A DNA stretch of 51,430 nt. Origin: a virus (taxonomy: Duplodnaviria; Caudoviricetes). The DNA lies in the IMG/VR virus record IMGVR_UViG_3300030333_002795, positions 1 through 51,430 of that record; one strand, given 5' to 3'. Every line of letters begins with the position of its first letter. Positions within the stretch are counted from its first letter, which is position 1. Below the pieces are notes generated by a model. The model worked only from the letters and a program-made list of their open reading frames with translations, did no database searches and was not told the origin of the DNA. The translations under genes and the position numbers were made by a program. Shown one piece after another: positions 1-51,430 of the stretch.

Positions 1-1941
1 ACCGTCTTCGTTACGCTCAAGTTTTGCGTTGTCAGAGTCTATGACCTCTTGAGAAGTCATCTTTCTTACTGAAGGTTTTGCACCGTCCTGCCCTACCATG
101 ACTTCCTGAGTTACTGCTATGTTTATTTGTATAGCCTCTAACTCTGCTTTCTTTCTTTGCAACTGGTTAGCCAAATCAGCAGCAGTTGTTGTTTCGCCAT
201 CTGCTAGTGCTGCGTTAATCCTTTTGTCTAAGTCAGCAATTTGAGCCTCTGCGTCTGCTTCAAGCTCTGTCCAACCGTCAAGTGTCTGCTGCCTTCCTTC
301 AGGAGTGTCTGCTTCTAAGCCTTCAACAGTATCTGCGTAAGTCTCTTGCCAAAACTCTGACTTTGTTTTCTGGGTTGATCTTGAAATGCCAAGCGATGCC
401 TCTAACTGTTTACGCCTCTTGTCAGTTCCCATTCTGTCTACAGCTGCGGCTGCACCTGTCATTGGACCAGACATAATTACACTTAACAAAACGCCAGAAC
501 CAAAAGCCCCAGCCAAATCCATAGTTTCCCATGCAGTTGGGTCAATCTCTGCAAAGCTTCCAGTTTGAAAATATTCAGTAAATGTTTCTGTTGTGCCTTC
601 TGTTGCTATGTTTGCAAGAAACGCTGGAGTCATCTTTACAGCCGAACCACGGAGTCCAGCTCTTGAAGACTGTCTTGCAAACGCATCAGCCATGTCACCA
701 ATTAAAGCACCACGACCAGACTTAGACAAAAACTGTTTGCCACGGTTAGTCTCTGCCAACTTTGACAAACCCTTGCCAATAGCACCAAAGCCAATTAAAT
801 TGCCTAACCCCTCAAAACCTGCTTCATACAGAGCGTGTTCGTTAATTGCTTTTTCACGATCCTCTGTTGAAACTGTAAAGTTTGGTTCTAAACCATTCAA
901 TTCAAGAACAGCGTTTACTTCATGTTCGTATAAATCCATTCTTGTTTGTGCAGCACTCGCACCCATAGCCCCGCCAACAAGACCCGATAAAGTGGTTGCA
1001 CCAACTACTGCACCAACTGGACCACCAACTGCACCGCCAGCCAAAGCACCACCAATACCAGCGACCGTTGCTGGAAGAGACTGAGCAACCATTTCGGCTG
1101 TTTCGCCTACAAACCCTTCTGGTCGAATACCTGTTTGTAAACTTTCGTTTATGCCCCTAAAAGTTTCAGCCCACTCGTTAACCTGCTCTATGTCAAAACC
1201 AAGATCATCGACAAAAAATGACTTACCTAAGAAGTCATCTAAAAACCATGTTGTTAAACCAGTAGCACCTTTAAAAAAACCACTAGCTAAACCTTCTTTG
1301 AAATCGGCAACAATATCAATATTGTTTGCAGTTGCTCGTTCCATTAACTCTTCAAACTGTGGGATTATCTGAGTTTTAGCGGCAAGCATTCCTGCTCGCC
1401 TTGCGGCTTCCATTCTGTCTTGATTGTGAGCTTGACCCGCTTGCGGTTTACGCCAACCATCGCCAGTTAAATCTGTTACAGCCTGACCGCTTTCAATTTG
1501 TTGCCTGTACTTTGCTTTCTGCTCATCGGTAAGATCGTGTATCTTGTGAGAAAACTCTCTGTTGCCTTTTCTAACAATCCTGTTACCAGCCTCAATCTCA
1601 CCCAGATACATAAGGTTTGCAGTTTCATGTTCAGGAGATTTAAGCAGTTGACCAGTATCGGGACGGCGTGATGCCCAGTGACCACTAGATATGTCGTAAA
1701 GTGATTCACCAGTTTTACGCATATACTCAATAGCCGAAGCGTAATCGTAGTCTTGATCTTGACCAGACTCGATAGCCTCTCTTGCCATGCTTATAGCGTT
1801 GCCAAGCATCTCACGATAACTAGCAGCATACTCCGCTTTCCGCTTGCTTACATCTATTAAATCGTCTAAGAATCCTAGTTCGTTATCACGCTTAGAAAAA
1901 TTTTGCAAGAAGCTTGTGTCTATGGGATCGCTTTGAGCCAT
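1..1941 (-). CDS. Large DNA-ejection/internal virion protein, module 1 (partial, runs off left edge; paralog of the 5462-aa protein)
   Basis: Not in the ORF track. ATG at 1941 translated by hand: MAQSDPIDTSFLQ...DYDYASAIEYMRKTGESLYDISSGHWASRRPDTGQLLKSPEHET...GEIEAGNRIVRKGNREFS. This matches DYDYESAADAMEETGALLYDKESKHFSSR...LLKAPGHET...GENEAGYQIVRKGNREFS of 28288..44676. It also shares the Gly-rich hydrophobic LPATVAGIG segment. Confidence 0.85.
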   Translation of the reverse strand, partial: MAQSDPIDTSFLQNFSKRDNELGFLDDLIDVSKRKAEYAASYREMLGNAISMAREAIESGQDQDYDYASAIEYMRKTGESLYDISSGHWASRRPDTGQLLKSPEHETANLMYLGEIEAGNRIVRKGNREFSHKIHDLTDEQKAKYRQQIESGQAVTDLTGDGWRKPQAGQAHNQDRMEAARRAGMLAAKTQIIPQFEELMERATANNIDIVADFKEGLASGFFKGATGLTTWFLDDFLGKSFFVDDLGFDIEQVNEWAETFRGINESLQTGIRPEGFVGETAEMVAQSLPATVAGIGGALAGGAVGGPVGAVVGATTLSGLVGGAMGASAAQTRMDLYEHEVNAVLELNGLEPNFTVSTEDREKAINEHALYEAGFEGLGNLIGFGAIGKGLSKLAETNRGKQFLSKSGRGALIGDMADAFARQSSRAGLRGSAVKMTPAFLANIATEGTTETFTEYFQTGSFAEIDPTAWETMDLAGAFGSGVLLSVIMSGPMTGAAAAVDRMGTDKRRKQLEASLGISRSTQKTKSEFWQETYADTVEGLEADTPEGRQQTLDGWTELEADAEAQIADLDKRINAALADGETTTAADLANQLQRKKAELEAIQINIAVTQEVMVGQDGAKPSVRKMTSQEVIDSDNAKLERNEDG

Positions 1942-1959
1942 TGTGTAACCTTTAAATTA

Positions 1960-3729
1960 TTACTGAATTAAATCACCAAGTGCTTTAAGTTGAGACGCTA
2001 TAGATTCTGCGTTTTTATATCGCTCTTTTTCTTCATCTGTAGCATCGTCAGCTAAACCAGCCCTTAAGTAATTTCCATATGCGTCTAAAGCTGATACATA
2101 ATCATCGTCTTCTACACTGCCTTCAGCTTTAAAACCTAAAGCTTCTACTATTTTAGTAGCCTCTGATTCTGCTGTTCCAACAGGGTCGCTTGACTCTAGT
2201 ACATTTAACTGTGCTTCTAATTCAATCGCCTTATTATCAAGTTCGATGTAGCGTGAATCAGCTTCATAGCCTTTTTCCCTCATTTGGAACAACTTGTCTT
2301 TGATTTCATCCAGTTCTTTTTTCTTGTTTTCTATTTTTTCTTCGTTTGCAGATTGTGCTTCTATTGTTCTATCAATTGCACTCATAACGGCTTCGCCTCT
2401 TTGCTTAGCATGAGCACCACGAACTTGGTCTGCACGAGCAGTTTCTACAGGAGACGCTGCGTCACGCTCCCAGCTTTCAACAACGCCGTCTTTATTGCGA
2501 TCTAAAGCCATCTCTGATTTGGCTTGTTCAATATCAGCTTTAATCAAGTCTTGATTTAGTGGAAGATTAGAATCTAATTGCTTTTGCAACTCATCAACTT
2601 TTGCTTGCAGTGTTTGAATCTGAATCGCTTCCCCGTGAACATTGTAGTAACTGTTTAAAGCCGTAACAATGTCTGGTAAGTCATCCTCTGTTAAAACACC
2701 TTGCCAACCTAATGACGCAGCAACAGAGTTTAACTGTGCAAGCATGTCACCGCCTTGGCTTAAAATTGAATTGGGGTCAGCCGCTGGATGCGGGAAGTGA
2801 TACGGCGTTCCGTCTACCCCACCCATTGACAAGTATTTAATCCAAGCCTTGTACGCTTCCATTTTCATAGGACCAAGAGAACTAGGAGATAGCAACGCTT
2901 GCCTTCCAGACTTTGGACCATAGGTTGCTGCACCTATACCAGCATGGTATTTGCGTTCTGCGTGTGTCATGTTTGCAGCAGCTACATCTGGGTTTGCTTG
3001 AAGATTGTTTAATGATTGTTGGTAAACAGCGTTAGCATCAGTTAACCCCTGTTGAAGAGTCTTAGTAAAAACAGTAGACCTTTGATTAGCGTTGTTTAAC
3101 GCCTCATTCTCTAACTGCATTTGAACATCTGCCATAGCCTTTTCTTCATCCCTTCTTTTGTTCTGAAGATGCGTAACTAGCTGACTCATGGCTTTATCAG
3201 GGTCTTCTTCAAACCTTGACCTAAGCAAAGCTTGATAAGCAGGATCGTCTACTTCATCTAACGATGCGTCAAACTGGGGCTTAAGTTCGTTCTTTTTTTC
3301 ATCAAGAAGACGCTTCTCTTCTACATGCATAGCAACACGTTGCCTGTTTAATGAGCGAGCTTCTTTCATACCCATCCATTGAGCTGTTGTTACTTTATGG
3401 TGTTGCACTTGACCAAAATCATCTAAATAAATTACAATTGGCTCGCCTATGTCACTAGAGCCTAAAGTCATATGCTCTAAACCAACAGGGTTGCCTGATT
3501 TAATAGATGCCACAATTTCTGATGCAGAAAGCGGATGGGAGCCCATAACCCTAGGGTCAGCTAGTAACTCTGCTCGCCTAAGCATTTCATTTCCATTGCT
3601 TTCAGGTCGCTTTATAGTCTCAGGGATTTCCTGACCCTTGTTTACTCCTGAAGCTATACCATCTACTACTGAAGAGTCAATGCTACCTGCCTCATTTGGT
3701 GTTAAACTTTCTGGTGGTGCCATGTTCAT
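1960..3729 (-). CDS. Putative ejection/internal virion protein, module 1 (589 aa; paralog of 44676..46217)
   Basis: Helical and acidic. Lies directly upstream of the large ejection protein. Shares EP-x-I-xx-DD-x-G, QWM/KWM, YKxW and GWQ motifs with the 513-aa ORF. Confidence 0.7.
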   Translation of the reverse strand: MNMAPPESLTPNEAGSIDSSVVDGIASGVNKGQEIPETIKRPESNGNEMLRRAELLADPRVMGSHPLSASEIVASIKSGNPVGLEHMTLGSSDIGEPIVIYLDDFGQVQHHKVTTAQWMGMKEARSLNRQRVAMHVEEKRLLDEKKNELKPQFDASLDEVDDPAYQALLRSRFEEDPDKAMSQLVTHLQNKRRDEEKAMADVQMQLENEALNNANQRSTVFTKTLQQGLTDANAVYQQSLNNLQANPDVAAANMTHAERKYHAGIGAATYGPKSGRQALLSPSSLGPMKMEAYKAWIKYLSMGGVDGTPYHFPHPAADPNSILSQGGDMLAQLNSVAASLGWQGVLTEDDLPDIVTALNSYYNVHGEAIQIQTLQAKVDELQKQLDSNLPLNQDLIKADIEQAKSEMALDRNKDGVVESWERDAASPVETARADQVRGAHAKQRGEAVMSAIDRTIEAQSANEEKIENKKKELDEIKDKLFQMREKGYEADSRYIELDNKAIELEAQLNVLESSDPVGTAESEATKIVEALGFKAEGSVEDDDYVSALDAYGNYLRAGLADDATDEEKERYKNAESIASQLKALGDLIQ

Positions 3730-4148
3730 TAAAAACCTCCCAACTGCGAAATTGCACGAGCATTGTTATTTTGCTTGTTTGCCATATCTAAAACCTGTTG
3801 TACTTCAGTAGGGTAATTCATAAAAGCAGCTACCCCATCTGCTAAAACAAAGTTGTTATATCCACCAACATTTATTCCAATAGTGTCAAAGTAATCCGCT
3901 AGTTTTTGCTGGTCAGCCGCCACTGCTTCCTGCCACTGCTTAGTGAGTTGTTCATTTAAGTCTCTGATACGCTGTTGCTTTACTTCATGCTCAGCCTTTT
4001 CTTCTTGAAGCTTAGCATCCAACTCGCGTCTACGAGCATGCCGTTCAGCAGCAGCGCTCTCTTTTTCAAGACCACTCGCTTCTGGAGCGTTTGACATTGC
4101 AACTTTAGCAGCCCCTCCGACCGCGCTTGCTATTGAACTCCAATCCAT
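3729..4148 (-). CDS. Hypothetical small virion/ejection protein, module 1 (139 aa)
   Basis: ORF coupled to the next gene by TAATG. Amphipathic N-terminus MDWSSIASAVGG, then coiled coil. Positional counterpart of 46214..46558. Confidence 0.6.
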   Translation of the reverse strand: MDWSSIASAVGGAAKVAMSNAPEASGLEKESAAAERHARRRELDAKLQEEKAEHEVKQQRIRDLNEQLTKQWQEAVAADQQKLADYFDTIGINVGGYNNFVLADGVAAFMNYPTEVQQVLDMANKQNNNARAISQLGGF

Positions 4149-4150
4149 TA

Positions 4151-4279
4151 TTAGCCCCTATTTAAAAACGCTTTTACACGGGCACTCAACCCAACTCCTG
4201 CACAGAATGAAAGAGCTGCGATAAGTGCTGTCCACCAAATTGTTCCAAAAAATCCACTAACTGATGCTAAGTATTCCAT
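4151..4279 (-). CDS. 42-aa single-TM membrane protein, module 1
   Basis: Below the ORF-track cutoff: MEYLASVSGFFGTIWWTALIAALSFCAGVGLSARVKAFLNRG. Fills the gap between neighbours exactly and has a conserved paralog at 46560..46706. Confidence 0.8.
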   Translation of the reverse strand: MEYLASVSGFFGTIWWTALIAALSFCAGVGLSARVKAFLNRG

Positions 4280-4765
4280 ATCAATAACCTCGTTTCCTTA
4301 GTTTTTTTCTTGCTGCTTCGTATGCATGATCACCACCTCTGCGTGCAGCTACTGCTTCAGATGGTGTTACTCTGTTTGTGTTTACCTTAAAGTCTAGTTC
4401 TGCTGAACGCATAGCACTCTTTGGTATAAACATTCCCATTGCCCAGAAAATACGCTTAATAAAATGACCCACACCCAGATGCCACACTAAGAATGTAACG
4501 CCCAGAATTGACGCAGCGATAAACGCTCGATCAATTAAGTTCGCCCACCAAGGAGTAGCGTCCCTAACTTTAGGCAAAGTCATTTGTATATCAGATGCGA
4601 GTTCTACTATTTCTTCTTGCTTCTCTATCGCAGACAAAGCCTCACCTTCGACCACCGAGAAGTCATTAGCTTCCATAATGACCTCAAGGTGACCAATGGT
4701 GTCCGATGCGTTACTGCGAATCACTTCGCTGTTAGCACCTATCCGCTCAACTTGTGAACATCCCA
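4221..4765. repeat. Near-identical direct repeat, copy 1 (copy 2 at ~46645..47190)
   Basis: Perfect runs: 4221..4270 = 46645..46694 (50 bp), 4276..4319 = 46703..46746 (44 bp), 4677..4742 = 47104..47169 (66 bp). Confidence 0.9.
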
Positions 4766-4805
4766 CAAGAAGAGTTATGGAGAAGAATAGAGAAATTCGT
4801 TTCAT
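4281..4805 (-). CDS. Lipoprotein with C-terminal TM helix, candidate unimolecular spanin, module 1
   Basis: Signal peptide plus lipobox LLVG-C, ~65-aa helical segment, TM AFIAASILGVTFLVWHLGV and a basic tail. Confidence 0.6.
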   Translation of the reverse strand: MKRISLFFSITLLVGCSQVERIGANSEVIRSNASDTIGHLEVIMEANDFSVVEGEALSAIEKQEEIVELASDIQMTLPKVRDATPWWANLIDRAFIAASILGVTFLVWHLGVGHFIKRIFWAMGMFIPKSAMRSAELDFKVNTNRVTPSEAVAARRGGDHAYEAARKKLRKRGY

Positions 4806-5011
4806 CCTGCCCCCTTCATGAGCAGGCTTATTAGAGTTACTGCCAACCCTGCCATCCCACCAATTACGGCAGACTTGGCTTGTAAGACCCAGACATTCTT
4901 CTCAATGTGTCTGAGCCTTGAGTTCATATCAACTAACTCGTTATCAATAGAATCTAACCTATGCAATACTAGGTTAGCATCTTTTTCCCAGCTTGTGTCT
5001 TTATCTGTCAT
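4802..5011 (-). CDS. Holin-like small membrane protein (coiled coil + C-terminal TM, XhlA-like architecture), module 1
   Basis: RLDSIDNELVDMNSRLRHIEK coiled coil followed by hydrophobic VIGGMAGLAVTLISLL. ATG 5011 is preferred over the track start because it abuts the upstream stop. Confidence 0.55.
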   Translation of the reverse strand: MTDKDTSWEKDANLVLHRLDSIDNELVDMNSRLRHIEKNVWVLQAKSAVIGGMAGLAVTLISLLMKGAG

Positions 5012-5012
5012 A

Positions 5013-5825
5013 TTAGAACCCAAATCCACCTAGTAGACTACTAGCAAAGTCTAGCCCTACACCCACGTTACGTTTTGCTAAATCAATGTGTCTGCCAGCC
5101 CACTCACTCCTGAATTGTACACCAAGTTCTTCAGCGCCCAAACGCCTTCCAGCCCAGTTACCTCTTAAGCTTGCAAGACCTTCTGCAAACTGTCCCTGTA
5201 AGCCAGACTGACCGCCTATTCTCCATTGGTCAAAGTTTGCCATATCCATACCCTGACGAGCAGTAGTAGCAGCATACCTTTGAGCGTAATCAGTTTCAAC
5301 GCCAGCTTCTGCCAAGCCTTGTTGCACCCCAATAGCACCCATCATTTGATTGCCCCAACTTGTGTTAGACAACCCTTGCATAATGTTTTGAGCACGGGTT
5401 TGTCCACGTAGCTCTTGGAACTGTTGACCAACAGCTTGCAACGAAGCTTCTTTACCAGTATCCAAGAAGCCCATCTCTTCAGCTTGGCGTAGTTGCAACT
5501 GTTCTCTGGCTTGCATTGTGCTTTGTTCAAAGAAGTCAAGCATCTCACGGTATTGTGACTGATAGTCTCCTAGTGTTTGCTCTTGCATTCCACCTTCGCC
5601 AAAGATGTCTTCCCAAGCATCTTCCCAAGGTCCCATGACATACTGCTGTTGGGCGTTAATGGCATCTTCAATATCGTCACCACCAAAAAACCCGCCAATT
5701 GAACCAAAGAACGCATATTGCATCCAAGAACCGTCACCCTCTAGCATGCTTTTAACTGCAAACAGAATAAACGCAAGACTAATTACTGGTGCAATGTGTT
5801 TAATAATCTTATGTAATTTTCCCAT
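5013..5825 (-). CDS. Putative DNA pilot/ejection protein, module 1 (270 aa)
   Basis: Directly follows the nozzle gene. Q/A/G-rich helical body with Gly-rich amphipathic ends, as in podovirus small ejection proteins. Paralog of 47448..48245. Confidence 0.6.
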   Translation of the reverse strand: MGKLHKIIKHIAPVISLAFILFAVKSMLEGDGSWMQYAFFGSIGGFFGGDDIEDAINAQQQYVMGPWEDAWEDIFGEGGMQEQTLGDYQSQYREMLDFFEQSTMQAREQLQLRQAEEMGFLDTGKEASLQAVGQQFQELRGQTRAQNIMQGLSNTSWGNQMMGAIGVQQGLAEAGVETDYAQRYAATTARQGMDMANFDQWRIGGQSGLQGQFAEGLASLRGNWAGRRLGAEELGVQFRSEWAGRHIDLAKRNVGVGLDFASSLLGGFGF

Positions 5826-5833
5826 ATCTATCC

Positions 5834-8800
5834 TTACGATGCTATCACTGAACGGTATGGACCGCCTTGTTCTAAGCTTATAGCTAAATCCTCAAGAACC
5901 CACATAGTTCCAGAAGCTGTTATTTCTACTTGGAAATCACTTTCCCTTTTTCTTACCCTAAACCTATTGTTACGCCCTCTATTCAATGTCCAACTCTGTA
6001 GTAAGCGTTTGGTTGTTGCGTCTTGTGTTGGGTCTACAATAACGGAGCTTGCTGTAAAGTTACTTGGTAGGATCTCAACAGAGTTCCAAGTTGACAATGA
6101 TAATGATGCTGTTTCTTCGTCAGCCATGTAAAGAGGAGGAGCGTTGTCTCCAGCACCAAACACTGCCCAACGCCCATCAAAGTTTGAAGACTCTGAAGCT
6201 GAAGTGTTACCGCCCATGCGAACTGTATAAGAATTAGACCGTGACCACTTCTTCATAGAGTCGCTTGATGCAGAGTCGTTTAATGTATAAGTGCCTGTTA
6301 CATCAGCGGCAGAGCCACCGTTAATAAACTGTTTCCAGTTAGCGCCTGCTTCCAATGCAAATGTTTCGTCTTGTATATCGTTGCTATCTATAGCAGTACC
6401 AGTAAGCGTCAAACCAGTAAGCAAGTCAAGACCATTCCAATTATCAGACATACGCAATACCATCTTTGCTTCAGATGAGTCAAGATACGGGTCTTCAGTT
6501 TTTATGTTAAGAAGACCTGCTTGATAATTCAAATCAATACTCTTTTTAACACCCTTCATTATTGCTAACAAATTGCCGTTTGCATCTGCACAACCTATAG
6601 AAGACGCAGTAGATGCGTTGACCCCTAAAGATGAATCAAAGGTTAGAGTTACCGCTGACGTGCCGCTTGCCAAATCATTCAATACAATTGTCTCATTGTT
6701 CAAGTTTGAGATAGAACTATCATGCAACGAGATAGTCGCTTGTATAGCTGGTCTATACTCAGTGCCAACCGCAGTAATGCTTTGACCACCTACAAAGACT
6801 GAAGGTATTGTGACTGAACTTGCTATGGTTTCTGTTATTGGTCTATTGCCTCCACGACCATCAACAGCCTGAATTATACGTAAACTCTGAGCTCCATTAG
6901 CAGCAGCTCCTGCCGCGGGGTCCACAAAAGTAAAGACGCTACTTCCCCCAGCATTGTGTCCGTTAGCGTGATTGATAGCCGCCTTAAGTTGAACCAAGTA
7001 AGTGTAAGCGTTGGACACACTTCCCGTTGTGTTTATACCAACAGCAATGCCACCAATTAACGCATGGTCAGCTGGAATAGTTCCGCTTCCGTAATCGCTA
7101 CCTTCTGCTAAGACTGTGCCTGTTGCTACACCGCCAGCGTTAGTGTCAGTTACTACATAAGTCTTTGTCACACCCGCTGTGCTTGTTATTGTTATGTATT
7201 GTAGTTCTGCTATACCGTGGTCTATTGCATCACCATCGGCAACAGTAATAACTGCATACGCCTTTGCATCTGCGTTACCCGTGTCAATGATAGCTGATGG
7301 GCTGTACGGAGACGAACTGCCCTCTTCAAGTGTTGCAACACCACCATCAATAACAAGCTCAGTCTGAGTTACCTTAATATCGCCACTAACGCCAGAAAGT
7401 ATTTGAGCCATTTCTGCACCATACAAGTTTAATGTTGGTCCAGCTGGCGTAATGCCATCAGTTGCAGTTACCTCGTTCCTGTCTAGCAAAACGTCTAATT
7501 CAGTCATAAGTAAACGTTGATTAGAAAGACCAGCGTTTATCGGTGCCCAAGCTATCCTGCTTTCAAAAGTTTCTTTCGCATCATCAGGAGAGTTGTTAGA
7601 CGCTGATTTTAATGGGCTTGTGTGAGATCCACCGTCATACGCTAAAACACCTGAATTTGGTTGAGTAGTAATTCTTCCTGACTTGCAGCCTATCCAAAGA
7701 CCTTCACGCTCACCAGATATAGGGGAGTACAAACAAGTTGTTCGCACTACGTCCATTCTGGGGTCAGACACTTTAAACGTCCACCATGATTGCGTAGCAA
7801 TATGATGCATGTAATGAACTACATTTAACGGATCAGCCTCTCTATTAACAAACAATAGAATTGTGCCACGCGGTGGGTCATAAGCCAAGTGTAAGTCAAC
7901 TTCAGAAGAGTTAACACCACTAAAGAAACCATCAAGCCTACCAGTAGTAATGCTTTGACCACGCTGAATGTTAAACTGGTTAGGCTGAATTAAATAAACG
8001 CCATCGCCACTAGCAACGTAACAACTCTTTTCTGGTCCTTGACACCACGCATCAGGTCCCATTACACCCACGCCATTGCTCATGCGTATCATTTGTGCGC
8101 CAGTAGTTACAGGGTCAGCAGTTAGATACGTCAATGTACCTTTGCTTGCCATCATCAAACCCGCTTCACCGAACGGGAATATCGCTGTAATAGGTTCACC
8201 CAACACACCAAACTCAGTAGAACTATCACCAGCCTGAGCATCGCTTGATGACAAAGCTGTTGGAGTCCAATCTTCTGCGTCACCAATCTTGGACATAAAC
8301 CAGTTGTTAGGACTAGAACTAATTCCAGCCATAACAATTCTAGCACCAAAACGTGTAATCAAATTACATTTGTTGCCATATGCATCAGTAGGCATTCCAC
8401 CTGTACCGTTGTAGTTAGTCCACTCTTCTATGACTGGTGTTGTAGCAGATAAATCTATCTTGTAATACTGACGACCTGTAACAAGGTACACAACAGTACC
8501 GTACATAGCAGCTCTAACTGTATCACTTGGGTGTATTCTGTTTTGACCAGCAGCGTATGCAGCCCCGCTAAAGTTCGTAATTGTAGCGTTGTCTAAATTA
8601 CCTGTAATATCAGTATTGCCCGTAGATGACGCAGAACCAGCATCTTCTTGAGTTATGGTAACAACAGAGCCTGACGCTGAAGCGTTTAAATGCGCATTAC
8701 CGTCTAAACAGGTTGCAAGTGCTGTGGCATGAGCATCGGTATCTGCACCAGTATTCAAAAAAGATGGAGTATCATCATCACCAGTTGTTGTGCTGCCAGT

Positions 8801-9235
8801 ATCTATAACTGTTGCAACAATAGTGTCGGGAGCACCTACATCGTTTGGAACAATGGTCAATGTTTTACCAGTTGTTGGTGTTCCTGTAAACGTCACCGTT
8901 GCAGTTGCAGCTGCTGTGCTGTAAGCAATATCATGCGTGTTACCGTCACTGTCAGCGTAAAAGACTGAACCCCCAGCAACTATAAGAACCTCTCTAAGCA
9001 GTGAAGTATCTCTGTACACTTCATACTCAAGCAAGCACTGTACGTTTAGGTCATTGTTTACACCCATATCTGCAACTGCTGCAAAGCCTTGCCTAGTTCC
9101 AATCCTTCGCCTGTGCTCAAAGTTATCCATTGGGACAACGTTCATCATAGACGTACTAAACCCATCTGCTCCGTGCTGATGATTCAAGCTGTCGGAGTAA
9201 CCGTTAATCGGGATGGGCATCTGGGCTGTTGGCAT
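5834..9235 (-). CDS. Tail nozzle/stabilization protein (T7 gp12 / P22 gp10-like beta-propeller) with three inserted domains, module 1
   Basis: RIVMAG...NWFMSKIGDAEDW, LGEPITAIFPF, GVGVMGPDAW, LAYDP and C-terminal FQVEITASG..WVLEDL. Lies after the adaptor and fiber genes. Confidence 0.8.
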   Translation of the reverse strand: MPTAQMPIPINGYSDSLNHQHGADGFSTSMMNVVPMDNFEHRRRIGTRQGFAAVADMGVNNDLNVQCLLEYEVYRDTSLLREVLIVAGGSVFYADSDGNTHDIAYSTAAATATVTFTGTPTTGKTLTIVPNDVGAPDTIVATVIDTGSTTTGDDDTPSFLNTGADTDAHATALATCLDGNAHLNASASGSVVTITQEDAGSASSTGNTDITGNLDNATITNFSGAAYAAGQNRIHPSDTVRAAMYGTVVYLVTGRQYYKIDLSATTPVIEEWTNYNGTGGMPTDAYGNKCNLITRFGARIVMAGISSSPNNWFMSKIGDAEDWTPTALSSSDAQAGDSSTEFGVLGEPITAIFPFGEAGLMMASKGTLTYLTADPVTTGAQMIRMSNGVGVMGPDAWCQGPEKSCYVASGDGVYLIQPNQFNIQRGQSITTGRLDGFFSGVNSSEVDLHLAYDPPRGTILLFVNREADPLNVVHYMHHIATQSWWTFKVSDPRMDVVRTTCLYSPISGEREGLWIGCKSGRITTQPNSGVLAYDGGSHTSPLKSASNNSPDDAKETFESRIAWAPINAGLSNQRLLMTELDVLLDRNEVTATDGITPAGPTLNLYGAEMAQILSGVSGDIKVTQTELVIDGGVATLEEGSSSPYSPSAIIDTGNADAKAYAVITVADGDAIDHGIAELQYITITSTAGVTKTYVVTDTNAGGVATGTVLAEGSDYGSGTIPADHALIGGIAVGINTTGSVSNAYTYLVQLKAAINHANGHNAGGSSVFTFVDPAAGAAANGAQSLRIIQAVDGRGGNRPITETIASSVTIPSVFVGGQSITAVGTEYRPAIQATISLHDSSISNLNNETIVLNDLASGTSAVTLTFDSSLGVNASTASSIGCADANGNLLAIMKGVKKSIDLNYQAGLLNIKTEDPYLDSSEAKMVLRMSDNWNGLDLLTGLTLTGTAIDSNDIQDETFALEAGANWKQFINGGSAADVTGTYTLNDSASSDSMKKWSRSNSYTVRMGGNTSASESSNFDGRWAVFGAGDNAPPLYMADEETASLSLSTWNSVEILPSNFTASSVIVDPTQDATTKRLLQSWTLNRGRNNRFRVRKRESDFQVEITASGTMWVLEDLAISLEQGGPYRSVIAS

Positions 9236-10491
9236 TATTGGGTCCTCAACCCGTAAACTTCAAAGGTCCCAGTAATGTTGTAACCACCATCGTTTTCTAT
9301 TCTAAAGTTCTTAATATGATTACCGTTTTTATCTTTAATATTAATAGCATTGGTTGTAGTAAGCTCTCTGTTTACTGTTACTGAGTGAACCAAATACTCA
9401 CCTTTGTTATCGTGTTCACTACAACCTGAAATTACAACTCTGGCAGAAGACCGTTGACCAGAGCTGCCCGAACCCATTTTGGCAGCACTTATTGAAAAAA
9501 AACTACTTCCGCCAGTAGACCAGCTGGTACCTCTTTTTACGTTTAGCCTTAAAATGTCTTGATAACTATGGCTCATTAAACCAGACAACACTATTAAAAA
9601 CTCACTATAAATATCTGAAGCGTCAGAGTCACACATGGACGCAGTTGCACTTGTAGCATTAGACCAAGAACCCGAACCTAATAATTCATAACCTATGTAG
9701 TGACTGTCATCTACATACTTTTTAGTAGCTACGCCTTGATTAGTAGTCGGGTCAACAACATTGATAATCTTCTTAGTGTTCATATCCAATTCGCCATGGA
9801 TATTATGTTCAGCTGTTCCAGTCATACTAAGAACACCGCTGCCTGTGATATTAACCGCAGACACGTTTGATGTTGTCGTAATTACACCAGAAGCATCTAT
9901 GTTCGCACACTTTGCAATGTCACCATCATTGTCAACTCTAAAGGTACTGTTGTTATTATTGTAATGATGAATAACAGCGTCAGTAGCATTGGCACTACCT
10001 GATGAGCGTGTCATCAACTGACCATAATTAGTTTCGGCTTTAATTTGAACGCCTGTTGTTGTGCCCGTGTCTGCACCGATTAACACCTTCTTGCCAGCGT
10101 CTATTGTTGTGTCACCCTTGACAGCAACGTTGCCACTCTTGTCTACTGAAAAGACAAGTGTTGTTGAGTCATGTGCTTCAACGCCAAGGATTTTCGCGTT
10201 TTGTTCTTCAAGACCTTTAAGCAAGAAGGTAGTAACGTCTCCAGAACCGCCAGTGCCGCCTACAGGTTGATTTGCTGCGGAACTAGAGTTTTCAAGAATG
10301 TTTGCTACGCCAGACATTACAGGTGTTGCATGTGCAAGGTCCTTCCAAACAGAAGTGCCGTTGCCCACCTTTAAGCCTACGGTATTATTATTAGAGTCTA
10401 ATACTAACCCAATCTCGCCTTGCGCAAGTATGGGGTTTGCAAGGTTCCAGTCACCTTCTGTATCTCTTCGTACTTGTATTTGTGTTGCCAT
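9235..10491 (-). CDS. Tail fiber/receptor-binding protein with Mtd-N/hyaluronidase-type N-terminal domain, module 1
   Basis: MATQIQVRRDT..W..ANPILAQGEIG....LKVGNGTSVWKDL N-terminus, KIINVVDPTTNQGVATKKYVD neck motif and C-terminal GTFEVYGL. Confidence 0.8.
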   Translation of the reverse strand: MATQIQVRRDTEGDWNLANPILAQGEIGLVLDSNNNTVGLKVGNGTSVWKDLAHATPVMSGVANILENSSSAANQPVGGTGGSGDVTTFLLKGLEEQNAKILGVEAHDSTTLVFSVDKSGNVAVKGDTTIDAGKKVLIGADTGTTTGVQIKAETNYGQLMTRSSGSANATDAVIHHYNNNNSTFRVDNDGDIAKCANIDASGVITTTSNVSAVNITGSGVLSMTGTAEHNIHGELDMNTKKIINVVDPTTNQGVATKKYVDDSHYIGYELLGSGSWSNATSATASMCDSDASDIYSEFLIVLSGLMSHSYQDILRLNVKRGTSWSTGGSSFFSISAAKMGSGSSGQRSSARVVISGCSEHDNKGEYLVHSVTVNRELTTTNAINIKDKNGNHIKNFRIENDGGYNITGTFEVYGLRTQ

Positions 10492-10494
10492 AGT

Positions 10495-11409
10495 TTAACT
10501 CGATGTAAATACTTCCCAATATGAATCGTATGTAGGATTTTGCTCGTTTCCACTTGCACCGTTTACGCTTACACAAATGTAAGAGTTACCAGTTTCTGTG
10601 TAATGAACTAAATCGTCTTTAGCGTAAGTAGTAGAAGCAGACCATGTGCCTTTCCAAAGAATGTTGCTTGTAGCAGGTGCGTCAACTGTTCCCGCTGCGT
10701 AAGTCTGTCCTGTTGATCTAACCCCAGCGGCAGGCAATGGACCATAGTCTGGAACCATTGTGCCGTCTTTACGAAGGGCTCGGTCTAAGATTACTCCCGT
10801 GTCAATAACAGCAATCCTTTGCTGTGTTGTTCCATCCTCGCCACCCTCAGCAAACGCTCTTAAGTATTCCATGTACAACGGCTCAACATACGCAGCAATA
10901 GAGAGTGTCGTGTTAGGTGTTGTAGAACCGTCCATGTTCTCAGCCGTTAGCTCAGTCCAATCAGAACGATAGCGAACATAAAAACTGTTCGATGTATTTA
11001 TTGGTGGTGAAGGATAGACATCTAGTCTTGGCGTTGAACCACTAAACACTAGTGTCACAATGTAACTCATCTCTGGCTCAATACCAGTTGACGATAGCCT
11101 CTGGAATGTTGCAGGATCAACAAAGCTTAACGATGTTGACCAAGAGTTTGCTGGTTCAAATGAAATGATCTCGCCACAGTCTGTTGGCAAGTCAATGTAA
11201 GCCCCAGTGTTCTCGGCTGACTCAATAGTTAAGCCTGACGCTGTACGCTCTCTAAACCTCCACGCTCTATTGAACAAGTGTTCGCCAGCGTGGTTTGCTA
11301 TCTGTGCAATACGATCATTAACAGTCGCTGTGCCACCTCCAACTGTTGAAGGATCGCCGCCAACTGCAAGTCTTATCGCATCTCTAATTTGACCGTAGGT
11401 AAGTGTCAT
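10495..11409 (-). CDS. Head-tail adaptor (tail tubular protein A-like) with C-terminal CBM5/12-like module
   Basis: N-terminal helices, WRFRE, YIDLPTD and LDVYPSP motifs typical of podovirus adaptors. C-terminal WKGTWSASTTYAKDDLVHY....YIC....P....YW. Confidence 0.7.
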   Translation of the reverse strand: MTLTYGQIRDAIRLAVGGDPSTVGGGTATVNDRIAQIANHAGEHLFNRAWRFRERTASGLTIESAENTGAYIDLPTDCGEIISFEPANSWSTSLSFVDPATFQRLSSTGIEPEMSYIVTLVFSGSTPRLDVYPSPPINTSNSFYVRYRSDWTELTAENMDGSTTPNTTLSIAAYVEPLYMEYLRAFAEGGEDGTTQQRIAVIDTGVILDRALRKDGTMVPDYGPLPAAGVRSTGQTYAAGTVDAPATSNILWKGTWSASTTYAKDDLVHYTETGNSYICVSVNGASGNEQNPTYDSYWEVFTSS

Positions 11410-11434
11410 AGTATTCCCTCAATGGTTGCGAGTA

Positions 11435-11458
11435 GGAGGCTCTCCGAAGAAAGCCTCC
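11435..11458 (-). terminator. Stable hairpin with C(UUCG)G loop after the capsid genes; partial terminator or RNA stability element
   Basis: Minus strand GGAGGCTTTC-TTCG-GAGAGCCTCC (10 bp, one G-U pair). No U-tract follows. A second 5-bp hairpin lies at 11465..11478. Confidence 0.55.
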
Positions 11459-11481
11459 CGTTCGGAACCAGTAGGTTCAGT

Positions 11482-11922
11482 TTAATCAGGAGTTTGGTCC
11501 TGAGCAGTAATTGCTTGCCATCCGTCAAACAAGACAGTGCCTAAATTATTAGCACTAAGAGTGTCAACTGCAATGCCACAACAAACATTGTTGTTTCCTG
11601 TGCCAGAGTGTTCAACAGCTTTACCAGTAGCGTTTGGCATAAAGCGAACACCAGCGGCAACATCACCACCGCCCAATACTTCTACTTTGCCGCTAAGAGC
11701 ACATAGTCCTGTTTCGCCTGACGCGATGTCTTCTAGAGCAACAGCATAAATACCGAATGAATCCGCATTTGAAAGCGAAACTTCTTGGTCACCATCAGGT
11801 TCAAGTGCAGTGAGTGTACACTCTACAATATTCCCCTTACTGATAGCCTCAGTCGCTTTGCCAACAAATGTTTCTGTTGCCCAACTAATTCCTTGCATTC
11901 CTGCTGTAGGTGAAAGTTTCAT
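11482..11922 (-). CDS. Capsid decoration/cement protein (DUF2190-like)
   Basis: Follows the MCP gene. ATEAISKG, GIYAVALEDIASGETG and VAAG....ATGKAV....GIAVD pattern. Confidence 0.7.
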   Translation of the reverse strand: MKLSPTAGMQGISWATETFVGKATEAISKGNIVECTLTALEPDGDQEVSLSNADSFGIYAVALEDIASGETGLCALSGKVEVLGGGDVAAGVRFMPNATGKAVEHSGTGNNNVCCGIAVDTLSANNLGTVLFDGWQAITAQDQTPD

Positions 11923-11940
11923 AATAATATCCCTTTCTTA

Positions 11941-13248
11941 TTAGCTAGTTTCACGAGGGGAAACAATACCGTGTCTCATACGAGAGCTAGGTAGCAAGTT
12001 CCACCAAGTGTCAGTTGGTTGAATGTTAGTGAATGGTTGATTCGGATGTCGCATGACATCGTGCTTAACCATGTAACGGCGTGCGTGAATGAATGGTGTC
12101 ATGTACTCACCATTGATCCAGTAGTAACGAGCACCTTTGTCGATTGTTGCATCAGCAAATTCTGTGCCACCAGTGCTGTCGATAACGACATCCACCGATG
12201 TTTGGTTACGACCATTATAATCGTCAGCTGGAGCAGTACCCGTACTCTTGTTGTACAAAGCTGCTTCATCTAGTTGTGACGCATAAGTCAGTGGAATACC
12301 ACTGTATGCAGGTGCTGAGTATGCAGCGTCTTGCATTGATACTAGACGGTCATTTGAATCACGAAGTGCACGCTTATACTCGTTGATGCCTCGTCTTGAA
12401 CAAACAATTTTCTGTTGGTTCATTGAAGCATTTTCAAAGTATTCTGCATTAGATGAAGGTGGTCGGAAATCAAGTTTCAAGAACATTTCATCAAACGCTG
12501 TGATCAAACCATACACATTGTGGTATGTGTCTGATGATTCATCAATGTGATACTCTTCAAATTGCTTGCGTTCCGCTACTGCGTTTGCAGTTTTACCTTT
12601 GTCATAAAATACAATTTGGTTACCCCAAACAGATTGATCGTCAGGGTCAATACCAGCAACTGTTGTCCAGTCACCAGAAGCTTTTGCAGGAACATATCCT
12701 ACCCAGTTGCCACCAAGTGATTTACCGTTTTCGGTAATAAAGCATGGAATTGAGTAAGGTGTTTTACCTGAACTTGATTCCATTTCACCTGATTGTCCCC
12801 AAGGGCTTGCCCATAGAGATTCTTCCAAACCGTTCACGAGTGATGTAACCATTCGTTGTTCTTTAGCTCGTTTGAGTCTTTTGTATGCAGCTTTCATTGC
12901 TTCAGATGAAAGACCGTCACCAGCGTTTAGTTCAACTTCATGATCAGTCCATGCTAAGTGATCGACAGCAAATCGCCAGTCAGCGGATACTGTGTCAAGA
13001 ACTTGAGGATTGGACCAAGTGAATGTTTCATTTGGTTGATAGTATTGGAAAGTTGCACCGTCACTAGTCATCAAAGTTTCACGAACTTCCGTTCCACCTT
13101 GAATTGCTCGTTCTTTCCCTTTAACGAGATCGCCCCATAAGTAGCGTCTTTTGACGGCTTCGTTGATGATAGTATCAGCACCTGTTAAGTATGCAGGTCC
13201 TGTTACTTCCATAAAATCACGGAATTTATCCGCAGGAGTGCCAGCCAT
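11941..13248 (-). CDS. Major capsid protein
   Basis: 435 aa after the scaffold gene. IQGGTEVRE, ADWR, SLVNGLEESLW, AGID....WGNQ and YSGIPL..ASQLD...YYWIN motifs. RBS AAAGGGGA. Confidence 0.8.
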   Translation of the reverse strand: MAGTPADKFRDFMEVTGPAYLTGADTIINEAVKRRYLWGDLVKGKERAIQGGTEVRETLMTSDGATFQYYQPNETFTWSNPQVLDTVSADWRFAVDHLAWTDHEVELNAGDGLSSEAMKAAYKRLKRAKEQRMVTSLVNGLEESLWASPWGQSGEMESSSGKTPYSIPCFITENGKSLGGNWVGYVPAKASGDWTTVAGIDPDDQSVWGNQIVFYDKGKTANAVAERKQFEEYHIDESSDTYHNVYGLITAFDEMFLKLDFRPPSSNAEYFENASMNQQKIVCSRRGINEYKRALRDSNDRLVSMQDAAYSAPAYSGIPLTYASQLDEAALYNKSTGTAPADDYNGRNQTSVDVVIDSTGGTEFADATIDKGARYYWINGEYMTPFIHARRYMVKHDVMRHPNQPFTNIQPTDTWWNLLPSSRMRHGIVSPRETS

Positions 13249-13274
13249 GACAATTCCCCTTTACAGTCAAATAG

Positions 13275-14216
13275 TTAACGCATTGCTGCCTTAGCCTGAT
13301 CGACTGTACCCCCGCCAAGAAGTATATCCAAAGCAGCGTCTTCAGCTTCTTCTTTAGTCGCTGTACGCTCTATCTTTGCACTTCTCTTTGGTGGGCTAGG
13401 AGTTGCAGAACGCTTCGTTACCGAAGGCTCCCCAAGCACCTGCTTCGCCGCCACATGCATCAGGTCATCAATGCTAGTAAAAGTCCTTGGTTGTGCCTTC
13501 CCTAGTTCGCTCATGCGTTCAATGACTTTAGACTTCTTGTCCGCAGTAACATTGCCCCATTTCGCTAGAACTCTCGGTGCCGCTTGCTCCACTGCTTGCT
13601 GCACCTCAGACATAACCACACGGCGATTCGCTTCATCAAGTTGTGCACGGAGTTCGGTTAACTCTTGTTGCATTTGTCGAATTGGCTCAATCGCTTCCTC
13701 ACCGACTTCATCGGCAAGTGCATCCAACGGAGTGGTTCCCTCGGTGGACTCTTCTTCAGCATCTGTAGGTTCAGATACATCCGACTCGTTTGTTGCAGCA
13801 ACTCCTTCGAGTTCCCGCATCTTTTCAGTATAAGCATCAACATCTGACTGTCGCTTCATAGCCTTGGTTGCCCACTCAGCCAACAGTTCAGGGTCTTTGC
13901 TTATCTGATCAATAACAGTTTGAGGCACGCCGTCTCGTCTCAATGCTCTAAGCATCTCGTCATCAGGCTCAGCAACCTCTTCACTATCGTTTACTATTAT
14001 TTCTTCAACAGACTCTATTTCCTTAGCCTCTGTCTTTTCTACTTCCTCACCTGCAAGTATTGCATCAAGGATTGCGTCTTCATCGTAAGCGTCAGCAGGT
14101 GACGATACCTCTGCACCAGAAGGAGTAGACGGTGCATTGGCTGCTTCAGTAACCACATTGTCATTCTCGTCTACCTGCTCCACGCTTACATTGTTTTCTA
14201 TTTCACTCATGGTCAA
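13275..14216 (-). CDS. Scaffolding protein
   Basis: Highly acidic, coiled-coil protein located between portal and MCP. Confidence 0.7.
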   Translation of the reverse strand: MTMSEIENNVSVEQVDENDNVVTEAANAPSTPSGAEVSSPADAYDEDAILDAILAGEEVEKTEAKEIESVEEIIVNDSEEVAEPDDEMLRALRRDGVPQTVIDQISKDPELLAEWATKAMKRQSDVDAYTEKMRELEGVAATNESDVSEPTDAEEESTEGTTPLDALADEVGEEAIEPIRQMQQELTELRAQLDEANRRVVMSEVQQAVEQAAPRVLAKWGNVTADKKSKVIERMSELGKAQPRTFTSIDDLMHVAAKQVLGEPSVTKRSATPSPPKRSAKIERTATKEEAEDAALDILLGGGTVDQAKAAMR

Positions 14217-14512
14217 TCCCTTTCATAGCCATGCCTGCTCATAATTTCACGCTCTTGGTTTCGTGATGTTATGATCGGCTTGCCTTGCCTTGTTGTATCA
14301 CAGCCCTTCAAGTTTCGTGGCAATGAACTTGATACATACGGATAACCGTGCACCTTTGCTTCCATGCCAGCGTCTACCTGAAAGTTTACGACTCTTCGCC
14401 ACTGTGCCCCAGAGTGTTCTACTATTTCACCAATACAAGGAGCGTTGTCCATTCTGTAAAAGAAGTCACGCTTATCCCCTGTATCTACATTTACAAATTC
14501 ATACATCGGCAT
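14213..14512 (-). CDS. FmdB zinc-ribbon-like protein (Cys-less variant)
   Basis: MPMYEF N-terminus and GKPIITSR..ERE.M..HGY C-terminus. Common position just after the portal gene. Confidence 0.6.
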   Translation of the reverse strand: MPMYEFVNVDTGDKRDFFYRMDNAPCIGEIVEHSGAQWRRVVNFQVDAGMEAKVHGYPYVSSSLPRNLKGCDTTRQGKPIITSRNQEREIMSRHGYERD

Positions 14513-16257
14513 TAGATAGCCCTCCCACTAGGACTTCCTGCTCCAACGCCTCTCATTGCACCAGACAATGCGTCACCAACTGACGCTGATGGGCTTACTG
14601 CCTCTCCCCCAGCTGGTGCTGGCGGTTGCATCATCTGTTGCTGTGCTTTCTTTAAGTTGATTATGCTGTCAAGATCAGGCATGTTCAATGAATCGCCTAC
14701 CGTCTCTAACAACTTACCCCAGTCAACGAACGGCATAGCAGGAGCCATTTGACCGATTTGCATAACGAGTTGAATCAACTCAACAACACGCTTCTGTTGC
14801 AATGCTTCATCTACACGCTGCATTGAGTGTGCTTGGACTCTCAATGACATGGCAGCGTAAGTGTCTTTACGACCACCCTTCCACTTGACAGGTGATCCAG
14901 CCACCTTGATACCTTCTTTACCCAGTGGCATCTCAAGTTCTTTGTCGTGCCATAGATACCAGCCCACATTCCACAACACTTCTGACACACACTCAGCAAA
15001 CTGCTGTTGCAACCAACTGACTCTAATACCAGCCGATGTTGCAGCAGTTGTAACTTCCGTTGCAGTTGTGTCTCCATGGATGTTACCCCGCATAACTTCA
15101 GACAACCCAGTCAAACGGTCTAACCTGTTCTGTGTTAGTTCCGTGTAACCAATCTGTTGCTGAGTGACTCCACCCATTTCAAGTTGCACCACTTTATCTT
15201 TATCCAAGTTATCCACTGGTACTACCATGAGGTCAGGCTTATTTGCAATGTCTTGTGCGAACTTGGTTGCGGTAGAGTCAACAGCGACCATGCGTCTGTA
15301 AGCAGATGCAGATGTTCCCATTGAACGCAAGTGTGTATTCAACTCTTGAATGAGTTGATCTGCGGCGGTTAGCGGTCCAAGTGGGAACTGATCGCTTGGT
15401 ACGCAGTACGCACCAAACATAGTGTATGGTCCAGTCGGTGGACCGAAGTATGGTCTAGGCTCTGCAATGATTTCAACATCACCTTCAGAACCTTCACCGA
15501 TTATGTAGATTGTGCCATTGTGCTTGCCATCTTTAGGATGGTCATCAAGCTCATGTTCAGGAACCCATATCTCTGTGCAGATGATTTGATCCCTGTCTGG
15601 TATGTCTCTTCTCTCACCGTATTTAAACTTGTAGTCACCTGATGAACCACCAGTAGTCAGCTTCTTAACTGCTTCAAGATCGTAGTATTCATCGTCTTCT
15701 GCTTTTTTAATCAGGTCATCGTGATCAACTGCATAACTGTGACCCATGAACCGTGCTTCCTCAAACGAGTCAGCGGCAGGGTCAAGTATGAAATGCTCAG
15801 GAGATATTCTGTAAACCCTTGGCGATGTGCCCATGTGATGCGGGTCAATCCTACGCATGCTCTCTACTGGTTCACGAGTAACCATCGCAACGCCCCACAT
15901 AAAGAGCATGTCAGTTGCAACACGCTGTAATGATCTACGAAGACTAGAACGCATGCACCATCTGTTCATAGCAGACTCAAGCAGTTCAGCTGTCATGCCA
16001 TCTACGATTGGATCGTCAGCCTCAATCTCTACTCTTGGCACATCATAAGCAAGTTTAGGTAGAACAAGACCAATATAAGAATACGCAAAGTTCTCTGGGT
16101 CAGCTGCTGGACTCATGCCAGCACCCGTGTACGAGTCTTTGTACGATGATCCTGAGAACCTGTTCACTTGATCTGACCAACTAGCCAAGTGCTTGTCACG
16201 CCACGCTCTAGCCGCAGTAATCTCGTTTCTTAATTGCTCTTTGTCTAGCTTAAGCAT
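14512..16257 (-). CDS. Portal protein
   Basis: ~580 aa after terminase. RISPEHFILDPAA and LTGLSEVMRG...TTATEV motifs. Start set at ATG 16257 (TAATG overlap with the upstream stop). Confidence 0.85.
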   Translation of the reverse strand: MLKLDKEQLRNEITAARAWRDKHLASWSDQVNRFSGSSYKDSYTGAGMSPAADPENFAYSYIGLVLPKLAYDVPRVEIEADDPIVDGMTAELLESAMNRWCMRSSLRRSLQRVATDMLFMWGVAMVTREPVESMRRIDPHHMGTSPRVYRISPEHFILDPAADSFEEARFMGHSYAVDHDDLIKKAEDDEYYDLEAVKKLTTGGSSGDYKFKYGERRDIPDRDQIICTEIWVPEHELDDHPKDGKHNGTIYIIGEGSEGDVEIIAEPRPYFGPPTGPYTMFGAYCVPSDQFPLGPLTAADQLIQELNTHLRSMGTSASAYRRMVAVDSTATKFAQDIANKPDLMVVPVDNLDKDKVVQLEMGGVTQQQIGYTELTQNRLDRLTGLSEVMRGNIHGDTTATEVTTAATSAGIRVSWLQQQFAECVSEVLWNVGWYLWHDKELEMPLGKEGIKVAGSPVKWKGGRKDTYAAMSLRVQAHSMQRVDEALQQKRVVELIQLVMQIGQMAPAMPFVDWGKLLETVGDSLNMPDLDSIINLKKAQQQMMQPPAPAGGEAVSPSASVGDALSGAMRGVGAGSPSGRAI

Positions 16258-17096
16258 TATGAGCAGTCCCACTTATCTTGTAGATAATTCAAAGTTTGTG
16301 TTCTCTCAGCAGCAGTGTGAGCACCCGACCACACAAGTACCTCGGCAATCTCGCCATACCACACATCAGCCTCATCAACATCAGTGCCTAAAGTAAGTGT
16401 AATTGTTTCGCCTAATGAGTCAAACATTGTGTCAGGGTCAACTGAGTATTGTGTACCCACACCAGTGTCATCCCAATCACATGCTACGCCACCAATCCAC
16501 TGCTCAAAAGTCATGTCTGAACCAACATCAGTGCAGACATTAAACGATGTGACCGCTGTGCCTTGCGTAAAATCAATTTGTGATGTGTCAAAATGGTTAG
16601 CGTTACCGTTGATTCTAAACGCAGCACCCTGATTGTGTCTCATCAGAAATACCTTGTCGTTCTGACCACCACTGCCATTAAGCACGAAATACTTCTCAGT
16701 GCCATCAGAATTTGATGTTTCATTTAACACCATGGCGATTGTCCATTCAGGGTCTATTGCCGCTGAACCACCACTACCAAATATATTAGAAAAATCAATG
16801 TCTGTGTTATTAACATAGGTAGGTGTATTATTAGACTTGCCGCCATCGTGAGTTAACTTCATTACCTTCTTGCCAGCAAATTGACCTGCGGTCACACCAA
16901 ACGATGGCATTTTATCTACCGTAGTCATCACCAAGTGATTACCCTTACCTGAACGGTCGTACAGTTTCACTTGTAGAGCACTGTCCTCAAAGAAGTCATT
17001 ATGCGTAGTACACCACAACTGTAAGTCATTCATCCTTGGAGGAAGAACTACAGAGTCAACAACATTGTTATTGTTATTTAGCGTGTTATTATTCAA
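16257..17096 (-). CDS. LamG/concanavalin-A-like jelly-roll virion protein
   Basis: LQLW....DRSGKGNHL and YGEIAEVLVWSGA.TAAE....NYLQDKW motifs. Confidence 0.7.
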   Translation of the reverse strand: MNNNTLNNNNNVVDSVVLPPRMNDLQLWCTTHNDFFEDSALQVKLYDRSGKGNHLVMTTVDKMPSFGVTAGQFAGKKVMKLTHDGGKSNNTPTYVNNTDIDFSNIFGSGGSAAIDPEWTIAMVLNETSNSDGTEKYFVLNGSGGQNDKVFLMRHNQGAAFRINGNANHFDTSQIDFTQGTAVTSFNVCTDVGSDMTFEQWIGGVACDWDDTGVGTQYSVDPDTMFDSLGETITLTLGTDVDEADVWYGEIAEVLVWSGAHTAAERTQTLNYLQDKWDCS

Positions 17097-17200
17097 TAAC
17101 CGCCCCGCCTGACCTTCTTACCAGTCTTCTTAGCAGCCTTCTTTGCTGCTGCCTTGCCCTTTTTAGTGTAAGGATATTTCTTCTTTCCTACCTTTGGCAT
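17093..17200 (-). CDS. 35-aa highly basic protein (possible DNA-condensing peptide)
   Basis: Below the ORF-track cutoff: MPKVGKKKYPYTKKGKAAAKKAAKKTGKKVRRGGY. RBS AAGGGGGG, and its stop overlaps the next start. Confidence 0.7.
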   Translation of the reverse strand: MPKVGKKKYPYTKKGKAAAKKAAKKTGKKVRRGGY

Positions 17201-17216
17201 AGTGCCCCCCTTGTGT

Positions 17217-17510
17217 TTATGTGGCTACCCACGATATATCGTCATTGTTTTGTGCTGCAATAGCGTAAATCAAACTTGGTGAGCCTGCTGAAATTGTTAT
17301 CTGCTGACCTGCTCTTAACTCAAACCCTGTTGATGTAGACACTGACGAGTCGCCAATGTACACTGATCCTGCATTCGCTACCATTGCTTTAATCGTAACT
17401 TCTGACATTACAAGGTCTTGCGAATCGCCTATTACAGTAGTTGATGAACTTGACAAGTTAGTTTGGCCAGAGTAAATGGCTGTTGGTTTTATTCTTTCAA
17501 ATGATGGCAT
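17217..17510 (-). CDS. Small beta-sandwich virion structural protein
   Basis: VTIKA...NAGSVYIG.....TGFELRAG motif. RBS GGAGG. Confidence 0.55.
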   Translation of the reverse strand: MPSFERIKPTAIYSGQTNLSSSSTTVIGDSQDLVMSEVTIKAMVANAGSVYIGDSSVSTSTGFELRAGQQITISAGSPSLIYAIAAQNNDDISWVAT

Positions 17511-17562
17511 ATGCCCTCCCTACGGTTTGTATCGACAAACTACCTAACAAAATACTAATTTG

Positions 17563-19287
17563 TCAACTCATATTCGGTAAAATGTCGTCCATTTTAAATA
17601 TTGTTTTAGCCTGAAAGTCAGGCAAGCCTGTCTCTGGCTCAACCCTGTCAGCATTACCACACGCCCTTTCAGCCATGCGTAGTGCCAAGGCAATAGCGAC
17701 AACTCTGTCACCGTGTGCCTCAACAGCCCCACTAGAACTATCAAGTTCAAGTCTAGCAGGACCTATCCCGCCATTGTCGTACACAACTGTAGTTTCCATC
17801 TCATCTAGTATTTCAGAGTCAGGAATAGTTATTGTGTCATCAGCTATAGCCCTTGCTAAGTCACCAAACAATGTTCGCTTCTCTTGCCTAGATGATGTCC
17901 AACCTGGCTTGCCACGCTTCTCACGATAAATAGCAGGATACTTTAAACGCTCAAGGTCATGATGCATTGCAGCACCTGGACCATTGACTTCCCATCCAAT
18001 TAGCATGTCCGAGCGACCTCTCGCCCAACTTCTACCAGCAACAACCATCTCTCTTGCTAAATCGTATGGTGAGCAGTGTGGGTCTACATATACAGCAACG
18101 ACCTCTCGCCTCTCTACATCTAGCATTACCGCAGCAGCATTGTGTCTACCAGTGCCATAAGCAGGGTCTGCTCCAATCACTAACTTACTGGCTCTTGTTG
18201 GCTCTCTGAACACACGCCATCGACCCGATGGTGAGTCAACTAGATGTCCTTCAACGACCTCGCACCGCCTTGGTTCTGACACTGCCTGCCTGCACCTAAC
18301 AATGTGAGCCAATGAAAAGAAGCCCTTACCTGCGGTTGAAGGCAATGCAAGCACGTTCTCTCTAATGTCTACAAGGTCACGCCTTGACAGTTGCCTCTCG
18401 AACCATGGTGACCAGTAGTATTTTCTTCCTGGCTCACCAGTCACTGTGCCATCTATGTCAGTACGCCACTCGCCTCCTTTGGATTTAGCAGGATGACCCT
18501 CATATGTCGTGAGCACTGGGACAGGGTCACCCAATGACTCTGCTGTTGGCCACAGCGTTCTAGTGAAGTAACTGCCTGTTAAATGTGTACTTACAGCAAT
18601 CCTGCATGATGTTGTATCCGCTGCTGAACGCCACGCTGCTTCTAGTTTGTCTTGTGCTGCTGCCTCATCAAACACTACAAATGTACGCCTACCACCACGA
18701 CCAATGTGTTCAGTCGTTGATTGACCGACAATTGAGTGACCATCGGGATGAGTGAGCACCATGTGCCTTCTGTTCTTTCCACCTGGCATCAGAACGCTAC
18801 GATCACATGGTAGTAAACAGGAAGGCAACTTCTCAACCATCGAGTCTATTCGAGGGAAGAGGGAGTCTAAGTCGCCCGACCTGTCTACCAAATCCTCAGT
18901 CCGTGAACATATGAGCACAGACCAGCCATGATATAGCCATCCCCACAAGGCAATAGACAGCATGAGCCATGAAGCACCCATCTCCCTACTCTTTGCCCAG
19001 ACCACATCATTGCCATCCCTTATGTTGTTTACTACACCCCTAATCACACCCTGCTGGCTCTCCCATGGTATGAATGGCTGCGTTGATGTTTCAGCAGGTC
19101 GCTCAGTGCCATCATCAGTGACCTCTTTAATGACCTTTGTCCAACCACCAGCCATTAAGAACGCAACTGCATCCTGCTCAACGACCGCCCTAACAACAGC
19201 CTGCTCTTCAGGTGTGCCTGCGGTCATAGCCCTCAACTCAAGGGCAAACTCCAATGTGTCATCACTGTGCAGTTGTTGGTTCGTCAT
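17563..19287 (-). CDS. terL: Terminase large subunit
   Basis: Walker A KSREMGASW, Walker B VVFDEAA, nuclease motifs IGADPAYG and HGDRVVA. Confidence 0.92.
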   Translation of the reverse strand: MTNQQLHSDDTLEFALELRAMTAGTPEEQAVVRAVVEQDAVAFLMAGGWTKVIKEVTDDGTERPAETSTQPFIPWESQQGVIRGVVNNIRDGNDVVWAKSREMGASWLMLSIALWGWLYHGWSVLICSRTEDLVDRSGDLDSLFPRIDSMVEKLPSCLLPCDRSVLMPGGKNRRHMVLTHPDGHSIVGQSTTEHIGRGGRRTFVVFDEAAAQDKLEAAWRSAADTTSCRIAVSTHLTGSYFTRTLWPTAESLGDPVPVLTTYEGHPAKSKGGEWRTDIDGTVTGEPGRKYYWSPWFERQLSRRDLVDIRENVLALPSTAGKGFFSLAHIVRCRQAVSEPRRCEVVEGHLVDSPSGRWRVFREPTRASKLVIGADPAYGTGRHNAAAVMLDVERREVVAVYVDPHCSPYDLAREMVVAGRSWARGRSDMLIGWEVNGPGAAMHHDLERLKYPAIYREKRGKPGWTSSRQEKRTLFGDLARAIADDTITIPDSEILDEMETTVVYDNGGIGPARLELDSSSGAVEAHGDRVVAIALALRMAERACGNADRVEPETGLPDFQAKTIFKMDDILPNMS

Positions 19288-19702
19288 CAGTTCCGCCTGG
19301 TAGTGCCCTCATTCTTTGTTCTATTTGCTTCACAGCCTCACGGACCAACTCTTCATCAACTCTTGCAATTTGCAGTGGACCACCACCAGGACCTGTGATT
19401 TGCGTGTGTGTTTGAGGTTGATACTTCTGTCTATTTGCTTGCAGTACAAGACGTGCAGCATTGACTTGGACAGCAGAGCCTTCTTCATGACCTAGAGCTA
19501 TATCTTCGAGAGCCTGCTCAACACGGTCAACTCGCTCTCCCAAAGCCTGATCTTCCTCTAGACGGAATCCCTCCGAGGATTGTCTCAAGCGATATATGTG
19601 GGTCATCGACAAGCCAGCCTTGTTTGCTGCTGCGCACTTCCCCAAAGTTGGCAGCAGTCTTAGATACTCCGCCTTTGCTACTTCTGTCTTTGATTTGCTC
19701 AT
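19262..19702 (-). CDS. terS: Terminase small subunit
   Basis: HTH (AAANKAGLSMTHIYRLR), helical oligomerisation region and ITGPGGGPLQI tail. Overlaps the terL start. Start moved to ATG 19702. Confidence 0.75.
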   Translation of the reverse strand: MSKSKTEVAKAEYLRLLPTLGKCAAANKAGLSMTHIYRLRQSSEGFRLEEDQALGERVDRVEQALEDIALGHEEGSAVQVNAARLVLQANRQKYQPQTHTQITGPGGGPLQIARVDEELVREAVKQIEQRMRALPGGTDDEPTTAQ

Positions 19703-19817
19703 CGCACCTCTCGCCTGTACAGCATGGCCCAATATTAACACCACAACGCACACACTGCATGTGTCCATGCACGATCACTACTTTTTTACTTAAATTACAA
19801 TAAGGACAACGTCTCAT
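19527..19817 (-). CDS. Small zinc-finger protein
   Basis: CPYC..HGHMQCVRC..NIGPCC.GE. The C-terminal part overlaps terS in another frame. Confidence 0.5.
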   Translation of the reverse strand: MRRCPYCNLSKKVVIVHGHMQCVRCGVNIGPCCTGERCDEQIKDRSSKGGVSKTAANFGEVRSSKQGWLVDDPHISLETILGGIPSRGRSGFGRAS

Positions 19818-19827
19818 AGACAAAAGT

Positions 19828-19925
19828 ATATAGCAAAACTATAGCATTGCCATAGCAAAGCCATGAATTTGTCATAAGCAAATGGATAGACATCACCTTC
19901 ACCATCACCTTCACCATTACCTATA
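19828..19925. repeat. Iteron-like repeats in the divergent intergenic region (candidate origin/regulatory region)
   Basis: ATAGCA at 19830, 19841 and 19852 (11-bp period). CATCACCTTCAC twice in tandem at 19891..19914. An AT-rich stretch follows. Confidence 0.6.
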
Positions 19926-20052
19926 CAAATACAGTCAATAATTACTACACAATTAGACATCTTTTGATTGGGTTTTCATCTATTTGATATTTTTTTTCAA
20001 GATTAGTCACATATTGATAAAGTTTTCTGTTACCCTCTTCCGATAGATAGGT

Positions 20053-20113
20053 AGCAGGAGGCGGGGTCGTATTCAACTACTCCTTCACGGCCCCGCACCT
20101 GCTTTTTAAGGAG
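20053..20113 (+). promoter_or_regulatory. Leader hairpin + T5 tract directly upstream of the first early-gene RBS
   Basis: AGCAGG/CCTGCT and GCGGGGTCGT/ACGGCCCCGC stems. The loop contains CTCCTT, and the hairpin is followed by TTTTT-AAGGAG. Confidence 0.6.
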
Positions 20114-20120
20114 CAAACTA

Positions 20121-20273
20121 ATGACTAAGCAAACAAGAACTGAGATGCACCATGTCAACATCCAGAGCCACAACACACGGTTCGGTCAGAAAGCTGGCAT
20201 GACCAAGACCAAGAAGTCAAACACTAGAACTGTAAGTGTAAAAGCCTCATACAAGAAACGAGGTCGCAAGTGA
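20121..20273 (+). CDS. 50-aa basic hypothetical protein
   Basis: Strong RBS AAGGAG. MTKQTRTEMHHVNIQ...YKKRGRK. GTGA overlap with the next gene. Confidence 0.65.
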   Translation: MTKQTRTEMHHVNIQSHNTRFGQKAGMTKTKKSNTRTVSVKASYKKRGRK

Positions 20274-20926
20274 GTAGACTAATACCTAAAAACACAGTGT
20301 TTTGGCACGAGCATTTGTCTGGCAACCAGATGGGTGTCAACTTTAACAACAAGTTGTACAAGCTGAATAAGATTATGGCTTTGGGTCAGATGCCCTACTA
20401 CATATTGGTTAACAAAGTAGTAGATCAGCGTTGGGATTACAGGGCAGAGAAGTTTGTAGGCAGAAGCCATTGGAACATACTTATCAAAAAGTGGGTAACA
20501 CCCAAGGAGCACTTACGTTGGGGAGAGTGCAAGAGTACGCCAAAGCAGTCTACTTTGTGGACTAAATACGAACCAAAAAGCAGCGTAAGTGTATCTGATT
20601 TGTATGGTGTTTACCTAACCAAAGAATACCACGACAAAATCAAAGACATCGAAGAGTTTAACAAGTCAAGGATTAAGTGGCTCAAGGGTCTTAAACTTGC
20701 CACATGGAAACTCAAGAAAAGGCGTGATCTTTACAGTATAGTGGACGGTCTTATCAGAGAAGCAAGCGTAGACACGGCTAGATTGCCTAAAGCACACATG
20801 TGGAAGGATGGCAGTAGATGGACTCCAGTTACATTTGATGGAGACCCTGCGATATTCTTTGACACACTGGAAGAAGCACAAAACTACATTAACACTAAAA
20901 AGAGTGAAAAGGAGTTATCACTATGA
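20270..20926 (+). CDS. Hypothetical protein (218 aa, K/W-rich)
   Basis: ORF coupled at both ends. No recognised motif. Confidence 0.65.
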   Translation: MSRLIPKNTVFWHEHLSGNQMGVNFNNKLYKLNKIMALGQMPYYILVNKVVDQRWDYRAEKFVGRSHWNILIKKWVTPKEHLRWGECKSTPKQSTLWTKYEPKSSVSVSDLYGVYLTKEYHDKIKDIEEFNKSRIKWLKGLKLATWKLKKRRDLYSIVDGLIREASVDTARLPKAHMWKDGSRWTPVTFDGDPAIFFDTLEEAQNYINTKKSEKELSL

Positions 20927-21756
20927 AAACAGTTGAACACAACCCAGTTAATATACTTAGGGCAACCTACTTCGAGAACAAGGCGGTTAATCAGTCGCTA
21001 CTCAAGCAGGTCTTGAAGTCACCACTTCATGCATGGCACTACATGAACACCCCAAATGAGCCAACACCAGCAATGGCACTAGGCACAGCAATACACACAA
21101 AGTTACTTGAATACGACCTATTTGAAGAAAAGATTGCTGTTCTGCCAGAGATAAACCGCAGGACCAAAGAGGGCAAAGAGCAATACAACAGGTTTGTTGC
21201 GTCAGCAAAAGGCAAGACCATAATTACACAAGAACAGAACAAGAGGTGTGATGCTGCCTTTGCCATGGTTTGCAAAAACGACAAATTTTGCAACATCCTT
21301 GATGATGTGAACTACGAACATGAGTTGGCATTGGGGTGGGAAGACAAGAAGCACAAGATGAACTGCAAGGCATGCCTAGACCTTATCAACTTTGAAACCA
21401 AAGAAATCATTGATCTCAAGACAACTTCTGATGCAAGTTACTCAGGTTTTAGCAGGTCTAGTGCAAACTTCATGTATCACCTGCAAGCAGCATTCTATCT
21501 AAGAGCCGCTACAGGTCTTAGTGGCGTTGAGGCGATGAAAGATGGTTGGACATATAAGATTATGGCTGTTGAGTCAGTTCAACCGCACGGCTGCGCAATG
21601 TTTGAGTTTGACAAAAACGCTATCGCAGAGGGCGACAGACTTGTTGAGAGAGCAATGACTGCATGGGCAAATGCACTCGTCTGGTCAGAGTTTGACGGAT
21701 ACACACAAGAGACACAGAAACTATCACTTCCAGTTTGGGCCATTTCAGAAGAGTAA
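20923..21756 (+). CDS. PD-(D/E)XK exonuclease, RecE/exonuclease VIII-like (DUF3799)
   Basis: SLLKQVLKSP.H, LGTAIH..LLE, CKACLD, IIDLKTT, YHLQAAFY and LSLPVWA. Confidence 0.88.
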   Translation: MKTVEHNPVNILRATYFENKAVNQSLLKQVLKSPLHAWHYMNTPNEPTPAMALGTAIHTKLLEYDLFEEKIAVLPEINRRTKEGKEQYNRFVASAKGKTIITQEQNKRCDAAFAMVCKNDKFCNILDDVNYEHELALGWEDKKHKMNCKACLDLINFETKEIIDLKTTSDASYSGFSRSSANFMYHLQAAFYLRAATGLSGVEAMKDGWTYKIMAVESVQPHGCAMFEFDKNAIAEGDRLVERAMTAWANALVWSEFDGYTQETQKLSLPVWAISEE

Positions 21757-21767
21757 AGGAGGCTACT

Positions 21768-22427
21768 ATGACTACCAAGAAGACTACTAAAAAAACAACA
21801 CAGAAGGACATATGGAACACGCTATCCAAGATAAACGTCAACCAGTATTTACAACAGAAGGGTAAATACCCATACCTACCCTGGGGTGATGCTTGGAAAA
21901 TTATGATGGAAAACTACCCCGATGTCACATTCGAGAACGAGTACAACGATGATGGCTACCCAGTCTTTTATGACCCACAAGGTCGTGGGATGGTTAGGGT
22001 TTCAGTCATGGTCTGCGGCTTTACGCACACAGAGGACTATATGATCACGAATTATAGCAATCAGTGTGTTGAGAACCCGAATCCCGCACTTGTAAACAAC
22101 TGTCTAAAAAGGGCTTTGGTGAAGTGCATGGCATACTTCGGCTTAGGTTCTTACCTCTACAACCAGGAAGACATGGCAGAAGTTGAAGAAGAGGTCGTTG
22201 AAGAAGTCACCCCAGAGTATCAGACAGAGGGAAAGGCGACAAAAGAGCAAATTTCTATCATTGAGGGGCATTTTGTCTTTAGCGACAACGAAGACCTTGA
22301 AAAGCAAACTTTAGCGTGGGCGAGTAATAAAACTGGGATAGAATGCAAGACAGTCAGCGACCTGCCAGAGTCCATTGCAGCAACATTAGTTAGCAAGTAC
22401 GCTGTTGTGAAAACAGAGGAGCAGTAA
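21768..22427 (+). CDS. Single-strand annealing protein, Sak/DUF1071 (Rad52-like)
   Basis: YLPWGDAW...YP, MVRVSV and NCLKRALVKCMAYFGLGSYLY..ED. RBS AAGGAGG before ATG 21768. Confidence 0.85.
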   Translation: MTTKKTTKKTTQKDIWNTLSKINVNQYLQQKGKYPYLPWGDAWKIMMENYPDVTFENEYNDDGYPVFYDPQGRGMVRVSVMVCGFTHTEDYMITNYSNQCVENPNPALVNNCLKRALVKCMAYFGLGSYLYNQEDMAEVEEEVVEEVTPEYQTEGKATKEQISIIEGHFVFSDNEDLEKQTLAWASNKTGIECKTVSDLPESIAATLVSKYAVVKTEEQ

Positions 22428-22429
22428 GG

Positions 22430-22714
22430 ATGCCGAGGGAAATGGGATATGAGATTCGCATTGAGGGAAGTGAAGATGGCTGGGAAGACCTTGCCAAGAG
22501 ATTAGGCGAAGTCCGTTCTCTTGGTGGTCTACCAGCTATGCAGGAAGAGTTGGATAGGCAGCCAACATTAATTTTAGAGATTCTCTACCACATATCTCTT
22601 AATGCCTCTGTACTGACTGGAATTGAAGAAGAAGACTTAGTGATTGCTGTTGAGTTAGCAGCATTGATACAACCCTTACTAGTAGAAAGGAAAGAACAAG
22701 ATGAACAAGGATGA
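22430..22714 (+). CDS. Hypothetical acidic protein
   Basis: In-operon ORF. Confidence 0.55.
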   Translation: MPREMGYEIRIEGSEDGWEDLAKRLGEVRSLGGLPAMQEELDRQPTLILEILYHISLNASVLTGIEEEDLVIAVELAALIQPLLVERKEQDEQG

Positions 22715-23141
22715 AAAGGTTTTTGAAGGGACAATTGTTTCAATCGCCTACCGCAAGGCGGGTGATGGTGCAAACGACCCAAACCACGAGGCGATGCAGG
22801 TCTCAGTGAGACTTAATGAGCCTGTGGAGTTTGGTAGCAAAAAGATGTACCAAATTACAGATTGGTTAAAAGTAGACACTGAGCACGACTTTAGTTTTAC
22901 ACGTTGGACATCTCTAGCAGGAGTGACTGACGGAGATCAGGCCAAGCAGTTTATGATGTCTAAGAATGTGTTTGATTTGATTGGCTTGCGGGTCAAAGTT
23001 GGCTGTGAAGAGAAGGGGACATTTAACGACATGCCATCTTTTAGCGTAAGGCGAGTCCTTAACCAGCCTAGCGAAAGCGCAGCACCAACTAACACACAGC
23101 AAACTATAGCGAGTGCCCCAGATGACGACATACCATTCTGA
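22701..23141 (+). CDS. Putative single-stranded DNA-binding protein
   Basis: Beta-rich, C-terminal DDDIPF tail, located next to the exonuclease and annealase. Confidence 0.65.
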   Translation: MNKDEKVFEGTIVSIAYRKAGDGANDPNHEAMQVSVRLNEPVEFGSKKMYQITDWLKVDTEHDFSFTRWTSLAGVTDGDQAKQFMMSKNVFDLIGLRVKVGCEEKGTFNDMPSFSVRRVLNQPSESAAPTNTQQTIASAPDDDIPF

Positions 23142-23328
23142 TATTGGACAAGATGTTTTAATGACAGTCGATGAAGTCAGGAGACACTTTAGGTTAAAGT
23201 CGTATCAGACTATCTACAACTGGATAAAGACTGAAGGCTTTCCGCCACCTATGAAACTTGGGGGGTCAAGCAGGTGGAAACTGTCTCAGGTCGTGGAGTG
23301 GTCGAACTCAAGACACAGCAAGGAGTAA
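23113..23328 (+). CDS. AlpA/excisionase-like HTH protein
   Basis: LMTVDEV...SYQTIYNWIK.EGFPPPMKLGGSSRWKLSQVVEW. Exact start uncertain. Confidence 0.8.
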   Translation: MPQMTTYHSDIGQDVLMTVDEVRRHFRLKSYQTIYNWIKTEGFPPPMKLGGSSRWKLSQVVEWSNSRHSKE

Positions 23329-23330
23329 TT

Positions 23331-23660
23331 ATGAAGTCAGCAAAAGAAGCAATACGTCTTAAAAGTTTACAAATGGTGGGCTGTAGGTCTAGGGAGAGTG
23401 ATCCTGAGACATCAAAGATAGCAGCAGAGTCTCACAAGCCAAAGTCTAACACAAACGCCTTCAAGGTCTTGGAGACCGTGGAGTCAAGTGACGAGTATCT
23501 GACTGGCGGGGAGATAGCAGTCCGATGCGGTCTCGAGCACATTGAGGCAGCAAGAAGACTGAGTGACTTGTGCAAGGCAGGATTAATTACTAAACAAGAA
23601 GTAAGAAAATGTAGCGTCAAGGGAACTAAGATGTTGACATGGGGAGCAGGTCTGCAATGA
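23331..23660 (+). CDS. Winged-HTH DNA-binding protein
   Basis: SRESDPETSKIAA, LTGGEIA..CGL....ARRLSDL..AGLI. RBS AAGGAG. Confidence 0.7.
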   Translation: MKSAKEAIRLKSLQMVGCRSRESDPETSKIAAESHKPKSNTNAFKVLETVESSDEYLTGGEIAVRCGLEHIEAARRLSDLCKAGLITKQEVRKCSVKGTKMLTWGAGLQ

Positions 23661-24343
23661 GCGATGTTTCTACATGGATGCCTTTATATGGCGGTGATTT
23701 TCTTGTTGCTACGATTGGATGGCCCGCAGACGCTGTTGGTCATTACATAAAGATACTACTGCTTCAGTGGGACAGGGGTGGACTCCCTAAAGACATATCT
23801 GAATGGGAGTCCCTGTCGCCTGGTGTAAGTCAGCACGAGTCGTTGCTGTTGCCAAAGTTCCCAATAGGGGCAGATGGCAAGAGATACAACCACAGACTTG
23901 AAGATGAAAAGCACAAGGCAGTTAAACTGCGTACTCAAAGAGCAGAGGCAGGAAGGAAGGGCGCAGCAAAGCGATGGGAGAACGACAATGTCCTACCACC
24001 AAAGACTGCTGTCTCTACACCCTCATCAATACACCGAGGTTCTAAGGAGGCAAACTTGGCTTGGGAGTTTGTTCCCACCCTTAGAAAAACTGGAAAGCGT
24101 AAGTTCTTAAATCTCTGGGAAACACTTGTGCTGCGTCAGGGTCTTGATCACGAAAAGGTAATTAAGTCGTTTGAAGACTACTACAACTCGCCAAAAGGTA
24201 AAGGTGAGTACGCACGTGGACCGATACGTTTATTGGAGGAAGCCGTTTGGGAGGACGACCCTAAGAGTTGGGGGGAAAACAACACGGAAAGCATAAGTCA
24301 CTTAGACGCTATATATGCGGAGCAACAAAATGGAGAATTATAA
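23657..24343 (+). CDS. YdaU/DUF1376-like replication initiator
   Basis: WMPLYGGDFL, GHYIKILLLQW..GGLP, YNHRLEDE and AGRKGAAKRW. Confidence 0.75.
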   Translation: MSDVSTWMPLYGGDFLVATIGWPADAVGHYIKILLLQWDRGGLPKDISEWESLSPGVSQHESLLLPKFPIGADGKRYNHRLEDEKHKAVKLRTQRAEAGRKGAAKRWENDNVLPPKTAVSTPSSIHRGSKEANLAWEFVPTLRKTGKRKFLNLWETLVLRQGLDHEKVIKSFEDYYNSPKGKGEYARGPIRLLEEAVWEDDPKSWGENNTESISHLDAIYAEQQNGEL

Positions 24344-25902
24344 TGTGGATACTACCCAAATCAATCATGTCTCACTATGTGCAGGATATGGAGGAATCGA
24401 CCTCGGAATTAGAAGAGTTCTGCCAACAGTGCGAACAATCGCTTTTGTGGAGATCGAAGCCTTCTGTGCAGCGAACTTGGTTGAAAAGATGCAAGACGGT
24501 TTTCTGGATGAAGCACCTATCTGGACAAACCTTAAAACCTTCCCAGGAAAAGATTTTCTCGGTCGAGTGGACATCCTCAGCGGAGGTTTTCCTTGCCAAC
24601 CGTTCAGCTCAGCAGGACTCAGAAAAGGTACTGAAGATTCTAGACACCTGTGGCCATTTATCGAAGAAATTATTTCCGACTGCGAACCAAGACTCCTCTT
24701 CTTCGAGAATGTCTCAGGGATTGTTTCATCAAAACTTGCAGGAGAGCCAGACACATCGGTTCTCAAACATGTCTTGGAGCGAATGGAAGAAATGGGTTAC
24801 AGAGCAGAAGCAGGACTATTCAGTGCGGAAGAATGCGGCTATCCACATAGGCGACAGCGAGTCTTTATCGCAGGTGTTCGCAACACCAACAACAACTGCA
24901 AATCAACTGTCACCATCCATGATGAAACACCCAGACTGTCGGAACATAGTGGGGAGTTGGCCAACACCAATGGCATCGGACACTGAAGGAGGCGTAGTCT
25001 ACGATGTACAACTTAGTAACGGATGTTTTTACAGAGTTAACAAGAAGGGTGAGCGTTGGAGCGTCAAGTTAAGAGACGCTGTTAATTGGCCAACGCCATC
25101 GGTTCACCATGTTGTAATGGGGAACAACGAAGAGCCGATAGAGAATTACGAAAAGCGTGTAAAAGATTATGAAGATGGAAAGACAAAGGGCAAGCCAGGC
25201 AAGAGTTTAGGCGTAGCGGTAAGAATGAATAACTGGCCAACGCCAGATGCAACAAATGTAGGAGACGGTGTACCATGGGAAAAGACAAAGAAACAACTAG
25301 ACGAGAGAAGGGCGAGGGTAAAAGAGGATGTGAAGAAGGGCAAGACCAAGCAGGGCAGCGGGAGGTCTCCCAACCTTGCGATGACGGTGCAGAAGCCAGA
25401 GAACTGGGCGACACCACAAGCAAGCGATCACATAGAGGGAGCGAGGACGGATGTGAACAGCAACCAGAAATGTTTGGGTCGAGACCTGAATCAACTAGAG
25501 AACTGGGCGACACCAAACACGATGGATCATCTGCCAGCGGGAATAAGTCAGTCGTACAAGGAAAGTGTGGGCGAGAGTCCATTGAGGGGCAGAAAGAAAT
25601 CATCGAACCTGAGAGAGCAAGTGAATTGGCCAACTCCTCTTGCGAGGGACTACAGGGGAGCGTTACCCCCGAATCAACTGACGAGGAAGGATGGGAAGAG
25701 CAGGATGGACCAACTGCCCAATGCTGTTGCCCATACCCCGCAAGACCAGGCGAACCACAAAGATGGTGGGAAGCCCCAAGAACAATCTCAAAAGACGAAA
25801 CAAGTATTATCACCCCTGTGGGTTGCCCAGATTATGGGGTTGAACCCTCTATGGTGCTTAATCAGAGAACCGAATCACTCAGAGCACTCGGAAACGGAGT
25901 AG
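24343..25902 (+). CDS. Overlapping alternate-frame MTase subunit with seven (W/F)-(P/A)-T-P repeats and a motif-IX-like segment
   Basis: Open for >500 codons across the MTase. Contains FATP, four WPTP and two WATP. Ends LSPLWVAQIMGLNPLW. ATG 24343 overlaps the upstream TAA. Confidence 0.7.
   Translation: MWILPKSIMSHYVQDMEESTSELEEFCQQCEQSLLWRSKPSVQRTWLKRCKTVFWMKHLSGQTLKPSQEKIFSVEWTSSAEVFLANRSAQQDSEKVLKILDTCGHLSKKLFPTANQDSSSSRMSQGLFHQNLQESQTHRFSNMSWSEWKKWVTEQKQDYSVRKNAAIHIGDSESLSQVFATPTTTANQLSPSMMKHPDCRNIVGSWPTPMASDTEGGVVYDVQLSNGCFYRVNKKGERWSVKLRDAVNWPTPSVHHVVMGNNEEPIENYEKRVKDYEDGKTKGKPGKSLGVAVRMNNWPTPDATNVGDGVPWEKTKKQLDERRARVKEDVKKGKTKQGSGRSPNLAMTVQKPENWATPQASDHIEGARTDVNSNQKCLGRDLNQLENWATPNTMDHLPAGISQSYKESVGESPLRGRKKSSNLREQVNWPTPLARDYRGALPPNQLTRKDGKSRMDQLPNAVAHTPQDQANHKDGGKPQEQSQKTKQVLSPLWVAQIMGLNPLWCLIREPNHSEHSETE
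24345..24986 (+). CDS. DNA (cytosine-5) methyltransferase, N-terminal polypeptide (motifs I-VIII)
   Basis: SLCAGYGG (I), FVEIE (II), GGFPCQPFS (IV), FENVSG (VI), PHRRQRVFI (VIII). Stops before motifs IX/X. Likely GTG start at 24345 (track start 24315). Confidence 0.85.
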   Translation: MDTTQINHVSLCAGYGGIDLGIRRVLPTVRTIAFVEIEAFCAANLVEKMQDGFLDEAPIWTNLKTFPGKDFLGRVDILSGGFPCQPFSSAGLRKGTEDSRHLWPFIEEIISDCEPRLLFFENVSGIVSSKLAGEPDTSVLKHVLERMEEMGYRAEAGLFSAEECGYPHRRQRVFIAGVRNTNNNCKSTVTIHDETPRLSEHSGELANTNGIGH

Positions 25903-25970
25903 TGCCCTCAACCGCAGAGAGAGCCTTTATTATTCTTATGGGCAGATTAGGAGCGCAGCATGACAAATGA
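25275..25970 (+). CDS. MTase C-terminal polypeptide carrying motif X
   Basis: Same frame as 24345..24986. Ends RTESLRALGNGVVP..AERAFIIL, and its stop overlaps the next gene's start. Confidence 0.6.
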   Translation: MGKDKETTRREKGEGKRGCEEGQDQAGQREVSQPCDDGAEARELGDTTSKRSHRGSEDGCEQQPEMFGSRPESTRELGDTKHDGSSASGNKSVVQGKCGRESIEGQKEIIEPERASELANSSCEGLQGSVTPESTDEEGWEEQDGPTAQCCCPYPARPGEPQRWWEAPRTISKDETSIITPVGCPDYGVEPSMVLNQRTESLRALGNGVVPSTAERAFIILMGRLGAQHDK

Positions 25971-26430
25971 TGAATATAGAACGTTTTGGGAAAGACTACT
26001 CGGTAGATACCCAAACTTTGCACCGACAATGGAGCAAACAAAAGATTGGCAAAGGGAACTACAGACAAAAGACTTTCACTTGGTAGAAGCAGCAGTTGCT
26101 ACAGTTGTTAGCAAGTATTCTTCTGAAATACCCAAGTTGCCTTGGATTTTAGACAACTACAGGAAGATTAAGGAGCAAAGGGCTAGGGATAAAGTTAGCA
26201 ACCAAGTACCTATTGCCCAAGAGCAAGACCTAGAGTACGAGAAGATTAAACAAGAGAAGGCGAAAAATCTAGAACAACTAAAGCGAACTCCTCTAGAAAC
26301 ACTTAAAGAGGAAGTTGTGAAAGCTGTTAATAGATATCCACACCACTTGTCTATGCCAACTAGCAAAGAGGTAGAAGATTGGTCACCATGGTTGAGGGCG
26401 GTCGTGTACTGCAGCATCTATGGGAGATAA
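25960..26430 (+). CDS. Putative helicase loader/replisome-organizer-like protein
   Basis: MTNDEY..FW..L...YPNF.....W...L......V..AV N-terminus. Replication-gene context. Confidence 0.45.
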   Translation: MTNDEYRTFWERLLGRYPNFAPTMEQTKDWQRELQTKDFHLVEAAVATVVSKYSSEIPKLPWILDNYRKIKEQRARDKVSNQVPIAQEQDLEYEKIKQEKAKNLEQLKRTPLETLKEEVVKAVNRYPHHLSMPTSKEVEDWSPWLRAVVYCSIYGR

Positions 26431-26794
26431 AATAGTCATAGTTACAAAAATACCTTCCGCTGCTTTGTCCGCTAACAGTCGAAAACACTGGAGAGTTAAA
26501 CACAAAGCCTCTAAATCTATCAAGGAATCTACGGCTAAAATTGTTGAAAGAGAAATAGAAATACAGAAACCAAAAGGCCTACGGTGGCATGCTATTGTGC
26601 TTGAGGCAATTTATTATCATCATGTCAACAGACGTAGAGACCCTGACAATTTAGTTGCCTTACTGAAATATCCAATAGATGGTTTAGTTCTTGGAGGTCT
26701 ACTTTTAGACGATGACTTAATTACCTTGAAACCTGTCGTTAAAAGAATAGACAAGGAAAACCCAAGACTTGAGTTGCATATAGAACCTCATTAG
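26420..26794 (+). CDS. rusA: RusA-like Holliday junction resolvase
   Basis: SANSRKHW, RRRDPDNL...K..IDGL..GGLLLDDD, and ENPRLEL. Confidence 0.8.
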   Translation: MGDKIVIVTKIPSAALSANSRKHWRVKHKASKSIKESTAKIVEREIEIQKPKGLRWHAIVLEAIYYHHVNRRRDPDNLVALLKYPIDGLVLGGLLLDDDLITLKPVVKRIDKENPRLELHIEPH

Positions 26795-26864
26795 CAAACT
26801 GCTACATACACCACATCATAAATTACATAGAACCTATCCCAAAACAGTTGGTTAAATGTGACTA

Positions 26865-27236
26865 TCATCTTCTTCTCCTTGTTGGCATTAGAAGCGGCAA
26901 GCCGAAGACCGCAATTGCACTTGGTGATGGAAGTACAGAGACTCCCCAATACCCTATTGAATCATCAGTATTGTACTTCAATTGCTCATCCGTCATACCG
27001 ATAGAGTTGTCTATAGATTGTTTAACTTTGTCATACGCTTGGAAGTATTCAACAATTTTGTCAATTGTCTCCTTGCCCATGAGCGTACCCCCCACAGCAA
27101 TAGCAATGGTTGCAGCCATTAACTTTTTTTTCAAAAGGTTTATCTCGTTTGATTTACGCTTGCTGTTCTCTTGACACTTCTTTAATTCAGACTCAGCGTT
27201 CTTCTTGTGGCAATCGCAATTGCATGAATTATTCAT
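26865..27236 (-). CDS. Membrane protein with PEP-CTERM-like C-terminal sorting signal
   Basis: Coiled coil, hydrophobic AATIAIAVGG, and C-terminus VLPSPSAIAVFGLPLLMPTRRRR. Confidence 0.6.
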   Translation of the reverse strand: MNNSCNCDCHKKNAESELKKCQENSKRKSNEINLLKKKLMAATIAIAVGGTLMGKETIDKIVEYFQAYDKVKQSIDNSIGMTDEQLKYNTDDSIGYWGVSVLPSPSAIAVFGLPLLMPTRRRR

Positions 27237-27486
27237 TTGTTTCAACACCTATACTAGCAACAGGTTCAATTATAGTTATTACAGACCTTGGTATGCAATT
27301 GACATCTCCTATTTGCCCATCGTCTCCAAGAGAACTTGCAATTGTAATTTGATCATCTTTTGTATCTACGAGCCAACCAACTGTTTCAATAACGGCAGGC
27401 TGAAGAGTTTTTAAATCTTCAGCAAACATCCATGTTTCTGTAGGTCTAATGATATCCTTCCAAACAACTCTTACCATTTTGTACAT
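27229..27486 (-). CDS. Conserved small phage protein (all-beta)
   Basis: VRVVWKD, ETVGWLV, ITIASSL and IPRSVI pattern. Function unknown. Confidence 0.6.
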   Translation of the reverse strand: MYKMVRVVWKDIIRPTETWMFAEDLKTLQPAVIETVGWLVDTKDDQITIASSLGDDGQIGDVNCIPRSVITIIEPVASIGVETNE

Positions 27487-27495
27487 GATTCACCC

Positions 27496-28284
27496 CTAAT
27501 CTAGATCATACAAGACTGCGTCCCAAGACCTACCTTCTTTCCACCCAGTTAACGCTGCTTCCGCAACAACACAACCTCGACCCCAATCAGCAGTCGATTT
27601 ACGTTCCATGTACATAGGCATTTCGTCAAACGCTGTGTTACCAACATTGCAAACATGCCAAGGTAATTTAATTCTAGTTGACTTTCGCACTTGAGTTATA
27701 TCAAGCGGTCTGTGTGTGTGACCTCGAACTAACAGTCTATGTGCGTACCCTCCCGCTAACATAGCCATTTGTATCCCTTCGTTTTGGTCTGAGTTTGCCC
27801 CACAACTAAACCCATGGTAAAAAATCAATGGCCCAACCTCATACAAGCAATCACGGTTATTTCGGTAAGGCAGTTGTTTCCACGCCCTAAACTCGTCAGA
27901 AACATGTGGCACTTTGTTCCAATCTACAAGGTCTCTTAAGTCAGCAGGTATCCTTTTAGGGTTTCTTTGTTTAATGTTGTCATCGTGGTTACCCAAGCAC
28001 CAAACAAGTTTGCAATCTCTTGGCAAAACAAGTCTGATTTCTTTTAGCACCTTGGCTGCTTCATGGTACTCATCAAGCAAAGTGTGCCCTGGATGATCTG
28101 TAGAATCATGAACGCTAGCAGCTTGTGCATCTAGCAAATCGCCACAGTGGACAAAGTGAGTTAAAGGTTTTTCATCATTAACCGTGGCTAACAATTGCAA
28201 CAACGTTTCCATGCAATGTTCATTTTGAAAAGGAACATGTGTGCAACTTATTGCTGCTACCCTTGCTGTCTTACCCCTTGGCAT
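27496..28284 (-). CDS. Calcineurin-like metallophosphoesterase
   Basis: SCTHVP, GDLLD, GNHD, HG and GHTH motifs. Confidence 0.85.
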   Translation of the reverse strand: MPRGKTARVAAISCTHVPFQNEHCMETLLQLLATVNDEKPLTHFVHCGDLLDAQAASVHDSTDHPGHTLLDEYHEAAKVLKEIRLVLPRDCKLVWCLGNHDDNIKQRNPKRIPADLRDLVDWNKVPHVSDEFRAWKQLPYRNNRDCLYEVGPLIFYHGFSCGANSDQNEGIQMAMLAGGYAHRLLVRGHTHRPLDITQVRKSTRIKLPWHVCNVGNTAFDEMPMYMERKSTADWGRGCVVAEAALTGWKEGRSWDAVLYDLD

Positions 28285-28287
28285 ATA

Positions 28288-31200
28288 CTAGTCTTCCTCT
28301 ATAGACTTGTAGTAATCTCGGATAGTTTCCCAAGCCCATGTTTCTTCTTCAGTCAACTCACGGAGTCTTCTGATTTTTCTAACTGCCTTCTCAGTCTCTT
28401 CTAGTTGTGGGTTAGCAAGACCAGATATTTTTCTACCAAGTCTTTGTGGGGCTACAGTTGGATCACCAACTACTTGCCTGCCAGTTTCTGTCAACCTTTG
28501 AAGAGCGTCAAATATAACATCAGGGTCTACCTCTTCTTTTTCTGTCTCAGAATACAACCTTGCTATTTGTCTAAATGAATCTTCAGTTGGGTCTGCCCAA
28601 AGTTGTGGCAAGCCAACTTCATACCCACGACCTATTGACAAGAGCCAAGAGATGGCAATGCCAGGATAACCAAGTTTACTTAAAGACTCTTCTAAAAGTT
28701 TCCACTTTGCTGCTTCTTCGGTGGAGATTTTCTGAGCCTCTTCAACGAAGTATTGCATTTGCTCTTCAATGCTACCTTCGACATCGGGTTCATCGTCAGC
28801 AAACATTCTAGCAACCAAGGACATCATAGTGCCCCATCCCAAAGACCAACCAGCACCACCTATCACTACCGAATTTATAGCACCAGAAAGTTTCCTTGCC
28901 TTCTGTTTAGCATTTCCGTACCGAATGGCTCTCCATATTGTGTTACCTGTAGTGGCGGGGTCGCTAGAGAACGGAAACCAAAGTCTAGTCCTAGTACCAG
29001 TAGATGCGTCATTAGCATCGGTGACTGTGGCATCCAGTGCCGAGGATGTGTTCTGAGTAGTCCTTATAACACGCTCAGTTTCCTTCCCTGCCATTTCAAT
29101 CAACTTTCTGCCCGAAACCCCCATTCTTTCCAACTTGCTCTTACAGGCAACATATGCGACTGTAGCGACTATGTTGTCAAAATACTGTAGAGCATGGACA
29201 TTGTCGGGTGCACTCTGAAGAATACGCCAAGCCTCTTTACCCAATCTCATCGTCTCGGCCATGTTTCCTTCAGAAGTTGCCTTACTAATTAAAGCCAGCG
29301 TCTTAAGCATTTGCTCCATAGACTTGACGAACTTGTCTTTGTCGGCAATCTTTGTCCCACGCTGCTCTTCAGACTGCAACTGCCTTCGCATTGCACCTGA
29401 GTTGGCTCGTGCCCACAAGTATCCATTTTGGTGTGCCTCTTCAATTATTGTCTGCATGTCTTGCAATGAAAGCATACCTATCAACACTTGGCTTATTGGA
29501 AGTTCTATAGTGAGGTTTGCCAAACCGCCAAATAAAACCCGACCATATGTCCCTGGGTTTAATGTTAGGTAGGCACTACCTAGTGATCCACTGACAGTTT
29601 CTCCAAGTCCACCTTTTGTAATACGCCTAGTCATTCCAGAGCCATGCATGATTCTGTTTGACAGTGCTTTTTGGAACTCTGCACCTAGGTGTTTGTTAAT
29701 CGCTTCTCTAACGTCAGGGTGTTCTATGATTGCCACGGCATCTCTAACTGGAATAGCCATGTGTGTTAGTTTTAACGATGCATCTGCGTTGTTGATAAAG
29801 TCTTCAACAAAGCCACCTAGGATAACTTCGCCACCGCCTTCAGTTCTCTCTTTAGTAAACCCTGCCATGTCTAAGAAGTTCTTAGTCATTGCACTCAATT
29901 CTAAGTTCATCTCTTTAGTTTGAACAGAAACTTGTCTAGACCTAGGCTCATAACCCTCTACAAACTTTGGCTCATATCCATGGATGTAATAAAACGATGC
30001 AAACGCTTGAGGTCTAAGCACGGTCTCTCTGTACTCTTTAGCACTGTCGATAAAGTTTCGGAGAGAAGCAGGCAGTTTGCTCAAAGCACGACTTACCTCT
30101 TCTCGTGTAACACCTTTTATGGATTCAGCCATTCTGCCATCGTGTAGTTTAAGTCCCACACCCTCACGAACAACTTCTCCCATTGAATTAACTTCATCAA
30201 CTACTCGGTCTATTGTTTCTTGATCAAAGGCATACAACTTCATAAGTTGGTCAAGAGTTATTTCAATCTCTGAACCGCCAAGAACCACATTAAACACTTC
30301 TGTAGAAACACTGATTCCAGATATACCAGTTGCATCAACAAGATTGTCTAGGTCTTTGTAGCCTGCATCTTTGGCAAGGTTTTCTAAAAGGGTAAATGTT
30401 TCTTTAAGACCAAGCATTGCTGCTGATTCTGCATCACATAATGCGTGGTGTAAAACTTCAGCAACTTCATTTACATCATCTGGACTTTCAGCTTTTGACA
30501 TCAAATCTGAAATCAAAGTCAGTGTCTGTTTAGAGCCAAACCAAGTGCTACCAATTCTTGAAGGTCTATCTTTAAACTCATCACCAGGTCTTGGTTTCAT
30601 TTTAGATAACGCAAGAATAATTTTAGACGAGGTGCTTGCTAGTCTTTCGGCTCTTTCCCCTCTTGCTGTTCTCCAATCTTCCTTAGCCAACTTAACAAGC
30701 GACTTAGCCTCATTCATGGCTTCAGCAATCACACGTGCTTTAGTCACTAAATCAGTAACAGATAGTACGTTTTGCTTAAACATTCTCTTTGTGCCTGGTT
30801 GATACGCAGTTGTTTCAGCAACATTAAGAAGAGGTTCTAACTCTTTAGTCCTAGTGTCATGTGACATTTTCATTTTACGAAGACGCTTTGCTTGTTTACG
30901 CATAGCTCTGACAGATTCTCTGTACTCGTTTTCAGACGCTATTCGCACAACTAACTCTGCTATTTCTTGCAACCTGTGAAGAGTTTTGGCTCGAGCTAGC
31001 CTTGTAGCAAGACGACCTCTCAATCTTTGAGGTAGGGCATTTACTAGTTTAATAGCCTGCTCTCTAACTTCCTCTCTATTTGCTGCTGCTAACTTAAGTC
31101 TTTCAATCCTGTTCTCTAGTTGTTCTCGCAGTTTAGCAAGGCGTTCTCGACCTCTGGCTTTTTCTAACTCTCTTGCTTCACGCTTTGCTTCTTGCAACTC

Positions 31201-34200
31201 TCGGTTACTAGGCTTGCGTGAGTCTAAAACTCCTAGCATCCTTGTGTAAGGTCTGTCTGTTGGGAAACGAACTAAACCTTCTTGGTCTGAAACACCAAAA
31301 TAACTAACAAGTTTAGAGTTTTCAATAACACTTTGGTTTGCAGGCAATTCTTTTCGTGAAAACAATACCGAGTCTTCTAATTCATCAAGGGCAAATCTTA
31401 AAGATATGTCATCGCCTTTTTGATACTGCCTTACTAAAACGCCTTTTGATTCAAGTTTCTTTATAAGATCAGGGCTAGTTTCATAAGGCACAACAGCAGC
31501 CATCAAACCACCCTCTCCAAAAGGAAAGGCTTTAATAGGCTTTGCCTCTGTGTACGGCTGAGGTCTTGCACTTTCTTTAGCCAACACATCTAAAATTTCA
31601 TAAAGAGGTGCTGTATCAAAACCTTCTTCGCCAACAGTCTCTACGAAAGACTCACGAACACTAGGTGTATTTAAGTGGTCAAACACGCTCACGCCTCTTG
31701 GCGGTTCGTTCGATAATCCCCATTTAACTATTGAATCTAAAATCCCTTCGGCATGCTTTTCTCTAAGATTTCTTTCGTCTAACAGTCTGTATATGTCAGC
31801 TCTTTCAGTGTTTACCCAACGGTCTTTTTGCATTGGGTCATTTTCTAAGTACAAGCCTATAAGACCATTGACTCTTTGTATTGGCTCGTGCCTGCTCCAA
31901 TCTCGTGGCAAGCCCATTGAATCTGGCTCTGTTTGTTTAGCAACAACATCTTCTAATTGCTGCATGTCGTATATACGATTTGAAAACACCGAAGTCAAAG
32001 CATAGAAATCTGCTGAAGCCATAGGGTAGTTGTATGGTGCTTCTGCACCCCTTAAAAGAGGGCGGCCCTCAGCATCTACATCTGCCTGTCGAATCATTTC
32101 TTTTAACAAGGCTTCGCTATTTGCGGATTCTGTCCAGTGGCGTGAGTGCCAGTCATCGGGAATCCTAGGACTAAACATATCTCTGTCATAGAAATTGTTA
32201 CCTAGTTCATCTTTAACAACTTGCGGATCCCACACCAATGCAATGTCGCCAAAATAATCATATGACTCTCGTATAGCAAACTCTTGTTTATCAAAGACAG
32301 ATATTGAAGGCATAACATAAGCATCTGATTCAACTAAAAGTTCTAAAAGATACTCTTGCGTTTTAGTAACAGCAATCTTCCTCTTACTGCCATCAGTCCT
32401 CTTACGAGATTCTAATGTGTTCATGTCTTCTTCAAAAATTTCAGCAAGGGTTCGCTTTTTAGCGGCTTCACGTATTAATGGGAACATGAAAGATTTAGTT
32501 TCATTTGCAATCCAAGCGTCAACTCCGTTTTTAGAGCCAGGGTTGTTTAAATCTAATCCTTCTAAAGTCTTAACAACCTTGTTTCCTGTTGGAGAAGTAA
32601 AGTAAATCTTTGCATTTGACTTTGTATTGTTAGGGCGTTGTCGAACAGCAAAGCCAATAATTTCATCTTTGTGCATTCCCTTTAAAGGGTCTTTGTATTT
32701 CAAAATGTACAAACACTTATTGCCTTTTGTCAGGTCGTATCTGTCCCCATTACCAACAACAGTTTTGTGTATTAATTTAGATATGCTTTCTTGTAGACCT
32801 TCGTCAGACCTGTTGCCTACGGCTTCTTGAATAGCAGCCAGTGGAACTTTACCCCTAGTACCCCAACCTTTCTTCTTTCTAACAGTGTTAGTAAACGCAC
32901 GTTTAGTCACAACAGGTGTCTGTGCTTCCTCAATGCTAGGCATTACTTCTGATTCAGGTTTAGCACCAGTGCCTTTCAATGGGAATCCGCCCCACCTAAG
33001 CATGGCAATTTTTTGCGGATGCGAAAGGTCGTCAACATAAACTCTAGGATTGTGTTTAGATGCGTAGTTAGGACCAGGCATATTAGAAAACGCACCGCCA
33101 TACAAAGCATCTTGTCCTTCTGACCGATCTTGTACGCTAAAGTAATAATCCGCATCTGCTTCAGAAACTTCTGCATAACTAGTGTCTTTAAACGCTTCTG
33201 GAGTAAAAGGACTTCCCCAAGCAGCCATAATTGGATTTATCATTTGTGAAGTTAACCACTCGGCTGAACTAGACCTTTTCATCACATCATTTATAGGCGT
33301 ATCAGCATAAGACTGCAAAGCACCCCAAACTTTGCGGTTAACATCTTTAAACCCTTTATGAAATGACAGGCCTTCTCCTCGCAGCATGCCATGCATAGTA
33401 TGTTCGCTTTCCACAAACGCAGTTAGCAATCCATAGCCACTCCAAACTTTATTGTTCGTCTCATTTTTCTTAATAGAGTTCCGAAGACTATTTGTCGCTT
33501 TATGCAACACAAGTTTTTGCCTTGCTCTTGTGGCCATCATTTCATTATCATATGGTCCGTAGGAAGCAACAGGTTCGCCCTCAACATAATCAGCGTTGTA
33601 AACATCTACCCACCAGTTGTTGAGTCTACCGTCAGGTCTTTCTACAACTATCTTAATGTTCTCAATATTTTCTAAACCATGATCAGCACTAAGAATCAGT
33701 GCAGTTGATATGTCTTCTAATAAAACTTCTGCTTCTATTGGTTCATTTATAATTGAATCTAGCAGTTTTTCAAAAACAGCTTTTGTATCTGGGAGGTTCG
33801 TATCAACACCACTAAACAGATATGATTCGTTCCATGAGTCAGTAAGTGCATCAAAAATGCCTTCTGCTCTTGTAAAGTCTTGAAGGTATAGGTTTTCTCC
33901 AAGTTGATGGACTGCTTTTGCAAGGCGCAGCAAAGATTCAGAGACTGTCATTTTGTTGCCACCAGGCAATAATTCATCTAACAAATCTGTAACAAGGTCA
34001 TAGTTTGTCGGTTTAATATCATCTGTTGGTTGGTCTGGAATTACAGTTTGCTCTCCAGTTGGGCCTTGTATTTTAGTTCCACCCAACTCTCTTTTGGTTT
34101 GCTCTAATTCAAAAGCCAAATCTCCATAAGCCATTACCACATCTTTGAAATGGGGAATTAACACTTCTTCAAAATAAGCACGGTATGCACCCACTGAATT

Positions 34201-37200
34201 GTTTAATAAGAAATCGTCATGCGGGAAATTCTCAAGAATGCCTGTGATTACTCGAACTGCCTGTGCAGCTTGTGCGTAACCTGGCGTACCACCCTCTTCT
34301 TTCTCTTGCTCATATGCAGTATCACCAACAATCATTAGTTTGACCTGCAATTCTTGCATATCTTGAACCACACTCTTTCTAGATTCAAGTGCATTCTTGT
34401 TCCAAAGTGGAACACCTTTAGTCATGCCATCTATCATTTTCTGCGTAATTGTCAGACCAAGCATAAACTGTTTGTTTTCTGACGAATGTAGTGATTCATT
34501 TGCTGCTTCTGCTTTTGCAGCAATAGAATTTATATCGCCTAAAGAATGTGTTTCAAAGTCGCCAAACGCTTCTCGTAAAATTCTGAAATGACGGTTCATT
34601 TCGTTAACGCCTACTCTATGCGTGTCTGTAACATCTCTTTCAAATTGACCAAATATTTCTTCATTCCAATGTTCAACAGCCATGCCATCATTAATATCAA
34701 TGTGAGGCCTAGGGTTTACTATTAATGCATGCAAGCCTTCAGGTTTATTCTTAGACAGTGTTTTAAATATGTTATAGCCGCTTTGTTGTAGCAACATTCC
34801 GCTGCGCGTTATACCTTCGTCTGTATAATTATAATCAACAAGAGAAGACACGGACACTTTGGTGTTTTGCAAATCACTAGGATTAGGTGCAAGTGCACTA
34901 ATATATTGCAAGACGTTGTTTGTAAGATAAAGTTCGTTTAAATTACTTTTTAAGACGTAATCTAATTTATCAAGCGGATGCATGAGGTCAGCCATTGCCT
35001 CAGCAACATCACGCAGGTATCTTTGTACATCATCAAAACTAAACGGATCATCTCCATGTTCTGCTAGGTTTAACTCACCCCATTGGTATGAAAGTTTACG
35101 AAGAGACCATGTATTCATTATTTCTTGTTTAACAAAATCTGACCAATTATGACGTCTTAAAGCCTTGTCTAAAATTGCAGAAGTAATATTAAGATTATCA
35201 CGGTCACCTTCTTCAAGTTCGTATTGCGAAGGGTCTGCATTACTTAACCATTGTTGTTGAGCAGGATTTCTCCACGCATCTCCAAAGAAACTAATAACAC
35301 TGTCATCTAAAACATCTCTGTTGCCTTGTTTTTTCAACAACTTCTTAATGGCTTTTCTTACTTCTCTTAAACCTTCTTTAGAAACCATGTCTGCGTCTTC
35401 ATAACTAGTGTCAACTACATCTGCTGCATTATCAAACATAGTCCACCAGGCTTGTAGCATCTCTTCTTGACTGTAGTTTTCTAATTGAAGGGATTTAAGT
35501 GTGTTTCTAAATACATTAACATCATCTCTTGGTAAAGTTAATGAAGAGAGAGCCTTTCCTTCTTTTAAAAGTTTATTAACAGTGTCTCTTAGTTCAAACG
35601 CATCTGTAAGCATAAGAACGCTTAATACAGATTTTTCTAAAACATCAGACAAAGTCATCTCTGTCATTGAGTCTGAAACATCAACTACTTCCAGTGTAAG
35701 TGACGGACTGTCCATTCTTATCTTTGGTATCTTTCCATCAACCAAAACACTTGGGTCTAACTTTTTGGCAATGTTTGTGTACACCTTTTCTATTGTTTTG
35801 TAGACACTACTGTTTCCAATGTTTTGATATTGGTTCATTAACTCTGTGTCTGGGAACAACAACATGGTCTGATCATTGTTTATAGCGTGAATTAACCTTT
35901 GTTTTGCAACAAGACCTATCCACTCATCAGACTGCTTACCAGTAGGCTTGGTAACAAATGGACCACCTACCAACCCTTGTGTTGAAAAATGTTCTCGCCT
36001 AGGTTCATAAACGGCTACATTTGTCTGCCACCCTGCTGCGGTGTTAACCATTTCTTCTATTATTGGTAATATTTGATATGTAACATTTGCATCAAGATTC
36101 ATTCCTCGCTCGTTTGTAACATTAAAATTATCTAGTTCCATATTAGGATGGAGACCTTCTTGAACTTCTTCCCACACTGTTAGTGGTGCATCGTAGTCAT
36201 CAGGGTCATAAGCATTGACACTACTACTTGCTTCATCATCAACCATGTTTACGGTTTCTTTTATTAGAGCCGCTAAATAGTCAAGAGGTTGTTCTTGAGC
36301 TGCTTTATAATCTTTGTACAAAGTCGAACTCTTGTCAGTTGCATGGGCAAGCCCTATTTGTGCAACAAGAAGTTTTTCGGCTAAAGTTAATCCAGTTTCT
36401 TTTTCCGCAATGTCAGATTCCTCTGAGTCAACATTTGAGAAATCAGCAACATCAGGTTTAGCACCGTAAACTAAACGTGCTCTGTCTGCATCATCAAGTC
36501 TAGCCATCATCATATCATGAGCCGAACTAAACAGTGCATATGGATTTTTAGTAAATGGAGCATTAAAAGGCTTAATAACATAAATATTAGACGGCAATTC
36601 CGATGGGAAACTTTGCACTATCAAATTACTTGTGTCGTTTTTATCTGCTGATACCCTACCTTTGCCATCTGTTAGTAATAAATTGCCACCTCCAAGTGAA
36701 ATTTCTAATCCTTTAAAAGAAAGAAGGTCTTGAAGAGTTAGTGGTGGTGCTCCTTCTGCGGAAAAAAGCAAATCAGACACAGAAAGAATGTCAGTTATGT
36801 CCTGACTTTGTCTAAGTTCGTATTCTGTTGTGTCATACCATTGTTGAACTTCCTCTTCAGTTGGTATTTGAACAAATTCTCCTATAGGCGTAACATATAG
36901 TTGAGTTTCAGGATCATAGACAGATGTCATTTCAACGTTTTCAGTGGTATTGTTCCGAGCCTCGCCCAAGTTAATTGTATAATTTGTCGATGCAACAGGG
37001 TAATAGGAGGCCAATTCCTCTTGTATACCTACAAGTTTTTTATAAAGTTCAGCGTCTCCTTGATTATCAAATGTTGCATTGAAAAATTCGGCAGCAGCAT
37101 AAGGCACATCAGTTGTGTGCCCAGTTGGCGTATACACTGGATCAAGCAACTCGTTGAAATAATAGGTCTCCCAATTAAAAAGTATATTGGCAAACTCTAG

Positions 37201-40200
37201 AAGTTCTTCATCGGTAGGCGATATACTACGCCACATGCTAGGATCTAAATTTTCAAAATGCAATCTTAAATCATTAGCAAGACTTTCATAGTTTGGAGTA
37301 ACCGCTGTTACTTCACCATTTGCTATTGCCTCGTCAAGTTGTGGGTGTTCATCTATTTGATTTTGAAGTTCGGCTAAAACTGAATCAATACGCTCTTGGT
37401 AAAACTGCGGTTCAGTTTGCAATCTTGCAAGAAGAGATTCGTAGGCCTCGCCCTGCCTACTTCTTGTTTGACTTTCAGCCAATTGTTCTAAAGTAACACT
37501 TTCATAATCGGCATCTGCGTCTTTTGCTTCAATTAAAGTCCTGTAAAAGACCCATGCTAAACGATTTGGGTCTGTCTTAGTATTAGATATTCGAGATTTA
37601 AATCCAGCAAGTATTGAAAGAACGCCTGTGCCAACATTAACGTAATTATCTTCTTGCACTTCAGAATCTGTCAAACTAGATATAAGTTTAAGATTAGATG
37701 CGTCTTCGGTAAGAGGGCCGAATGCAGTCATGTATCTCATACCGTTTTCTATTTCACCCTGGTTTATTGTCAACAATTCCCAGTTATTTCGACCACGATC
37801 ATGTACAAACTTCTTTCGTAAACTAGTTGTTTCAGCACGAGGCTTTGTTTGTATACGATTCATTAAAGTATCAAAAGACATTTCTTCTTGTCTTTTAATA
37901 TATGGAGTTCGTGGAATTAAATTAGGGTTTTGCAAAAATGATTTAAGAGCATCTCTTACTTCTGTAGAAAATGCTTTGCCTGGAACAACATTAACTCTAT
38001 GCTCTTGTGAGAATGCATTTAAAATTGGCAAATCGTTCCAAGTACCGTAGAGTGCCATATGTTCAAATGCACTTGCCTCTATAGCATCTACAACTTTGTC
38101 TATATTTTCTGGTTTAATAGCATGGTTGTAGTATTCTTTTATTGCATCAAAATAATTTATATGGGACTGAGACATCAGGTCGTCAGGGCGATAATTCAGG
38201 TTACTAAGGATGTGATGTAACGTTTGTTCAACAAGCAAATAATCTGACCACGCTGGGCTTTTGTGTTTCCAAGGCTCAACCCAACCCGCAGGCGTAACGC
38301 TATTTAGCGGCTGAACAGATTGTCCAAGGGTAATTGGACCTATGTTTGGCAAACCAGGCAGAAACGACACCTTTTCTAAAAGGATTGTGTTGTAATTAAT
38401 GAAATCCAAACTTCCGCCTAGAGTTTTTGATGCCAATCCAAAGTCTACAATTTCTTTAAGTTCTGTATCAGATAAATCTTTTAGCCAATTGTTATAATCA
38501 GACACATGCTCCGCATATTCTCTAAATGCATCTTCATAAGATTGAGTTTCTGAAAATTTTACTGGTCCCTCTCTACCGATTATTTTAGCCCAGTCTGATT
38601 GCCACTCCCAAATGGCATACGCTGTTTCTTGTGGATTTAACGGATGAGGAATAACAAAATCACGGCCATGTGCAAGTTGATTTGCTCCTTGACTTCTAAA
38701 GTGCGACCTTTCAAAATGTCCCGCCCCAGTTTGAGGGTTGTAAGCACCCTCCTTAACCCACTGCATAACCCACTGTAAATGACCAATGTCAGAAGTAGGT
38801 TTAGCAGGATAATTTAAATACTTGGGAGAAACCGATGCAGCCCCTGTTCTTGGATTCATGTATTCGTGTTCTGAAGGCGGAATGTTTCTCTCTGCTACTC
38901 TAACGTTTTGAACTGCATTTATAGCAAGGTCAACTTCAAAAGCACCGTCACCTTGATTATTTAAAAACTCTTGCAATCCTGACCAGAAGACTTCTTCTTT
39001 GCTAACGGCATTCTTTTCTAAATATTTAAGCAACTCCTTAGCCGTCATCTTCTTTTGAGTTGCCTCTTTTAATACAGGAACTATTTTACTAAAGAGATTT
39101 CCGTCTAGCACCAAGTCTACATCTCTGACTTTGTATTCGTCTCTGTTAAGTTTTCTAGACTCTAACACATTAGTTTGTGCCCATTTGCTAGAAGGCATGC
39201 CCTCTATTTTCATGTCTTCGACTTTAGACAATCTGTTTGACATTACCGCAGCAGCAGTTGCTTTGTTGTCTTCGTTTATTTGGGCATAATTGTAAAGTTG
39301 CCACCCTGTACTTTTTGCGAGTGAAAGTGCGAGTCGCCCTTGTTCAGCTTCTGATAGTTTCCTAATTTCGCTAACAAATTTGCTGGGCGTTCGGAGGAGT
39401 TGCTCACGCTTTGGTTTTGTTGGGGCGATCTTGTCAACGACATCTCGTCCTTTTTGGGTGAGGTCTTGGGCATACCACTTGCTTGATTTCTTGGCATCTT
39501 CTTTTACCTTTTTGTTTCTAAGGCTTTTCGCCTTTTCGTTTGCATTAGATACATTTGTTATTTGCAGGTCTTGGTCTTTAATTAGGGGTTTAAGTTTCAA
39601 CTCGCCTAACGCCCTGTGTATAGTTGTTATAGCACTGTCAGTAATTCCATCGCTACTAGTTGGAATAATAGTAATTGATGTTCCTGTAGCCAGTGGTTTT
39701 GACTGTATGTTTAAGTTGTGCTTTCCTGCTTCTTCAGCAATAACAGATATATCAGACAGTCGTAATTCTTGTGTTGGGAAAAACAACTCTATTGAGGCAG
39801 TTCCTTGACCGACAGGGACTTCATGCACTAGTTGTGCATTGTCTAAACCTATCATTGAAGCAGCGTAAACAAGTACATCGTTCTGTTCTTCTTTACTCAG
39901 GTTGCCTAAGAACATGGTTGTAGTAGGTTGTATAATTCCACCGTTAGTAGAGAACATCCCATGTATTGCATCTTCTCGTTTAGCAGACTTGCCATATCTA
40001 CTTATCCCCATGACATCGCCTGCTAGAATCTCTTTAACTGACGCTGTAGCATTAAAAGTCTTGTTAGCAATAATTGCCAAACTCTTATCAAAAACATAAT
40101 GCGATTGGGTAGTGTTTCTCTTAGGACCTGTTTCTACCATCTCCAACCCGAATAACTCTCTTAGGATATTCTTGTTAGTTGGATAGGTTTGCTTACTCAT

Positions 40201-43200
40201 TATTGTTTGCAAATACGATTGTTGAGCCGAGCGCAGCGTGTCAACTACTTTTAGAACTTGTCGTCTAGTAGCAAGCGGAATATCTCTAGACAAAGCAAGA
40301 GCCATCGGAGAACTAAGTTTTACTACCTGTTTATTAAGCAGTGGTACAGTTGGTGCAAACCTAGGAGTTCGCCTCATTTTAGAAGCAATCTGTGTAACGC
40401 CAGAAACATCCATTTCAGCCGTCAAGTCTTTAATGTTGACGTAAAGTGTTCCATCTGAACTTTCTTTAACTGGCAACCCTGCGTCTTTCCACTCTTCAAA
40501 TACCAACTCTAACTCGTCAGAGAACGTGCCTGTGTTGTCTTGTCTGTTTGACCACAAAACTGCTTGCAGTTGCCATGGTGTCCAAGGCGTTGTTACAAGG
40601 TCTTTCTCAGAATCTGACATGCCCCGCTTGTCTACATTACTCATTGATTTGTTAACCATGCTGGCTAATTCAACATGAAATCTCGAAACCATTTCGTACA
40701 CTAACGGATTAGAGTATGACTCTGCCTTCATCCCATAAATGCCAGCCATAATTACATCGTTGGTTGACATTGGAACTTTTGACTCTAAACCCATTGTCAA
40801 CAAGAATGTGTCGGCAAATGATCCAGTCTTAAATCTAGAGCCTTCGTCTACTTTGCCTTCAAAAGCCTTTTGGATGCCAACCATTTTAGATTGACCTATA
40901 GCAACGGCCGAAGGTACGCCTAATTTGTAATCAATAAATACTGAAACTGCTTGACGCAAGTTGTCTGGAACTTTAGTCCTTGGAGATGTTGCACTAATTA
41001 GGTTGGCAAACAATACAGCGTCTTCTTCGGTAGCACCTCTAAACCTGTTTCTAAAATCATTGCCTAATGTTTCATACCAAAACCTAACAGACGATGGCAT
41101 GTTAAGCGAGTCGTTTAAGAACGATGCGTTAAGATTTAGACTGTCTGCATTCGACAAATCTAAGGCACGGTTAAACCTTGAGTCGCCCATTGCTTTTTGA
41201 GTGTTTTTAACTGCAAGGTCTATGTCTGCTTGAGTAAATTCAGGATATGCCACTGTTGATGGGGCTTCGTCTGACAACTTGTTATAAGAGCGACCTTTAG
41301 TTGATTTTGCTATTTTGCCTGGCTTGTATGGTAACTCTACTCCCCCCGAAAGTTCCTCTTGTGTAAATTGTGAACGTATGTCTTCTGTGTCTACATTAGA
41401 CAACACCTTCTTGTATCGTGAGTCTTTTTTGCCCCGCTCACCTGTGTCTTTGCGACTATCAAGTGCATCTAATCTTGATCTCATTGCTTGTGTTATTTCA
41501 TCGCCTAAACTAAACCCTCTGTCTGCAAATAACTCTTCTACAACATCAAAAAATTCTGTAGGATTAATACCCTCTAAACGCTCTAACATAGATGAAAAGT
41601 CTTCTGGACCTTCAGCATATGGCATAAAAATGCTAGGTCCGTGCTCATCAATTTCTTGATAATACGTTACTGTAGCAAGAGCTTCTTTTGTAGTAAATTC
41701 GTTTTCTAAAACATACGTTCTAGCGTCATTTACTAAAACGTCAAGATCCTCTTGATCCTGTGCGTAATCAGTTAATTCAAAGTAATCTTTTGCTAACTGT
41801 TCGTCAAATTCAGGTCTGCTGTCTGGCAACCCAAGTTGTTCTCTTCGTGAGTCTAGCGACTTGCCTTTTTTAACACCTTCAATTCGCTGCCGTTTTACTC
41901 TTTCGTATGCAGGAGTGCCCTTCTTAACTTTAACCGTCTTCCCTTTTACAAAAGTTGAAGACATTGCAAGACTTGCAGTATCAGCCTTAGATTTTACAAG
42001 TGCGTCATAAAGTGCGACTGCTGCCCTAGCGTTGCGACCTCCAAGACCTAATCTTGAGACAGTTCTCATAAATGAAGACTGTGTCATTGCAACGCCTTTT
42101 TCGACAGCAACAGCCATGCCTTCTAACTCAGCCCATATCAACACATCTTTCTTTTGTTCATTTGTTAATTCGACTTCTTTGCCAGCAGCATCTGTAAACA
42201 CGAAGTTTTCTGTTGTGCCACCTTGCTGTATATGCTGTGCAAACTGAACTAGAATCGCATCCTTGCCAGTAAGTGTGCCATCTTTTGCACCTCTTAATGC
42301 ATACTCAGCGGCTGAGAACAATATCTCCGCATCTCCGACAATGTCCTTTAATTCAGCGTAAACATCTGGATTAGTAAACTGAATAAAGTGTGTGGCTTCA
42401 TGCATGCCTGTTGCAACTAAATATGTGCTACTCGCATCTCCGTCAGCTTCAAGATAAATTATGCCTGGCGTTAGGGGATCATAGAAACCGTCTGGATTAT
42501 TTTCAGAACTCTCATACCAAACAACTTGTAAGCCTAAAGCATTTAGTGCTTTCTCTGCACTGCTCTGTGCTTCATTACGATTGCCTGCTGGGGTTAAATC
42601 TTCATCAACACCTTTGTTCTTAAGAGCAACATCGTAAGTATATGACTTTTGTTCAATCTCAACTCCACCTTCAGTTTCTGACCTAATTTCAACAGCCATG
42701 TCTGAAGCCAAACTAAGTTGTATTTCAAGATTGTTAAGTTGAAGTTTAACTTCTGCTGCTTTAGCAGTAAGTATATCTGCACCCTTGTCATCACCGTTAG
42801 ATTTTGCTGTTCTTGCATCTACAATTAAAGAGTGATATTTATACTGAGTTGCAGCATATTCAGATTGCCATTTGGCTATTGCCTCTTGTCTCTCAACATC
42901 CGACATTTTTTCAATTGATGCCGCAAGTTCAGGTGCGTGTTCTTTAAGGGCTTTAATCGGGTCGTATGTCGCCTCTTTCCAAATACCCTTTCCTCGTATA
43001 GCACGTTCAAAGTCGACCTGCGACAACTTCGATGAAGCCGCACCAACAGCCATACCAGGACCACCAAGGAAGATGCCCAAAGTAGCACCTTTAATACCCG
43101 CATCAATTAAGTCGGCCTCTCTTTCAGGATCTAGTTCTTTAATAGCAGCAGTTTGGAAATACTCAGCACCGATTTCTGAAACAGCTTCGCCAGATAAATC

Positions 43201-44676
43201 TGCACCAACAGCAAGAGGTATTCTCTTTGCTGCTAGTTTAAACTTTTGCGTTAATGCTGCTTTAGTAGCACTTTTAAGGGGCTCTTTAACACCTGTCTTA
43301 AACAGAGGCGCAGCAACCCACTTACCAAGTCCAAACGAGAAAACGTTTCCTACACCTTCCGATATTGACTCTGCAACACCGTACTGTCTAGATATTCTGT
43401 TTCGCACTTCGTCAGATATTTTGTAAGGCATGAAATTGCCTTCTGATTGAAGTAGAAGATTTTGCTCTAATTCAATTAGGTCTATTTCAGCGTCACCACT
43501 AGCAGCACCGTATAAAAAACCACCGCCTAAACCGCCAGCAACAAAAGCAGTTAAGGGCATGCCTGGTAAAGCAACGGCAGAGCCAATGCCTACGAGGGTA
43601 GCAGGAAGAGAGCCTCCTACCATTAGACCTGTTTCTTCCCACCATCCCTCTGGCTTCTGCTCTGAGAGAATGCCTGATACATAGCCACTAGTCTCAGCAG
43701 CAAGAAGGTCTAGTTTTTCTAAAGCCTCTTTGTCTGAATCGCTACCAAAGGCATCGTTAAAATACAAATACAAACCTCTAAACTTATCGTCTTTAACTAC
43801 ATCACTTGCCACAGACATTTGGGCAGATTTAAACCCCTGACCTAAACGATTCCAAAAGCCTGTTTTTTCTGCGAACTCTTTAGCAGTAGTGGCTCTTGCG
43901 TCTTCATAAGCCCTCATTCGCTCTTCAAACGTCTCGTCATTTGGGAAATACCAATCTGATGAAAAATCAGCAGGAGTCACATCAGGGTCAAATGGGTCTA
44001 AGTTACGGTCTTCTCTTGGTATGTTTCTGCGTCTCTGTGAGTCACGGTCGTGCTCCCAACTCTTAAATGGCTGATCCCATTCTTCTTTGGTCAAACCAGT
44101 TACAGAGCCTGTTTCAGGATTAATCTCCTGTGGTTCAATTGCCTCGTCTGAGACCTTTACTGAAAACTCCCTGTTACCTTTTCTGACTATCTGATATCCA
44201 GCCTCATTCTCACCTCGAACCATTTCCTCGTAAGTTTCGTGCCCAGGTGCTTTAAGCAGCATGCCTTCGTTTTGCCCTCGTGGAACTCTAGACGAAAAAT
44301 GCTTTGATTCTTTGTCATACAGCAACGCCCCAGTTTCTTCCATTGCATCTGCTGCGGATTCATAATCATAATCTGGTTTTGCTTTTGGAGCAGGTCGTCC
44401 TCCGAGCCGAGTCAAATCTTCAACTGTAGACAGAGGTGTTGGAGTTAGACCGCTAACAATGTCCGAAGACTTATATGCTTCGGCTTCTTGACGTGCTATA
44501 CCTATAGCATCTACCAAGTTAGCCCGATATTCTTCTATTTGCTTTGCTAACTCTTCCTCTTTAGCATTAGCAGCAGCCTCTTGCTCTTGGGCAAGTTTCT
44601 CGTATTTAGCCTTAAGTGCCTCTATTCGTTCGTCTATAGAGCCAGAAGTTAAATCAATGTCGGTAGGTGAAGCCAT
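28288..44676 (-). CDS. Giant (5462 aa) polyvalent DNA-ejection/internal virion protein, module 2
   Basis: Single 16.4-kb ORF. N-terminal Gly-rich hydrophobic segments, HExxH motif (MHEATH, 42388..42402), several cargo domains and a helical C-terminal region. Last gene of the tail module. Confidence 0.88.
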   Translation of the reverse strand: MASPTDIDLTSGSIDERIEALKAKYEKLAQEQEAAANAKEEELAKQIEEYRANLVDAIGIARQEAEAYKSSDIVSGLTPTPLSTVEDLTRLGGRPAPKAKPDYDYESAADAMEETGALLYDKESKHFSSRVPRGQNEGMLLKAPGHETYEEMVRGENEAGYQIVRKGNREFSVKVSDEAIEPQEINPETGSVTGLTKEEWDQPFKSWEHDRDSQRRRNIPREDRNLDPFDPDVTPADFSSDWYFPNDETFEERMRAYEDARATTAKEFAEKTGFWNRLGQGFKSAQMSVASDVVKDDKFRGLYLYFNDAFGSDSDKEALEKLDLLAAETSGYVSGILSEQKPEGWWEETGLMVGGSLPATLVGIGSAVALPGMPLTAFVAGGLGGGFLYGAASGDAEIDLIELEQNLLLQSEGNFMPYKISDEVRNRISRQYGVAESISEGVGNVFSFGLGKWVAAPLFKTGVKEPLKSATKAALTQKFKLAAKRIPLAVGADLSGEAVSEIGAEYFQTAAIKELDPEREADLIDAGIKGATLGIFLGGPGMAVGAASSKLSQVDFERAIRGKGIWKEATYDPIKALKEHAPELAASIEKMSDVERQEAIAKWQSEYAATQYKYHSLIVDARTAKSNGDDKGADILTAKAAEVKLQLNNLEIQLSLASDMAVEIRSETEGGVEIEQKSYTYDVALKNKGVDEDLTPAGNRNEAQSSAEKALNALGLQVVWYESSENNPDGFYDPLTPGIIYLEADGDASSTYLVATGMHEATHFIQFTNPDVYAELKDIVGDAEILFSAAEYALRGAKDGTLTGKDAILVQFAQHIQQGGTTENFVFTDAAGKEVELTNEQKKDVLIWAELEGMAVAVEKGVAMTQSSFMRTVSRLGLGGRNARAAVALYDALVKSKADTASLAMSSTFVKGKTVKVKKGTPAYERVKRQRIEGVKKGKSLDSRREQLGLPDSRPEFDEQLAKDYFELTDYAQDQEDLDVLVNDARTYVLENEFTTKEALATVTYYQEIDEHGPSIFMPYAEGPEDFSSMLERLEGINPTEFFDVVEELFADRGFSLGDEITQAMRSRLDALDSRKDTGERGKKDSRYKKVLSNVDTEDIRSQFTQEELSGGVELPYKPGKIAKSTKGRSYNKLSDEAPSTVAYPEFTQADIDLAVKNTQKAMGDSRFNRALDLSNADSLNLNASFLNDSLNMPSSVRFWYETLGNDFRNRFRGATEEDAVLFANLISATSPRTKVPDNLRQAVSVFIDYKLGVPSAVAIGQSKMVGIQKAFEGKVDEGSRFKTGSFADTFLLTMGLESKVPMSTNDVIMAGIYGMKAESYSNPLVYEMVSRFHVELASMVNKSMSNVDKRGMSDSEKDLVTTPWTPWQLQAVLWSNRQDNTGTFSDELELVFEEWKDAGLPVKESSDGTLYVNIKDLTAEMDVSGVTQIASKMRRTPRFAPTVPLLNKQVVKLSSPMALALSRDIPLATRRQVLKVVDTLRSAQQSYLQTIMSKQTYPTNKNILRELFGLEMVETGPKRNTTQSHYVFDKSLAIIANKTFNATASVKEILAGDVMGISRYGKSAKREDAIHGMFSTNGGIIQPTTTMFLGNLSKEEQNDVLVYAASMIGLDNAQLVHEVPVGQGTASIELFFPTQELRLSDISVIAEEAGKHNLNIQSKPLATGTSITIIPTSSDGITDSAITTIHRALGELKLKPLIKDQDLQITNVSNANEKAKSLRNKKVKEDAKKSSKWYAQDLTQKGRDVVDKIAPTKPKREQLLRTPSKFVSEIRKLSEAEQGRLALSLAKSTGWQLYNYAQINEDNKATAAAVMSNRLSKVEDMKIEGMPSSKWAQTNVLESRKLNRDEYKVRDVDLVLDGNLFSKIVPVLKEATQKKMTAKELLKYLEKNAVSKEEVFWSGLQEFLNNQGDGAFEVDLAINAVQNVRVAERNIPPSEHEYMNPRTGAASVSPKYLNYPAKPTSDIGHLQWVMQWVKEGAYNPQTGAGHFERSHFRSQGANQLAHGRDFVIPHPLNPQETAYAIWEWQSDWAKIIGREGPVKFSETQSYEDAFREYAEHVSDYNNWLKDLSDTELKEIVDFGLASKTLGGSLDFINYNTILLEKVSFLPGLPNIGPITLGQSVQPLNSVTPAGWVEPWKHKSPAWSDYLLVEQTLHHILSNLNYRPDDLMSQSHINYFDAIKEYYNHAIKPENIDKVVDAIEASAFEHMALYGTWNDLPILNAFSQEHRVNVVPGKAFSTEVRDALKSFLQNPNLIPRTPYIKRQEEMSFDTLMNRIQTKPRAETTSLRKKFVHDRGRNNWELLTINQGEIENGMRYMTAFGPLTEDASNLKLISSLTDSEVQEDNYVNVGTGVLSILAGFKSRISNTKTDPNRLAWVFYRTLIEAKDADADYESVTLEQLAESQTRSRQGEAYESLLARLQTEPQFYQERIDSVLAELQNQIDEHPQLDEAIANGEVTAVTPNYESLANDLRLHFENLDPSMWRSISPTDEELLEFANILFNWETYYFNELLDPVYTPTGHTTDVPYAAAEFFNATFDNQGDAELYKKLVGIQEELASYYPVASTNYTINLGEARNNTTENVEMTSVYDPETQLYVTPIGEFVQIPTEEEVQQWYDTTEYELRQSQDITDILSVSDLLFSAEGAPPLTLQDLLSFKGLEISLGGGNLLLTDGKGRVSADKNDTSNLIVQSFPSELPSNIYVIKPFNAPFTKNPYALFSSAHDMMMARLDDADRARLVYGAKPDVADFSNVDSEESDIAEKETGLTLAEKLLVAQIGLAHATDKSSTLYKDYKAAQEQPLDYLAALIKETVNMVDDEASSSVNAYDPDDYDAPLTVWEEVQEGLHPNMELDNFNVTNERGMNLDANVTYQILPIIEEMVNTAAGWQTNVAVYEPRREHFSTQGLVGGPFVTKPTGKQSDEWIGLVAKQRLIHAINNDQTMLLFPDTELMNQYQNIGNSSVYKTIEKVYTNIAKKLDPSVLVDGKIPKIRMDSPSLTLEVVDVSDSMTEMTLSDVLEKSVLSVLMLTDAFELRDTVNKLLKEGKALSSLTLPRDDVNVFRNTLKSLQLENYSQEEMLQAWWTMFDNAADVVDTSYEDADMVSKEGLREVRKAIKKLLKKQGNRDVLDDSVISFFGDAWRNPAQQQWLSNADPSQYELEEGDRDNLNITSAILDKALRRHNWSDFVKQEIMNTWSLRKLSYQWGELNLAEHGDDPFSFDDVQRYLRDVAEAMADLMHPLDKLDYVLKSNLNELYLTNNVLQYISALAPNPSDLQNTKVSVSSLVDYNYTDEGITRSGMLLQQSGYNIFKTLSKNKPEGLHALIVNPRPHIDINDGMAVEHWNEEIFGQFERDVTDTHRVGVNEMNRHFRILREAFGDFETHSLGDINSIAAKAEAANESLHSSENKQFMLGLTITQKMIDGMTKGVPLWNKNALESRKSVVQDMQELQVKLMIVGDTAYEQEKEEGGTPGYAQAAQAVRVITGILENFPHDDFLLNNSVGAYRAYFEEVLIPHFKDVVMAYGDLAFELEQTKRELGGTKIQGPTGEQTVIPDQPTDDIKPTNYDLVTDLLDELLPGGNKMTVSESLLRLAKAVHQLGENLYLQDFTRAEGIFDALTDSWNESYLFSGVDTNLPDTKAVFEKLLDSIINEPIEAEVLLEDISTALILSADHGLENIENIKIVVERPDGRLNNWWVDVYNADYVEGEPVASYGPYDNEMMATRARQKLVLHKATNSLRNSIKKNETNNKVWSGYGLLTAFVESEHTMHGMLRGEGLSFHKGFKDVNRKVWGALQSYADTPINDVMKRSSSAEWLTSQMINPIMAAWGSPFTPEAFKDTSYAEVSEADADYYFSVQDRSEGQDALYGGAFSNMPGPNYASKHNPRVYVDDLSHPQKIAMLRWGGFPLKGTGAKPESEVMPSIEEAQTPVVTKRAFTNTVRKKKGWGTRGKVPLAAIQEAVGNRSDEGLQESISKLIHKTVVGNGDRYDLTKGNKCLYILKYKDPLKGMHKDEIIGFAVRQRPNNTKSNAKIYFTSPTGNKVVKTLEGLDLNNPGSKNGVDAWIANETKSFMFPLIREAAKKRTLAEIFEEDMNTLESRKRTDGSKRKIAVTKTQEYLLELLVESDAYVMPSISVFDKQEFAIRESYDYFGDIALVWDPQVVKDELGNNFYDRDMFSPRIPDDWHSRHWTESANSEALLKEMIRQADVDAEGRPLLRGAEAPYNYPMASADFYALTSVFSNRIYDMQQLEDVVAKQTEPDSMGLPRDWSRHEPIQRVNGLIGLYLENDPMQKDRWVNTERADIYRLLDERNLREKHAEGILDSIVKWGLSNEPPRGVSVFDHLNTPSVRESFVETVGEEGFDTAPLYEILDVLAKESARPQPYTEAKPIKAFPFGEGGLMAAVVPYETSPDLIKKLESKGVLVRQYQKGDDISLRFALDELEDSVLFSRKELPANQSVIENSKLVSYFGVSDQEGLVRFPTDRPYTRMLGVLDSRKPSNRELQEAKREARELEKARGRERLAKLREQLENRIERLKLAAANREEVREQAIKLVNALPQRLRGRLATRLARAKTLHRLQEIAELVVRIASENEYRESVRAMRKQAKRLRKMKMSHDTRTKELEPLLNVAETTAYQPGTKRMFKQNVLSVTDLVTKARVIAEAMNEAKSLVKLAKEDWRTARGERAERLASTSSKIILALSKMKPRPGDEFKDRPSRIGSTWFGSKQTLTLISDLMSKAESPDDVNEVAEVLHHALCDAESAAMLGLKETFTLLENLAKDAGYKDLDNLVDATGISGISVSTEVFNVVLGGSEIEITLDQLMKLYAFDQETIDRVVDEVNSMGEVVREGVGLKLHDGRMAESIKGVTREEVSRALSKLPASLRNFIDSAKEYRETVLRPQAFASFYYIHGYEPKFVEGYEPRSRQVSVQTKEMNLELSAMTKNFLDMAGFTKERTEGGGEVILGGFVEDFINNADASLKLTHMAIPVRDAVAIIEHPDVREAINKHLGAEFQKALSNRIMHGSGMTRRITKGGLGETVSGSLGSAYLTLNPGTYGRVLFGGLANLTIELPISQVLIGMLSLQDMQTIIEEAHQNGYLWARANSGAMRRQLQSEEQRGTKIADKDKFVKSMEQMLKTLALISKATSEGNMAETMRLGKEAWRILQSAPDNVHALQYFDNIVATVAYVACKSKLERMGVSGRKLIEMAGKETERVIRTTQNTSSALDATVTDANDASTGTRTRLWFPFSSDPATTGNTIWRAIRYGNAKQKARKLSGAINSVVIGGAGWSLGWGTMMSLVARMFADDEPDVEGSIEEQMQYFVEEAQKISTEEAAKWKLLEESLSKLGYPGIAISWLLSIGRGYEVGLPQLWADPTEDSFRQIARLYSETEKEEVDPDVIFDALQRLTETGRQVVGDPTVAPQRLGRKISGLANPQLEETEKAVRKIRRLRELTEEETWAWETIRDYYKSIEED

Positions 44677-46217
44677 TATTTATCCAATTCCCTTAAGTGT
44701 TTGTCAAGAATTTCCATAATAGAAATTTTAAGTTCCTCAAGTTTTGTTGCGTCACCGCCTCTTAACTCTTCTAGTCCATCTAATATAGTTTTAATGTCTT
44801 CTAGTGGATTTTTAGACTTTTCTAACATCTGTTGAATTTCTAAAACTTTTTGTTCATTAGATAGAGTAGTGCTTTGAAGATCTGCCCTAACGGTGTCCAT
44901 ATTCAAAGCTCTTTCCTCAGCAGCTGTTCTCGCTATTGCTTCACCTGCTGTTTTTCTTTCGACATCAACAGCAGTGTCAGGCGTAATACCGCCTTGGTCT
45001 GCATATGGTGCTACACTCAATATGTGCTTGCCATCTGGGCTAGTAGACATAGTTACCTTTTGAGTTTCGTCTTCTTGTGTAGTAGGGTCATCTTCAACTA
45101 CAGTATGTTCTTGACCTTCAGTTGCAACTTGTAAATTCTTGTTGCCAACATGCTCTTTAAACGCCTGTTGAATTGCCACCATGTCTAACTCAATAGGTGC
45201 TTGCCATCCAAACTGAGAAGAAAGCCACTGTAAGTGTTGCATTACATTTGCTGCGTTTGCCTCCCATGAGTTGTCTGAATCTCTGTCTGTAATAGACATT
45301 TGAACAGGAGATTGGCCAACTTGCGGAACACCTAACTCTAGTAATTGAAGCCAGGTTTTGTAACACTCTTTAGCCATGTAGGGGTTGCCTAGAGCCACTC
45401 CTGGAGACAAACTCATGTCCATGCCCTGATGTGGTTTAAACGATGCTGCTCTTGATGCCAAGTCAGCATGAGCCATCAAATGTCTTTTTGCGTTTGAATG
45501 AACTCTGTTATCAGCGTTAGGGTCTGTGCTTAACTGACTTTCATAAAACTCTAGTTGCTTTTTGTAATGCGTTGACCATGAGTCTATTGTTTGCTGTGCA
45601 ACTTGGGCAGAACGTTGGTAGGCGTTGTCATTTCCAATTTTCCATTTAATTTGGGCAGCACGTTCTGAATCTCTGTCTTCGAGTCTCTGCAAGTCATACA
45701 TCATTTTTAATGTATTAATAGGGTCTTTCTGATAAGCGTCTTTTAATGCCGCTGAAAACATTGGGTTTGAACCATCATCTAGATTTTGCAAGCCATATTC
45801 AAACGCACCTTGGTTTTCGGTAATAGCATCAGTAAGTTCTTGTTGTTCTTTTTCATACTGCCTTACCTTGGCATTGTTTTCTTCTTGTGCCTGCTTAATA
45901 GCCATCCACTTTTCATCTGTAACAGTAAGAAACTGCATACGACCTTGGTCGTCTTCAGTCATAATTACAGGCTCATTGTGCCTACCTGTGCCAAGTCTCC
46001 ACTGACCAATACCTGCTGGGTCGCCAGTATTTAAAGACTCTACCTTTTCAGCCATAGTCCTAGGATATCTACCCCAATCAATAGCCACCTCACTTTTTGT
46101 TGTTGGTGGGTCTGTTGTTGGTAGGGCAGCATCCTGATTAAGATTTTCAGTTTGATCTACGACTTCTGTTTCAGAGCCAGAACTTAAACCATTTTGTATA
46201 TCGTTTGCTAATGTCAT
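44676..46217 (-). CDS. Putative ejection/internal virion protein, module 2 (513 aa)
   Basis: DPAGIGQWRLG....EPVIMTEDDQG...TDEKWMAIK aligns with NPVGLEHMTLG....EPIVIYLDDFG...TTAQWMGMK of 1960..3729. Confidence 0.7.
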   Translation of the reverse strand: MTLANDIQNGLSSGSETEVVDQTENLNQDAALPTTDPPTTKSEVAIDWGRYPRTMAEKVESLNTGDPAGIGQWRLGTGRHNEPVIMTEDDQGRMQFLTVTDEKWMAIKQAQEENNAKVRQYEKEQQELTDAITENQGAFEYGLQNLDDGSNPMFSAALKDAYQKDPINTLKMMYDLQRLEDRDSERAAQIKWKIGNDNAYQRSAQVAQQTIDSWSTHYKKQLEFYESQLSTDPNADNRVHSNAKRHLMAHADLASRAASFKPHQGMDMSLSPGVALGNPYMAKECYKTWLQLLELGVPQVGQSPVQMSITDRDSDNSWEANAANVMQHLQWLSSQFGWQAPIELDMVAIQQAFKEHVGNKNLQVATEGQEHTVVEDDPTTQEDETQKVTMSTSPDGKHILSVAPYADQGGITPDTAVDVERKTAGEAIARTAAEERALNMDTVRADLQSTTLSNEQKVLEIQQMLEKSKNPLEDIKTILDGLEELRGGDATKLEELKISIMEILDKHLRELDK

Positions 46218-46558
46218 CCTTGCCGCCTTGTTGGGTTGTTGAAGCCAAAGAACGAACTAATTATGTGTTTCACTGTGCCTGGAACGTCTTCTTTAATGTC
46301 GTAGTTCTTCATAAACTCTTGATCACGAATCGCTTCCATAGTTTTAATATCGTCTTTTCTCATAGCTTCTTGCATCTTACGGTCGTGAAGTGCGTCTAGG
46401 CCACCAGAAAAAGTGTTCCCTGTAATGCCCTCAAGCCCACTTTTAATACCAGACAAAATGCCAGACATCATCTGACTACTACCACCTTTTGCTGACATCC
46501 TGCCTGCAAATGTTTTAGGTTGCTCTATGTTTGCTAATTCTTCGCTTCTATCAATCAT
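46214..46558 (-). CDS. Hypothetical small virion/ejection protein, module 2
   Basis: Start set at ATG 46558 (RBS AGAGG, follows the upstream stop). Contains amphipathic Gly-rich helices. Confidence 0.6.
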   Translation of the reverse strand: MIDRSEELANIEQPKTFAGRMSAKGGSSQMMSGILSGIKSGLEGITGNTFSGGLDALHDRKMQEAMRKDDIKTMEAIRDQEFMKNYDIKEDVPGTVKHIISSFFGFNNPTRRQG

Positions 46559-46559
46559 T

Positions 46560-46706
46560 TTAACCTCTGTCGCAGTCCCCACATCTGAGGAAAGACTTTA
46601 CTCGTGAACTCATTGCAATGCCTGCACAGAATGACACTGATGCAATAAGTGCTGTCCACCAAATTGTTCCAAAAAATCCACTAACTGATGCTAATAAGTA
46701 ACCCAT
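46560..46706 (-). CDS. 48-aa single-TM membrane protein, module 2
   Basis: MGYLLASVSGFFGTIWWTALIASVSFCAGIAMSSRVKSFLRCGDCDRG. Paralog of 4151..4279. Confidence 0.8.
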   Translation of the reverse strand: MGYLLASVSGFFGTIWWTALIASVSFCAGIAMSSRVKSFLRCGDCDRG

Positions 46707-47190
46707 ATCAATAACCTCGTTTCCTTAGTTTTTTTCTTGCTGCTTCATATGCATGATCACCACCCCTGCGAGCAGCAACTGCTTCGGATGGTGTTACTTT
46801 ATTTGTGTTTACCTTAAAGTCTAACTCTGCTGAACGCATAGCACTCTTTGGTATAAACAATCCCATAGCCCAGAAAATACGCTTAATTAAATGCCCCACA
46901 CCTAGATGCCACACTAAAAATGTAACACCTAATATTGACGCAGCAATAAATGCCCTGTCAATTAAATTTGCCCACCAAGGAGTAGCATCCCTAACTTTGG
47001 GCAAAGTCATTTGAATATCAGATGCAAGTTCTACAATCTCTTCTTGCTTGTCCATAGCAGACAAAGCCTCACCTTCAATCACCGAGAAGTCATTCGCTTC
47101 CAAAATGACCTCAAGGTGACCAATGGTGTCCGATGCGTTACTGCGAATCACTTCGCTGTTAGCACCTATTCTTTCCACTTGTGAGCATCC
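46645..47190. repeat. Near-identical direct repeat, copy 2
   Basis: See copy 1. Same orientation, offset about 42,427 bp. Confidence 0.9.
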
Positions 47191-47232
47191 ACCCACTAAG
47201 AGGAATAAAGAAAAGAAAAGAGACCTATTCAC
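46708..47232 (-). CDS. Lipoprotein with C-terminal TM, candidate unimolecular spanin, module 2
   Basis: LLVGG-C lipobox. Only 7 substitutions versus 4281..4805 downstream of the Cys. Confidence 0.6.
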   Translation of the reverse strand: MNRSLFFSLFLLVGGCSQVERIGANSEVIRSNASDTIGHLEVILEANDFSVIEGEALSAMDKQEEIVELASDIQMTLPKVRDATPWWANLIDRAFIAASILGVTFLVWHLGVGHLIKRIFWAMGLFIPKSAMRSAELDFKVNTNKVTPSEAVAARRGGDHAYEAARKKLRKRGY

Positions 47233-47447
47233 ATTCCCCCCTTTATAAATAAACTTACCAGTGCAGAAGCCATTCCTGCTATTGCACCAATAACTGCTGA
47301 TTTAGCCTGTAGTACCCATACACTTTTCTCAATGTGCCTTAACCTAGAGTCTATATTTTTAAGTTCACTGTCAATGGTGTCAAGGCGATGCAACACTAAG
47401 TTTGCATCTTTTTCCCAAGATTCGCTTTGATTCCTATTATTAGCCAT
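47229..47447 (-). CDS. Holin-like small membrane protein, module 2
   Basis: SWEKDANLVLHRLD...SRLRHIEK.VWVLQAKSAVIG is shared with 4802..5011. Confidence 0.55.
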   Translation of the reverse strand: MANNRNQSESWEKDANLVLHRLDTIDSELKNIDSRLRHIEKSVWVLQAKSAVIGAIAGMASALVSLFIKGGM

Positions 47448-48245
47448 TTAGAACCCCAATCCGCCTAGGATTCCACCTACAATATTTTGGCCCATTGACA
47501 TATTGTTTTGCTCGTTACCAATAATTTGATTACCAAAATTCTGCCTGTAACCTGCCAAAGTTCCCTCAGCACCCATTATTTGACCCATCCAACTTTGTGA
47601 AAGTGCAGATTGACCAGCAATATTCATTCTTCCAAGTTCTGTCAGACCTGTCGCACTCCACTGATCAAAACCAGACAACTCAGCCCCTTGTCTTGCTGTA
47701 GTTTGAGCCAATCGCTCATTGTATGCTGCCTCTAGTTGTGCAGATGACTCGCCTACCTGGGTGTCTATTGCACCTAACATTCCCTGCCCAAATGTAGTGT
47801 GTGCTAACCCTGATTGAATGTTACGACCTAATGTTTGACCTTTCCGCCTTTCTCCAGCTTGACGAAGTTGTTGTAATGCGTCTTCTCTACCAGTTTGTAA
47901 ATAGCCTAATTCTGCCGCATGCGACTCTGTTAAAGATGCCCTAGCAGACGCTGAGAGGTCTCTGAATTGGCTCTCAAGGTTTGCAAACCCCGAAGACCAT
48001 CTTTCCCTGTCTCTGTCATACTCGTTCCACAGGCGGTCTAGGGCATTCTGATAAGGTCCAGTTACTGCACTTGACTGTCCATGTATTGCGTCCTCAATTG
48101 AGCCGCCTCCCAAAAGGTCGCCAATCGCACCAAATATAGCGTAATTCATTAAATCGTCTCCAGAACCATACAACATGTTGTATATCGCTAGAGATGCGAG
48201 TGCTACGATTGGGACTAACTTTCTTAATAAACTACGTGTTTTCAT
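47448..48245 (-). CDS. Putative DNA pilot/ejection protein, module 2 (265 aa)
   Basis: IEDAI, GQT...NI..GL..T..G..M.GAI, TTARQG and FDQW motifs are shared with 5013..5825. Confidence 0.6.
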   Translation of the reverse strand: MKTRSLLRKLVPIVALASLAIYNMLYGSGDDLMNYAIFGAIGDLLGGGSIEDAIHGQSSAVTGPYQNALDRLWNEYDRDRERWSSGFANLESQFRDLSASARASLTESHAAELGYLQTGREDALQQLRQAGERRKGQTLGRNIQSGLAHTTFGQGMLGAIDTQVGESSAQLEAAYNERLAQTTARQGAELSGFDQWSATGLTELGRMNIAGQSALSQSWMGQIMGAEGTLAGYRQNFGNQIIGNEQNNMSMGQNIVGGILGGLGF

Positions 48246-48247
48246 AT

Positions 48248-50788
48248 TTAACTCACTGATTTGTATTTACCGCCTGATTGGAGGTCGACCGATATGTCTT
48301 CTAAAACCCACGATGTGCCTGATGCTGTTATTTCAACTTGGAAATCACTGCTTCGTTTTCTTAATCTAAACCTTTTGTTCCTGCCCTTAGACAAACTGAA
48401 TGTCTCTAGCAATTCCTTAAGCGTGTCATCTTGGGTCGAATCTAAAACAACCGTGCTTGCAGTGTAACCGCTTGGCAGGATTTCAGTTGAAGTTAACGTG
48501 GATTCAGGCGGGACTTCTGTCTGAGCACTAGCAATGTATTTAGGCTTAGTGCCACTTGGCTCAAACAAACCCCAATAACCTTCATATTGACCAATATCTG
48601 GGCTAACACCACTAAGGCGTAATTTGTAAGCGTTGCCTATCGTCCATGTTCTCTCTGATTGATTTGCCGATGGATCGTCTAGAGTAAGTGTTCCACTCAG
48701 TGTGCTTGAAGCACCGCCATCTATAAATTCGACTTTGTTAATCGCAGCCCACGCCTCACCAGAAAAATCGTCTTCACTTATCGCAGTTCCAGCAACAGTT
48801 GTACCACTACCGCTGTCGTCCATAATAATTACTAGCGAGGTGTCTCCTGGCTCTTTACACGTCATGCTTAATAGACCTGCATCTTTAAATTGATCAAGGC
48901 AAAGTTTAACTGCTTTAAGAATAGCCTTTTTTGAACCTGCTGTGTCTGAAATGCCAACTGTTCCCGCAGTAGCAGAAGTAGGGGCCGAAGATGCCACGTT
49001 AATGTCTTTGTCAAATGTTAAAGTTACTGTGCGTGGACTGCTAGCGTTATCCACAAAAATTAGCGTGTCTTCGTCAAAGTCTGTTGTTGCTGTTTTTTCG
49101 CACACCAACTCAAGTCTTGCCCTTGTCTCATATTCCTGTGCTACGCTGCCGTCTCCTGTAGCACCACTGTGAGTTCCGCCTGATATAGCCGTTTCACTTT
49201 GAGAACCTGTAGCAGCACCGCCTGTAATAGCAAGCCTAGTTTCAGTTATACCGATTGAGCCACTAACACCAGATAGCACTTGAGCCATGTCTGCACCATA
49301 CAAATTTAAAGTAGGCCCAGTTTGTGTTATTCCATCAAGAGTTGGAAACTCGTGGTTATCTAGCAAGACAACCATTTCAGTCATTAACAGTCGCTCGTTG
49401 GGAACAGTTGCGTTTAACGGAGACCATGCAAGTCTACTTTGAAACGCTGCGCCATTGCCATCGTTAGGTGAGTTGTTACTAGACGATTTAAGAGCACTGC
49501 CCGAAGCAGCACCGTCAGTAATTAAAACACCACTTGGAGACATCATAGATATACGACCTGATTTAAACCCAAGCCACAAGCCGTCTCTCTGACCTGAGGA
49601 AGGTCTGTAAAGACAGTGAGATTTAAGCGAATCCATCCGTGTGTCTGTAATCTTGATTGGCCACCAAGACTGCGTGTTTAAATGGTGAACATAATGAACT
49701 ATCCCTGTAGGGTCTGCCTGCCTGTTGACAAACATAATAACCAAAAGCCTACTAGGATCAAACGCCAAGTGTATATCTACCCTCGAAGGACTGACAGAGG
49801 CAAAGAAGTTGTCAAGCCTACCAGCAGTTAAACTCTGTCCTCGCTGAATGTTAAACATGTTTGGCTCTAGCCTGTACACGCCATCTGCACTAGCAATGAA
49901 ACAAGTTTTTTCTGGCCCTTGACACCATGCATCTGGTCCCATTACCCCAACGCCATTGCTCATCTTTACAAACTGGGCATCGGGCATCGCAGGGTCGTTA
50001 GTCATGTAAGTAAGTGTGTTCCTGCCTGCGACCATAAGACCAGAGTCGCCAAAGGGGAACAGTGCGACAATCGGCTCACCTAACTTGCCAAATCGAGTTG
50101 CCGAACCACCCGCTATAGCAGTAGCACCAGTTGTGTCACTAGCATCATAAGTCCAGTCTTCGACATCGCCAATTGTGCACATAAACCAGTTTGTGTTTGT
50201 AGTAGCAATACCAGCTAGCACAATACGACCGCCAAACCGAGTAATTAAAGTTGCCTTGTTTGTGCCTGCTGCTGGCAGACCTATATCTCCACCATCTGCT
50301 ACTTTTCGCCATGTTTGTACTACAGGCGTTGTGGCAGACAGGTCTATCATGTAGTAATACCTGCCATTAACTAAGTAGACATAGTTGCCAAACTGTATGC
50401 CTCTCACTTTGTCAGATGGTTGGATTTTGTCTGCATTAGCAACCTGAAATTCAGATACCGAATGACTTTGGTCGTATGCAATTGAATGAGTGTTTCCATT
50501 AGCATCTGCGTAGTACACAAGACCGTAGGCAACGATTAAGACTTCTTGAACTAAAGTTGTATCTCTGTAGACCTCATATGTAAGAAGTAGTTGTATGTTC
50601 TGATCATCATTAACGCCCATGTCAGCCATTGCTGCAAAGCCCTGCCTAGTTCCTACACGCCTTCGATGCTCCCAGTTGTCCATTGGGAGTATGTTCATTG
50701 CTGACGTAGTAAAACCCTCCGCACCGTGCTGATGATTCATGCTGTCGGTGTAGCCGTTAATCGGAATGGGGAGTTGAGTCGTTGGCAT
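48248..50788 (-). CDS. Tail nozzle/stabilization protein, module 2 (846 aa)
   Basis: Collinear paralog of 5834..9235 (PIPINGY, GTRQGFAA, MSNGVGVMGPDAWCQGPEK, SDFQVEITASGT). Confidence 0.8.
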   Translation of the reverse strand: MPTTQLPIPINGYTDSMNHQHGAEGFTTSAMNILPMDNWEHRRRVGTRQGFAAMADMGVNDDQNIQLLLTYEVYRDTTLVQEVLIVAYGLVYYADANGNTHSIAYDQSHSVSEFQVANADKIQPSDKVRGIQFGNYVYLVNGRYYYMIDLSATTPVVQTWRKVADGGDIGLPAAGTNKATLITRFGGRIVLAGIATTNTNWFMCTIGDVEDWTYDASDTTGATAIAGGSATRFGKLGEPIVALFPFGDSGLMVAGRNTLTYMTNDPAMPDAQFVKMSNGVGVMGPDAWCQGPEKTCFIASADGVYRLEPNMFNIQRGQSLTAGRLDNFFASVSPSRVDIHLAFDPSRLLVIMFVNRQADPTGIVHYVHHLNTQSWWPIKITDTRMDSLKSHCLYRPSSGQRDGLWLGFKSGRISMMSPSGVLITDGAASGSALKSSSNNSPNDGNGAAFQSRLAWSPLNATVPNERLLMTEMVVLLDNHEFPTLDGITQTGPTLNLYGADMAQVLSGVSGSIGITETRLAITGGAATGSQSETAISGGTHSGATGDGSVAQEYETRARLELVCEKTATTDFDEDTLIFVDNASSPRTVTLTFDKDINVASSAPTSATAGTVGISDTAGSKKAILKAVKLCLDQFKDAGLLSMTCKEPGDTSLVIIMDDSGSGTTVAGTAISEDDFSGEAWAAINKVEFIDGGASSTLSGTLTLDDPSANQSERTWTIGNAYKLRLSGVSPDIGQYEGYWGLFEPSGTKPKYIASAQTEVPPESTLTSTEILPSGYTASTVVLDSTQDDTLKELLETFSLSKGRNKRFRLRKRSSDFQVEITASGTSWVLEDISVDLQSGGKYKSVS

Positions 50789-51430
50789 TAACTAAGCCTC
50801 AAACAAAATCCAAAACAAGTATGTTCATTATTATCTAAAAAAGTTAATACTGTTTCGTTGCCACTACCATCGTACACAAAATAAGCACTCTTAGAAGATA
50901 TACATCGTTGGATATTGCCACTGTTATTTAACGCCCAACCCACAACTAAATATGTACCTGCCCCAGTGAAACCTATGTCATTTACTTTTACAGTTTCGTC
51001 CGTGCCCATACTATCAATGTGCCAAGATCTCATCTTGCCGACACCCATAGAACCTGACTCATCAACACCTGAAAAAATGCCTCCTAAATTATGAGGTGTA
51101 CCAGCAGTTGTTAAACCACCGTCATTTTCAACCTCAAATGTAACAGTGGTACTACCGTCACTTTCTCGCTTTTTGTGTTGAATTACTGGGTCACTACCAG
51201 AAGAACCTGTTGTTGAACTTAAAAGTATACGACCATGATCAGTGCTGTCTTCTATTCTTACACCTGAATCACTAGTATCAGTAGCCCAAGTTCCAACTTC
51301 TATTTTTTTCCCAGCAGCCGCAACAATATTGTCAGATGCAGTAACGCCATTGCATTCAACATCACCGTTAGCCTCTACAGTGAACTTAGCATCAGAGCCT
51401 TTGTGAACAATGATGCAATCGTCAGTATCG
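50788..51430 (-). CDS. Tail fiber, module 2 (5' partial)
   Basis: The frame of the 86-aa track ORF is open to the window edge. AGKKIEVG...GVRIEDSTDHGRILL...DPVIQH...TFEVENDG aligns with AGKKVLIG...GVQIKAETNYGQLM...DAVIHH...TFRVDNDG of 9235..10491. The C-terminal tip is unrelated. Confidence 0.75.
   Translation of the reverse strand, partial: DTDDCIIVHKGSDAKFTVEANGDVECNGVTASDNIVAAAGKKIEVGTWATDTSDSGVRIEDSTDHGRILLSSTTGSSGSDPVIQHKKRESDGSTTVTFEVENDGGLTTAGTPHNLGGIFSGVDESGSMGVGKMRSWHIDSMGTDETVKVNDIGFTGAGTYLVVGWALNNSGNIQRCISSKSAYFVYDGSGNETVLTFLDNNEHTCFGFCLRLS

Follow-up and report, generated by a model that had tools for sequence, protein, structure and literature searches.

The window (the whole stretch of DNA analyzed, 51.4 kb) is an entire IMG/VR record of 51,430 bp, which is linear according to its IMG/VR class and has a CheckV completeness of 100%. 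Nine gene families occur twice along it in the same order (eight protein pairs were compared, the TM-peptide gene being the ninth), once in a left-hand module A and once in a right-hand module B. Each module holds one copy of a core that consists of the TM-peptide gene (42 and 48 aa) and the mature part of a 174-aa lipoprotein gene; the two copies lie about 42.4 kb apart. Between the two cores every gene family is found once, as an earlier note on this DNA had stated, and the gene order is that of the complete 40.6-kb relative G001. The features are collected in Table 1.

Table 1. Features of the window; A and B denote the two modules, X and Y the two putative source phages.
Feature	Position	Strand	Remarks
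Giant protein A, N-terminal 647 aa, cut by record start	1..1941	-	ORF list; putative phage X
589-aa protein, module A left half	1960..3729	-	no PHROG/Pfam match; 81% to G001
139-aa protein, module A, variable gene	3729..4148	-	present in run X2
TM-peptide gene copy 1, 42 aa, left part of core	4151..4279	-	traced ORF
Lipoprotein gene copy 1, 174 aa	4281..4805	-	lipobox Cys16, helical part, TM helix, basic tail
75-aa protein copy 1, C-terminal TM anchor	4802..5029	-	phrog_1103 (function unknown), E 3e-4
Module A right half: 270-aa, 1133-aa and 418-aa (Mtd_N) tail-associated genes	5013..10491	-	
Head/portal block: 304, 146, capsid 435, scaffold 313, 99, portal 586 aa	10495..16272	-	G001-like; putative phage X
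Probable pivot from phage X to phage Y	16676..17209	.	X1 contig gaps and depth; X-like phage of run X3
Segment S: 97-aa protein, large and small terminase (-), early operon (+)	17037..26970	.	one X1 contig
Late genes of putative phage Y: 85-aa, 262-aa metallophosphoesterase, giant B, 513-aa, 122/114-aa	27229..46582	-	
Giant protein B, 5462 aa	28288-44676	-	41% over 1733 aa to G002
TM-peptide gene copy 2, 48 aa	46560..46706	-	traced ORF
Lipoprotein gene copy 2, 174 aa	46708..47232	-	
Module B right half: 72-aa, 265-aa, 846-aa, 418-like C-terminal 213 aa cut by record end	47229..51429	-	

The truncated giant protein A is 90% identical in amino acids to the first 647 aa of a 4333-aa protein of G001, and a public contig of sequencing run X1 extends about 73 nt beyond position 1 of the record. 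In the place of the 139-aa gene, other sequence is found in G001, in the relatives' contigs L011 and L012, and in run X3. The early operon of segment S encodes an exonuclease VIII-like protein (phrog_412, 3.6e-57), a Sak-like annealing protein (phrog_659, 9.6e-32), a methyltransferase and a RusA-like protein; the RecE-like/Sak pair named in the earlier note is hence encoded, together with a RusA-like enzyme. Its labels fiber, nozzle, pilot, holin and ejectosome, on the other hand, find no support in PHROG or Pfam apart from the Mtd_N domain of the 418-aa protein.

The repeat is detected as two blocks, 4268-4567 against 46695-46994 (90%, spacing 42427) and 4173-4270 against 46597-46694 (87%, spacing 42424), in keeping with the offset of about 42,427 bp proposed before; blastn aligns 4173-5033 with 46597-47468 at 82.1% over 876 columns. 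In the MAFFT alignment, the high-identity core spans 4194-4742 with 51 differences in 552 columns (90.8%), the stretch on its right, 4743-5033, has 62.6% identity (Fisher p 2e-22 versus the core), and the stretch before 4173 has 34%. The "near-identical ~560-bp core" of the earlier note is a real repeat of about 550 bp, for which "near-identical" is a generous term, given 9% divergence. Exact runs within it measure 47 bp (4221-4267), 44 bp (4276-4319), 34, 22, 20, 20 and 66 bp (4677-4742); the first reaches 50 bp when a 3-nt indel (TAA) is left ungapped in the count, and so counted the perfect runs of 50, 44 and 66 bp described previously are recovered. The right edge is abrupt: the 66-bp run ends at 4742, and identity over the next 50 bases is about 54%, inside the lipoprotein gene.

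Seven differences in 160 residues separate the two mature lipoproteins, the number already counted in the earlier note, and the copies are 94% identical in amino acids; in the protein search, the next-nearest family members reach 56-69% and family members altogether 36-69%. Between copies 1 and 2, the lipoprotein gene has a dS of 0.53 and a dN of 0.033, the TM-peptide gene a dS of 0.11 and a dN of 0.23 (37 codons). For six flanking gene pairs, dS is 2.05, 2.17, saturated, saturated, 2.24 and 2.30. A comparison of dS between the modules had been proposed as a check, and synonymous divergence at the level of the neighbors is not seen in the core. Because dS is 0.11-0.53 in the core versus more than 2 in every flank, these substitution rates suggest that the core was exchanged recently between lineages. 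Most likely, it is a commonplace piece of recently exchanged DNA such as mosaic phage genomes contain.

Outside the core the protein pairs are strongly diverged, as had been claimed. The N-termini of giant proteins A and B share 28% of their amino acids, as do the 589-aa and 513-aa proteins, and the 139-aa protein has no significant match to the 122-aa ORF of module B. Identity is 34% for the 270-aa and 265-aa proteins, 38-75% by segment for the 1133-aa and 846-aa proteins, 31% for the 418-aa protein and its 213-aa counterpart, and 68%, with saturated dS, for the 75-aa and 72-aa proteins. The 75-aa protein may be called holin-like by its position only. In the family alignment of the lipoprotein, Cys16 is invariant in 17 of 17 sequences and a TPWWA motif is present; the predicted structure, a weak and simple model, is all-helical (pLDDT 72, pTM 0.36) with a helix at residues 86-123. 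Its Atlas look-alikes are exclusively viral and annotated as "Lipoprotein family protein", and neither PHROG nor Pfam yields a match.

The length of the record is conspicuous. Close relatives (G001-G005, completeness at least 90%) measure 37,183-40,986 bp, so that the record is about 1.25 times the genome size of its family; direct terminal repeats are present in G001 (40,643 bp, complete) and G005. The lipoprotein gene is single-copy in all 11 relatives' records checked and in two copies in none of them, where the 11 comprise G001 and ten (G002-G011) of 80 loci kept from 283 relatives. Both modules are joined on one molecule in this record only. A circular genome walked 1.2 times was considered and ruled out: the first and last 120 or so bases of the record have no match to the other copy, and because the two ends do not converge on it, the record is not a simple wrap-around. 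GC and GC3 vary by segment between 0.41 and 0.48 without a clean step and do not discriminate. Among cultured phages, neither the core region at the DNA level nor the capsid has a match, and all matches of the large terminase remain below 60% identity, and no single place in any of 135 records spans 80% of the query. A relative of the lipoprotein was not found in prokaryote genomes, close relatives of the 513-aa (left) and 265-aa (right) proteins of module B were not found in IMG/VR, an independent contig of module B was not found, and Rfam and tRNA scans gave no match.

Comparison with relatives reveals that the left part of the record (1-16.3 kb) tracks one lineage and the remainder another. 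Between 10520 and about 16300, most windows are 93-100% identical in DNA to G001, interrupted by brief drops at 11.6-11.9, 12.2-12.3 and 12.5-12.6 kb; beyond, identity is roughly 50-88%, mostly 65-76%. At the protein level, the portal is 98% identical to G001 and 68% to G002, and the 304-aa protein 97% to G001. The order is reversed for the large terminase (74% to G001, 85% to the G002 clade), the methyltransferase (32% and 71%) and the 513-aa protein (25% and 37%). A closer X-like phage in the sister run X3 matches the left half of module A, core copy 1 (9 differences in 868) and 10459-16823; it follows the record to about 17209 and then drops below 95%. Natural mosaicism by itself could explain a discordance of lineages.

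A second kind of discordance concerns the two halves of the modules. G001 is 81-90% identical to A in the left half and 28-56% in the right half. The contigs L036 and L037 share 70-78% identity with A in the 270-aa and 1133-aa proteins, 44-46% in the 418-aa protein and 40-57% in the left half; L034 has a left half nearer to B and a right half nearer to A. Positions 4151 and 5018-5030, which delimit a conserved cassette of three genes (75-aa protein, lipoprotein, TM peptide), are recurrent breakpoints, and one further breakpoint, at about 4743, lies inside the lipoprotein gene. These comparisons support, on the evidence of sequence relationships, a reassortment of the attachment half and the giant-protein half among relatives, with separate histories. 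L013 and the runs X2 and X6 contain the right half of module A at 91-97%. The flanks of core copy 1 are each backed by separate contigs, the left by L011 and run X3, the right by L013 and run X2; because independent contigs support each flank, the join seemingly does not lie at the core. No single independent contig links the 589-aa and giant-A genes with the 270-aa and 1133-aa genes.

Read depth was considered in run X1, in which 0.94 of the sampled words are found; it is probably the source sample and hence not independent of the record. Depths are one mean per Logan contig rather than per-base values, for contigs placed on 1-20000, and with 31 of 116 pieces and 40 of 652 differences listed for this region, the figures apply among the matches listed; stretches of 1-20000 uncovered in runs X2, X3 and X6 are not counted as absence. 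Among the contigs listed, depth is 11.6 and 10.6 in the left half of module A, 9.31, 8.2 and 9.69 in its right half, and 9.41 and 13 in the head genes, i.e. 8.2-13 across 1158-16302. The contigs stop at 16302 and resume at 17037, where a single 9,934-nt contig of depth 24.7 covers 17037-20000 and continues to about 26970, an end computed from its length. By bins, depth is about 14x at 16303-16675 and about 31x at 16676-17037, followed by 24.7x. The only listed contig over 4267-4275 is a B-type core of depth 29.3, marked by the TAA insertion after 4267 and changes at 4274 and 4275. The depth of segment S may reflect either a segment shared by both phages (about 11 + 14) or a more abundant phage Y alone. 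An apparent joint from 8036 to 1 in run X1 was rejected as an 18-nt chance match inside a contig that runs past the record start.

We consider it likely that the record is a chimera of two co-occurring, related marine phages, with the pivot at about 16.7-17.2 kb or across a shared 10-kb segment. Both source phages would belong to an uncultured marine family whose genomes measure about 40-42 kb. Phage X would contribute positions 1 to about 16.7 kb, with the N-terminus of giant A, module A and the G001-like head genes, and phage Y about 17.0-51.4 kb, with the terminase, early genes, giant B and module B; the assembler may have crossed from X to Y via a short common stretch at about 16.7-17.2 kb, or have taken the 10-kb terminase/early segment as common. 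With two phages in one contig, the modules would therefore correspond to each other as orthologous regions in separate genomes instead of being paralogs within a single one. The core of about 550 bp remains a real biological signal, a tract that would have been transferred between lineages X and Y at a recent date compared with the age of the other module parts. Homologous recombination during co-infection is the likely route, presumably aided by the phage's own exonuclease/Sak-like/RusA set. The suggestion in the earlier note that two related phages of about 42 kb could have been joined is supported, although the join seems to lie not at the core, where the note had placed it, but either around 16.7-17.2 kb or over the 10-kb segment of terminase and early genes.

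A misjoin at the cores themselves appears very improbable. In that case, the real genome would be the 42.4-kb circle between the cores, and the ends of the record (giant A/589/139 and 72/265/846/213) would derive from a second phage via the shared perfect runs. Such a circle has each gene exactly once in G001 order, an assembly at small k would treat the perfect runs of 44-66 bp as repeat nodes, and G001 itself joins an A-like left half to a tail protein of 389 aa that is nearer to B (53%) than to A (29%); moreover, depths left (10.6-11.6) and right (8.2-9.7) of core copy 1 differ slightly among the contigs listed, and no independent contig bridges the two sides. The model nevertheless requires two genome switches in one contig, at repeats shorter than the read pair, and leaves the 8-13x of the right half and head genes mismatched with the 24.7x of S unless S is shared as well. 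The left half of module A, core copy 1 and these head genes also occur together in G001, L012 and the X3 phage, and L011 matches all of core copy 1 at 97%, so this copy is not visibly a patchwork of two parents. Very improbable, too, is a correct record, i.e. one replicon with both modules (a larger genome, a heterodimeric cointegrate or a replicative intermediate) in which the core is an intramolecular hinge able to release a 42.4-kb hybrid. The contig does exist as assembled, short-read graphs cannot separate a cointegrate from two circles with a common segment, recombinase genes are encoded and dS in the core is low. Yet none of the 11 relatives carries two copies, and with the remainder of giant A the genome would reach at least 63 kb, while an 88%-identical capsid protein resides in the 40.6-kb G001. 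Depths are uneven, with 29.3 for the B-type core piece versus about 11 for the A flanks, and 9% core divergence does not fit ongoing conversion within one molecule. The crossover that was to excise a hybrid from a single replicon thus has against it the single copy in each of the 11 relatives checked, a record of about 1.25 times the genome size of the family and the depth step from 8-13x to 24.7x; the idea of a shuffling hinge survives at the population level only, where the halves reassort with breakpoints at cassette edges, and not within one genome.

Least likely among these explanations is that the core is similar merely through strong purifying selection on the lipoprotein and TM peptide, without recent exchange. 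The very low dN of the lipoprotein (0.033) and its many positions invariant across the family would agree with this. However, protein-level selection does not hold synonymous sites, where dS is 0.11-0.53 versus more than 2 in the flanks; other family members in the protein search reach only 36-69% versus 94% between A and B; the 66-bp perfect run drops to about 54% inside the same gene; and no Rfam family or conserved antisense ORF was found that would explain constraint at the DNA level.

Scored as 100% complete yet probably mixing two phages, the record is unfit as a reference genome or for host-range inference, and given this probable mixing it is no evidence that a phage carries its tail and ejection modules in duplicate. 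The remaining biology is a clear but ordinary exchange of a tract of about 550 bp between diverged, co-occurring marine phages, in a family whose tail half and giant-protein half reassort. More tentatively, we hypothesize that the three-gene cassette is a preferred crossover site in this uncultured marine family: co-infecting phages might swap the receptor-binding half against the giant-protein half by means of their own exonuclease/Sak/RusA, X and Y, both abundant in one sample, would have been caught soon after, and four fiber/giant-protein combinations would circulate. If so, the cassette would offer a handle on the shuffling of host-recognition and DNA-delivery functions in uncultured marine phages.

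The lipoprotein recalls the unimolecular spanin of phage T1, gp11, which combines an N-terminal lipobox cysteine and a membrane helix in one small protein. The lipoprotein likewise has a lipobox Cys and a predicted TM helix in one chain, and its gene adjoins small TM-protein genes downstream of tail genes; unlike gp11, it has no PHROG or Pfam match, its model is all-helical with about 50 residues after the TM helix, and no endolysin was identified near its gene. Botstein's module theory holds that phages exchange DNA at conserved stretches between functional modules, for which the boundary sequences of lambdoid phages are an example. In line with modular evolution, the nearest relatives of the receptor-side half are not those of the giant-protein half, and breakpoints fall at cassette edges; in contrast to the lambdoid boundary sequences, the conserved stretch consists of coding genes (TM peptide, lipoprotein, 75-aa protein) instead of a non-coding linker, and one breakpoint (about 4743) falls within the lipoprotein gene. 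Rad52-like recombinases, as described for lambda Red-beta and phi80 RecT, join short, diverged homologies, at a cost of only about 100-fold for 12% divergence (PMC3945230). Those temperate coliphages differ from the present uncultured marine phages, in which an integrase was not found, whose lipoprotein has no relative in prokaryote genomes and in which the recombinase would have a presumed role; the resemblance lies in an island of about 550 bp of 9% diverged homology in otherwise unrelated sequence, in sharp mosaic boundaries, and in the encoded exonuclease VIII-like, Sak-like (Rad52-type) and RusA proteins. Over-length IMG/VR contigs with more than one genome copy are regarded as probable metagenome assembly artifacts where the CheckV paper treats them (PMC8116208), and like those cases the present record exceeds the genome size of its family and holds a second collinear gene set. 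In the cases treated there, the same genome is repeated and is caught by k-mer frequency. Here, the second gene set is 28-94% identical as protein to the first and would therefore come from another phage; no k-mer test would flag such a record, and its CheckV completeness is 100%.

The window spans the whole of a public virus record, a single contig of 51,430 bp that IMG/VR classes as linear and CheckV as 100% complete, with late genes almost all on the minus strand. PHROGs matches cover both terminase subunits (large and small), the portal, the capsid, a metallophosphoesterase, a DNA methyltransferase, RusA, and exonuclease VIII-like and Sak-like annealing proteins. Neither the tail-side proteins nor the giant ones match any PHROG or Pfam family, save the 418-aa protein, which has an Mtd_N domain. 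PHROGs, tRNA and Rfam scans found no integrase, tRNA or Rfam family in the window, searches with the core-region DNA, capsid and terL retrieved no close cultured phage, and no carrier of the lipoprotein gene was found among prokaryote genomes. The cytosine methyltransferase gene is split into two same-frame ORFs with a stop and about 290 bp between them; the second has a charged, repeat-bearing start (33-nt repeats at 25398, 25497 and 25620), a 544-aa ORF in another frame overlaps both, and the Rfam scan gave no intron.

Features of the window, depth in sequencing run X1 and breakpoints among relatives (G, records; L, IMG/VR loci; X, sequencing runs)
Feature	Position	Strand	Remark
Module A	1-10491		collinear with B
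TM-peptide genes	4151-4279, 46560-46706	-	
Core, copy 1	4194-4742		
Portal	14512-16272		
terL	17563-19287		
Early operon	20270-26794	+	ORF list
Methyltransferase ORFs	24315-24986, 25275-25970	+	same frame
544-aa ORF	24268-25902		other frame
Module B	28288-51430		collinear with A
Giant protein B	28288-44676	-	5462 aa
X1 depth, among pieces listed	1158-3725		11.6 and 10.6
X1 depth, among pieces listed	5009-10048		9.31, 8.2, 9.69
X1 depth, among pieces listed	10025-11741		9.41
X1 depth, among pieces listed	13024-16302		13
X1 depth, among pieces listed	17037-20000		24.7; 9,934-nt contig, to about 26970 by its length
Breakpoint	4151		TM-peptide gene stop; G001, L011, L012, X3, X2
Breakpoint	about 4743-4763		B, L013, X2
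Breakpoint	5018-5030		G001, L011, L012, X2, X3

Module A comprises, in order, a giant protein cut by the record start (N-terminal 647 aa), genes of 589 and 139 aa, a 42-aa TM peptide, a 174-aa lipoprotein, and genes of 75, 270, 1133 and 418 aa; module B comprises its giant, 513, 122/114, a 48-aa TM peptide, a 174-aa lipoprotein, 72, 265 and 846 aa, and, truncated where the record ends, a 418-like gene of which the C-terminal 213 aa remain. Protein identity between counterparts is 28% for both the giant N-terminus and 589/513, 34% for 270/265, 38-75%, by segment, for 1133/846, 31% for 418/213, 68% for 75/72 and 94% for the lipoprotein; the 139-aa and 122-aa proteins give no protein match. Giant protein B is a single ORF of 16.4 kb, which would fill about 39% of a genome of 42 kb, with no PHROG match and a sub-threshold Pfam hint only (DUF6782 metallopeptidase, E 0.006). 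Its counterpart in G001, the closest relative, has 4333 aa and is 42% identical over the last ~960 residues only and 28% over the first ~850.

The earlier note had reported a near-identical core occurring in both modules. The duplication is confirmed: the copies are spaced by 42427 and 42424 bp, share perfect runs of 47 (50 ungapped), 44, 34 and 66 bp, and differ at 7 of 160 residues of the mature lipoprotein. The wording was generous: the duplicated tract is of high identity, but the alignment of both copies holds 51 differences in 552 columns (90.8% identity), a divergence of 9%. Beside the core, identity is 62.6% in 4743-5033 and 34% in 4101-4172.

The core is younger than its surroundings. 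Between copies A and B, dS (Nei-Gojobori method) amounts to 0.53 over the whole lipoprotein; 30-codon windows give 1.47 in the signal peptide and 0.16-0.93 in the mature part. The TM peptide, compared over 37 codons, has a dS of 0.11. Among the flanking pairs, dS is 2.05 for the giant N-terminus, 2.17 for 589/513, 2.24 for 270/265 and 2.30 for 1133/846, and saturated for 139/122 and 75/72. Synonymous divergence as high as in the neighbours, which the earlier note had named as the mark of purifying selection only, is thus not what is found (0.11-0.53 versus more than 2 in the flanks). Because of this low dS, of the 94% identity of copy B to copy A against 36-69% for the other family members that the protein search retrieved, and of a sharp drop within the lipoprotein gene, where a 66-bp perfect run gives way to about 54% identity at the point where the signal peptide meets the mature part, the core bears the signature of a recombination tract and not of purifying selection alone. 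It is also patchy, dS varying sixfold among windows, and a variant patch at 4623-4670 common to loci L011 and L012 is partly present in B, which points to repeated exchanges. In the TM-peptide gene dN (0.23) exceeds dS, which with 37 codons is not significant alone; the changes cluster in the C-terminal third, where the exchanged tract also fades.

The lipoprotein family is viral and widespread (283 relatives in IMG/VR), and its members share an invariant cysteine in the lipobox, a membrane helix entered through a TPWWA motif, and a basic C-terminal tail; the predicted structure is all-helical (pLDDT 72, pTM 0.36). The gene is flanked by two small TM-protein genes. Topology and position suggest a putative spanin-like lysis role; the lipoprotein matches no PHROGs or Pfam family.

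The window is probably not one genome. G001 (40,643 bp, exact 77-bp terminal repeat, completeness 100%) carries every gene once, in the order of the window, and its capsid protein is 88% identical; other close relatives measure 37.2-41.0 kb. The lipoprotein is single-copy in all 11 relatives' records examined, namely G001 and 10 of the 80 loci kept from the 283 relatives, five of them from a separate 64-69 kb group. These five (L045, L046, L065, L075 and L091; records G007-G011) carry one family member at 33-36% identity; one has terminal repeats and four are 100% complete. A molecule with both modules and the missing remainder of giant A would be at least 63 kb, against 40.6 kb for G001 with its closely similar capsid protein.

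Twenty sequencing runs were listed for positions 1-10000, and four of them were compared over 1-20000 through their Logan contigs. X1, in which 0.94 of the sampled words are present, is probably the sample of origin; depths are one mean per contig, with 31 of 116 pieces listed. Computed from bins, depth stands at about 14x over 16303-16675, rising to about 31x over 16676-17037. At 4267-4275 the sole contig among the pieces listed has module B variants (a TAA insertion and two substitutions) at depth 29.3. Such steps in depth should not occur in a single molecule. X1, the likely source sample, contains further variants: contigs part from the record at 2224, 9331 and 14642, and two of them at 3742, while near 12043, within the capsid gene, there is a contig of depth 25.7.

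Lineages are discordant along the window as well. Between 10520 and about 16300, most windows are 93-100% identical in DNA to G001, apart from short dips within the genes for the 146-aa protein and the capsid; beyond, the figure is about 50-88%, mostly 65-76%. Protein identities to G001 and to a second relative, G002, are respectively 98% and 68% for the portal, 97% and 56% for a 304-aa protein, 90% and 30% for giant A, 74% and 85% for terL, 49% and 63% for terS, 32% and 71% for the methyltransferase, 25% and 37% for the 513-aa protein, and 66% and 78% for the 72-aa protein. The nearest relatives of portal and terL differ, with a module boundary between the two genes; the L016-L022 clade matches terL at 85% and the portal at 63-68%. 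Run X3, of the same study, contains a phage 97-99% identical to the giant A/589/139 side of core copy 1, to that copy and to the head genes; it tracks the window to about 17209 and falls below 95% thereafter, so this lineage is naturally attached to another terminase and early region.

On the simplest account, the assembler would have extended the terminase and early-gene segment both ways, running into phage X, the proposed source of the left part, at one end and into phage Y, the proposed source of the rest, at the other; alternatively, it may have crossed at a short stretch shared by X and Y at about 16.7-17.2 kb. The segment could be common to both phages, at depths of about 11 + 14, as the contig breaks at both its ends suggest, or belong to a more abundant phage Y, as the B-type core piece at 29.3 suggests. 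If the join were instead at the cores, the 42.4-kb hybrid would be the true genome, and no single independent contig does bridge 589/giant A to 270/1133; but the assembly would then have had to switch genomes twice, each time at a repeat shorter than a read pair, and each side of core copy 1 is backed by independent contigs, the 589-aa gene being linked to the whole core in L011 (89-97%) and X3 (98-99%), while L013 and run X2 join the core with the 270-aa and 1133-aa genes. We consider a join at the cores improbable, and less likely than one at the segment or at about 16.7-17.2 kb. A real cointegrate carrying both modules is compatible with short-read graphs, and we give it a marginally smaller chance still.

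In view of copy number, size, depth, lineage and X3, the record is most likely a chimeric contig, and such a contig is the most likely basis of the earlier claim of a single two-module genome with a hybrid that can be excised. The CheckV authors (PMC8116208) treat over-length IMG/VR contigs as probable assembly artefacts; this record escapes the CheckV k-mer test because the duplicate set of genes belongs to another phage.

Relatives combine the two halves of the module differently. G001 has an A-like left half (81-90%) and a distant right half (28-56%); in L036 and L037 the 270-aa and 1133-aa proteins are nearer A (70-78%), with the 418-aa protein at 44-46% and the left half at 40-57%; for L034/G002, B is the closer module on the left side and A on the right side. 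At population level, reassortment of the two halves is real, with breakpoints recurring at the edges of the cassette of 75-aa, lipoprotein and TM-peptide genes, which may be a preferred site or just one conserved island among variable genes. The phage has genes for enzymes of a kind known from other systems to act on short, diverged homologies, and in the lytic cycle, according to PMC3945230, 12% divergence cut recombination about 100-fold only. Of the idea of a shuffling hinge, the recent exchange tract, the recombinase genes and the reassorting halves stand, and the two-module single genome releasing a hybrid most likely does not; the pattern of exchange is that of standard phage mosaicism.
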